From the NCBI GenBank assembly GCA_040954595.2, contig CM082587.2:11351403-11415402 (forward strand): a stretch of DNA of 64,000 nt. Direction: 5' to 3'. This stretch comes from Balanoglossus misakiensis (taxonomy: Eukaryota > Animalia > Hemichordata). The notes below the pieces were generated by a model. It did not search any database. It was not told where the DNA came from and saw only the letters and a program-made list of their open reading frames with translations. The position numbers were made by a program, and so were the translations under genes. Positions 1 to 64,000 of this stretch are shown here, piece after piece (the first letter of the stretch is position 1; the number at the start of each line of letters is the position of its first letter).

Positions 1-3000
1 AAAATGGTAATTTTGTCTTGGGTGATTCAAGTTATACCGCCTTTTCTGGAATTTGCAGAACTTTTTACAAGAGAACGACACTTCATGCTCCATAATATTT
101 CCGAAAATGAAGAAAAGAGTTTATTTTTTATGATTTTTTAAAAATGTACCATTTTGTCAAAATATGGCCAAAATGGCTATTTTTTCTTGAATTCCGTCAA
201 TATCTCTGCATTTTTGGAGTGGTCGAAAGTTTTAACATACAATCATCATTTCATATATGATCAGGGCACCAAATTCGATGAACAAAGGTTTTTTTATGTT
301 TTTTTTTCTAAAAATGACATTTTCAAGGAAAATTTGGTAAAACGCAATTTTGTCTGCAGTGAGCCAAATTAGACGGTCTTTTGTGGAATTTGTATCGATA
401 TATACATACGAAGAGCATTCTATACTCCATCAGATTTCCGAAAATGTAGAAAACAGGTATTTTTTGTAATTTTCAAAAATTTACCATTTTGACCAAATTG
501 TGGCTAAAATTGTTATTTTCGTGTTGAATGCCGCCAGTGTCACTGCTTTTAAAAGTCATGAAAACTTTTAACATACAAGCAATTGTTTATATATGATCAG
601 GTCACCGAATTAAAAAAATAAAGAATGGTTTGACTAAAAATGACCTTTTTGGTGCAAAAACGAATAAAACGCAATTTTGTATTAAATCAGCTCATTCAGA
701 GTTCATTTTTTATAATCAGCACCATTTTTACATATAATGGAAATTTCATACATCATCAGATATCCAAATATGAAAAAATGATTTAGATTTTAGATGATTG
801 TCCAAAATTAGCTGATATCTAATAAATGTAGTATTGAACCGTTCTGTCCCCCCCCCCCTACATTATATGCGGTACGCCGATGTCAGCTTACCCGGCAGTA
901 CTGTAGGCCGTGCCCCCAACTAACGTCGGTGTTTGAAACGCCCTGGTTAAATTCGGGCTTTCTCTATAAATTGACAGGCAATAATGCAGTCCTACCCGAA
1001 CAAATGTCGAGTGTTGACCCGCTGTGACTTTCCCTCTTCGGTTTGCCCGACTTAGCCAACGTCTTTGTACTAGAGTGTCGGGTCTTTTGCAGAGCCAGGC
1101 CGAAGGAAATCCGACTTGATCACCGTTGCTAACGAACGCTAGTGTCTGTCATGGTGTGCCGGGGTTTTAGTCGAGCCAGGCCGTAGGAGACCTGACTTGA
1201 TCATCGTGGTCAATGTACGCGTGTTTCCGCTCTAAAGTGCCGGGGCTTCAGCTAAACCAAGCCGTAGGAAATCCGACGTAATCACCGTTGATAACTTACG
1301 CCAGTGTGTGTCATATAGAGCCGGTGCACCAGCCGAGTCACGCCATAGGAAATCTGACTTGATCAACGTGGTCAATGTACGCCTGTTTCTGCTCTAGAGT
1401 GCCGGGGCTTCAGCTGATCCAGGCCGTAGGAAACCCGACGTGATTACCGTTGTTAACTTACGCCAGTCTGTGTCCCATATATAGTGCCGGGGCATCAGCC
1501 GTGCCAGGCCGAAGGAAATGTGAGTAGATCAATGTGGTCTCTGTACGCGTGTTTCTGCTCTAGAGTGCCAGGGCTTTAGCCAAGCCATGCCGTAGGAAAT
1601 CTCACTTGATCAACGTTGCTAACGAACGCTAGTGTCTGTCATAGTGTGCCGGGGTTTTAGTCGAGCCAAGCCGTAGGAGATCAGACTTGATCAACGTGGT
1701 CTCTGTACGCGTGTTTCTGCTCTAGATTGCCGGGGCTTTATCCAAGCCATGCCGTAGAAAATCTGACTTGATCACCGTTGCTAACGTACGCTAGTGTCTG
1801 TCATATTGTGACGGAGATTTAGCCGAGCCAGGCCGTAGAAAAATCGACTTGTTCAACGTTACCAGTGTGCAACTGTTTCTGCTCTAGAGTGTCAGGGTTT
1901 TAGCCGACTTATGCTGTAGGAAATCTGAGTTGATGAACGGGAATTCAATGTTAGAAAACCCGTGTGGAAAGTATCTCTACCCGTTTGAAACTAAGAAAAG
2001 AATTTATTCTTATTTATTTTGTAAAAAAGACAATTTTTCGAAAAAAAGTCGAAAATGATAATTTTGTCTTGGGTGATTCAAATTATACCGCCTTTTCTGA
2101 AATTTGCAGCACTTTTTACAAGAGAACGACACTTCATGCTCCATAATATTTCCGAAAATGAAGAAAAGAGTTAATTTTTTATGATTTTTTAAAAATTTAC
2201 CATTTTTGTCAAAATATGGCCAAAATGGCTATTTTTTCTTGAATTCCGTCAATATCTCTGCATTTTTGGAGTGGTCGAAAATTTTAACATACAATCAACA
2301 TGACATATATGATCAGGGCACCAAATTCGAAGAACAAAGGTTTTTTTATTTGCTTTTCTAAAAATGACATTTTCAAGGAAAATTTGGTAAAACGCAATTT
2401 TGTCTGCAGTGAGCCAAATTAGACGGTCTTTTGTGGAATTTGTATCGATATATACATACGAAGAGCATTCTATACTCCATCAGATTTCCGAAAATGTAGA
2501 AAACAGGTATTTTTTGTAATTTTCAAAAATTTACCATTTTGACCAAATTGTGGCTAAAATTGTTATTTTCGTGTTGAATGCCGCCAGTGTCACTGCTTTT
2601 AAAAGTCATGAAAACTTTTAACATACAAGCAATTGTTTATATATAATCAGGTTACCGAATTAAAAAAATAAAGAATGTTTTGCCTAAAAATGACCTTTTT
2701 GGTGCAAAAACGAATAAAACGCAATTTCTTATTAAATCAGCTGATTCAGAGTGCATTTTTTATAATCAGCACCATTTTTACATATAATGGAAATTTCATA
2801 CATCATCAGATATCCAAATATGAAAAAATGATTTAGATTTTAGATGATTGTCCAAAATTAGCTGATATCTAATAAATGTAGTATTGAACCGTTCTGTCCC
2901 CCCCCCTACATTATATGCGGTACGCCGATGTCAGCTTACCCGGCAGTACTGCAGGCCGTGCCCCCAACTAACGTCGGTGTTTGAAACGCCCTGGTTAAAT

Positions 3001-6000
3001 TCGGGCTTTCTCTATAAATTGACAGGCAATAATGCAGTCCTACCCGAACAAATGTCGAGTGTTGACCCGCTGTGACTTTCCCTCTTCGGTTTGCCCGACT
3101 TAGCCAACGTCTTTGTACTAGAGTGTCGGGTCTTTTGCAGAGCCAGGCCGAAGGAAATCCGACTTGATCACCGTTGCTAACGAACGCTAGTGTCTGTCAT
3201 GGTGTGCCGGGGTTTTAGTCGAGCCAGGCCGTAGGAGACCTGACTTGATCATCGTGGTCAATGTACGCGTGTTTCCGCTCTAAAGTGCCGGGGCTTCAGC
3301 TAAACCAAGCCGTAGGAAATCCGACGTAATCACCGTTGATAACTTACGCCAGTGTGTGTCATATAGAGCCGGTGCACCAGCCGAGTCACGCCATAGGAAA
3401 TCTGACTTGATCAACGTGGTCAATGTACGCCTGTTTCTGCTCTAGAGTGCCGGGGCTTCAGCTGATCCAGGCCGTAGGAAACCCGACGTGATTACCGTTG
3501 TTAACTTACGCCAGTCTGTGTCCCATATATAGTGCCGGGGCATCAGCCGTGCCAGGCCGAAGAAAATGTGAGTAGATCAACGTGGTCTCTGTACGCGTGT
3601 TTCTGCTCTAGAGTGCCAGGGCTTTAGCCAAGCCATGCCGTAGGAAATCTCACTTGATCAACGTTGCTAACGAACGCTAGTGTCTGTCATAGTGTGCCGG
3701 GGTTTTAGTCGAGCCAAGCCGTAGGAGATCAGACTTGATCAACGTGGTCTCTGTACGCGTGTTTCTGCTCTAGAGTGCCGGGGCTTTATCCAAGCCATGC
3801 CGTAGAAAATCTGACTTGATCACCGTTGCTAACGTACGGTAGTGTCTGTCATATTGTGACGGAGATTTAGCCGAGCCAGGCCGTAGAAAAATCGACTTGT
3901 TCAACGTTACCAGTGTGCAACTGTTTCTGCTCTAGAGTGTCAGGGTTTTAGCCGACTTATGCTGTAGGAAATCTGAGTTGATGAACGGGAATTCAATGTT
4001 AGAAAACCCGTGTGGAAAGTATCTCTACCCGTTTGAAACTAAGAAAAGAATTTATTCTTATTTATTTTGTAAAAAAGACAATTTTTCGAAAATAAGTCGA
4101 AAATGGTAATTTTGTCTTGGGTGATTCAAATTATACCGCCTTTTCTGGAGTTTGCAGCACTTTTTACAAGAGAACGACACTTCATGCTCCATAATATTTC
4201 CGAAAATGAAGAAAAGAGTTAATTTTTTATGATTTTTTAAAAATTTACCATTTTTGTCAAAATATGGCCAAAATGGCTATTTTTTCTTGAATTCCGTCAA
4301 TATCTCTGCATTTTTGGAGTGGTCGACAGTTTTAACATATAATCAACATGTCATATATGATCAGGGCACCAAATTCGAAGAACAAAGGTTTTTTTATTTT
4401 TTTCTTCTAAAAATGACATTTTCAAGGAAAATTTGGTAAAACGCAATTCTGTCTGCCGTGAGCCAAATTGGCCGTTTTTGTGGAATTTGTATCGATATAT
4501 ATATACGAAGAGCATTCTATACTCCATCAGATTTTCGAAAATGTAGAAAACAGGTATTTTTGTAATTTTCAAAAATTTACCATTTTGACCAAATTGTGGC
4601 TAAAATTTTTATTTTCGTGTTGAATGCCGCCAGTGTCACTGCTTTTAAAAGTCATAAAAACTTTTAACATTCAAGCAATTGTTTATATATGATCAGGTCA
4701 CCGAATTAAAAAAATAAAGAATGTTTTGACTAAAAATGACCTTTTTGGTGCAAAAACGAATAAAACGCAATTTTGTATTAAATCAGCTCATTCAGAGTTC
4801 ATTTTTTATAATCAGCACCATTTTTACATATAATGGAAATTTCATACATCATCAGATATCCAAATATGAAAAAATGATTTAGATTTTAGATGATTGTCCA
4901 AAATTAGCTGATATCTAATAAATGTAGTATTGAACCGTTCTGTCCCCCCCCCCCTACATTATATGCGGTACGCCGATGTCAGCTTACCCGGCAGTACTGC
5001 AGGCCGTGCCCCCAACTAACGTCGGTGTTTGAAACGCCCTGGTTAAATTCGGGCTTTCTCTATAAATTGACAGGCAATAATGCAGTCCTACCCGAACAAA
5101 TGTCAAGTGTTGAACCGCTGTGACTTTCCCTCTTCGGTTTGCCCGACTTAGCCAACGTCTTTGTACTAGAGTGTCGGGTCTTTTGCAGAGCCAGGCCGAA
5201 GGAAATCCGACTTGATCACCGTTGCTAACGAACGCTAGTGTCTGTCATGGTGTGCCGGGGTTTTAGTCGAGCCAGGCCGTAGGAGATCTGACTTGATCAT
5301 CGTGGTCAATGTACGCGTGTTTCCGCTCTAAAGTGCCGGGGCTTCAGCTAAACCCGGCCGTAGGAAATCCGACGTAATCACCGTTGATAACTTATGCCAG
5401 TCTGTGTCATATAGAGCCGGTGCACCAGCGGAGTCACGCCAAAGGAAATCTTACTTGATCAACGTGGTCAATGTACGCCTGTTTCTGCTCTAGAGTGCCG
5501 GGGCTTCAGCTGAGCCAGGCCGTAGGAAACCCGACGTGATTACCGTTGTTAACTTACGCCAGTCTGTGTCCTATATATAGCGCCGGGGCATCAGCCGTGC
5601 CAGGCCGAAGGAAATGTGAGTAGATCAACGTGGTCTCTGTACGCGTGTTTCTGCTCTAGAGTGCCAGGGCTTTAGCCAAGCCATGCTGTAGGAAATCTGA
5701 CTTGATCAACGTTGCTAACGAACGCTAGTGTCTGTCATAGTGTGCCTGGGTTTTAGTCGAGCCAAGCCGTAGGAGATCAGACTTGATCAACGTGGTCTCT
5801 GTACGCGTGTTTCTGCTCTAGAGTGCCGGGGCTTTATCCAAGCCATGACGTAGAAATTCTGACTTGATCACCGTTGCTAACGTACGCTAGTGTCTGTCAT
5901 ATTGTGACGGAGATTTAGCCGAGCCAGGCCGTAGAAAAATCGACTTGTTCAACGTTACCAGTGTGCAACTGTTTCTGCTCTAGAGTATCAGGGTTTTAGC

Positions 6001-9000
6001 CGACTTATTCTGTAGGAAATCTGAGTTGATGAATGGGAATTCAATGTTAGAAAACCCGTGTGGAAAGTATCTCTACCCGTTTGAAACTAAGAAAAGAATT
6101 TATTCTTATTTATTTTGTAAAAAAGACAATTTTTCGAAAAAAAGTCGAAAATGGTAATTTTGTCTTGGGTGATTCAAATTATACCGCCTTTTCTGGAATT
6201 TGCAGCACTTTTTACATGAGAACGACACTTCATGCTCCATAATATTTCCGAAAATGAAGAAAAGAGTTAATTTTTTATGATTTTTTAAAAATTTACCATT
6301 TTTGTCAAAATATGGCCAAAATGGCAATTTTTTCTTGAATTCCGTCAATATCTCTGCATTTTTGGAGTGGTCGAAAGTTTTAACATATAATCAACATGTC
6401 ATATATGATCAGGGCACCAAATTCGAAGAACAAAGGTTTTTTTATTTTTTTTTCTAAAAATGACATTTTCAAGGAAAATTTGGTAAAACGCAATTTTGTC
6501 TGCAGTGAGCCAAATTGGCCGTTTTTTGTGGAATTTGTATCGATATATACACACGAAGAGGATTCTATACTCCATCAGATTTCCGAAAATGTAGAAAACA
6601 GGTATTTTTTGTAATTTTCAAAAATTTACCATTTTGACCAAATTGTGGCTAAAATTGTTATTTTCGTGTTGAATGCTGCCAGTGTCACGGCTTTTAAAAG
6701 TCATAAAAACTTTTAACATACAAGCAATTGTTTATATATGATCAGGTCACCGAATTAAAAAAATAAAGAATGTTTTGCCTAAAAATGACCTTTTTGGTGC
6801 AAAAATGAATAAAACGCAATTTTGTATTAAATCAGCTCATTCATAGTGCATTTTTTATAATCAGCACAATTTTTACATATAATAGAAATTTCATACATCA
6901 TCAGATATCCAAATATGAAAAAATGATTTAGATTTTAGATGATTGTCCAAAATTAGCTGATATCTAATAAATGTAGTATTGAACCGTTCTGTTCCCCCCC
7001 CCCCTTCATTATATGCGGTACGCCGATGTCAGCTTACCCGGCAGTACTGCAGGCCGTGCCCCCAACTAACGTCCTTTTAAAATAATGCAGTCCTACCCGA
7101 ACAAATGTCGAGTGTTGACCCGCTGTGACTTTCCCTCTTCGGTTTGCCCGACTTAGCCAACGTCTTTGTACAAGAGTGTCGGGTCTTTTGCAGAGCCAGG
7201 CCGAAGGAAATCCGACTTGATCACCGTTGCTAACGAACGCTAGTGTCTGTCATGGTGTGCCGGGGTTTTAGTCGAGCCAGGCCGTAGGAGATCTGACTTG
7301 ATCATCGTGGTCAATGTACGCGTGTTTCCGCTCTAAAGTGCCGGGGCTTCAGCTAAACCAGGCCGTAGGAAATCCGACGTAATCACCGTTGATAACTTAC
7401 GCCAGTCTGTGTCATATAGAGCCGGTGCACCAGCCGAGTCACGCCGTAGGAAATCTGACTTGATCAACGTGGTCAATGTACGCCTGTTTCTGCTCTAGAG
7501 TGCCGGGGCTTCAGCTGAGCCAGGCCGTAGGAAACCCGACGTGATTACCGTTGTTAACTCACGCCAGTCTGTGTCCTATATATAGTGCCGGGGCATCAGC
7601 CGTGCTAGGCCGAAGGAAATGTGAGTAGATCAACGTGGTCTCTGTACGCGTGTTTCTGCTCTAGAGTGCCAGGGCTTTAGCCAAGCCATGCCGTAGGAAA
7701 TCTCACTTGATCAACGTTGCTAACGAACGCTAGTGTCTGTCATAGTGTGCCTGGGTTTTAGTCGAGCCAAGCCGTAGGAGATCAGACTTGATCAACGTGG
7801 TCTCTGTACGCGTGTTTCTGCTCTAGAGTGCCGGGGCTTTATCCAAGCCATGCCGTAGAAAATCTGACTTGATCACCGTTGCTAACGTACGCTAGTGTCT
7901 GTCATATTGTGACGAAGATTTAGCCGAGCCAGGCCGTAGAAAAATCGACTTGTTCAACGTTACCAGTGTGCAACTGTTTCTGCTCTAGAGTGTCAGGGTT
8001 TTAGCCGACTTATGCTGTAGGAAATCTGAGTTGATGAATGGGAATTCAATGTTAGAAAACCCGTGTGGAAAGTATCTCTACCCGTTTGAAACTAAGAAAA
8101 GAATTTATTCTTATTTATTTTGTAAAAAAGACAATTTTTCGAAAAAAGTCGAAAATGGTAATTTTGTCTTGGGTGATTCAAATTGTACCGCCTTTTCTGG
8201 AATTTGCAGCACTTTTTACAAGAGAATGACACTTCATGCTCCATAATATTTCCGAAAATGAAGAAAAGAGTTAATTTTTTATGTGTTTTTAAAAATTTAC
8301 CATTTTTGTCAAAATATGGCCAAAATGGCTATTTTTTCTTGAATTCCGTCAATATCTCTGCATTTTTGGAGTGGTCGAAAGTCTTAACATACAATCAACA
8401 TGTCATATATGATCAGGGCACCAAATTCGAAGAACAAAGGTTTTTTTTTTTTTTTTCTAAAAATGACATTTTCAAGGAAAATTTGGTAAAACGCAATTTT
8501 GTCTGCAGTGAGCCAAATTAGGCGGTCTTTTGTGGAATTTGTATCGATATATACATACGAAGAGCATTCTATACTCCATCAGATTTCCGAAAATGTAGAA
8601 AACAGGTATTTTTTGTAATTTTCAAAAAATTACCATTTTGACCAAATTGTGGCTAAAATTGTTATTTTCGTGTTGAATGCTGCCAGTGTCACGGCTTTTA
8701 AAAGTCATAAAAAATGTTAACATACAAGCAATTGTTTATATATGATCAGGTCACCGAATTAAAAAAATAAAGAATGTTTTGCCTAAAAATGACCTTTTTG
8801 GTGCAAAAATGAATAAAACGCAATTTTGTATTAAATCAGCTCATTCATAGTGCATTTTTTATAATCAGCACAATTTTTACATATAATAGAAATTTCATAC
8901 ATCATCAGATATCCAAATATGAAAAAATGATTTAGATTTTAGATGATTGTCCAAAATTAGCTGATATCTAATAAATGTAGTATTGAACCGTTCTGTTCCC

Positions 9001-9560
9001 CCCCCCCCTTCATTATATGCGGTACGCCGATGTCAGCTTACCCGGCAGTACTGCAGGCCGTGCCCCCAACTAACGTCGTTTTAAAATAATGCAGTCCTAC
9101 CCGAACAAATGTCGAGTGTTGACCCGCTGTGACTTTCCCTCTTCGGTTTGCCCGACTTAGCCAACGTCTTTGTACTAGAGTGTCGGGTCTTTTGCAGAGC
9201 CAGGCCGAAGGAAATCCGACTTGATCACCGTTGCTAACGAACGCTAGTGTCTGTCATGGTGTGCCGGGGTTTTAGTCGAGCCAGGCCGTAGGAGATCTGA
9301 CTTGATCATCGTGGTCAATGTACGCGTGTTTCCGCTCTAAAGTGCCGGGGCTTCAGCTGAGCCAGGCCGTAGGAAACCCGACGTGATTACCGTTGTTAAC
9401 TTACGCCAGTCTGTGTCCTATATATAGTGCCGGGGCATCAGCCGTGCCAGGCCGAAGGAAATGTGAGTAGATCAACGTGGTCTCTGTACGCGTGTTTCTG
9501 CTCTAGAGTGCCAGGGCTTTAGCCAAGCCATGCCGTAGGAAATCTGACTTGATCAACGTT
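1..9560. repeat. ~2.05-kb macrosatellite array, block 1 (about 4.7 units)
   Basis: The marker AAAATG(G/A)TAATTTTGTCTTGGG recurs near 1, 2052, 4101, 6148 and 8152. Units are near-identical; each has an AT-rich half, a poly-C tract and an 81-bp subrepeat half. Confidence 0.98.
1040..1935. repeat. 81-bp subrepeat region within the macrosatellite unit (about 11 copies, alternating A/B types giving a 162-bp dimer); one example shown
   Basis: CCG(T/A)AGGA..TCTGACTTGATC recurs near 1100, 1181, 1262, 1343, 1424, 1509, 1590, 1671, 1752, 1833 and 1914. Copies alternate between ...GTTGCTAACGAACGCTAG... and ...GTGGTC..TGTACGCGTGTTTC... Confidence 0.92.
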
Positions 9561-9593
9561 AACACGATTGGAAATATTTTGGGATAATTGGAT
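9561..9593 (+). repeat. Left TIR of the giant transposon
   Basis: AACACGATTGGAAATATTTTGGGATAATTGGAT is the reverse complement of 33903-33935 except at one position. Confidence 0.96.
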
Positions 9594-9851
9594 ATAGGCA
9601 AAATGCACATAAAATCTTTGTATTTGACTGAAGCTGCAGTACTTTGTTGGTAGCTCTTGTTTTTTGAATGAAAATTTTGTGAATTGCAACATTTATAACA
9701 AACAGACATTACAGAATATGATAAAATGAAGAAATTAACAGCAGTTACATTTACAAAAAGACAGTTCATGCTTTTTTGCTCACATTTGTCCAATTATGCA
9801 AAAAATTGTGTATTTTAAAAATACACACAGAAATATGCAACATAATAGCTT

Positions 9852-11826
9852 GATAGAGGGTCACGATGGAAGTGGCCTTCAATGCTACTGGATAGAGGGT
9901 CACGATGGAAGTGGCCTTCAATGCTACTGGATAGAGGGTCACGATGGAAGTGGCCTTCAATGCTACTGGATAGAGGGTCACGATGGAAGTGGCCTTCAAT
10001 GCTACTGGATAGAGGGTCACGATGGAAGTGGCCTTCAATGCTACTGGATAGAGGGTCACGATGGAAGTGGCCCTCAATGCTACTGGATAGAGGGTCACGA
10101 TGGAAGTGGCCCTCAATGCTACTGGATAGAGGGTCACGATGGAAGTGGCCTTCAATGCTACTGGATAGAGATAGAGGGTCACATTGGAAGTGGCCCTCAA
10201 CGCTACTGGATAGAGGGTCACGATGGAAGTGGCCCTCAATGCTACTGGATAGAGGGTCACGATGGAAGTGGCCTTCAATGCTACTGGATAGAGATAGAGG
10301 GTCACAATGGAAGTGGCCCTCAATGCTACTGGATAGAGGGTCACGATGGAAGTGGCCCTCAATGCTACTGGATAGAGGGTCACGATGGAAGTGGCCCTCA
10401 ATGCTACTGGATAGAGGGTCACGATGGAAGTGGCCTTCAATGCTACTGGATAGAGATAGAGGGTCACGATGGAAGTGGCCCTCAATGCTACTGGATAGAG
10501 GGTCACGATGGAAGTGGCCCTCAATGCTACTGGATAGAGGGTCACGATGGAAGTGGCCTTCAATGCTACTGGATAGAGATAGAGGGTCACAATGGAAGTG
10601 GCCCTCAATGCTACTGGATAGAGGGTCACGATGGAAGTGGCCTTCAATGCTACTGGATAGAGGGTCACGATGGAAGTGGCCCTCAATGCTACTGGATAGA
10701 GGGTCACGATGGAAGTGGCCTTCAATGCTACTGGATAGAGATAGAGGGTCACAATGGAAGTGGCCCTCAATGCTACTGGATAGAGGGTCACGATGGAAGT
10801 GGCCCTCAATGCTACTGGATAGAGGGTCACGATGGAAGTGGCCTTCAATGCTACTGGATAGAGGGTCACGATGGAAGTGGCCCTCAATGCTACTGGATAG
10901 AGGGTCACGATGGAAGTGGCCTTCAATGCTACTGGATAGAGATAGAGGGTCACGATGGAAGTGGCCCTCAATGCTACTGGATAGAGGGTCACGATGGAAG
11001 TGGCCTTCAAAGCTACTGGATAGAGATAGAGGGTCACGATGGAAGTGGCCCTCAATGCTACTGGATAGAGGGTCACGATGGAAGTGGCCCTCAATGCTAC
11101 TGGATAGAGGGTCACGATGGAAGTGGCCTTCAATGCTACTGGATAGAGATAGAGGGTCACAATGGAAGTGGCCCTCAATGCTACTGGATAGAGGGTCACG
11201 ATGGAAGTGGCCCTCAATGCTACTGGATAGAGGGTCACGATGGAAGTGGCCTTCAATGCTACTGGATAGAGATAGAGGGTCACAATGGAAGTGGCCCTCA
11301 ATGCTACTGGATAGAGGGTCACGATGGAAGTGGCCCTCAATGCTACTGGATAGAGGGTCACGATGGAAGTGGCCTTCAATGCTACTGGATAGAGGGTCAC
11401 GATGGAAGTGGCCCTCAATGCTACTGGATAGAGGGTCACGATGGAAGTGGCCCTCAATGCTACTGGATAGAGGGTCACGATGGAAGTGGCCTTCAATGCT
11501 ACTGGATAGAGGGTCACGATGGAAGTGGCCCTCAATGCTACTGGATAGAGGGTCACGATGGAAGTGGCCTTCAATGCTACTGGATAGAGGGTCACGATGG
11601 AAGTGGCCCCAAATGCTACTGGATAGAGGGTCACGATGGAAGTGGCCCTCAATGCTACTGGATAGAGGGTCACGATGGAAGTGGCCTTCAATGCTACTGG
11701 ATAGAGATAGAGGGTCACAATGGAAGTGGCCCTCAATGCTACTGGATAGAGGGTCACGATGGAAGTGGCCCTCAATGCTACTGGATAGAGGGTCACGATG
11801 GAAGTGGCCTTCAATGCTACTGGATA
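9852..11826. repeat. 39-bp minisatellite (roughly 49 copies; some units 45 bp from an extra GATAGA) just inside the left TIR
   Basis: Unit GATAGAGGGTCACGATGGAAGTGGCC(C/T)TCAATGCTACTG. The unit length is divisible by 3, which explains the four long repetitive ORFs in the track. Confidence 0.98.
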
Positions 11827-14800
11827 ATTTTCTGACAAAATAACAAACATAATACATGTTTTAAAATTGTATCACACACTTATTTATTTATAAAACACTG
11901 CTAGAAAGGTAAATGACCAGTAATATATATATATATATATAAAGAAATACAATCATTAAAATATTAAAAATGTCAGTCATATCTTACAAGCTTTACTTTT
12001 GTATGAGTCTCAAATGTCTTTAATTGCAAACCTCTTGACTACTTTAGCATCTGTAAAAACACTGTAAATGAGATGTGTCCCCTTTGTTCAGAATTTGTAC
12101 AATCACTTATAAAATATGTACATGCCATGGGATTCATTATTATATATACGTGTACTTGAACAATTTGTAGGACTGTTGGACTTTCACACGACAACTTTGG
12201 TCAGTACTGGTATGAAATTTATCACATGTTTGGCATAACTGAGCCAAGTGTGAATTTTAGCTCAACAAAAGATTAAATATTTCACATAATACAATATAAA
12301 TTTCGTACAGCTTGAAATTAGTGTTTGATATTAAAATGACATATGGAACTTGGTTGTCTATGCCAGAGTTCACAGTGGCTTCACTGTACGCTAAATATAT
12401 AAGATGCATTTGGGTAGACCTGTCTTTAATGTTCTGAAGATAAAGTTTATAAAGTCCTACGGTTTGATTTTCAGCAAAATCATGCATCTAATGGTTGGTG
12501 AAAAAAACGTATTGAGATACCAATCGCCTGGCGACATATATACCAAATTACACTTTGATACCCCCTCCCCCACAATAATAGGCATTGAAATCTGTTTCAA
12601 GACCAGTGAGTGGAGTCTGTTGTCTGTTGTTTTCAGTCACTTTCTACCATCTCTTGCTGTGCTTCATGGTAGCGTTCCTTCAATGTTGTTTGTGTGGCTT
12701 TGGGTAGTACACTACCTTGTGTTAACTGAAAATCCCAAAAAATGGCAGATTGTATCCACACAGTTTCAACATTTGGCTTTCTGTTTCGGCCCGCTCCACA
12801 AAAGGCTGGTTTCCACAAAGCAGACCAAGAACCTGAATACCAATGCAGCTGAAATGTTTCCTCTTCTGAGTTTACAGCGACAACTTTTCCAAGTTGAGGG
12901 ATTTGTTTTAAACTGGGAATGTACACAGCCACAAACATATCTTCCTGTAACGTTTCAAAGTTGTCAACATTCAAGACTGCATTGGTATCCAATCCATTCC
13001 TATTGTTACAATCTCCTTGGTCATTTGTTGCCCTACTAATTGGTCGTGGTGTCCTTCCAATAATGACCTATTAAAAAGAAAAAAAAAGAATAAAATACTT
13101 TTAGAGGTCTTTTTTATAAGATTGATAAGATTTAACACTTTATTTATCACATTGAGTTTTCACTTTTCATAATTTTTCTTTCCAAAATGACTTTGCTATT
13201 AACAATAAAGAAAAAAAATCATGATCAAGCCTGTCATGAAAAATAGTCCCCTTTAAAGGTGAAGTTACCCTTTAATTTAGCTTTTCTAGTTGAAATGGCT
13301 GATAGTCTAAAAGAGAATTGAATTTTTTTCAGGCAAACTCCAAACCCAGGGCAAGTTCAGTCTAGCTGAACCTAATTTTGGCATGTACAGACATCTACTC
13401 CTTTGCCGTCGACAGGAATAATTTTACTTTGCCAATATACTAAGTACGTGCTGCCCACATTAAAGGGACAAAGTCTCTCTCTTAATTAAAACATAAGTAA
13501 AACATTTTATTTTCGCAAGTTGAATTTTTGAATTTTTCACTTGTGTGTTTCTGCAAGTGGGATGGAAGTTGTGTGTGGTTGAATGTTGATTCACTATATA
13601 TCCACATGTACATTTTCAGAACACTATTTATCATTAGTGTAATTCTGTCTTGAACCAGTGATAGTTACAATTAAAATGCTACTTACATCATCACACTCTC
13701 TTTCAATTCTTGTCCTGATCACTTCAAGGTGGCTTGGTAGTGTCTGTTCTGTTTCCATTTGCCTTCTTTGGTCTGCTGCTTCAATCAGATCATGGAAAAA
13801 CCATGTTGTTGGTCTGTTTGGTGGAACCTACAAGTGAATCAGAGTGCATAATATATAATTATCCACGAAAGAAAAACTCGAGCAGTTAGGAAAACGCTTA
13901 TCTGCAACAAGCCATGTCTTCAAATTTATCATGTTCTTTGCGGCGGACACATGAACTGACAGATAGATGGGCAGATTGACCATACCCCCCTCCCCCAGGA
14001 CTGGACAGAGCCCAGTCCCCCTGACGCTGTCCGCAAAGACTAAGAAAAATTGTGAGTTTATAGTTAATTCACCACTCAAAGGAATTATGCTTTTCAAAAG
14101 GAATGTTATATTGCATGTTCTTTCTCTGCAATATGTGTTCTGAAAATAACTGTCATATCCAGTATGCCTTTTATGTCTGAAGTATAACACACCTATTCAT
14201 ATATTTCAACATTTTCCACAAAGTCCCTCAGGCACTCTCTGTCAGCATCCCTGGGTATTCTCCATTCATAACTGTCTGGGATATCCTTCTTTAGCTTCAC
14301 AGGGTCCATTTTTTCTATGCATGGCTGTACAAAATCTGGAACGTCATTGATATCTGGCACACTCTATGAGATAAACAGCATGTACATTGATCAGTACTAC
14401 AATTTTAAAATATTTTCAGTTCAGGCAAAAGGATTTTTGTAAATTGTAACTGGTGGAAATATTTTGATTCAAAATTGCCCAATTGCTCTCATGATATGAC
14501 AGAAGTCGATCTCATTAAAATAAGTTTAAAAATGTCAAATCAGCTCAGTACTAATATTGCATGGTCCCCCTTTTCATGTTACGTCTTCAGGGCACTGCAA
14601 ACTTCTATATTGATGCATATAAATCATATAATATAAATACCTGTAAGCACTTTAGCCCCAAACTTTCATCAATTGGTGTGGTGGTTCCCTGCTGATACTG
14701 GACTGTTGGCCTCCAGACAGATGTAGAGTAGTGCCGATAACGCATTCTGGTCTGCCCATCTACTTTCTTGAACTGAAAACACAATGGTTTCGACTGTCCT

Positions 14801-14859
14801 CTGAAATATTTGCTCATGTGTGGGACCAACCACTTTTTAATATCAAACACATGAGTTAC

Positions 14860-17255
14860 TGTCGATCATTGTGCAATAAATCCACAGCTATCAACGAATT
14901 CCTGCAAGACTGTCATTTGGATGTTTTAATGCTTGCTGAAACGTGGCTTCGTGACGATGACAGTGATTCATCCCTCATCAATGAAAATCTGCCACCAGGC
15001 TATAGCATCATCAGTGTTCCGCGTAAAGGTCGTGGGGGAGGCATCGCTACGATTTTTAAATCTTCACTGTCAGTGTCACAATGTCCACCTTCTACCTCAA
15101 TCAAGTCGTTTGAATTAATGGAGGTACGTATAAAAACTCCATCGTCGCATATCACACTAGCCACGGTTTACCGTCCTCCTCCGAATAAAACAAATGGTTT
15201 CACTGTTGATGACTTCGTTAATGACTTCACTGACTTCTTGTCTTCTCATCTCACCAACAACGCCCCTCTTGTCATCACTGGCGACTTCAATTTTCATATT
15301 GACAATCTGAACTGCCCAAATGCCCGGAAATATCATGACATGTCGGCCTTGTTGACGAGTGCTCAGGTAACCAAAAACAATTATTCAAGGTCGTAAAGGG
15401 ACTGCTTGGTCACAATAACACATCCACTGTACTACCAAAACATGATGATTCTCTGGAATTAGCAAATCGTTTTGCAAAATTCTTCATTAATCGCGTAAAA
15501 TCACTAACTATAAATATGGGCAATTCCATTCGACATCATTCACAACCACAAACTGAATTGAAATCCGATTGTCGCCTTAATGCCTTTGAGCCTACAACAG
15601 CTGATGAAATTGACAAGGTTATTCGTGCATCGCCTTCATCTACTTGTCGCCTTGATCCGATTCCTACCAAGATCTTCAAACATTCTGACATTTTACAAGT
15701 TTTGTTACCACATATCACAGAAATCTTCAATAACTCTCTGCAGTATGGTGCTGTACCTCCTCATTTCAAGGAAGCCATCGTTAAACCTCTACTTAAAAAG
15801 CCATCTCTTGATCATGAAGTTCTCAAAAATTTCCGTCCTGTATCCAACCTGCCGTTTTTGTCGAAGATCCTGGAACGTGTTTTTGCCAAGAGACTGACTT
15901 CTCACATTGTCAACCATTCATTGGACGAGCCTTTGCAATCTGCTTACAAGCCAGGACACAGTACTGAGACTGCTCTCCTCAAAGTAACAAATGACATTTT
16001 GCTTGCTCTTGATGAAAAAAGAGATGTTTTCTTGGTATTACTCGATCTTTCCGCAGCATTTGACACTGTGAACCATACCATTTTACTCAATCGCTTAAGA
16101 GACCGCTTCGGTCTCTCAGATACTGTTCTCATGTGGTTTAAGTCATACCTTTCCAATCGTAGTCAGTGTGTACTTGTAAATTCCACCCAATCACCTTTTT
16201 ATCCGCTCGACACTGGGGTACCACAGGGATCAGTTCTTGGTCCCATACTTTTCAATATGTACACGTCTCCATTAGGTGAATTAGTTCAAAGTCATGGTTG
16301 TCTTTATAGTTTTTATGCAGATGACTCTTCACTTTATATGTCTTTTAGTAAAGACAACGCAGCAAGAACTGTTTCAAATCTTGAACTTTGTATTTCTGAT
16401 GTTAGGTTTTGGATGTCTGAAAACTTCTTGTGCTTAAACGATGATAAGACTGAATTTGTTATTTTCTCTGGTATTTTGGGTGATCTGTCTGCTAGAGGGA
16501 TTTCAGAAATTCGTGTTGGCGATTCTCTGATTCCCGTCCATTGTCAGGCTAAGAGCCTTGGAGTGATCCTTGACTCTTGTCTGACAATGAAGCCACATAT
16601 TAGACTGATCTGCCGCTCTGCCACTTTTCATTTACGTCGCATTGCGCTTATCCGCAAATATTTATCTCATTCAGCTACAGAGCAATTAGTTCATGCATTC
16701 ACTACGTCTCGAATTGATTCATGTAATTCACTTTTATTTGGGCTCCCGAAGTATTCAATCAACCGTATCCAACGCGTTCAGAATATTGCTGCTAGAATTG
16801 TAACTCGTTCTAAAATCACCTGTCACATCACTCCAATTTTGTATCAGTTGCACTGGCTACCTGTTACAGAGCGTATTGTTTTTAAGATGTTAGTTCTCAT
16901 TTTTAAATCCATTCATAAACTTGGTCCAATCTATCTTTCTAGCATGACTAATCTATATGTTCCATGTCGCAATTTAAGGTCAGCTGATCAGTTCAAACTC
17001 TGCCCTGTTCGATCACGCACCAAGAGTTATGGTGATCGTGCTTTTACTGTTGCTGCTCCAATTCTTTGGAATAATCTTCCACTCACCATTCGCCAGGCAC
17101 CAGACTTATCTGTTTTTAAATCAAATGTTAAAACTTTACTTTTTAAATCTGTTTTTTAGCCATTTGTTGTATTGTACTTTTGCTTTAAGCGTCATTGATC
17201 ACATTTTTTTGTGGATACTGACGCTATACAAATAAATTATTATTATTATTTATTA
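14860..17255 (+). mobile_element. L2-clade LINE, 5'-truncated and internally deleted, inserted antisense in transposase exon 7
   Basis: APE endonuclease fragment (CRSLCNK, LAETWL, GGGIA, VYRPP, GDFN) followed by RT. AATAAA and a (TTA)n tail at 17231-17255. TTAC flanks both sides (14856-14859, 17256-17259); excision restores KHVTHVFDIKKWL. The endonuclease C-terminus (TLDL/SDH motifs) is missing near 15330-15370. Confidence 0.93.
15516..17159 (+). CDS. Reverse transcriptase portion of L2 ORF2
   Basis: NFRPVSNLPFLSKILE, HSTETALLKV, LLDLSAAFDTV, GVPQGSVLGP, YADD, HITPILYQLHWLPV, GDRAFTVAAPILWNNLP. Confidence 0.93.
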   Translation: MGNSIRHHSQPQTELKSDCRLNAFEPTTADEIDKVIRASPSSTCRLDPIPTKIFKHSDILQVLLPHITEIFNNSLQYGAVPPHFKEAIVKPLLKKPSLDHEVLKNFRPVSNLPFLSKILERVFAKRLTSHIVNHSLDEPLQSAYKPGHSTETALLKVTNDILLALDEKRDVFLVLLDLSAAFDTVNHTILLNRLRDRFGLSDTVLMWFKSYLSNRSQCVLVNSTQSPFYPLDTGVPQGSVLGPILFNMYTSPLGELVQSHGCLYSFYADDSSLYMSFSKDNAARTVSNLELCISDVRFWMSENFLCLNDDKTEFVIFSGILGDLSARGISEIRVGDSLIPVHCQAKSLGVILDSCLTMKPHIRLICRSATFHLRRIALIRKYLSHSATEQLVHAFTTSRIDSCNSLLFGLPKYSINRIQRVQNIAARIVTRSKITCHITPILYQLHWLPVTERIVFKMLVLIFKSIHKLGPIYLSSMTNLYVPCRNLRSADQFKLCPVRSRTKSYGDRAFTVAAPILWNNLPLTIRQAPDLSVFKSNVKTLLFKSVF

Positions 17256-20200
17256 TTACATGTTTCACGAAGACAGGTACATTATAACAGCCAGTGATAA
17301 TCCGCTCCATATCTGCAGACAAAAAAAATCACAGGGGTGTTTAATAGGTAATAATATTCCTGGTTTCAGATCAGGCTGTACCATTATATTACCTTGAGGA
17401 CAACAGTAAAATTGTGCAGTTCCAATAACATGCTTTACACAAGTGCATCAGGCATATCAGAATGACTTTAATTGGATTTTTTTCTCCTGTGGTCTTCCAT
17501 GCTTTGAAGGCATCCAAACTATAAGCCAGTTCCTTCATATCACCAAACAGCCCGTGATATCATTATAACATATCTCCTATTCTCTATATCATTATTACAT
17601 ATCTCCTATTCTCTAGATCTAACCTTTTATTTTACTTTTGAACACTGACCTGAATGATGATTGTGTAGATATTGGCCCTACTGTATCTCAGATTCTACAC
17701 GCTTAGAATGAGAGTTCTAATGACACTAAAATGATTACTTGTCTGTCATTCTGTGCTGAGAACACCAGAGTTATATTCAGAACACAACACTTCCTGTTTT
17801 GTGATTGTAGTTTTTTAACCAATTATAGACAAATATGTCTGTCATCCAAATTTCAAAGCAATTTGGCAAGCCAATTCAGAGTGGATTCTTTACCATATGT
17901 GAAGAAAATTGCCAAGATACAAAATTAAGAAAAGTATATGAAGTCTCAACCTTAGGTACCTGTTCACCAATTTGCCTAGTAGTGAGATTTTATTTTTGAC
18001 CATTTTTACACGTTTTTGTTTACTTAATTGCATATTTTTGCAGATTTAGAATATGAACTATAAAGTAGCTGATTTTATCAGTCAAAAAGTGATAATCATA
18101 CAATCTTAATCGAAAGTTGATGACAACTGTCTCACCTGCCATAGTATACACATTTGTCTTCCGGAGTAGTTTACTAATGCATGAGAACAGTTGATCAATA
18201 TCTTCATGTGTGTGTCCAACTGGTAGGAAGTGGAAGTCAACCTGCAAGAGAACACAAAAGAACTCATTCAATCAGTTTTAAGGGGTATGTTTACGTATCT
18301 ATCAAAACTATGTATTCAATACACTTCAACATCGATGGAGCATAAGATTGACAGTTATGCGCAGGGTCGACACATGTCAAATATATATATACATTCAATG
18401 CATAGTGTAGCATAAACAATGTCATGTTCAAAATCATGAAGTGACAATATCTGACTTGAAAGAAACGTACATTTCTACTGATTTCAAAAAAACATGATCA
18501 GCATATACTTGACGAACTGCATGAGATATTAAACTAAATTCTATCATTAAAATTTATACACTCATAAGAATGATTAACATTTTGCAATTGTAAGAAAAGG
18601 GCTCCTACACACATCAGCTGTTCACAGGGGTGAGCAAATTCATTGGTCTAAGGTCTGGGACTAATATTTATGCAAGGTTAAACCACAGAGATTTTTTTTG
18701 TCTGGTCTGATGGACCCACTAACATAAAGTTAAAAATCAAAGAAGTGACAACTGCCAGAGCCTTTGACTGTAACAGGGGTGTGAGAGTACCCTTTTGTTC
18801 ATTTGAAAGGATTTGATCTGTCATGAACAAACCCCGAGTCCAGTTTACATCAAGTTTAAAAGGATAGCAGCTCTAACTTTTGAAAATAAGTTTACTCTAT
18901 TCATGTTACACATTGTGACCTGTTTGTCTAAATAACTATACTGAATCATGCAGAATCACCTGATGACTGACCTCAGTGAACAACCTGTGGCAATTCCTCA
19001 TACCCAAATGGACAGAAATTAAACAATGGGGACAAACGATATGCAATGTAATTGACCAACAATATAGTAATGGTACAGTTTGCATGCAACTGTACATGAA
19101 GTAAATAAATTATTACCTGGTCAAATATGTTCAACTCAACCAGAAGATGTCCAAGAGACAGCATGTATCTATTCTTGTTCTCCCGGTAACAATTGTCCAT
19201 CTGGGCAAACAATCTCCTTGATAGTCTGACTTTGTTGTCTACTAAAGTCTGCAAAATGAGGTTCATCGACAGATTGCTGTCATGTGGAAAGTTCAGTACA
19301 TCCAAATACGCTGGCACTATCTTGCCCCCTGGTACATTTGTGTGAATGATATTTCCTAAAATGTAAAAATATGAATGTGTAGGTGTTCAGTAAAAAACAA
19401 ACGGAGCAAAAGATAATTGACTGACAATAATTCATGTGTAACACAGTGGGGTACATTTGCACAACAAAACCTCATGATGTGTCATTTGACTGACGTACAC
19501 ATAACCAAAGAAAACATACAGATGCCATGGCCAACCAACCCTTCTAAAATCTTATCTTACCAGTAAGATGAAGTCTTATACGAGCAAGACATGCAGTCAA
19601 CTTGTCATTCTCAACAAGATGGGGAATACAGGTTTTTGCTTGGTCCATGCCATCTTGGATTATACACATTACTTCATCTGCCTCTTTTCTAGCTTGTTCT
19701 CGTGTATTGTGGTACACCCGTCTTTCAATCCTGTAAAGAAACAATGAAAATATAATTGTGTACACAACATACATATTTTTCATTGAGTTAAACCTGCATT
19801 TACACCCTACGGTAATGAAAACAGTCCATTTTAGTAAAAGTGACTATTTCAGAAAAACTCATGAGCTGGTCTGTAACATTAAAGAGATTTTCAGGGGTTA
19901 ATTATAGTCCATTCTATCAAATCGTCATGAAAGCATACCGGTACTTCTCAATTAAAACTGAATAAAAAATATTTCTAAAGACATTTGTCAAGCTTGTCCG
20001 ATTACATTTTCATACACAATCTAGTTTTTTTTAGTTCCCCAAACTGTATACTTACTCAACCTGCTGCACATGTGTGTCAATCAAATTCTTTATCTTCTCT
20101 CTTTCCGTTGCTGTTCTTGCCCGAGCAAGGTCCTCCTTCAGCTGAACACATATGCTACATTTCACAAATTCTTGACGCTGTAAAATCAGAAAAAAAATCA

Positions 20201-23200
20201 CATCAATGATACATTATTTACACTTGATCTATTCATTGATACAATCAAGAATGTTAACTTTCTTTGATACATATGGTCTACTGCTGATCTAATTACCTCT
20301 AAAATAGGACAGCAAAGCAATTTAAGTACTATATAGCAGAAAGTATGCCCAATTGGTGGTTGCATGTTTTAGGTTGAAAATGACAAAAGTTGCCCTAAAC
20401 ACCCCCCCCCCCCCCCTCTGGTCAGCATCTGTTGATGCCCTCTTGAACTATCGACTAGCTTCAATCAGAAAGAACTTTTAAAAAGCATCATCTGAAAATT
20501 AGTCCTGACACATATGCAACTGATGACAAATTTCCTCCAAATGTTTCCTACTAACCTTTGGAATGACAAATTCTGGCAGGTGTTTCTGCCATATTTCTGT
20601 GAAATACTCATATTTAATGTTGTCGTCCTTCTTGATACCCAAGTCTTCCTCAAACTCTTTCAGCATTCTTTTATGGAATAGTTTCTTTGAAGATGATGTT
20701 GGCAAATGTACCTAGATAAATGATAACATGTACAGTACAAACATAAGTTACAAACTCGTTGTTTATAAACACAAAATGTGTTCATGAGCAGAGGATGATA
20801 TCAAGGGCAAGTCCAGGACGCATCACCCTATGAATACAACATGACTTGACACATGAGGTGGTTCTCATGTTTTTGTAGTGAAGGGACTCGCACACAAACA
20901 AACAGTACCGCAGATGTTGGTCCTAAACTGATCACAAAGGCCCTACAATTCTCAAATCACATCTAAATTGGTCAATTCAATCGGTTGATTATATCTGGTA
21001 AAGATTATTTCTGTATTCCATCTGTATTACACAGATCATTCACACTTTCAAAAAGATGTGACACACCTTGTTACTGGTGCAAAGTTTGTCAGACATGAGT
21101 TGAAGCTTTGAAACTTCAATTAAAATAAGGATTTGAAATAACCTACCTGAGTCTTATGAGGCATCCAATCACCGATTCGCTCAAATAAAAACCGCATCCA
21201 CGACAAGGCTCTCTCAGTTTTGGCTGCTGACCTTTTCATATGTGTGTTGCCATGTACAATGTTCACCTTGCCGTCACGGAAAAGTCTGACACAATCTTCT
21301 TATCTTTTCTCACTAACATTATAGATTTCACGCCATGCTTGTTCACATGTTTTCTTACCAAGCACTTTGAGGTCCGTGACAATGGCCTTTCTTCTGTTCT
21401 TTGAGTAGGTGAATGAAGAAAACTGGCGGAGAGTGTCAATAATAAACTGTTTTTGTCTCGACTCATTGCCAAGGTCTTTAAACATCATCTCCTCTTCACG
21501 CAGCTCGCTTGGTGAGAATGAGTGAAGGCATTTCGAGTCACAACAACGAATATTGTAAACAGTTGTATAATTGCGCAATGGCTGGGAAATTCGGCGACTG
21601 CAACGACGATATCTTTTTCTTGGAGGCGACACGTCACTGTCTTTTTCCATCTTCTCGGCAACGACACCATCTGCAGAACTGTGCTCGCCAGGCTCATCAC
21701 TTGAGAATGCATGTGTTGCTATTGTTGTTGTTGTGTAACTGCTTGCAGTAGAAAGAGTGGCTGCGACCAAGGAGGCAGGACGGGAGCATTCAGGAATGCT
21801 GTCCGAGTTGACAATGTTTTGGTGACCTGGGCAAAAACTGGCTATGCTGGTACCAGTTCCGCAATCGCTCGTGGAACTCCAACAGTCTGTTCTGACGTCT
21901 GACTCTTCATCTGTACATTTTTCTTCGTTTTCAGCCAGCTGCTCCTGTTTATCATCTGCTCGTATCCCTCTGTGGCCTAGAAATTTCTCCTGCTCTGTAA
22001 ATGTGCATTCCATGAAATGATCAACAGTTAGATTATCAGAATTATCCATATCAGGAAAAAAAGCAACACTTTTATTATGGAAAAGCACAAAAAATAATTA
22101 TCTAAGATTAGGTTTATAAAAAATAAAAACACAATCTCTGGTTAGGATTATAAAAAGTGTAAACAATGTATTAGTCCAAGCAAAATTAGGATAAAATATT
22201 AATATTCAATTAATAACAGTTAGACTTAACTGATGTCAGTATATATAGTCACAGATTAAAAGTTAGTGATACCACTATTACATCAATATTAAGAAAACAC
22301 AATAGAGAAGACTAAAACACTGACAGAGTAAATGACTTTTACAAAAGTATTGTGGGATGTTGAGGAAACAATATATGTATCTCAAAAATTTGTAGAATTA
22401 CAAACTGACAAACATAAAAATTGCACTGATTATAAATATAAAAGACGAGTCGGCCAAACGTTTAACCAAACCCTTTCCACTGGAAACTACAGGTCAGGAA
22501 ATACACTGAAAGAAAGAAAAAATATAACATGACACTTTATCAGCTACTTTAAATAATTTGAGAGTAGTAAACAAGTTAGGCTATGAAACTATAATTTGAG
22601 AGTAGTAAACTTAGACTGAGAAATTATAAACTAGACTATTAGAACACAGAAACAAGCCCATGTTACAGATGCGCCACGCCCCCTTTCATAACACCTTCGT
22701 GCCAAAGTCTTAATCATTTTTGTTTCTGAATTGTGGAGACAATTTGAGAAAGTGCCAGCATAATTTGCATATGACTTTCATACACAACTACTACAAGTAC
22801 AAGTGATACTCATCCTGCTGTTTGTTATGCTAATAAGTGTCGCACACAAATAAAAAGAAAGTGCGAACCTGTGCTTTTAAAGTTCACATCCAAGCTTTCA
22901 AAAGAGGGACTTGGTGTTGTTTAACTTAGTTTTTCACGAGAAGGAAAGAACGAAAATGTTGACAAATCAGCAACTTTGCACAATTACAAAAAAAGTCACA
23001 ACAATTAGCAAGTTGGTTCGCATGGGGATTTGGAAGGGGGTGTGTTTCAGTTGGGAGTACAGTGAAAATTTTATCTGTATGATAGCTCATTTTTTTCATG
23101 AAATATTTTTTTGCATCTTCATTAAAGAAGTAAAAAAAAATCCAAATCGGCCAACTACTTCTCCAGATATCCACATCTGCATACGCTAATTTTAATGGAA

Positions 23201-23872
23201 TTTTGGTCAAAAACTGTCAATATTGCTCAAAATATCATATTACAGCTAATCTCATTGGCTATCATTTGAAACTACTTTCAAAGCTTAGTACCTATTGGCT
23301 CTCGTCCACGATTGTGTGCAGTCGGCCCAAGTGGAAGTTTCCCCGAGGGAGACAAAACACAGCATGCTATATATTACGTGAATAAAATTACTCAGCTTAT
23401 AGAAAATAACTTCAATGAGCTACTTTGCCAAGTTGTCAGAGCGAGAAATTGTCATTTTAGAACTACGGAATATTTTACTGTGTACGGCAGTTCGTGTAGC
23501 CGCCATATTGGATTCTGAACTCCCTACTTTCAGTCAAGTGTGAAAACTGGACGCTGAAAGTGAAAAGAGTTATTAGACAAGTGACTAAAAAGAAAAGAAA
23601 ACAAAATCATCGACAAAATAACTGAATCCATCTTGTTCGGGTGTACTCTGATCTGGTCTCACTTACAGAAACATGGCAAATTCAGACATACACAAGAGTT
23701 AGAACTGGTTCGCCCGAGCGAAAGTAACAAACATTGTGTACACACTGAAAACTCAACTCACCTCCTTCACTGCAGTGCTCCGAAGTCTTTGGCCTTTAAA
23801 AAACTCTCAAAAACCTTCTAGAAAAACGATGACAGACGAACGACGACGATTAATACGATAGACAAGAACTAA

Positions 23873-24680
23873 GGCTGCATTCACAAACACCTCTGGAGGG
23901 GGGGGGGGCAGGAGAATTGAGGGGGGGATTTGAAAAAATTAAGGGTATGTAAGGGGGGGATTTGAAATAATTTAGGGACTGAAAGGGGGGGACTTGAAAA
24001 CTTTAACGACTAAATATTTATTTTGAGTCCACAAAAATGCAGTTTCGCGCCCTTTATTTTACAAAATTTTCTAATGTGGGAGGGGGACACCCCCTCCCAC
24101 ACCCACCCCCTCCATTCATCAACACCTTTCAATCATTGACTGGTTTATCTAGTGTCCCAGGTCAGGGGACTTGCCCCCACCCCATGATAACTTTGAGCGG
24201 CGACGGTTAAATTTGTCCTCCCCAACATACCGGTAGTTGGAGTTAATTTGCTTTTGCCGGGTTCATTAAAATGCAGCTTTGAGCTCTGTATTTTAGAAAA
24301 TTTTCTTACGTGGGAGGGGGACACCCCCTCCCAAACCCACCCCCTTCAATTATCGGTTTACAATGTCTCCAAACACAGAATACAAATATATGTACTTAAA
24401 AAATAAAAACAATGTTCAGTTTTAATACCCACTGATGAGGGGAAATATCAGTTTCAAATTCTTTTCATGGGAGTGCTGTTTTTCTTTTTACAAGATAGAT
24501 AGGTGATGTGTTTTGCTCTGTGAAAGAAAATGGGGGGGGGGGATTTCAAAATTTTGGCAGTTCGGAAAGGGGGGATTTGAAAATATTGGCAGTTTGGAAG
24601 GGGGGCATGTGAAAATTAGCGGTAAAAAAAATTGAATTCTCCCGCCCCCCCCCCCTCCAGAGGTGTTTGTGAATGCAGCC
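23873..24680. mobile_element. PIF/Harbinger-type MITE (808 bp) nested in the giant transposon
   Basis: TIR GGCTGCATTCACAAACACCTCTGGA(G)nC.GGAGAATT at both ends (~45 bp). 3-bp TSD TAA at 23870-23872 and 24681-24683. G-run-rich interior with an internal duplication near 24063 and 24297. Confidence 0.88.
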
Positions 24681-27600
24681 TAAAAGTAGGTATGCAAGAA
24701 ATATCTGTTAAATGCGATCGTAAACGATGGCGAGCGTGAGCGTTTGCGTAGCGATGTTGACGTATGAACGTGAACAGCCGGGAGTAACCTTCGCCTTCAG
24801 CAAAGACAGATTTCGCTTCCTTCCACCGGAAGCTGATTCGACCGTTCCAGATGTGTGTGTGTGTGTGGGGGGGGGGGGGGGGTAGGTGTAGCCAATCGGC
24901 AACCCAAATGTATATGTACGTCTCATTCTAAAGATCTAGTGAATAATATCACTTTCCTATGAGTAACGAACTAAATGAAACCATCAAACGAGTTAAAGAA
25001 TGGACAAATAATTGTACAAATTTGTCATTTATACGTATAGGCACACTCGCTCCAAACACCTGAGATAACCATCATTGGTTTAGTCCTGGAGGTGCCTGTG
25101 AGGTTTAGTCTAGAAACACCTGGGACCGAGACTATATACAAACTGTTTATTTCGAGGGGTCCCGATTCACACCTCCAGTACATGATGAGGCCAGGGGGGT
25201 ACCCTGGTCCCAATATTCACACCTATTCACACCATGCGCGTACCAGCTGGTTATGCGTGGTACTGGAGTGGTAAACTCCTGAGGGGGGTGGGGGTAGGCC
25301 TAAGTAAGAGTCTGTTTTTTGTACCGTACTTTCCCTATCGTGTATTCTGTATTCTAACATTTCATTTAAACTTCTTGCAGATCATTCCGTATTACAGTGT
25401 GGTATAAATAAAAGTGTCAAGCTCGAAAAACCCATTTCGCTGCTTTGTCTGCGGACAGTGCCGTTCATATCGAACCATTTCATCCCTCTGAAGCGAGTAG
25501 CTAAGCTGGGACTAAAACCAAAACTATTCCTACTGTCATCCCCGTAGCTTCCTACCAGAAATCTGGAGAAGCCAACGTTTCTGATTAATTGTCACCGGAT
25601 TAGTGTTGAAGTTTGGTAACCAATTCACAGGAGCCCAGGGGATAACTTCAAGATATGCAAATCTGAGTTTTCGAAAGTTAGGCTAGCAGCAAAAACAGGA
25701 AGTTTGACAGGCATACTTTGTCAAGCGACTTCCAGCATGATTGTCAACTATGGCTTCCATCAGGACCCGATCATCATGCTCCGTGGCATAGACTAATTTA
25801 CCGGGCACAGAGCAATGAAACACCCCCAAATGTACAATTACTAAAACATGTTACTGTAGGAGTGAGAAAATAAGATAAAAATGGGTTTTCAGAAGTGTAC
25901 ACTAGTACTTAACGGGCTAAGTGTGTACTTAACGGGATTAGTGTCATTTCGAGAAGTTATCAGTGTCGGGGATTAACAGCCCCGTGTTTGCTGTATAACA
26001 AATCAATATTGTACTCTGTCAGTAATGGTGTCGTTTTTCCCCGATTCTCCCCCGATTTATGAACGTGCACAACGTTCTAGATTAAAATGGCTTGTTCTCA
26101 AGTCTCAAGTATTATACTACTTCATTAAAACATAACAACACAGTGAGTAAGTACTATTTATGATCGTTTTTATGCAAAAAATTGACAGTTGGCAATTCAA
26201 AAGTCTCATTGTTCGAAAACAAAAGTGAATAAGTGAATATCAAAATTCCATGGTAAGTTATTTTCTCCAATATATCCAGGTGTCGATCACCTGGAGGCAC
26301 TGTCTTTTTATTTACAATTCTTTGAGTAAACATACTGAAAATTGTGCATTTTCGCAAAACAGAAAGAGAACCGAAAATTAAGTAGGCCTATAAAGCTAAC
26401 AGAAAATATATATTGTGTCGGGGGAAAACATGAAATATAAGGAGAAATAAACGATTAAAAGCAAGTGTCATTAAACCTGGATCTCAATCTGAAATCACAC
26501 CCGATTTTCACCCCATTTATTAAAGTTCACTCCCGAGTTACCCTGCGTACAGGTCTGTGTGTGTGCTCCCGGCGTTACACGGCCTCCACCACGGCCCTGC
26601 ACGGCTCCATAGACAAAACTGGTGCGTCCGGGCCGCAGCTTTTCAGCCGAAATTCGATGTTTGCGGGGGGAAAATCCTTTCCCTGTCTACTTCTAACACC
26701 TAAACAAGTCCAAATATGATGTGATTTACTTCTTATAACGTCCGAATCGCTCGCTTTCTAAAACCTTTGTGTTTAGGCCTACCCATGGAAATAAACTCGC
26801 TGTAGGCCTGGGCCTAAGCCTGTATGCAATATGTCTATCTCAACCGGTAACCGTGTAACGCCGGGAACACACAGACCTGTACGCAGAGCTAACTCCCAAG
26901 AAAAAAAGTTTTAGGGTGACCGGGAACACATTTATTTCTCATTCTCGCCAGCAAGAGCTGCCTTTGGCCTATTTTTCGCAACACGAACCTACGGAAAACA
27001 AACTCCTTCTGTTGAAATAAAAAGAGTTTACTAAGTACTAGTATAGGCTTCGGCCGGCGTTCGGAGGGACGGTGAGGGCACGTAGCTGTTGCCACACTGT
27101 ATAAAGAGACTTGTCTTTCTATGTTCGGGTTCACAATTACGGTCATACCCTATATGGTGCATCATGCAGTTGCATACATTTTGATTTACTGATTTCCCCG
27201 TTGAAGAGTGGAGGAGTGTTAATTACACCAGCAAATATTGTCCAACACATCTAAAACATTTATTTAATGTATAGGCCTATATCGATTATTAGTACTTTTG
27301 CAGTCACAAATACATGTACTCCCAGATCCTATGTACGTGTACAGGTGTGTGCCACGGCTGACACCATGACCTTTAAAATGCAAATATTCCCTGGGAGGTG
27401 AAATGTCAATGCGGATTGACTTAATTATGCAAAGCGTCGCCAGCCTCGTCGGCGACATGGGCTTCTTGTTGGTGTATATAAACTTGAACTTGTACAGTAT
27501 GAATTCAGAACACGACGAGAGCTCAGTGATTGCCTGTCCAAAATGCCTAGAGCGCGCCGTTGGTGGTTCGAACGGGAAAACGATGCCGTGTTTGTATATT

Positions 27601-28957
27601 TCGACTACAAGGACAGTGGCCCCTCAAAACTTCATCCGAAAAAGAAAAGCACTCCATACAGCGCAGTAAGGACAGTTGTAGCCTATGATAGTGGTGCCCA
27701 TGCCGAAAAAACGATGACTTTGTCAAGGTAAGTATTTAAGGTCTTATCTTGCTTCAGTTCCGGTCGTGATCCGTTTATTTAGCCAACTTCAAAAATGGGC
27801 GCCATTACAAATGCTTGTGGTATCCCTAGACTAGGCACAGTCGACTGGGAGTTGGATCGTATACACGGCGCAGTGTTTACGACCCAACTCCCAGGCGACT
27901 GTGCTCCAGGCCACTGCGATGTAATATTTCTGGTCTCGTACTCTCAAATTCATTGAATCGTATGTGGCTATGCAATACTCGATCAACGATCGCGTTTCCC
28001 AAACCAGCGGCGTTGATCGTGTACACAAAGCTAATGAAAAGTATGGGTTTTGCATCATGACGTCATAGCCTTAGCCCTGCGTTGTGTAGGTATGTGAGTT
28101 CCCGGGCTTTGAAATGACTTTTAACCTGACGACGTGACGTCGTCGAACGTGTTTGGGACCCGAAAAAGGTACAACATTGGCGTAACATTGTCTTTGAAAA
28201 TTGGAAACCAGAAAACACTAGGGCCTCGCGTAGTTCTCTACATACCCAGCTAAAGCAGGGGCGTTATACATGGGCCAATCAGTTTTTCAAATCAGTTCTA
28301 GCTTTTCTTGTGCACCTGACCACATTCAATAAACCACATTCAATAACATGCCACAGATTGAAAAAAAAAACTGACCAGTTTTGTATTGTTGGGAATCCAC
28401 TGTGCTGCTGACTATGCCATACATGTATGTTCATGTGAATTTCTTATTTGCCGTGGCCGGCCATTGGCTCAGTGAAAAGCTTAGTCTTGGTATTTCCCCT
28501 AGACCTTCTTTCTGGAGTGCCCAAAGGGAGAAAAAGAGGAGTCTGGGTAACCAAGACTATGATAAGGGTTCTTTTAAAAAATCGCAAAACATTATGGGGC
28601 AATCGGAGGGGTAAACTGGGAGGCATGTCACTGGAGCCATATTGTAGATGTTGCACCAAGAAACAACGCTATTTTCAATCTTTCTCCCACAGAACCATCA
28701 TTCAGAGTTCAGATTAAGTTTATAATCATATCGTAATGCTGTGGGATTTTCAAGATGGATTTGCCCATATGTCATAACAGCATCGCTCAAACCCTAAGGC
28801 AACTGCAGCAACATCTTTGCAAGCAAAACATGTTTATTTTGGTGCATAGACTACCAGACCACTCAAGCTAAGCTGTGTAGATTTATGTTGGTGCTGTGCA
28901 TGATGTAGTAACTTTTGAAACTATAGTTCACTAACAAACTGTTATTTCTCATACTAG

Positions 28958-31900
28958 ATTGTATTCAGTCTTCCAGTTGAAAATCCCTTCAAGCTCTCTC
29001 GTTCATCGTTCACCTGGAACAAGAGTGAATTTTCTCGGAAATTACGAGATTATCAGACTCCAGTTGACTTCGCAGAAGAGTTCAATAGGCTGCTGGAATT
29101 GGAAAAAAATCAAGATGGGGAGACAAGTTCATCACCGTGCAGTACTATGTCTGTGTCAAGTGTGGAATTGTCTGATGAAGATGACATGGATGAAGAGGAA
29201 GATTGCCCAAGTGTAGAGGAAAATAACCCTAGTTCAGAACCAAATACCGCAGGGTAAGTGTTGAGGCTCACAAATATATTGTCAGTTTAAAGTAACCAAA
29301 CCTACCCTATAGGGATAAACTGTGTTTACGCCATCTTGGAAATTTGCAGTGCATTATGGGTCAATTGAGTTCCGGTTTGGGGGGAGTAGCGTCTACAACC
29401 TATCCAATTTTTCAGCGGTTTAGTCAAATTTTCTTCATGTAACTACAACTACTAACGTTACTTGAAGAAAATCTGACAAAATCGCTGGAAAATTGGATAG
29501 GTTGTAGACGCTACTCCCCCCCAACCGGAACTCAATTGACCCATAATGCACTGCAAATTTCCAAGATGGCGTAAACACAGTTTATCCCTATAAACATTTT
29601 TTGAACGACTTGAAATTCCTGTGAGAGTCCAACATGATTTTTGGCTTTAACATTTTCTACAGGTAAATTTCTAGCAGAACACAGCAGATAAATATCTGGC
29701 AATGGACATGTCATGAAAGATGCAAAATGTGTCATGTTTTCTTTCTAGATTAAAACCATGAGTTCATTTCATCTTTGAAATTGCAACATAATCAGGGACA
29801 TATTGCTTGATAAGTCTCTCACTAGACTTTTATGACAATGATGAACTCAAAATGTGTTTAAGAATGATGCATGATGTCTGAGATGCGTGAAACTACGTTT
29901 CTTTCCTACTTATCTAAAAATTTGCTTCTTCACAAAAAGAAGTAATTCTGTGTATTTTTTCTTTTATCCAGAACTCAAACTCCAAGGAAAAAAAAATCAA
30001 GGAAGAGGAAAAGGCTGTGTGATCAAGCCAGAGCACTGGCCATACCATCTCTACAAAAGCGAAAGAAAATACACGAAAAGGTTGCTGAAATTGACAAAGA
30101 AACCGAAGCGATGAAGAAAAGTATCAGAAGTTGTCATATTGGTATGTAAACGTGAATCAAGCTTAGACACTAGAAGTGGCAGCTTGTATCTTTCTAGAAA
30201 GACTTGTTTTATACGGTGGTAACTAAATTCAGCTAGAAAGTCCCATATTGTAATACGTGCACGGCTGAAGCAATATTGTGTGCATTTTAGCAATAAACTT
30301 GTAACAGTAACTTACAGTAACAATATCAATACAGAAAAAGATTTTCTGTTTTTATGAGTAATCTTTGTGAATATAATTGACAATGGTATTTGATATTTCA
30401 CCATTTCATAGGAACATATCTTATAAGCATCAAATCAATGGAAGTTGGAAAACAAATCCGTGAAGTAAATGAAGATTGGGTAAGGCACCTTCAGGAGTAT
30501 ATGGAGGAGTTCTACAACGAAGCATATCAGCCACTTGCTGTCGTTTTGAAGGGAGAAACCAAGCTAAACTTCAGAGACAGCAATGTAAGTGCAAAAAATG
30601 TATATTACTGTAATACAATTTATTTCTTATTTCTAAGGCTAACAAGGACAGTGGTTTTATTGTTCATTTGCATGATCAGTCTGATTTATTTGGACAGGTT
30701 TATATGTTATGCCATAATATTCTTTGCTCCTATTTGGGATATGTATGGCAAGCTAAGTTCCTATTGGCTGGAAAATGTACATTTGCGTACATGTATATGA
30801 CATAATAGTTTCCTCTACAAATATTTTGGAAACAATGGATGGATCATCTTTTATTATTTTTCTAGTTGCACACTGGATTGAGATTTTGTTTGACACTACC
30901 ATCATATTAGCTGAAACAAACATGAGAGTGATCAGTATAAATCTTGAAAACTGCTGGTTGGATTGATTTGAAAATTAGATTCATAACCCATGTTAATTTT
31001 AATGTATATATTAATTGCAAATTTTAGGTCAATGGTTACACTTACGAAGTGATTGGAGACCAACACTCGTATCTTGCTGTAAAGAATCTGGCTGAAAAAT
31101 ACCCCGATAGGGAAGAGCTGCAGTCCAGATATGCTGTGGTGTATGCTGACTTGAATGAGGAGCAGAGACTGTGGTTAGGCAACCAACACAACATCACAAT
31201 GCAACAGCACAGCAAGATGAGCTTTAAAGATAAGGTAATGTGTGTGATGTGAATGAGTGTTATAATGATCATGACAATTACAAATCAAATCCTAATTCAA
31301 CACAGATAAGACAATGTTGGGAAATAAAGTTTTAGGAATTGTAAGAAACATTACATTGCAGTGTTATTGGCTTCTGTCCTAGTCACTATTGTCCTGAATT
31401 TAACAACAAGATTGTACTCTGAAACACATCTTTTAGCTGGTATGCTTTTTAGCTACTTCATATCTGCACCCCCCCAACAAAAAAAAAACTCTTAAAAAAA
31501 GTTGAAACAACACTGACAGAAGTTGAATGATGGAGAAAATTCATATAGCTTTAGTTTTTTATTTATGCACAAATATGATTTTTTGTGAGATCACTGATGT
31601 TCCATCGGCTGACATGTTCACAATATCAAAAATGATTATCATTGGAGCTTGTTTGTTTTAACACAAAAAACTGGTATTCTTCTGCATTTCATCTCACTTT
31701 GCATTCAGGAGCAATTAATTGCTGGGATACTAATTAATATGAAATGTTAGTACACACAGTATTGACTAATAATGGCTGTAATCTATTCTTGTGTTTGTAG
31801 GTCAAAGTGTGTAGAGAACTCTATGAAAGAACAAGAAATGAGGACGACAAAGCGAATTGGGAAAAATCGTGTGCTTTGATTTTGAAAGAGGCAAGTACAT

Positions 31901-33587
31901 GTATTTATATTTGTGCAGCTTTACCATGTTTTCAGTGGTTTTTAATATTTCTTATATTGATTGTAGTCAGACCCGATGTTGTCCTGAAGGAAAATTACTC
32001 CATAGATATCTTATGTCTCTAATTCCTTCCAGCTTTCAATGCTTTTTTACCATGTACAAAAACTCTCCTGATTGATGTCCCAATATGATTTAGAAAATAT
32101 TATGAATGACATTGTGTATATAGAGCTTTAGCTTTCTATGAAAATCAATTTGACAAGGTATAGTATTTGACAATAACAGACGAAACAACCAATACATAAA
32201 CACCTCACACAAATTGGCAAATATTCCTCAATGATTTTTTTTTTTGGATTCCACTGATTTATAGTTACTTATAAATATGTGTGAAATCGGTCTAAGTAGT
32301 ATGATTTTATGACTATACTTGTATGAAAACAATTTTGTAATCATTTTTTTTTTCATTTTACAGAGAGTCAACAGTGCCATGATGCAAACTATTTATGGGA
32401 TTTCATCCATGGTTGAAAACTTTGAGCTGATGATGTCTGTTATAGAGATGTATGAAGATGGGGCAACCAAAGACCAGAAGTTAAAAGGAGAAGAGTATAA
32501 GAATCGACCTGTTCTACCCTACAGCAAACTCCAAGACTTTTTCTGTATAGACACTGAGGATCAGCGCCTGCTGTTGGAAAATGTAATTGACAGCACTATG
32601 TCATATGCTGAAATGTGTAAGGAGGCATCGACTCTGAAAAAGTTAGACATTATACAGAGGAGCTTTTGTCAACAGACAAACTGTTTGGATGGTGGGTGGA
32701 AAGAAGCGACTGAACGATTTCCGAAAGAAGCAAAACGTGAGAGACTGGAGGAATTTACCAAGCTGTCCTTCTCCAGAGGAATTCCAGACGGATTTGTCAA
32801 CTACTGTCAGCGGTTGCTTCTGTTGGAGAAGTACAAAGATAACACGAAAAAGGCTGCAGCATATTCCCAAAATGGGACATATGCTTTTACGATCTCAGAG
32901 GCTGTCCAAAATTTAAATACAGTTCTCCTAAAGGAACACTGCCCAGGGTTTTCTGGCATTGACTTAACATTGATTGATATGCCTAAGGTAAGTTATTTTT
33001 ATTTCAAAATTCTACTCTTGTCACATACATGTTTGCAACCAATTAGCCGTTTCCGTGACCTCTTCATGACCTTACACCCGTGTACTTCCACTGGTATGAA
33101 TCCATCAATTTGATTAAAAGCTCATTAAAAACTATATAACTGTGATTGTATTCACTGATATCTGAATATCACTCAGTCTACAACTTGTGTTCATGGTTAA
33201 TAACAAAAATGATATGGGACCGGCATTAACTGCGCTGTATGAACAACAGCTATTTCTATCTTGTTGAAACTGCCAGTGTCATTCTTGTCAACACTGACTG
33301 TATATACAGTTATCATTGTGAGTACAACTACACAATGACAGTTTTATTAATGACACTCAACGTATTTTTTCTTGTAGGAATGGTCTGTTGATGATATCAA
33401 CCGATTGGTCGTCATGATAAAAGCTGTCAACTGTGATTCACAAAAGAAGATGTATAATATTGCAATAATTTGTGATGTTATGCAGATCAGTGACGTTCTG
33501 GGAGTTCTCAAGAAGGAAAAAAACTGCTACGTTCAACCGGCATACTGCCATGTGGAAAACCGTTCCAGAGGTATTTATTCAATATAA
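28958..33587 (+). CDS. Multi-exon cargo gene: acidic/basic N-region, ParB/Srx-like domain, helical region, degenerate amino-MTase-like segment (5' exon unresolved, 3' end possibly truncated)
   Basis: Phase-consistent, stop-free exons: 28958-29253, 29972-30141, 30412-30584, 31028-31234, 31801-31890 (GC donor), 32364-32987, 33378-33570/33587. Motifs: IREVNEDWVRHL, QPLAVVL, YEVIGDQHSYLA, RYAVVYADLNEEQRLWLGNQHN, MSFKDKV, GIDLTLIDMPK. The exon structure is well supported; domain names are inference. Confidence 0.78.
29308..29592. mobile_element. Fold-back (near-perfect palindrome) MITE in an intron of the cargo gene
   Basis: TATAGGGATAAACTGTGTTTACGCCATCTTGG...CCAAGATGGCGTAAACACAGTTTATCCCTATA; arms of ~135 bp around a ~13-bp spacer. 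A TA TSD is possible; superfamily not assignable. Confidence 0.85.
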
Positions 33588-33902
33588 GTTAGAATAAGGC
33601 CATTTACACATGCTGTTGCAACTTGACAACACTCAAAAATTAAAAATAGGTAAATGATGAAAAAAATGTAATTTCATACATGTAGACATTATTCTATGAT
33701 AGTGGAACCTTTTTAATTTTTCATTATATATATATTCTTTGACATTTATAAAAGTGTTACGTTTGGCTGGATAATATGAAAAAAAATGAAAGAAATTTAA
33801 TTGCACAGCAGAGTGGTTTAAATTAAGCAATTTAACTCAGCCTGTAGTAAAAATTACAGTCTGGTAACATATTTTTCCATCATTTTTGGCAAACTGTACC
33901 AA

Positions 33903-33935
33903 ATCCAATTATCCCAAAATATTCCCAATCGTGTT
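33903..33935 (-). repeat. Right TIR of the giant transposon
   Basis: ATCCAATTATCCCAAAATATTCCCAATCGTGTT, followed by the TSD CGTT and resumed satellite. Confidence 0.96.
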
Positions 33936-36900
33936 CGTTGCTAACGAACGCTAGTGTCTGTCATAGTGTGCCGGGGTTTTAGTCGAGCCAAGCCGTAGGA
34001 GATCAGACTTGATCAACGTGGTCTCTGTACGCGTGTTTCTGCTCTAGAGTGCCGGGGCTTTATCCAAGCCATGCCGTAGAAAATCTGACTTGATCACCGT
34101 TGCTAACGTACGCTAGTGTCTGTCATATTGTGACGGAGATTTAGCCGAGCCAGGCCGTAGAAAAATCGACTTGTTCAACGTTACCAGTGTGCAACTGTTT
34201 CTGCTCTAGAGTGTCAGGGTTTTAGCCGACTTATGCTGTAGGAAATCTGAGTTGATGAACGGGAATTCAATGTTAGAAAACACGTGTGGAAAGTATCTCT
34301 ACCCGTTTGAAACTAAGAAAAGAATTTATTCTTATTTATTTTGTAAAAAAGACAATTTTTCGAAAAATGTCGAAAATGGTAATTTTGTCTTGGGTGATTC
34401 AAATTATACCGCTTTTTCTGGAATTTGCAGCACTTTTTACAAGAGAACGACACTTCATGCTCCATAATATTTCCGAAAATGAAGAAAAGAGTTAATTTTT
34501 TAAGATTTTTTTAAAATTTACCATTTTTGTCAAAATATGGCAAAAATGGCTATTTTTTCTTGAATTCCGTCAATATCTCTGCATTTTTGGAGTGGTCGAA
34601 AGTTTTAACATACAATCAACATGTCATATATGATCAGGGCACCAAATTCGAAGAACAAAGGTTTTTTTATTTTTTTTCTAAAAATGACATTTTCAAGGAA
34701 AATTTGGTAAAACGCAATTTTGTCTGCAGTGAGCCAAATTAGACGGTATTTTGTGGAATTTGTATCGATATATACATACGAAGAGCATTCTATACTCATC
34801 AGATTTCCGAAAATGTAGAAAACAGGTATTTTTTGTAATTTTCAAAAATTTACCATTTTGACCAAATTGTGGCTAAAATTGTTATTTTCGTGTTGAATGC
34901 CGCCAGTGTCACTGCTTTTAAAAGTCATAAAAACTTTTAACATACAAGCATGTTGTTTATATATGATCAGGTCACCGAATTAAAAAAATAAAGAATGTTT
35001 TGCCTAAAAATGACCTTTTTGGTGCAAAAACGAATAAAACGCAATTTTGTATTAAATCAGCTCATTCAGAGTGCATTTTTATAATCAGCACCATTTTTAC
35101 ATATAATGGAAATTTCATACATCATCAGATATCCAAATATGAAAAAATGAATTAGATATATTTAAGATGATTGTCCAAAATTAGCTGATATCTGATAAAT
35201 GTAGTATTGAACCGTTCTGTCCCCCCCCCCTACATTACATGCGGTACGCCGATGTCAGCTTACCCGGCAGTACTGCAGGCCGTGCCCCCAACTAACTTCG
35301 GTGTTTGAAACGCCCTGGTTAAATTCGAGCTTTCTCTATAAATTGACAGGCAATAATGCAGTCCTACCCGAACAAATGTCGAGTGTTGACCCGCTGTGAC
35401 TTTCCCTCTTCGGTTTGCCCGACTTAGCCAACGTCTTTGTACTAATGTGTCGGGTCTTTTGCAGAGCCAGGCCGAAGGAAATCCAACTTGATCACCGTTG
35501 CTAACGAACGCTAGTGTCTGTCATGGTGTGCCGGGGTTTTAGTCGAGCCAGGCCGTAGGAGATCTGACTTGATCATCGTGGTCAATGTACGCGTGTTTCC
35601 GCTCTAAAGTGCCGGGGCTTCAGCTAAACCAGGCCGTAGGAAATCCGACGTAATCACCGTTGATAACTTACGCCAGTCTGTGTCATATAGAGCCGGTGCA
35701 CCAGCCGAGTCACGCCGTAGGAAATCTGACTTGATCAACGTGGTCAATGTACGCCTGTTTCTGCTCTAGAGTGCCGGGGCTTCAGCTGAGCCAGGCCGAA
35801 GGAAACCCGACGTGATTACCGTTGTTAACTTACGCCAGTCTGTGTCCTATATATAGTGCCGGGGCATCAGCCGTGCCAGGCCGAAGGAAATGTGAGTAGA
35901 TCAACGTGGTCTCTGTACGCGTGTTTCTGCTCTAGAGTGCCGGGGCTTTATCCAAGCCATGTCGTAGAAAATCTGACATGATCACCGTTGCTAACGTACG
36001 CTAGTGTCTGTCATATTGTGACGGAGATTTAGCCGAGCCAGGCCGTAGAAAAATCGACTTGTTCAACGTTACCAGTGTGCAACTGTTTCTGCTCTAGAGT
36101 GTCAGGGTTTTATCCGACTTATTCTGTAGGAAATCTGAGTTGATGAACGGGAATTCAATGTTAGAAAACCCGTGTGGAAAGTATCTCTACCCGTTTGAAA
36201 CTAAGAAAAGAATTTATTCTTATTTATTTTGTGAAAAAGACAATTTTTCGAAAAAGACGAAAATGGTAATTTTGTCTTGGGTGATTCAAATTATACCGCC
36301 TTTTCTGGAATTTGCAGCACTTTTTACAAGAGAATGACACTTCATGCTCCATAATATTTCCGAAAATGAAGAAAAGAGTTAATTTTTTATGTGTTTTTAA
36401 AAATTTACCATTTTTGTCAAAATATGGCCAAAATGGCTATTTTTTCTTGAATTCCGTCAATATCTCTGCATTTTTGGAGTGGTCGAAAGTCTTAACATAC
36501 AATCAACATGTAATATATGATCAGGGCACCAAATTCGAAGAACAAAGGTTTTTTTTTTTTTTTTTCTAAAAATGACATTTTCAAGGAAAATTTGGTAAAA
36601 CGCAATTTTGTCTGCAGTGAGCCAAATTAGGCGCTCTTTTGTGGAATTTGTATCGATATATACATACGAAGAGCATTCTATACTCCATCAGATTTCCGAA
36701 AATGTAGAAAACAGGTATTTTTTGTAATTTTCAAAAAATTACCATTTTGACCAAATTGTGGCTAAAATTGTTATTTTCGTGTTGAATGCCGCCAGTGTCA
36801 CTGCTTTTAAAAGTCATAAAAAATGTTAACATACAAGCAATTGTTTATATATGATCAGGTCACCGAATTAATAAAATAAAGAATGTTTTACCTAAAAATG

Positions 36901-37477
36901 ACCTTTTTGGTGCAAAAACGAATAAAACGCAATTTTGTATTAAATCAGCTCATTCAGAGTGCATTTTTTATAATCAGCACCATTTAAACATATAATGGAA
37001 ATTTCATACATCATCAGATATCCAAATATGTAAAAATGATTTAGATTTTAGATGATTGTCCAAAATTAGCTGATATCTAATAAATGTAGTATTGAACCGT
37101 TCTGTTCCCCCCCCCCCCCCCCTACATTATATGCGGTACGCCGATGTCAGCTTACCCGGCAGTACTGCAGGCCGTGCCCCCAACTAACGTCGGTGTTTGA
37201 AACGCCCTGGTTAAATTCGGGCTTTCTCAATAAATTGACGGGCAATAATGCAGTCCTACCCGAACAAATGTCGACGATTGAGCCGCTGTGACTTTCCCTC
37301 TTCGGTTTGCCCGACTTAGCCAACGTCTTTGTACTAGAGTGTCGGGTCTTTTGCAGAGCCAGGCCGAAGGAAATCCGACTTGATCTCCGTTGCTAACGAA
37401 CGGTAGTGTCTGTCATGGTGTGCCGGGTTTTTAGTCGAATCGTGCAGTAGGAAATCTGACTTGATCAACGTTGCTAA
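33936..37477. repeat. Macrosatellite array, block 2
   Basis: The same unit resumes exactly in register after the TSD. Markers near 34374 and 36260 are spaced ~1886 bp apart, i.e. one 162-bp dimer is missing. Confidence 0.97.
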
Positions 37478-38436
37478 GTAAAGGATAATGTACGAGTGGA
37501 GTGCAATCGTTCAGATATTGAACGACACGAGGGCCGCAGGCCCGAGTGTCGTTCAATATCTGAACGATTGCACGACACGAGTACATTATCCGGCTTACAA
37601 TACGTCGCAACATCTGTGATCTTGATATATGCTAAACAACTTCTCAACCACATCAACCAATCACAAGCGTCGCAAAATACACCTGGTGTATGACTCATTT
37701 CGATTGGATACTTGTCAACCAGGGCATTTGTCACGTGGTCATTGAGGTGTCACGTTCCCATCATCATTCGGAACTCAACCTTCGACAGACAAACACCATG
37801 GCCGAAAGTAGCGTCGAGCACGAGCTTTTCATTACCCATGGAGCACGTTCCGACACCCAAGCGAAAGCGATGGGCGTAGCTTTTACGATATGGACTGGAT
37901 TTTCCAAGATTTTGGTAGCTTCATTGAAGAGAATGTACATAAACCATCGGTCATGGAAAGTGTCCTGCAGAAAATCAAGGGTGCCTTTCTCCTGGCCTGC
38001 AGCCGCCATTGCGCACATCCTCAGTCTGTAAGTACCATTTTTCTGTCATTTACCTCGGAACTTGTAAATTTGTAGTTTTATATTGATCAGGAATGTTCGA
38101 TTGTACGTCAGCGTAGGCACTTCAGGGAAGTTTTGGTACGTCGAAAAAAATCAAGCTTTCAGGTGAATCCGTGTGTGAGGTAGAAACGAACCCCCAACCA
38201 AAGGTTGAGCCCTGCAGCGCAGAGATCACGACAAAGAAAGATGGACGAACCAAGTGTGTGCACCTGGAAGCAGTTCTTCCCGCCGGAGGCAGCACCTCCT
38301 GTCAAAGCTATCTTGTTTGTTGTAGTGAATCTTATTATGCCAGGTGCAGTGCAATATCCAGATATTGCACTGGTACCAGTGCATTATCATAGATAATGTC
38401 CCAAGAGAACAAAGAGTCTGGTCACATGTAGTGTTG
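37478..38436. mobile_element. ~960-bp non-autonomous insertion with a ~120-bp terminal hairpin (Crypton-like or rolling-circle type; unresolved)
   Basis: Non-satellite sequence between GTTGCTAA and TAACAAACGCTAG, with TAA at both junctions. Hairpin 37475-37597 centred on GGGCCGCAGGCCC. Confidence 0.75.
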
Positions 38437-39778
38437 TAACAAACGCTAGTGTCTGTCATGGTGTGCCGGAGTTTTAGTCGAGCCAGGCCGTAGGAGATCT
38501 GACTTGATCATCGTGGTCAATGTACGCGTCTTTCCGCTCTAAAGTGCCGGGGCTTCAGCTAAACCAGGCCGTAGGAAATCCGACGTAATCACCGTTGATA
38601 ACTTACGCCAGTCTGTGTCATATAGAGCCGGTGCACCAGCGGAGTCACGCCGTAGGAAATCTGACTTGATGAACGTGGTCAATGTACGCCTGTTTCTGCT
38701 CTAGAGTGCCGGGGCTTCAGCTGAGCCAGGCCGTAGGAAACCCGACGTGATTACCGTTGTTAACTTACGCCAGTCTGTGTCCTATATATAGTGCCGGGGC
38801 ATCAGCCGTGCCTGGCCGAAGGAAATGTGAGTAGATCAACGTGGTCTCTGTACGCGTGTTTCTGCTCTAGAGTGCCAGGGCTTTAGCCAAGCCATGCCGT
38901 AGGAAATCTGACTTGATCAACGTTGCTAACGAACGCTAGTGTCTGTCATAGTGTGCCTGGGTTTTAGTCGAGCCAAGCCGTAGGAGATCAGACTTGATCA
39001 ACGTGGTCTCTGTACGCGTGTTTCTGCTCTAGAGTGCCTGGGCTTTATCCAAGCCATGCCGTAGAAAATCTGACTTGATCACCATTGCTAACGTACGCTA
39101 GTGTCTGTCATGTTGTGACGGAGATTTAGCCGAGCCAGGCCGTAGAAAAATCGACTTGTTCAAAGTTACCAGTGTGCAACTGTTTCTGCTCTAGAGTGTC
39201 AGGGTTTTAGCCGACTTATGCTGTAGGAAATCTGAGTTGATGAACGGGAATTCAATGTTAGAAAACCCGTGTGGAAAGTATCTCTACCCATTTGAAACTA
39301 AGAAAAGAATTTATTCTTATTTATTTCGTAAAAAAGACAATTTTCCGAAAAAAAGTCGAAAATGGTAATTTTGTCTTGGGTGATTCAAATTATACCGCCT
39401 TTTCTGGAATTTGCAGCACTTTTTACAGAGAACGACACTTCATGCTCCATAATATTTCCGAAAATGAAGAAAAGAGTTACAATATCTCTGCATTTTTGGA
39501 GTGGTCGTAAGTTTTAACATACAATCAACATGTCATATATGATCAGGGCACCAAATTCGAAGAACAAAGGTTTTTTTATTTATTTTTCTAAAAATGACAT
39601 TTTCAAGGAAAATTTGGTAAAACGCAATTTTGTCTGCAGTGAGCCATATTAGACTGTCTTTTGTGGAATTTGTATCGATATATACATAGTTACGAAGAGC
39701 ATTTTATACTCAGATTTTCAAAAATGTAGAAAACGGGTATTTTTTGTAATTTTCAAAAATTTACCATTTTGACCAAAT
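38437..39778. repeat. Macrosatellite array, block 3
   Basis: Same unit, with a deletion of roughly 70 bp near 39478. Confidence 0.96.
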
Positions 39779-40112
39779 TGTGGGGAAGTATCGTGGCAGT
39801 GATCAATACTCCCGGGAGGGGGTTCGAGTATACTGACGTCGGAAAAGAAGCGAACGATTCAGTGCTAGGTAAAACACTGGTTTATTACCATCTGAATCCA
39901 ACAACAAAGTAACACCACAGAGCTCCTTACAAAAAGCTGCACGAAAGCGCCAAAACTGGGTTATATATAAGTCCCACGAACGCCGGAGCAAACACTCAAA
40001 AATTACAATAAATCTGCTACAAGTATAAAGTTTGGCGGGAAACAAAGTCAACTCTGATAGGGTAAGAGTTTCCGTCACGTGATCCTTCTGGAGTAAATCT
40101 CTCACTTCTCCA
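39779..40112 (-). repeat. Putative 3' LTR (~334 bp)
   Basis: On the minus strand GCGCGGGGGAGAATA (PPT) is followed by TG at 40112, TATATAA near 39965, AATAAA at 39881-39886 and terminal CA at 39779. There is no second LTR to confirm the ends. Confidence 0.65.
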
Positions 40113-40286
40113 TATTCTCCCCCGCGCAAAGGAAAGTCTCGAAAATCATCAGAAAAAAAAACATCAAATAACATGAAATATGATTAAAGTCACCTAAAGT
40201 GTTCAAGGATAATAAACTAATGTTCATTGTGTCAGTAAACATGATAACAGTCACAATGCGATCGAAATTGTTTTCCAATTTCAAAG

Positions 40287-43200
40287 TCAAATAGAGAGAT
40301 CCGCTATTCGTACTCGAGCGGCAACTGAAGAGTCTCTGACAGGTCGTCTCGGGGGTACAACATCCGCCTTCACCGAGGAATCTTCAGAGGCTCCAGCTGT
40401 GTCGACTGTTTCAGTATTCGTGTTGGAATCTGCTCCAATACCTGTATTATCTCCAGACACAGTTGACAGCTCCTTGGAGACAACTTCCAATGGGTACAAT
40501 TTATGGATAGGTCGGTTTGTAGGACCACCTGCGGTGTTCAACTCCGCAGATCGTACCAGTTTATCATTACCGAAGATCAACCTTGTTACAGTTCCTAAAT
40601 GCCATTTCGGACGTTTGTCAGTGTCACTGTGTATTATCACGACATCTCCGACCTTGATGACATTATCACGAGTTCCTTTGGTGGGATGTCGTTCACGTAG
40701 GGCAGTCAGATACTCGGACGACCATCTTCGCCAAAATTGATCGTGTAATCTTGATAGATGTTCATATCTTTTGTTGATTTCACGATTATCACAGTAAGAT
40801 GGGTCAATCACCTCTTCGTCGGTGATCTCGATGTACGGCAATGAGGTCAGTGTCCTGCCATGTAGCAAGTGATTTGGGGTCAATCCAATGTTGTCGTTTA
40901 TACTGGATGACACGTACGTTAACGGCCTGTCGTTTAAAACGGCTTCAATTTCAGTCACAACTGTTGCGAGTTCATCAAAGGTTAGGTAAGCTCGACCGAG
41001 AGTTTTCCTAATAGCGTTCTTTGTCAAAGCAATCAGCCTCTCCCAGAAGCCACCAAACCAGGGCGCGCGCTTCGGTATAAACGTCCATTGTACACGATGT
41101 GCGGCGAGAAAGTCATTTACTTCTGGCGTATCAAACAGTGTTTTGATTTCATTGGCAGCCGATAAATAAGTCGATGCGTTGTCTGACAGCATCCTACTCG
41201 GCAAAGAACGTCTCGCGGCGAATCTTCTGAACGCGTGCATGAACGTCTGGGTTGACATATCAGGAACCAGTTCTAGGTGAATGGCACGCGTCACCGCACA
41301 GGTGAATAAACAGATATAGGCTTTGGCACGTGTCCCATCTTTGGCCTTGGTATAAAGATGACCCGTGAAATCCACGCCTGTTACAGTAAATGCTGGGACA
41401 ATGTTCACTCGATAACTTGGTAGCGGCGCTTGCACTGGATTCGCGTAAGGTTTCCCGGTAACTTTGTTGCAAATGACACAACCACGTAAGACACCGCGTA
41501 CAATAATCCGAATTTTGGGGATCCAATATCTTTGCCTTATCTGTGTCACTGTAGATTGGACTCCCTGGTGAAGCTTCAGTTCGTGTGATTTCCGTATTAT
41601 CAAATTTGTCAATTTATGATGCGAGGGTATCAAGGCGGGAAATCTTGTGACGAAATCGATCGGCGCGTTATGGATTCTACTCCCACAGAGAAGTACGTCT
41701 TCTTCGTCAACAAATAAGTTCAGTTGTCGAACAATGGGCGCACATTTACTCAAGTTCAATTTCACAGACTGGATTTCGGCGTCATAGAAGTGCCGTTGAA
41801 TATGTTTAACCCACATATTTTCCGCTCGGTGCAGCTCATCAGGGGTAATTCTCCCGTGTTTCACCTCGGTAGATTTTTTCATCCGTGCGATGAATCTGAG
41901 GACATAACTTGTCACTCGTAATAGCCTATCCAAGTTGTTCAATCTGGAAATGTCAACAACGTGTTGAATTCCGTAGTCATTGGGACTGGTAATTTCCAGA
42001 TTTTCGCGATCTGTACATCGTCTGGCTTTGGGGGGAGCGAGTATTTCTGCGTTCTCGGTAGACTGATCGTTGATTCCGTTGCCGAAACGCGGCGGCAATC
42101 TGTCCGTCTCATCTGGTTCGATTGCGGTATGCATCACATTAACATCAAATGCTGGGCAACTAGGCCAATCGCTTGTCTTTAGCCATGTTGGTCCATTACG
42201 CCATAGTTCAGAGCGTTCAATCATTTCGTAGGTTACCCCTCTGGTTAAAAGATCAGCTGGGTTGTGTTCTGATGGGCAGTATTTCTTTGTTGCCTGAAAT
42301 TCGCGAATTTCATCTACTCGATTCTTCACAAACACCGGAAGTCTCTTCTCACTGTTCAGCCAGTGAAGGACAATTTGGCTGTCACTCCATAAATAACAAC
42401 GAACTATGTCATATTTGGAGGACAGGGCTTCTTTAGCGTACTTGCTGAGACGTGTGGCTATTAACGCAGCCATCAATTCCAGTCGCGGGAGTGTAGTTTC
42501 AGCCACTGGTGCGGTTCTAGTCTTCGCCATCACAAACGACGTTTGCTGTCCTCTTTTCAAATACACTACTGCCCCATACGCTCTCTGGCTTGCGTCTGCA
42601 AAGGCGTGTAGCTCGCATTCATTGTCGCCTTCAAGTTCATCAAAATATTGTCGTTCGATCTTCGTGTTTCGCGAGTCTTTGAGATCTTCTGCGATGTGCA
42701 TCCATTGAGTGTAGAAATCTGCGTTGATAGGTTCATCCCAGTCTAATTCCAGTTTCCATAGTAACTGAATGAACAATTTGGCTTTGATCATTACAGGGGC
42801 GAGAAATCCAAACGGATCAAATAGCATCGCCACATAGCTGACAATGTCACGTTTGGTCACGAGTTCGGCACGCGACGACATATTAACCACTTTGGAGTAA
42901 GTCAATTCGTCAGATTTTGTTGACCACTGCATTCCCAAAACGGATACATCTTCGGTGGGTTCGTTCAGATTGTCACATGTAGCGAGTTCGTTTATTTGTT
43001 GACAGTTGGAAGACCATGCTCTGAGTTTGAATCCGCCTGATGTCATCAACTCATTGGCTTCATGGTAGTATTTCATGGCGTTTTCTGCAGTATCAACTTC
43101 ATCGATCACATTATCAACATAGATATTATTTCCCAATCTGTCAGCGGTGGGAAGTTGACTATTGTTCTCTAAATGCGTCTTGATAACCGCATTGAGGATG

Positions 43201-45539
43201 AATGGGGAACAGACTGCTCCAAACAAGACAGACTTAAACTGCAAAGTTATGAAGTCACTTTCTGGGTCGTTAATGTCCGACAGCCACAGAAATTTCGTGA
43301 ATTTCCTCTCATCTTCTTCCAACCGAATGTTCAGGAATGCTTTCTCAATGTCAGCTGTGAAAGCAATGTTATTGGCGCGGTATCTCAGCAGAATCGCTGG
43401 CAGGTCATTTATTAATGACGGTCCAGTTTGCAAGCAATCATTCAAACTTGGATAATTAGAATCCTTCTTACAAGAGCAATCATAAACGATGCGAATGGGT
43501 GTTGTGGTCGAATTCTTAACCACCGGACGATGTGGCAAATAGTGTCCGATATTCACGTCATCTTCGTCAACCTCTCCGATGAAGTCGCGACGTCTCTGTT
43601 CATTGATTATGTCGTCATATTTCTTGATGAGTTCAGAGGGTAACCTGCGTATCATATTACGAGTGCGTTTCATGGCGACATCGTAGTTGGTGGGTAGTGG
43701 AGGGTGATCTTCCTTCCACGGTAGTTTAGCTACGTATTTTCCTCGGTCAACTCTCAAGTGCGTGTCTCTGTAAGACTCGTACGTCAACTGTTCATCAACT
43801 GTTGGATTGTCCTGAATACCGATCAATTCAAGGTCCCACATATTTTGGACCTGTGGTTCTCGGCCGATCGCAGTACTATCCATCTGTGTATACATGTCCG
43901 TTGCGCGATCTCCATGCAGTCCGTTGATAGAGTTCTCTGAAACTACGTTACTGGTATCAGCAGTAGAAATCACGTGTAAGATATGCGCATTAGAATCCAC
44001 TTTGGGAGTTCCGAGGGGTCCGGAGAGTAAGTATCCAAATTTGGATGACACAGCAGTGGGGCCGGACGCGCCAGAAATAACGTGTGAGCCCACGAAATTC
44101 CAATATTGGTCGGCTCCGATTAGAACATCAATTGGCCACGATTGATCACTCGAAACTGGATGTGCGAATGGTAGCCCTTTCAGGTGGCTCATATTGTGGA
44201 CTTCCTGAGAAATGTGATTTGTTAAGTCCGACGATATCTCTGGAATTATCATCGCGTGAATAGTTGAAGTATTCCCGTTCAGTTCATGAGCAGTTAGTTC
44301 GGTGAATCCCATGGTGCGTACTTTGGAATCCTTGCCACCGAAGGTCGATAACTTTATGTGTTCGTGCCGCGTAGCTTTCGCGGACAGCTGACGGGCGAAT
44401 CTCTCAGTGACGAATGTCTTATTTGCTCCTTCATCAAACAGGATGACGGCATGTATGGGGGTTCCCCGTCCGACAGACAGTGGTACAAACGCAGTTTTCA
44501 GCAGCACTGGCCCAGTGTTTATCTTCTTATCCGTAAATGTATCGGTATTAGTCAATGTTACTTTGACATCAGAAGTACTTGATGATGGCGATGGCGAGGA
44601 CGACGCTCCGGTTGGCGTCGTTGTAGCGGTGGGAACGTCGTAGTGTAGCGCAGAGTGATGACGTTTCCTACACTTTCTGCAGGAGTATTTTGATTTACAC
44701 TCCGCAACTCTATGTTTTCCAAAGCAATTAAAACATAGTCTGTCCTTCTTCACAATGTCCAGTCTCTCGCGCGTATCAGTTACCACAGTGCAATTTGACG
44801 CGAAGTGTGACCCTTTGCAGAACGGGCACGTTTTGACAGGGGCGCGAAACTTCTGTTTACCTGTCATCTGCGTTTTCGTGTGAAACGCGGTTATTTCCGG
44901 TTCTCTGGTAGTGGCCATTGTTATCTCGTCGACCCGGTTGCCGGCTTGAAGGGCGTTTATCTCGTGTTGAATGGCTTTTCGTAGATCTGCTAATGTCCAT
45001 GCAGCATTACCATGTTTTCTTGCTATCTGCTCTCGAATGTTAGGAGGTAATTTCTCCCGTATTATTGGAACCAAAAGTTCGCCGTATGTGGTTTCCTCCT
45101 TACCCAGCGACTGAAGACCTCGAACGTGATTTTCAATCGAGTCGTACAAATGCCTTAAACTTTGTACGTCGGCGGTTGGGCTTTGTAGATTCCACAATGC
45201 GGTCATATGAGCATCTACTATGAGATGGGTTTGTCCGTATCTTTCGGTCAATAAGTCAATCGCGTGCGAGTAGTTTGATTCGGTGAGTGGCAATCCGTTG
45301 ATTGTTCTCGCTGCTTCATCTTTGAGTACACTCCGCAAATACGTAAACTTCTGAATGTTGTCCAAATTAGTGTCCGAATGTATCGAAGACTTGAATACAT
45401 CGAAGAAACTCGACCATTCTATTACATTGCCTGAGAAAGTTTGCAGCTGGAGTTTCGGTAGAGTTACTGTTTTACGAGGCGTCGCGTTGCCGAGGCTGCT
45501 TCCCGTTACATTACCAGTACTAGTAGTAGTTGTCCGCAT
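40287..45539 (-). CDS. BEL/Pao gag-pol polyprotein (1750 aa open; N-terminus lost)
   Basis: LPKLQLQTFSG..EW (DUF1759-like gag), three Cys/His knuckles, LFDEGA protease, ADIEKAF and YVDN (RT), FADAS..AYG, WSDSQI and NPAD (RNase H), GVDFTG, SDNA and GGFWERL (integrase), FWRRWSSEYL. An upstream in-frame TAA lies near 45595. Confidence 0.95.
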   Translation of the reverse strand: MRTTTTSTGNVTGSSLGNATPRKTVTLPKLQLQTFSGNVIEWSSFFDVFKSSIHSDTNLDNIQKFTYLRSVLKDEAARTINGLPLTESNYSHAIDLLTERYGQTHLIVDAHMTALWNLQSPTADVQSLRHLYDSIENHVRGLQSLGKEETTYGELLVPIIREKLPPNIREQIARKHGNAAWTLADLRKAIQHEINALQAGNRVDEITMATTREPEITAFHTKTQMTGKQKFRAPVKTCPFCKGSHFASNCTVVTDTRERLDIVKKDRLCFNCFGKHRVAECKSKYSCRKCRKRHHSALHYDVPTATTTPTGASSSPSPSSSTSDVKVTLTNTDTFTDKKINTGPVLLKTAFVPLSVGRGTPIHAVILFDEGANKTFVTERFARQLSAKATRHEHIKLSTFGGKDSKVRTMGFTELTAHELNGNTSTIHAMIIPEISSDLTNHISQEVHNMSHLKGLPFAHPVSSDQSWPIDVLIGADQYWNFVGSHVISGASGPTAVSSKFGYLLSGPLGTPKVDSNAHILHVISTADTSNVVSENSINGLHGDRATDMYTQMDSTAIGREPQVQNMWDLELIGIQDNPTVDEQLTYESYRDTHLRVDRGKYVAKLPWKEDHPPLPTNYDVAMKRTRNMIRRLPSELIKKYDDIINEQRRRDFIGEVDEDDVNIGHYLPHRPVVKNSTTTPIRIVYDCSCKKDSNYPSLNDCLQTGPSLINDLPAILLRYRANNIAFTADIEKAFLNIRLEEDERKFTKFLWLSDINDPESDFITLQFKSVLFGAVCSPFILNAVIKTHLENNSQLPTADRLGNNIYVDNVIDEVDTAENAMKYYHEANELMTSGGFKLRAWSSNCQQINELATCDNLNEPTEDVSVLGMQWSTKSDELTYSKVVNMSSRAELVTKRDIVSYVAMLFDPFGFLAPVMIKAKLFIQLLWKLELDWDEPINADFYTQWMHIAEDLKDSRNTKIERQYFDELEGDNECELHAFADASQRAYGAVVYLKRGQQTSFVMAKTRTAPVAETTLPRLELMAALIATRLSKYAKEALSSKYDIVRCYLWSDSQIVLHWLNSEKRLPVFVKNRVDEIREFQATKKYCPSEHNPADLLTRGVTYEMIERSELWRNGPTWLKTSDWPSCPAFDVNVMHTAIEPDETDRLPPRFGNGINDQSTENAEILAPPKARRCTDRENLEITSPNDYGIQHVVDISRLNNLDRLLRVTSYVLRFIARMKKSTEVKHGRITPDELHRAENMWVKHIQRHFYDAEIQSVKLNLSKCAPIVRQLNLFVDEEDVLLCGSRIHNAPIDFVTRFPALIPSHHKLTNLIIRKSHELKLHQGVQSTVTQIRQRYWIPKIRIIVRGVLRGCVICNKVTGKPYANPVQAPLPSYRVNIVPAFTVTGVDFTGHLYTKAKDGTRAKAYICLFTCAVTRAIHLELVPDMSTQTFMHAFRRFAARRSLPSRMLSDNASTYLSAANEIKTLFDTPEVNDFLAAHRVQWTFIPKRAPWFGGFWERLIALTKNAIRKTLGRAYLTFDELATVVTEIEAVLNDRPLTYVSSSINDNIGLTPNHLLHGRTLTSLPYIEITDEEVIDPSYCDNREINKRYEHLSRLHDQFWRRWSSEYLTALRERHPTKGTRDNVIKVGDVVIIHSDTDKRPKWHLGTVTRLIFGNDKLVRSAELNTAGGPTNRPIHKLYPLEVVSKELSTVSGDNTGIGADSNTNTETVDTAGASEDSSVKADVVPPRRPVRDSSVAARVRIADLSI

Positions 45540-45628
45540 CTCCGATTTGTTTTTCTTGATGAAAGATGCGATTCGATGATTGTGTTCGAAGATTTAGGCC
45601 TGGTAGTCGCCTGAAGTTTCATTTTCTT

Positions 45629-48600
45629 CGCTCTAAAGTGCCGGGGCTTCAGCTAAACCAGGCCGTAGGAAATCCGACGTAATCACCGTTGATAACTTAC
45701 GCCAGTCTGTGTCATATAGAGCCGGTGCACAAGCCGAGTCACGCCGTAGGAAATCTGACTTGATCAACGTGGTCAATGTACGCCTGTTTCTGCTCTAGAG
45801 TGCCGGGGCTTCAGCTGAGCCAGGCCGTAGGAAACCCGACGTGATTACCGTTGTTAACTTACGCCAGTCTGTGTCCTATATATAGTGCCGGGGCATCAGC
45901 CGTGCCAGGCCGAAGGAAATGTGAGTAGATCAACGTGGTCTCTGTACGCGTGTTTCTGCTCTAGAGTGTCAGGGCTTTAGCAAAGCCATGCCGTAGGAAA
46001 TCTGACTTGATCAACGTTGCTAACGAACGCTAGTGTCTGTCATAGTGTGCCGGGGTTTTAGTCGAGCCAAGCCGTAGGAGATCAGACTTGATCAACGTGG
46101 TCTCTGTACGCGTGTTTTTGCTCTAGAGTGCCGGGGCTTTATCCAAGCCATGCCGTAGAAAATCTGACTTGATCACCGTTGCTAACGTACGCTAGTGTCT
46201 GTCATATTGTGACGGAGATTTAGCCGAGCCAGGTCGTAGAAAAATCGACTTGTTCAACGTTACCAGTGTGCAACTGTTTCTGCTCTAGAGTGTCAGGGTT
46301 TTAGCCGACTTATGCTGTAGGAAATCTGAGTTGATGAACGGGAATTCAATGTTAGAAAACCCGTGTGGAAAGTATCTCTACCCGTTTGAAACTAAGAAAA
46401 GAATTTATTCTTATTTATTTTGTAAAAAAGACAATTTTTCGAAAACATGTCGAAAATGGTAATTTTGTCTTGGGTGATTCAAATTATACCACATTTTCTG
46501 GAATTTGCAGCACTTTTTACAAGAGAACGACACTTCATGCTCCATAATATTTCCGAAAATCAAGAAAAGAGTTTATTTTTTATGATTTTTAAAAAATGTA
46601 CCATTTTGTCAAAATATGGCCAAAATGGCTATTTTTTCTTGAATTCCGTCAATATCTCTGCATTTTTGGAGTGGTCGAAAGTTTTAACATACAATCAACA
46701 TATCATATATGATCAGGGCACCAAATTCGAAGAACGAAGGTTTTTTTATTTTATTTTTCTAAAAATGACATTTTCAAGGAAAATTTGGTAAAACGCAATT
46801 TTGTCTGCAGTGAGCCAAATTAGACGGTCTTTTGTGGAATTTGTATCGATATATATATACGAAGAGCATTCTATACTCCATCAGATTTCCGAAAATGTAG
46901 AAAACAGGTATTTTTTGTAATTTTCAAAAATTTACCATTTTGACCAAATTGTGGTTAAAATTGTTATTTTCGTGTTGAATGCCGCCAGTGTCACTGCTTT
47001 TAAAAGTCATAAAAACTTTTAACATGCAAGCAATTGCTTATATATGATCAGGTCACCGAATTAAAAAAATAAAGAATGTTTTGCCTAAAAATGACCTTTT
47101 TGGTGCAAAAACGAATAAAACGCAATTTTGTATTAAATCAGCTCATTCAGAGTGCATTTTTTATAATCAGCACCATTTTTACATATATTGGAAATTTCAT
47201 ACATCATCAGATATCCAAATATGAAAAGATGATTTACATTTTAGATGATTGTCCAAAATTAGCTGATATCTGATAAATGTAGTATTTAACCGTTCTGTTC
47301 CCCCCCCCCCTACATTATATGCGGTACGCTGATGTCAGCTTACCCGGCAGTACTGCAGGCCGTGCCCCCAACTAACGTCGGTGTTTGAAACGCCCTGGTT
47401 AAATTCGGGCTTTCTCTATAAATTGACAGGCAATAAAGCAGTCCTACCGGAACAAATGTCGAGTGTTGACCCGCTGTGACTTTCCCTGTTCGGTTTGCCC
47501 GACTTAGCCAACGTCTTTGTACTAGAGTGTCGGGTCTTTTGCAGAGCCAGGCCGAAGGAAATCCGACTTGATCACCGTTGCTAACGAACGCTAGTGTCTG
47601 TCATGGTGTGCCGGGGTTTTAGTCGAGCCAGGCCGTAGGAGATCTGACTTGATCATCGTGGTCAATGTACGCGTGTTTCCGCTCTAAAGTGCCGGGGCTT
47701 CAGCTAAACCAGGCCGTAGGAAATCCGACGTAATCACCGTTGATAACTTACGCCAGTCTGTGTCATATAGAGCCGGTGCACCAGCCGAGTCACGCCGTAG
47801 GAAATCTGACTTGATCAACGTGGTCAATGTACGCCTGTTTCTGCTCTAGAGTGCCGGGGCTTCAGCTGAGCCAGGCCGTAGGAAACCCGACGTGATTACC
47901 GTTGTTAACTTACGCCAGTCTGTGTCCTATATATAGTGCCGGGGCATCAGCCGTGCCAGGCCGAAGGAAATGTGAGTAGATCAACGTGGTCTCTGTACGC
48001 GTGTTTCTGCTCTAGAGTGTCAGGGCTTTAGCAAAGCCATGCCGTAGGAAATCTGACTTGATCAACGTTGCTAACGAACGCAAGTGTCTGTCATAGTGTG
48101 CCGGGGTTTTAGTCGAGCCAAGCCGTAGGAGATCAGACTTGATCAACGTGGTCTCTGTACGCGTGTTTCTGCTCTAGAGTGCCGGGGCTTTATCCAACCC
48201 ATGCCGTTGAAAATCTGACTTGATCACCGTTGCTAACGTACGCTAGTGTCTGTCATATTGTGACGAGATTTAGCCGTGCCAGGCCGTAGAAAAATCGACT
48301 TGTTCAACGTTATCAGTGTGCAACTGTTTCTGCTCTAGAGTGTCAGGGTTTTAGCCGACTTATGCTGTAGGAAATCTGAGTTGATAAACGGGAATTCAAT
48401 GTTAGAAAACCCGTGTGGAAAGTATCTCTACCCGTTTGAAACTAAGAAAAGAATTTATTCTTATTTATTTTGTAAAAAAGACAATTTTTCGAAAACAAGT
48501 CGAAAATGGTAATTTTGTCTTGGGTGATTCAAATTATACCACATTTTCTGGAATTTGCAGCACTTTTTACAAAAGAACGACACATTATGCTCCATAATAT

Positions 48601-51600
48601 TTCCGAAAATGAAGAAAAGAGTTTATTTTTTATGATTTTTTAAAAATGTACCATTTTGTCAAAATATGGCCAAAATGGCTATTTTTTCTTGAATTCCGTC
48701 AATATCTCTGCATTTTTGGAGTGGTCGAAAGTTTTAACATACAATCAACATATCATATATGATCAGGGCACCAAATTCGAAGAACGAAGGTTTTTTTATT
48801 TTATTTTTCTAAAAATGACATTTTCAAGGAAAATTTGGTAAAACGCAATTTTGTCTGCAGTGAGCCAAATTAGACGGTCTTTTGTGGAATTTGTATCGAT
48901 ATATATATACGAAGAGCATTCTATACTCCATCAGATTTCCGAAAATGTAGAAAACAGGTATTTTTTGTAATTTTCAAAAATTTACCATTTTGACCAAATT
49001 GTGGTTAAAATTGTTATTTTCGTGTTGAATGCCGCCAGTGTCACTGCTTTTAAAAGTCATAAAAACTTTTAACATGCAAGCAATTGCTTATATATGATCA
49101 GGTCACCGAATTAAAAAAATAAAGAATGTTTTGCCTAAAAATGACCTTTTTGGTGCAAAAACGAATAAAACTCAATTTTGTATTAAATCAGCTCATTCAG
49201 AGTGCATTTTTTATAATCAGCACCATTTTTACATATATTGGAAATTTCATACTTCATCAGATATCCAAATATGAAAAGATGATTTACATTTAAGATGATT
49301 GTCCAAAATTAGCTGATATTTGATAAATGTAGTATTTAACCGTTCTGTTCCCCCCTACATTATATGCGGTACGCTGATGTCAGCTTACCCGGCAGTACTG
49401 CAGGCCGTGCCCCCAACTAACGTCGGTGTTTGAAACGCCCTGGTTAAATTCGGGCTTTCTCTATAAATTGACAGGCAATAAAGCAGTCCTACCGGAACAA
49501 ATGTCGAGTGTTGACCCGCTGTGACTTTCCCTGTTCGGTTTGCCCGACTTAGCCAACGTCTTTGTACTAGAGTGTCGGGTCTTTTGCAGAGCCAGGCCGA
49601 AGGAAATCCGACTTGATCACCGTTGCTAACGAACGCTAGTGTCTGTCATGGTGTGCCGGGGTTTTAGTCGAGCCAGGCCGTAGGAGATCTGACTTGATCA
49701 TCGTGGTCAATGTACGCGTGTTTCCGCTCTAAAGTGCCGGGGCTTCAGCTAAACCAGGCCGTAGGAAATCCGACGTAATCACCGTTGATAACTTACGCCA
49801 GTCTGTGTCATATAGAGCCGGTGCACCAGCCGAGTCACGCCGTAGGAAATCTGACTTGATCAACGTGGTCAATGTACGCCTGTTTCTGCTCTAGAGTGCC
49901 GGGGCTTCAGCTGAGCCAGGCCGTAGGAAACCCGACGTCATTACCGTTGTTAACTTACGCCAGTCTGTGTCCTATATATAGTGCCGGGGCATCAGCCGTG
50001 CCAGGCCGAAGGAAATGTGAGTAGATCAACGTGGTCTCTGTACGCGTGTTTCTGCTCTAGAGTGTCAGGGCTTTAGCAAAGCCATGCCGTAGGAAATCTG
50101 ACTTGATCAACGTTGCTAACGAACGCTAGTGTCTGTCATAGTGTGCCGGGGTTTTAGTCGAGCCAAGCCGTAGGAGATCAGACTTGATCAACGTGGTCTC
50201 TGTACGCGTGTTTCTGCTCTAGAGTGCCGGGGCTTTATCCAACCCATGCCGTTGAAAATCTGACTTGATCACCGTTGCTAACGTACGCTAGTGTCTGTCA
50301 TATTGTGACGAGATTTAGCCGTGCCAGGCCGTAGAAAAATCGACTTGTTCAACGTTATCAGTGTGCAACTGTTTCTGCTCTAGAGTGTCAGGGTTTTAGC
50401 CGACTTATGCTGTAGGAAATCTGAGTTGATAAACGGGAATTCAATGTTAGAAAACCCGTGTGGAAAGTATCTCTACCCGTTTGAAACTAAGAAAAGAATT
50501 TATTCTTATTTATTTTGTAAAAAAGACAATTTTTCGAAAACAAGTCGAAAATGGTAATTTTGTCTTGGGTGATTCAAATTATACCACATTTTCTGGAATT
50601 TGCAGCACTTTTTACAAGAGAACGACACTTCATGCTCCATAATATTTCCGAAAATGAAGAAAAGAGTTTATTTTTTATGATTTTTTAAAAATGTACCATT
50701 TTGTCAAAATATGGCCAAAATGGCTATTTTTTCTTGAATTCCGTCAATATCTCTGCATTTTTGGAGTGGTCGAAAGTTTTAACATACAATCAACATATCA
50801 TATATGATCAGGGCACCAAATTCGAAGAACGAAGGTTTTTTTATTTTATTTTTCTAAAAATGACATTTTCAAGGAAAATTTGGTAAAACGCAATTTTGTC
50901 TGCAGTGAGCCAAATTAGACGGTCTTTTGTGGAATTTGTATCGATATATATATACGAAGAGCATTCTATACTCCATCAGATTTCCGAAAATGTAGAAAAC
51001 AGGTATTTTTTGTAATTTTCAAAAATTTACCATTTTGACCAAATTGTGGTTAAAATTGTTATTTTCGTGTTGAATGCCGCCAGTGTCACTGCTTTTAAAA
51101 GTCATAAAAACTTTTAACATGCAAGCAATTGCTTATATATGATCAGGTCACCGAATTAAAAAAATAAAGAATGTTTTGCCTAAAAATGACCTTTTTGGTG
51201 CAAAAACGAATAAAACGCAATTTTGTATTAAATCAGCTCATTCAGAGTGCATTTTTTATAATCAGCACCATTTTTACATATATTGGAAATTTCATACATC
51301 ATCAGATATCCAAATATGAAAAGATGATTTACATTTTAGATGATTGTCCAAAATTAGCTGATATCTGATAAATGTAGTATTTAACCGTTCTGTTCCCCCC
51401 CCCCCCCCCTACATTATATGCGGTACGCTGATGTCAGCTTACCCGGCAGTACTGCAGGCCGTGCCCCCAACTAACGTCGGTGTTTGAAACGCCCTGGTTA
51501 AATTCGGGCTTTCTCTATAAATTGACAGGCAATAAAGCAGTCCTACCGGAACAAATGTTGAGTGTTGACCCGCTGTGACTTTCCCTGTTCGGTTTGCCCG

Positions 51601-54600
51601 ACTTAGCCAACGTCTCTGTACTAGAGTGTCGGGTCTTTTGCAGAGCCAGGCCGAAGGAAATCCGACTTGATCACCGTTGCTAACGAACGCTAGTGTCTGT
51701 CATGGTGTGCCGGGGTTTTAGTCGAGCCAGGCCGTAGGAGATCTGACTTGATCATCGTGGTCAATGTACGCGTGTTTCCGCTCTAAAGTGCCGGGGCTTC
51801 AGCTAAACCAGGCCGTAGGAAATCCGACGTAATCACCGTTGATAACTTACGCCAGTCTGTGTCATATAGAGCCGGTGCACCAGCCGAGTCACGCCGTAGG
51901 AAATCTGACTTGATCAACGTGGTCAATGTACGCCTGTTTCTGCTCTAGAGTGCCGGGGCTTCAGCTGAGCCATGCCGTAGGAAATCTGACTTGATCAACG
52001 TTGCTAACGAACGCTAGTGTCTGTCATAGTGTGCCGGGGTTTTAGTCGAGCCAAGCCGTAGGAGATCAGACTTGATCAACGTGGTCTCTGTACGCGTGTT
52101 TCTGCTCTAGAGTGCCGGGGCTTTATCCAACCCATGCCGTTGAAAATCTGACTTGATCACCGTTGCTAACGTACGCTAGTGTCTGTCATATTGTGACGAG
52201 ATTTAGCCGTGCCAGGCCATAGAAAAATCGACTTGTTCAACGTTATCAGTGTGCAACTGTTTCTGCTCTAGAGTGTCAGGGTTTTAGCCGACTTATGCTG
52301 TAGGAAATCTGAGTTGATAAACGGGAATTCAATGTTAGAAAACCCGTGTGGAAAGTATCTCTACCCGTTTGAAACTAAGAAAAGAATTTATTCTTATTTA
52401 TTTTGTAAAAAAGACAATTTTTCGAAAACAAGTCGAAAATGGTAATTTTGTCTTGGGTGATTCAAATTATACCACATTTTCTGGAATTTGCAGCACTTTT
52501 TACAAGAGAACGACACTTCATGCTCCATAATATTTCCGAAAATGAAGAAAAGAGTTTATTTTTTATGATTTTTTAAAAATGTACCATTTTGTCAAAATAT
52601 GGCCAAAATGGCTATTTTTTCTTGAATTCCGTCAATATCTCTGCATTTTTGGAGTGGTCGAAAGTTTTAACATACAATCAACATATCATATATGATCAGG
52701 GCACCAAATTCGAAGAACGAAGGTTTTTTTATTTTATTTTTCTAAAAATGACATTTTCAAGGAAAATTTGGTAAAACGCAATTTTGTCTGCAGTGAGCCA
52801 AATTAGACGGTCTTTTGTGGAATTTGTATCGATATATATATACGAAGAGCATTCTATACTCCATCAGATTTCCGAAAATGTAGAAAACAGGTATTTTTTG
52901 TAATTTTCAAAAATTTACCATTTTGACCAAATTGTGGTTAAAATTGTTATTTTCGTGTTGAATGCCGCCAGTGTCACTGCTTTTAAAAGTCATAAAAACT
53001 TTTAACATGCAAGCAATTGCTTATATATGATCAGGTCACCGAATTAAAAAAATAAAGAATGTTTTGCCTAAAAATGACCTTTTTGGTGCAAAAACGAATA
53101 AAACGCAATTTTGTATTAAATCAGCTCATTCAGAGTGCATTTTTTATAATCAGCACCATTTTTACATATATTGGAAATTTCATACATCATCAGATATCCA
53201 AATATGAAAAGATGATTTACATTTTAGATGATTGTCCAAAATTAGCTGATATCTGATAAATGTAGTATTTAACCGTTCTGTTCCCCCCCCCCCTACATTA
53301 TATGCGGTACGCTGATGTCAGCTTACCCGGCAGTACTGCAGGCCGTGCCCCCAACTAACGTCGGTGTTTGAAACGCCCTGGTTAAATTCGGGCTTTCTCT
53401 ATAAATTGACAGGCAAAAATGCAGTCCTACCGGAACAAATGTCGAGTGTTGACCCGCTGTGACTTTCCCTGTTCGGTTTGCCCGACTTAGCCAACGTCTT
53501 TGTACTAGAGTGTCGGGTCTTTTGCAGAGCCAGGCCGAAGGAAATCCGACTTGATCACCGTTGCTAACGAACGCTAGTGTCTGTCTTGGTGTGCCGGGGT
53601 TTTAGTCGAGCCAGGCCGTAGGAGATCTGACTTGATCATCGTGGTCAATGTACGCGTGTTTCCGCTCTAAAGTGCCGGGGCTTCAGCTAAACCAGGCCGT
53701 AGGAAATCCGACGTAATCACCGTTGATAACTTACGCCAGTCTGTGTCATATAGAGCCGGTGCACCAGCCGAGTCACGCCGTAGGAAATCTGACTTGATCA
53801 ACGTGGTCAATGTACGCCTGTTTCTGCTCTAGAGTGCCGGGGCTTCAGCTGAGCCAGGCCGTAGGAAACCCGACGTCATTACCGTTGTTAACTTACGCCA
53901 GTCTGTGTCCTATATATAGTGCCGGGGCATCAGCCGTGCCAGGCCGAAAGAAATGTGAGTAGATCAACGTGGTCTCTGTACGCGTGTTTCTGCTCTAGAG
54001 TGTCAGGGCTTTAGCAAAGCCATGCCGTAGGAAATCTGACTTGATCAACGTTGCTAACGAACGCTAGTGTCTGTCATAGTGTGCCGGGGTTTTAGTCGAG
54101 CCAAGCCGTAGGAGATCAGACTTGATCAACGTGGTCTCTGTACGCGTGTTTCTGCTCTAGAGTGCCGGGGCTTTATCCAACCCATGCCGTTGAAAATCTG
54201 ACTTGATCACCGTTGCTAACGTACGATAGTGTCTGTCATATTGTGACGGAGATTTAGCCGAGCCAGGCCGTAGAAAAATCGACTTGTTCAACGTTACCAG
54301 TGTGCAACTGTTTCTGCTCTAAAGTCTCAGGGTTTTAGCCGACTTATGCTGTAGGAAATCTGAGTTGATGAACGGGAATTCAATGTTAGAAAACCCGTGT
54401 GGAAAGTATCTCTACCCGTTTGAAACTAAGAAAAGAATTAATTCTTATTTATTTTGTAAAAAAGACAATTTTTCGAAAAAAAGTCGAAAATGGTAATTTT
54501 GTCTTGGGTGATTCAAATTATACCGCCTTTTCTGGAATTTGCAGCACTTTTTACAAGAGAACGACACTTCATGCTCCATAATATTTCCGAAAATGAAGAA

Positions 54601-55505
54601 AAGAGTTAATTTTTTATGATTTTTTAAAAATTACCATTTTTGTCAAAATATGGCCAAAATGGCTATTTTTTCTTGAATTCCGTCAATATCTCTGCATTTT
54701 TGGAAAGTTTTAACATACAATCAACATGTCATATATGATCAGGGCACCAAATTCGAAGATAAAAGGTTTTTTTATTTTTTTTTTCTAAAAATGACATTTT
54801 CAAGGAAAATTTTGTAAAACGCAATTTTGTCTGCAGTGAGCCAAATTAGACGGTCTTTTGTGGAATTTGTATCGATATATACGTACGAAGAGCATTCTAT
54901 ACTCCATCAGATTTCCGAAAATGTAGAAAACAGGTATTTTTTGTAATTTTCAAAAATTTACCATTTTGACCAAATTGTGGCTAAAATTGTTATTTTCGTG
55001 TTGAATGCCGCCAGTGTCACTGCTTTTAAAAGTCATAAAAACTTTTAACATACAAGCAATTGTTTATATATGATCAGGTCACCGAATTAAAAAAATAAAG
55101 AATGTTTTGCCTAAAAATGACCTTTTTGGTGCAAAAACGAATAAAACGCAATTTTGCATTAAATCAGCTCATTCAGAGTGCATTTTTATAATCAGCACCA
55201 TTTTTACATATAATGGAAATGTCATACATCATCAGATATCCAAATATGAAAAGATGATTTACATTTTAGATGATTGTCCAAAATTAGCTGATATCTGATA
55301 AATGTAGTATTTAACCGTTCTGTCCCCCCCCCCCCTACATTATATGCGGTACGCTGATGTCAGCTTACCCGGCAGTACTGCAGGCCGTGCCCCCAACTAA
55401 CGTCGGTGTTTGAAACGCCCTGGTTAAATTTGGGCTTTCTCTATAAATTGACAGGCAATAATGCAGTCCTACCGGAACAAATGTCGAGTGTTGACCCGCT
55501 GTGAC
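45629..55505. repeat. Macrosatellite array, block 4 (about 5 units)
   Basis: Markers near 46453, 48503, 50548, 52436 and 54487. One interval is ~1888 bp (162-bp dimer lost near 51970). Confidence 0.98.
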
Positions 55506-55574
55506 TTTTTTTTTTTTTTTTTTTTTTTAATACTTTTTATTGGGAACACAAACAGTCATTTTGATACATAAGTA

Positions 55575-55607
<33 letters not shown>

Positions 55608-58600
55608 ACAATTATTTTTTGGTTTTTTTGGAAGCATAACTTAATGGAAAGAAGAGAAAAAAAAAACAATCTGGTATTCTCAGTTTGTTATATACCTCAT
55701 AAGTGATGACCATTTTTTAAGATGAAAATACATTTTATGATTTGCAGTTGCAATCATAAGTTCAATTTCATGTATGTTTTTGAGCTGAACAATAAACCCA
55801 GTGATATTCGGAATTCGATTATTTAATTTACAGTAGTAAATGTACATTCTAACTTGCATTGCTATAAAATTGACTATAAAAGTCTCGTTTGGGTCACCCA
55901 AAACCATACATAACACTGATGGTGGTTTTTTCAATTTAAGAGGGATACCCAACGTAAACAGTAGGTCCCTCCAGAGAGCAGTAGTACAATTGCAACTATG
56001 AAATAAATGGTCGATGGACTCTGTTTCCACTTTACATAAATCACAAAGAGCAGTTGGAAATTTCTGTGGATTGTACCTGTTTAGCTGTTTGTTTGTATAC
56101 AAAATATTGTGAAGTAATTTAAATTGAAAAGCTCTAGCCTTACAATGTATTGATAACTTGTAAGTGAAGTCATACATTTTTTCCCAGTTTAGATTAAATA
56201 TATTCAACATTTTTTCCAGTGTTGCTTGACTTTTTGGAGTCTCTATAATACGGTCGTTCAAATTACATTTCAAACTCTTTTTCGTTAAAGTGTCTAAATT
56301 ACAGATTGTGCCATTCAATGAAATACAAAGCTTATGTACACTATGTGCTTTGGTACAATTTTTTAACTTGTTTGGAACAGAAAGTGTCAATCCTAACCAC
56401 TTCAATTTCTGATTTAAATTCAGGCCTTTCTGCTCAAATACAGACCATGATACTCTATTAAAACCTGTAAACATGTCAGGGATGAAATTAAAGCCAGCGT
56501 CAGAAAAAGCCTTATAAAATACCGACTTTCCTCCAACGAGGACGTTTCTGTTGTTCCAAATCACCTGGTCTGTAGTATTTGGAATTATGTTGATTTCTGA
56601 CCATGTGACAAGACAATTATTTATAAAACTGGAAACTTGGACAGGCAAAAGATTGGTGCGGAAGTTACATTTAAAAAGTAATTTTCCACCGACTTTCTCT
56701 AAACTGTGTAAGACAATGTGTTTCCAAGGGTGTTTACATTCCTCATTCAACAGGCGTTTAATCAGTAATACTTGCTTTGTTTTTATCATCACATCTAAAT
56801 TGGGCATTTTTAAGCCTCCTTGGCCCACCTCCCCTATCATTACATTCCTGCGAACCCGGTCTTGTCCATTCCAGAGAAAATTATAAATTAACTTATGAAC
56901 CCGACCTATTACTTCATTAGGAAAAATTACATGTGTAAGCACATATGTTAATTTGGAAATTGCCAATGACTTAATAACTTGAACTTTCCCAATGATGGTC
57001 AAATTCCTAGTTTTCCACATATTGAGGACCTTTTTTAGATTTTCGACTGGGGTAACAATATTTTTTTCCTGGGCAATTTTTTCATTATAAGAAAAATGAA
57101 TCCCCACAATCTTGATAGTAGGGGTGGGCCACTTTACCCCGAACGCCTCATCTTTTCGAAGTCTCCATTTCCCAAGCCAAACAGCTTCTGTCTTATCTTT
57201 GTTGACTTTCAAACCAGAAGCATTATAAAAGGAAGTTAACATTTCAAAAACAATTCTTACAGAGTTTTCATTTGATAAAAAACAGGTCATATCGTCGGCG
57301 AACGCCGACTCCTTAATTTCAACACTGCCAATATTGATACCACTAATTTGCCGGTTATTTCTTATTGAATGCAAGAGTGTTTCTAAAACCAGAATAAATA
57401 ACATAGGTGACAAAGGGTCGCCTTGGCGCACTCCCTTCTCAAGCTTAAAATAGCCAGTCCCAAACCCATTGTTCATTACAGTGCTTTCAATGTTAAAATA
57501 TAAGGCTTTAACCCAGTTGATGAAGGACACTCCAAAATTAAAGGATGACAATGTATTGTAGAGATAATCCCAACTTACAGTGTCAAAAGCTTTTTCGAAA
57601 TCTATGGCTAATAAAATTGCTGGAATATCAGCATTACAGGTGTGATGAAAAATCTCATCTATCAAACGGATATAATCACCAATGTTTCTCCCCCGGACAA
57701 AGGCCGCTTGGGAGTCACCAATTAAGCAGGGCAAAACTTTCTCAATACGTTTAACAAGGCATTTTGAAGCAAGCATCATGTCAACATTCATAAGGGAGAT
57801 TGGTCTCCAATTTTTCAGATAGAGTTGATCCTTCCCAGGTTTATCAATCAGAGTTATGACACTCTGTTTCTGTGAATTTGAAAATTCCCCCGTTCTGTAA
57901 CCATAATTGAGAGAATTCAAAACTAAATTCCCCACCTGTGGCCAAAACGCCACGTAAAATTCTTTTGTAAGGCCATCATTGCCGGGGCGTTTGTTGTCTG
58001 GAAGGGAGAGAAGAACAGAGAAAACTTCCCCAGGGGTCAAAGGACCCTCACACAAAACTTTATCATTCTCTGACAACATTGGTAAATTTGCATCCAGGAA
58101 ATAATGCACATCGTTGGAGTTTGTGGCGCACCTTGAGTAAAGCTTGGCATAAAACTGCTTAATTTCACACAAAATATTATTTGGGTTGTCTATAATTGTA
58201 TACTCATCTTTCTTCAAATTGCTGATACTCGAGTTGCGTTTATTTACCTTTTCCAAACCTAAAAAGAACTTGTTACATTTTTCACCTTTCTCGTACCAAT
58301 TAATCCTGGATCTTACGACCGCTCCTTCTGTAATATAATCATAAACTTTCTCCAAATCACTCTTTGCTGACTCGAGCATCTCGTAATTTTGCACTGTAGG
58401 ATGATCAGAACAAAGACCCTCAAGAAAATTCACCGACAGTTCAAGATTCTGTAAATTCTGTCTACGTTTTTTCGCCACTGTTTTGCTGTAGTCAATCACA
58501 AAACCTCTAATCTTAAATTTTATGAAGTCCCAACGAACCCCATCATTTAACCTAGTGGATTCACTAATCCACTCGTCAATATTATCGTGCAGAATGGTTT

Positions 58601-59170
58601 TGAAAGTACTGTCGTAAATTAAACTAGAATTAAACTTCCAGTAGCCAGGACCCCGCTCGTTTTGGCAAGATTTATACACCAAAGAGACAGCTGAATGGTC
58701 GGAATCCACTCCAGGAATAATCTGAACGCTACTGATTTGTTGCTGTAAATCGCTAGAAATGAAAAAATAATCAAGTCTACTCTGAGTGATATAAGGCCTG
58801 CGCCTTCTCCAGGTAAAACCTCTCTTTTCTTCATGACGCACCCTCCATATATCAATCAAATTGAAGACGTCAGATATCCTATCTAAAAGAGCAATGGACT
58901 TTCCCCATGGTTTAGGATTGCCTCCTGAGCGATCAAGGGCAATATTATAGGTGAAATTTAAATCCCCTCCTAAAATGACAATTGTGTTGGGATCGGTTAC
59001 ATATTTGACCAGCAAAAAATACATTTCTTCTAGAAAAATTACATGCTCTTTCTCTATATTGGGTGCATATACATTAAGTAGTATACAAGGCGTATTGTCT
59101 AAATTTACATCAATAAGAATAAATCTACCCATATCGTCAGTTACAGAATTGTTAACTATAATATTTGGGT
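55506..59170 (-). mobile_element. L1/Tx1-clade LINE: poly(A) tail, 3' UTR and most of ORF2
   Basis: Poly-T at 55506-55528 at the satellite site GTGACTTT, with AATAAA on the minus strand near 55536-55541. ORF2 is interrupted at ~59170 by the Helentron-type cluster. Confidence 0.94.
55680..59170 (-). CDS. L1/Tx1 ORF2 (APE endonuclease, RT, C-terminal Cys/His), N-terminus absent
   Basis: D..GRFI, NVYAPN, GGDLN, SRLDYF, SDH, GPGYWKFN, WRPISL, DFEKAFD, GVRQGDPLSP, FADD, CDLC..E...HLF..C. The first few residues of the track ORF (to 59189) come from the neighbouring repeat. Confidence 0.94.
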
Positions 59171-59386
59171 TATTAGGGCCCAAGCGCATACCAGCGCTTG
59201 GGCCCTATTGGTTTCGTTGGGGTTTTTACGGGCCCAAGCCAAGCCAGGCTTGGGCCCGTATTGGTTTCGTTGGGGTTTTTAGGGCCCAAGCGCAAGCAAG
59301 CGCTTGGGCCCTATTGGTTTCGTTGGAATTTTTAGGGCCCAAGCGCATACCAGCGCTTGGGCCCTATTGGTTTCGTTGGGGTTTTT
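59170..59386 (+). repeat. Four stacked ~54-bp hairpin heads
   Basis: Copies at about 59171, 59227, 59280 and 59333. Heads 1 and 4 are identical; head 2 is the most divergent. Confidence 0.92.
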
Positions 59387-62300
59387 CTGTCTTTCTTTCT
59401 TTCTTTCTTTCTTTATTCTTGTGTCATTTCTTTGTCGCTCTAGATCTCAGACACCGCTGCAGGTACACTTCTCAAACTTGCTACAGTGGTCAAGGTCAAT
59501 GGGTAGTCGTGCATTGAACTCTTGAATTTTTAATTAGTCACGTGACATGGCGGCCATATTGGATTTTCTGAAAAAATGCAAATCTCAGATCTCAGAAACT
59601 ACAAGTCAGATCGACTTCAAATTTGGTGTGCAGGTAGTCTACGTTTTACCCATCATTTTTGTAATTGGATATTTTGCTGTAAATGTTGCAGTTTTTTTGC
59701 TACAATTTTTTTTCTGAAATCTGGCTTAAATTTCAAAAATCTTCTTCTCCAGAACCGGTGATAACCGAGTGACGCGGTTTGGGGTATGTGGTCACCTAAC
59801 TGATGTCTATCAAGTTTGATAAGAAGCATTGTGATTGGTCGAAGATTATGGCGGCCATATTGGATTTTCGAAAAACCATAGTAAAACTGCAAAAATCTTC
59901 TTCTCCAGAACGGGCGATAACTGAGTCGCAAGATTCGGGGAGTATGGTCACAACACTGATGTCTATCAAGTTTGTAAAGAGCATTGTGATTGGTTGAAGA
60001 TTATGGCGGCCATATTGGATTTTGTAAAAAGCAGTGAAAAATTGAAATTCCTTTTCCTAGTCTAAAAATTGACAGCATACAAATTCTTTTCATGGATATC
60101 AATCATCATATGACTAAAATATGTTACAAATTTTTGGCGATTTTTCACATGACCTTTGACCTACTTATCACGCGTTATTATTTCTGCATATCTAATTCCA
60201 GGCTAACCTATAGGGCTAGACTTTTGGTTTTTGATGCATGTGGATTAGTGTGTGATCAAAATATTTTGCTACTTTTCATGACCCCTTTGACCTCTGCTGA
60301 CCTCATTAATTATGTACATAGCTAATTACAGGCGAACCAATAGAGCTAGAGGTTTGGTTTTTGTTGGACATGGACCAGTATGGGATCAAATTTTTTTGCC
60401 CAAATGTTGGGTGACCTCTGGTGACCTTTGACCTTCTTTCGCATATCTCAGCATCCAGAGCAGATACAGCCATGGCATTTTGCAGGATGGGACCAAAATG
60501 TAAAGCCACATTTTTGGGTCACCTGTGACACCTGCTGACCTCATTAAACATGCACATACCTAATTACAGGCGAACCAATAGAGCTAGAGTTTTGGTTTTT
60601 GTTGGACATGGACCAGTATGGGTCAAGAAATTTTGCCCAAATGTTGGGTGACCTCAGGTGACCTTTGACCTACTTCACCCTATTTCAGCAGCAAAAATAC
60701 ACACGTCCTTGTTATGTCATGAGATAATACACCAGATAGAAAATTCTGTTTCTTCTCATTCATACTGTGCATATATAATTCGAGATCAGCGCTTGGGCCC
60801 GACAATGCTGCTTGCAGCTTTAATTCTTTCTTTCTTTCTTTCTTTCTTTATTCTTGTGTCAATTCTTCGGCCAACGAGATCTCTGAAACTACTGCAGGTA
60901 CACTTCTCAAACTTGCTACAGTGGTCAAGGTCAATGAGTAGATGTGCAGTGACTTGTGAATACTTAATTAGTCACGTGACCTGGCGGCCATATTGGATTT
61001 TCTGAAAAAATGCAAATCTCAGATCTCAGAAACTACAAGTCAGATCGACTTCAAATTTGGCATGCAGGTAGACTACCTTCTGCCCATCATTTTTGTAATC
61101 GGAAATTATGCTGTAAAAGTTGCAGTTTTTTTGCTACAATTTTTTTCCTGAAATCTGGCTTAAATTTCAAAAATCTTCTTCTCCAGAACCGGTGATAACC
61201 GAGACACGCGGTTTGGGGTATGTGGTCACCTAACTGATGTCTATCAAGTTTGCGAAGATCATTGTGATTGGTCGAAGATTATGGCGGCCATATTGGATTT
61301 TCGAAAAACCATAGTTAAACTCCAAAAATCTTATTCTCCAGAACGGTCGATGACTGAGTCGCAAGATTCGGGGAGTATGGTCACTACACTGTTGTCTATC
61401 AAATTTGCAAAGAGCATTGTGATTGGTCGAAGATTATGGCGGCCATATTGGATTTTGTAAAAAGCAGTGAAAAATTGAAATTCCTTTTTCTAGTCTAAAA
61501 ATTGATAGCATACAAATTCTTTTAATGGATATCAATCGTCATGTGAGTAAAATATGTTACAATTTTTTGGAGATTTTTCACATGACCTTTGACCTACTTA
61601 TCACGCATTATTATTTTAGCATATCTAATTCCAGGCTAACCTATAGGGCTAGACGTTTGGTTTTTGATGCATGTGGATTAGTGTGTGATCAAAATATTTT
61701 GCTACTTTTCATGACCTCTGCTGACCTCATTAATTATGTACATAGCTAATTACGGGCGAACCAATAGAGCTAGAGGTTTGGTTTTTGTTGGACATGGACC
61801 AGTATGGGATCAAAATTGTTTGCCCAAATTTTGGGTGACCTCTGGTGACCTTTGACCTACTTTCGCATATCTCAGCATCCAGAGCAGATACAGCCATGAC
61901 ATTTGGCAGGATGGGACCAAAATGTAAAGCCACATTTTTGGGTCACCTGTGACACTTGCTGACCTCATTAAATATGCACATACCTAATTACAGGCAAACC
62001 AATAGAGCTAGAGTTTTGGTTTTTGTTGGACATGGAACAGTATGGGTCAAAAAATTTTGCCCAAATGTTTGGTGACCTCAGGTGACCTTTGACCTACTTT
62101 CGCATATCTCAGCATCCAGAGCAGATACAGCCTTGGCATTTGGCAGGATGGGACCAAAATGTAAAGCCACATTTTTGGGTCACCAGAGACACCTGCTGAC
62201 CTCATTAGATATGCACATACCTAATTACAGACGAACCAATAGAGCTAGAGTTTTGGTTTTTGTTGGACATGGACGAATATGGATAAAAAAAAATTTCCCA

Positions 62301-64000
62301 AAATTTGGATGACCTCAGGTGACCTTTTACCTACTTTACTCTATTTCTGCAGCAAAAATACATACGTCCTTGTTATGTCATGAGATAAAAAACCTGATAA
62401 AGCATTCTGTTTCTTCTCATTCATACTGTGCATATATAATTCCGGATCAGCGCTTGGGCCCGACAATGCTGCTTGCAGCTTTAATTCTTTCTTTCTTTCT
62501 TTCTTTATTCTTGGTTCACTTCTTTCGCGCTCTAGATCTCAGACACCGCTGCAGGTACAGTTCTCAAACTTGCTACAGTGGTCAAGGTCAATGAGTAGAT
62601 GTGCAGTGACTTGTGAATACTTAATTAGTCACGTGACATGGCGGCCATATTGGATTTTCTGAAAAAATGCAAATCTCAGATCTCAGAAACTACAAGTCAG
62701 ATCGAGTTCAGATTTGGCGTGCTGGTAGTATACCCTCTGCCCATCATTTTTGTAATTGGATATTTTGCTGTAAATGTTGCAGTTTTTTTGCTACAGTTGT
62801 TTTTCTGAAATCTGGTCAAAATTTCAAAAATCTTCTTCTCCAGAACCGGCGATAACCGAGTCACGCCGTTTGGGGTATGTGGTCACCTAACTGATGTCTA
62901 TCAAGTTTGCGAAGATCATTGTGATTGGTCGAAGATTATGGCGGCCATATTGGATTTTCGAAAAACCATAGTAAAACTTCAAAAATCTTCTTCTCCAGAA
63001 CGGGCGATAACCGAGTCACAAGATTTGGTTTGTGTGGTCATTAAACAGATGTCTATCAAGTTTGCGAAGGGGAATGTGATTGGTCGAAGATTATGGCGGC
63101 CATATTGGATTTTGTGAAAAACGATTAAAAAGTAAAAATTCCTTTTCTAGCCTAAAAATTGATAGCACAGAAATTCTTTTTATGGATATGAATCATCATA
63201 TGACAAGAATAACCTATAAATATTTTGGTAATTTTGGCAATGACCTTTGACCTACTTTTGACGCATCATTTTTCTGCATATCTAATTCCAGGCTAACCAA
63301 TAGGGCTATAAGTTTGGTTTTTGATGTATGTGGATTGTATGTGATCAAAAAATTTTGCTACTTTTCATGACCCCTTTGACCTCTGCTGACCTCATTAAAT
63401 ATGCATATACCTAATTACAGATGAACCAATAGACCTAGAGGTTTTGTTTTTGTTATACATGGACCAGTATGGGGTCAAAATATTTTGCCCAAATGTTGGG
63501 TGACCTCGGGTGACCTTTGACCTACTTTTGCATATCTCGACATCCACACCAGATACAGCCTTGGCGTTTGGAGGTATGGGGCCATAATGAAAAGCCAAAG
63601 TTTTGGGTCACCCGTGACACCTGCTTAACTCATTATTTATGTGCATACCTAATTCCGGGCTAACCAAAAGGGCTAGAGATCTTGTTTTTGTTGGACATAG
63701 ACCACTATGGGTCAAAATATTCTGCCCAAATAATTGGTGACCTCTGGGTGACCTTTGACCTACTTAATACTATGTCAACACCAAACCTAGATATAACCTT
63801 GATATTTCATGGGATAAAACACAGCATTATGTTTCTACTCATTAATTATGTGCATATCTAATAATCAGATCAGATAATAGAGCTTGGGCCCGGACAATGC
63901 TGCTTGCAGCTTTAATTCTTTCTTCTTTCTTTCTTTATTCTTGTGTCAATTCTTTGTCGCTCTAGATCTCAGACACCGCTGCAGGTACACTTCTGAAACT
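59170..64000 (+). mobile_element. Cluster of Helentron-associated non-autonomous (HINE/DINE-1-like) elements; bodies 59387-60825, 60826-62486, 62487-63917 and 63918 to beyond the window
   Basis: Head hairpin TAGGGCCCAAGCG..CGCTTGGGCCCTA, a (TCTT)n microsatellite, internal core repeats, and a tail of GCTTGGGCCC (subterminal IR) plus the short hairpin GCTGCTTGCAGC plus TTTAATT. This matches the known HINE layout. Confidence 0.78.

Follow-up and report, generated by a model that had tools for sequence, protein, structure and literature searches.

Does the 24-kb insertion in this window, the whole 64,000-nucleotide stretch of Balanoglossus misakiensis DNA that was analysed, belong to a transposon family in which a second gene regularly accompanies the transposase, and what would that gene do? 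The limits of the insertion are defined by four features:

9557..9560, no strand: left target site duplication (TSD) CGTT, a direct repeat flanking the element
9561..9593, plus strand: left terminal inverted repeat (TIR), 33 bp, starting with AAC
33903..33935, minus strand: right TIR, pairing with the left TIR
33936..33939, no strand: right TSD CGTT, a direct repeat flanking the element

The 33-bp TIRs are complementary at 32 of 33 positions, and the junction rejoined from 40 + 40 flanking bases matches 10 sister units of a satellite of ~2 kb with one or two mismatches. The TIRs, the CGTT duplication and the restorable empty site claimed in a sequence-only reading of this DNA thus hold, and they are the basis for concluding that the element was mobilised as one unit. 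It spans 24,375 bp between the duplications and 20,879 bp net of a LINE, an 808-bp MITE and a 285-bp hairpin element, in agreement with the ~21 kb estimated previously. The nested insertions are the following:

14860..17255, plus strand: LINE with endonuclease, reverse transcriptase and a TAT-type tail, with a TTAC duplication, in transposase exon 7
23873..24680, no strand: 808-bp MITE with TAA on both sides
26557..26876, no strand: short element with inverted repeats, present in high copy number and lying between the two genes
29308..29592, no strand: hairpin element of 285 bp, located within an accessory-gene intron

Judged by its duplication, the MITE is presumably Harbinger-like. The LINE shows high read depth, and a MITE-free form of the element is present in runs X1 and X2. 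The depth of run X1 is flat and gives no copy number; in run X3 no reads cover the partner gene, which points neither way.

The first of the two genes encodes the transposase:

12633..22049, minus strand: DUF7869 / Sola1-like DDD transposase pseudogene, from Pfam, the spliced model and relatives
22049-21147, 20711-20556, 20177-20056, 19730-19561 and 19355-19117, minus strand: coding pieces 1 to 5
18241-18136, minus strand: coding piece 6
17312-17258 and 14857-14641, minus strand: exon 7, split by the LINE
14363-14193, 13827-13687 and 13067-12633, minus strand: coding pieces 8 to 10

The spliced model has 10 exons, 9 GT-AG introns and 904 codons. Pfam DUF7869, which we take to be Sola1-like, matches three of the exons (E 2e-22 for exon 5); a literature search found no paper naming DUF7869. 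Sola1 transposases have a DDD triad within an RNase H core, marked by the motifs DNC..NKN and GH-x5-D, and in our model the putative catalytic residues are D420, D504 and D546; the third motif had been given as GH-x4-D, and its spacing is in fact GH-x5-D. DxMD and DN..ENK motifs are present in 22 of the 22 transposase relatives listed. The predicted model of the relative P0184, 42% identical to the window transposase, has an RNase H core with Metnase, Mos1 and integrases as top structural matches (Z 7.5, rmsd 3.0, 162 aligned), the transposase fold scores all being below Z 8. A Foldseek search with the transposase model gave no match at E <= 0.001, and a comparison of viral contigs with the transposase alignment gave 51 pattern matches and no relatives. 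The motifs, the 4-bp TSD (CGTT here, TTAT in the metagenome locus L004) and the TIRs, whose AAC start is common to the window, L004 and Sola1-1_Ec32 of Ectocarpus, bear out the assignment to a Sola1-like element. The frame of the transposase is broken by in-frame stops at codons 250 and 713 (21300-21302 and 14193-14195) and by the LINE in exon 7, and the copy is not autonomous.

The partner gene lies head-to-head with the transposase, on the plus strand:

27543..33570, plus strand: accessory pseudogene with a ParB/Srx-like part, a helical region and the first half of a beta-class amino-methyltransferase fold
27543-27727, 28958-29253, 29972-30141 and 30412-30584, plus strand: exons 1 to 4
31028-31234, 31801-31890 (GC donor), 32364-32987 and 33378-33570, plus strand: exons 5 to 8

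With 8 coding exons in the partner and 10 in the transposase, the description of two divergent intron-rich genes stands. The partner carries a one-base frameshift near 27705 and is truncated at 33570, its last ~140 residues missing; both genes being broken, the window copy is dead, a state that the sequence-only reading had omitted. Relocation of the missing exons within the window was rejected, as a profile of the last 140 residues gives nothing better than E 5.2 there; the same profile matches five of six metagenome loci (E 1e-4 to 7e-3). Pfam applied to six of the window partner's exons reported no ParB and no methylase family, and a word-index search with its large exon among longer proteins returned 0 of 810 candidates. 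A full HMMER search with the partner found 175 relatives.

These relatives allow the pairing of the two genes to be followed elsewhere. Four of the nine partner proteins of Ptychodera flava lie within 1-5 accession numbers of a DUF7869-type transposase on the same contig, scored against 13 retrieved transposase loci; this list is incomplete, and the other five partners had no retrieved transposase nearby. The adjacency, which is silent on orientation and shared ends, would arise by chance with P about 8e-9 (3e-6 if a narrow range is assumed). The four pairs are XP_070553722/723, XP_070550176/177, XP_070561780/784 and XP_070555382/387. Two of the pairs belong to the window's family (78% / 85-87%) and two to a distant family (30% / 40-42%), and transposase and partner are also paired on one Saccoglossus scaffold (LOC102804474/LOC100377770). 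Of the six metagenome loci, just two, L002 and L004, extend 10 kb upstream, and in each of them the transposase lies head-to-head with the partner; L001, L003, L005 and L006 (1.8-4.5 kb) contain no transposase and are too short to show one. As L002 and L004 are ~97% alike, they represent one family and one independent lineage. L004, from a sponge-like host, is a whole element of 7,271 bp with AAC ends complementary at 25 of 30 positions, a TTAT duplication and an exact empty site. The broken and truncated state of the partner in the window could suggest a host gene captured once or a separate nested element, but this explanation is highly improbable given the pairing at four P. flava loci in two families and on the Saccoglossus scaffold; the partner inside the ends of L004 already contradicts it, and no inner inverted ends or duplication surround the gene in the window. 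The P. flava pairs and L004 uphold the earlier proposal of an accessory factor: the second gene is a regular passenger of the Sola1-like transposase. "Giant", on the other hand, does not describe the family, L004 having merely 7.3 kb (with a deleted transposase); the length of the window element stems from its introns, array and nested elements.

The fold of the partner is seen best in its relatives. The window partner is 30% identical to Saccoglossus P0152 over codons 3-643 (E 7e-78), and P0152 carries Pfam N6_N4_Mtase (E 6.6e-14). In the predicted model of P0152, residues 199-322 match the ParB/Srx fold (PadC Z 10.9, rmsd 2.4, 94 aligned; Z 8.9-10.9 over PadC, Srx and KorB) and align to exons 4-5 of the window partner, whereas residues 520-763 match a beta-class methyltransferase (CcrM Z 21.4). 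Full-length relatives of ~770 aa are thus predicted to combine a ParB/Srx domain with a beta-class amino-methyltransferase. The earlier label of a ParB-like and methyltransferase-like cargo gains the ParB part and the fold from these relatives; of the methylase fold, the window copy itself contains the first half only. CTP-hydrolysing ParB proteins have an arginine-rich CTP box, G-x-x-R; the box of the partner reads GDQH, GGQH or GGCH followed by a non-arginine in the window and in 7 of 7 relatives where it was read, and the arginine-rich box of a ParB CTPase is absent.

The catalytic motifs bear on whether the partner methylates DNA. Canonical motif IV, (D/N/S)PP(Y/F/W), is found in none of the 113 aligned partner rows, a count that may include decayed copies and gene models and is no tally of active elements. 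The position reads DMPKEW in the window and mostly D-x-P-x-x-W in the spliced partner models. Motif I, the SAM-binding loop that follows motif IV, is absent from the window partner and worn in P0004, P0048, P0157, P0173, P0120, P0212 and L004; among the 10 relatives scored for this pattern it is intact in three, P0152, P0007 and P0155, and some relatives may therefore bind SAM. Could the partner be an active N4-cytosine or N6-adenine methyltransferase, with D-x-P-x-x-W as a variant site, that marks its own element for control of expression or transposition? Such a role is proposed by the Ectocarpus authors (PMC12477816), and it would suit the whole beta-class fold of P0152 (Z 18-21 to CcrM, PvuII and the rotifer N4C enzyme), the intact motif I of the three relatives and the recurrence of the D, P and W of motif IV in 13 rows, which range from hemichordate proteins to one of a sponge. 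Set against the lack of canonical motif IV and the wear of motif I, we nevertheless regard it as unlikely, if the strongest of the alternatives. Because of these two observations we favour a partner that is more pseudo-enzyme than methylase, the intact motif I of P0152, P0007 and P0155 being the counterpoint.

The subterminal repeats suggest another function:

9852..11826, no strand: subterminal array on the 3' side of the transposase, at a distance of 291 bp from the left end; 49 copies of a unit of 39 bp, in some cases 45 bp

The palindromic array described earlier is present, but its unit is an imperfect and weak palindrome, with 9-bp arms matching at 8 of 9 positions around a 7-bp spacer; 80 of 3000 shuffles gave a palindrome as good, and the predicted folding of the first unit does not surpass that of shuffled sequence (z -1.14). 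At the right end, the 365 bp between the TIR and the last accessory exon contain no array. L004 has 17 and 16 palindromes in arrays ~300 bp inside its two ends, a distance similar to that in the window, and none elsewhere in the locus. A likeness between the units of the window and L004 was discarded, the shared 5-base core being too short to count.

Transposase-bound subterminal repeats are common in other superfamilies, and the arrays could likewise be binding sites of the transposase, the partner being a long-carried passenger that serves shared-promoter regulation or host chromatin. ParB-type accessory genes occur also on unrelated Plavaka elements (bioRxiv 10.1101/2025.02.11.637652), so the tie of the partner to the Sola1-like transposase is not exclusive. 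The same comparison weakens the passenger role, as two transposon types that are not related to each other both combine ParB genes with arrays of spaced palindromes. This is more in keeping with recognition of the ParB type than with a site specific to one transposase, and we consider a partner unconnected to the arrays rather improbable.

Our preferred explanation, to which we assign a probability of roughly 60%, is that the window holds a dead member of an animal family of two-gene, Sola1-like transposons, in which the partner binds the end arrays and is more pseudo-enzyme than methylase. The DDD transposase would cut at the inverted ends starting with AAC, and the partner, with its ParB/Srx-like and methylase-like folds, would bind the palindrome arrays near both ends and help to hold or mark the element, acting as a DNA-binding pseudo-enzyme. 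Array binding is the likely role of the partner; counterpoints are the weak palindrome of the window array and the fact that it has no more than a 5-base core in common with the L004 array. An internal deletion probably removed the 3' exons of the partner together with a right-hand array, decay following then or later, and the copy would have moved solely in trans or before the damage. If the deletion preceded insertion, the ends stayed mobile without the right array. A broader scenario is speculative and doubtful: an old Sola1-like clade of animals, from sponges to acorn worms, might have its own parS/ParB-like system, in which a phage-derived ParB-methylase loads on the palindrome arrays of both ends and bridges them for the transposase; some lineages might also use the variant D-x-P-x-x-W site to place a 4mC or 6mA mark of bacterial type on the element.

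Transposase, head-to-head partner and end arrays form a conserved animal module, shared by hemichordate and sponge-like DNA, with proteins that are about 28-40% identical, and matched pairs of proteins and arrays with differing array sequences make the array-binding proposal directly testable. About 175 unannotated proteins are likely transposon genes, and if any partner is an active methylase, deuterostomes would have in it a mobile source of DNA marks of the bacterial type.

The design had been put forward as a candidate for an undescribed system, but a 21.5-kb Ectocarpus Sola1 element of the same design is already published (PMC12477816), and the two-gene architecture had in part been described before. 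Sola1-1_Ec32 has 21,549 bp, a 4-bp TSD, AACCG ends and a gene for a ParB-like and N4C/N6A methyltransferase protein on the opposite strand. It thus shares with the window element the Sola1 type, the size of ~21 kb, the 4-bp TSD, the AAC start and an opposite-strand ParB-like/methyltransferase gene inside the ends, which is whole in the relatives and truncated in the window copy; the proteins are likened by domain description. The host is a brown alga rather than an animal, the ends are 282 bp and imperfect rather than 33 bp, and the partner has 1104 aa against ~770 aa in full-length animal relatives. The supplement MOESM3 calls the extra gene Ectocarpus-specific, whereas we find its kin across animals, and the available text of PMC12477816 makes no mention of arrays, which are present in the animal elements.

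Plavaka (EnSpm/CACTA) elements of the red alga Bostrychia (bioRxiv 10.1101/2025.02.11.637652) carry PAG2/PAG3, and their ParB-domain accessory gene goes with tandem inverted-repeat arrays proposed as binding sites of its product. A large DNA transposon, a ParB-domain accessory gene and inverted-repeat arrays are common to both; Plavaka differs by its transposase superfamily, the fusion of ParB to a 2OG oxygenase, the methylase as a separate gene and arrays that adjoin PAG3 and are not described at both ends, as they are in L004. The algal papers propose, each for a single family, that a ParB-type accessory protein binds and modifies its own transposon.

Phage ParB_N + N6_N4_Mtase fusions, CcrM, RsrI, PvuII and bdelloid N4CMT have the same domain order or folds as the partner (atlas scores of 0.83, leads only), but the partner is an intron-rich eukaryotic gene with a long helical insert, a non-canonical motif IV and an arginine-free ParB box. 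Iyer et al. 2016 (PMC4738411), in the available text, derive eukaryotic N6A-methylases from phage ParB-terminase loci and name a ParB-HTH fusion family; this is the group-2 "chlorophyte-type Dam" of chlorophytes and chytrids, in contrast to our animal partner, and we found no permuted ParB-fused animal clade in that text. A literature search, with Repbase, Dfam and most subscription papers outside its scope, brought up no publication that describes such a design for an animal. The design itself is known; its spread in animals, the two-ended arrays and the non-canonical catalytic motif are new.

The transposon lies in a higher-order satellite together with other mobile elements.

Satellite and mobile elements in the window
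9561-33935, transposon of 24,375 bp within the ~2-kb satellite bearing 81-bp subrepeats
1070-9560 and 33936-55500, higher-order satellite, ~2,048-bp period, composed of 81/162-bp subrepeats and unique spacer
39784-45628, body of a BEL/Pao-type LTR retrotransposon inserted in the satellite, open 1768-codon frame (Pfam)
55680-59204, LINE directly beyond the end of the satellite block, open 1174-codon endonuclease and reverse transcriptase frame

The terminal 33 bases of the transposon are complementary at 32/33 positions, CGTT flanks it left and right, and the rejoined junction (40+40 bases) matches 10 sister satellite units with 1–2 mismatches each. These ends, the duplication and the matching empty sites bear out the boundaries claimed in the sequence-only reading, and because of them we conclude that the element was inserted, both genes included, as a single unit. 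Its size net of a nested LINE, an 808-bp MITE and a 285-bp hairpin is 20,879 bp, as the earlier estimate of ~21 kb had it. A 961-bp insert at 37472-38432, with a 53-bp hairpin close to its start, interrupts the satellite unit almost where the 24-kb element does, following GATCAACGT, and this position is a possible insertion hot spot. A quick self-BLAST found no LTR pair flanking the BEL/Pao-type body.

The minus-strand transposase model has 904 codons in 10 exons with 9 GT–AG introns. Three exons match Pfam DUF7869 (E 2e-22, 2e-13 and 2e-4), presumably the Sola1 transposase domain. The motifs DGMD (D420), DNCYRENKN (D504) and GH-x5-D (D546) are consistent with a DDD triad, in which these three would be the catalytic aspartates. 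The structure model of P0184, a Saccoglossus relative 42% identical to the window transposase, has an RNase H-type core that most resembles those of Metnase, Mos1 and retroviral integrases (Z at most 7.5); Foldseek with the same model returned nothing at E ≤ 0.001. Given the element ends and established knowledge of RNase H transposases, the DDD transposase would move the element by cut-and-paste with a 4-base stagger. The closest proteins, at 77–87%, are from Ptychodera flava, which makes a hemichordate host likely. The window gene is dead, since codons 250 and 713 are stops (the second of them is Gln in the P. flava relative P0161) and a LINE, accompanied by a TTAC duplication, sits within exon 7. 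The C-terminus (window 12633-12900, last exon; P0184 residues 690–770) is modelled as a small barrel, a feature shared by P. flava, Saccoglossus, Acanthaster and the metagenome loci L002 and L004; weak matches to BAH, Tudor and SH3-type domains (Z 5.5–6.0) suggest that it is possibly a chromatin-reading or DNA-binding tail.

The element is present in two sequencing runs from one sample, and since contigs in both bridge the 808-bp MITE site, a sibling copy or allele without the MITE exists. In a third run, annotated "DNA?", pieces coincide with exon edges (14191-14363, 20556-20708) and bin depth is compatible with a spliced contig (4.5 observed against 4.49 computed), which hints that the window transposase or a near-identical one is transcribed.

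The plus-strand partner model has 646 codons in 8 exons, with a one-base frameshift near 27705 taken as X. Its large exon as query gave 175 proteins at E ≤ 0.001, the named relatives among the 23 clusters looked up being from P. flava, Saccoglossus, Holothuria, Halichondria and Lineus. Aligned with the full-length Saccoglossus relative P0152 (768 aa), it covers residues 10–629 at 30% identity (E 7e-78). P0152 matches Pfam N6_N4_Mtase (E 6.6e-14), and its structure model (mean pLDDT 71) contains a predicted ParB/Srx domain at residues 199–322 (PadC Z 10.9, Srx 9.4, KorB 8.9) and a predicted beta-class amino-methyltransferase at 520–763 (CcrM Z 21.4, rotifer N4CMT 18.0). The window partner is without the final ~140 residues, including the SAM-binding motif I; neither tblastn nor a profile found them in the window, the same profile being positive in 5/6 fetched loci.

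These folds would allow the partner to be a putative active 4mC/6mA writer working through a variant site. Motif I is intact in three relatives and worn in at least six, and the canonical motif IV, (D/N/S)PP(Y/F/W), occurs in 0/113 aligned partner rows; D-x-P-x-x-W, as in the window, is found in 13 of these, most remaining rows being calls of one exon, cut off by the intron that follows the motif's fourth residue. We consider an active writer unlikely. The ParB box reads GDQH, GGQH or GGCH, its arginines absent. An intron directly 3′ of D-x-P-x (window 32987/33378 junction) recurs in most relatives, splitting the catalytic motif. The best feature matches of P0152 in the protein atlas are two Streptophyta clusters (0.89 and 0.86), and DUF7869 proteins are also present in liverwort; the gene pair may occur in land plants too.

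We assume here that accession numbers run in genomic order. Counted against 13 retrieved P. flava transposase loci, 4/9 accessioned partner proteins have one within 5 accession numbers on an equal-sized contig (XP_070553722/723, 550176/177, 561780/784 and 555382/387), an adjacency that carries no orientation information and would arise by chance with a probability of ~8e-9 (3e-6 if a narrow range is taken). Of the four pairs, two are members of the window's family and two of a family at 40–42% (transposase) and 30% (partner); the remaining 5/9 have no neighbour among the retrieved loci. One scaffold of Saccoglossus (956,762 bp) carries a transposase and two models of the partner. Scanning metagenomes with 13 fragments of the partner as queries gave six loci, and in both that have 10 kb upstream (L002 and L004) a DUF7869 transposase lies head-to-head with the partner, the other four being too short to show its presence or absence. 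L004 holds a whole relative:

5272-12542 of L004, whole element, ends starting with AAC and complementary at 25/30, TTAT duplication

Its empty site restores a 39-bp tandem unit exactly, and the head-to-head linkage inside inverted ends that had been proposed as a check is found here. L002 is a ~97% sibling with a different left flank; the partner of both is closest to a sponge protein (ParB part 47–50%, against 28% to the window). Identity to the window descends in parallel for the two genes over matched core windows (97/79, 58/34, 58/35, 51/32 and 41/28%). The P. flava pairs, the shared scaffold and the two metagenome loci back the second gene as a regular accessory, and we regard a one-off capture as highly improbable. 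Positions 1-4300 and 16310-20606 of L004 are a near-identical duplication around the element (16.3-kb period). Both whole elements (n = 2) sit in tandem repeats, of 81-bp and 39-bp units.

In L004, units of ~31 bp that contain a strong, spaced palindrome form arrays ~300 bp inside each end, with 17 and 16 palindrome copies, 0 elsewhere in the locus, and folding z scores of −6.1 and −4.8 against shuffles; the left array is present in L002. The window array, on the same transposase side, begins 291 bp inside the left end. Of the palindromic array noted there earlier, the array stands, with 49 units, and the palindrome proves weak (8/9, equalled by 80/3000 shuffles; first unit z −1.14). No right-end array was found in the window element; the simplest reading is that a single deletion removed the partner 3′ exons and the right array from this copy. 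We favour, at a probability of roughly 0.6, a putative ParB-like partner that would attach to the end arrays, its methylase fold likely serving as a scaffold. A putative role away from the arrays seems rather improbable.

The window element is thus real, this copy is dead, and the family is regularly two-gene. Its candidacy as an undescribed system lapses with the accessible text of PMC12477816, which describes Ectocarpus Sola1-1_Ec32 (21.5 kb, 4-bp TSD, AACCG ends) with a ParB plus N4C/N6A methylase gene on the opposite strand, and proposes a class of accessory proteins that bind and modify their own element. According to the portions available, ParB genes adjoin inverted-repeat arrays in Bostrychia Plavaka elements (Bostrychia preprint), and eight curated bivalve Sola1 families average 5,445 bp (PMC10294476). 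The accessible parts of PMC4738411, PMC6431247 (where "Sola" occurs 0 times), PMC4455052, PMC5751038 and bioRxiv 2021.09.26.461848 hold no animal case, and literature searches, their scope exclusive of Repbase and Dfam, found no animal report of the two-gene design. As far as the Ectocarpus description goes, the algal and window elements have a common design, a Sola1-type transposon with a ParB-methylase gene; it is known from algae, and its documentation across animals is new.
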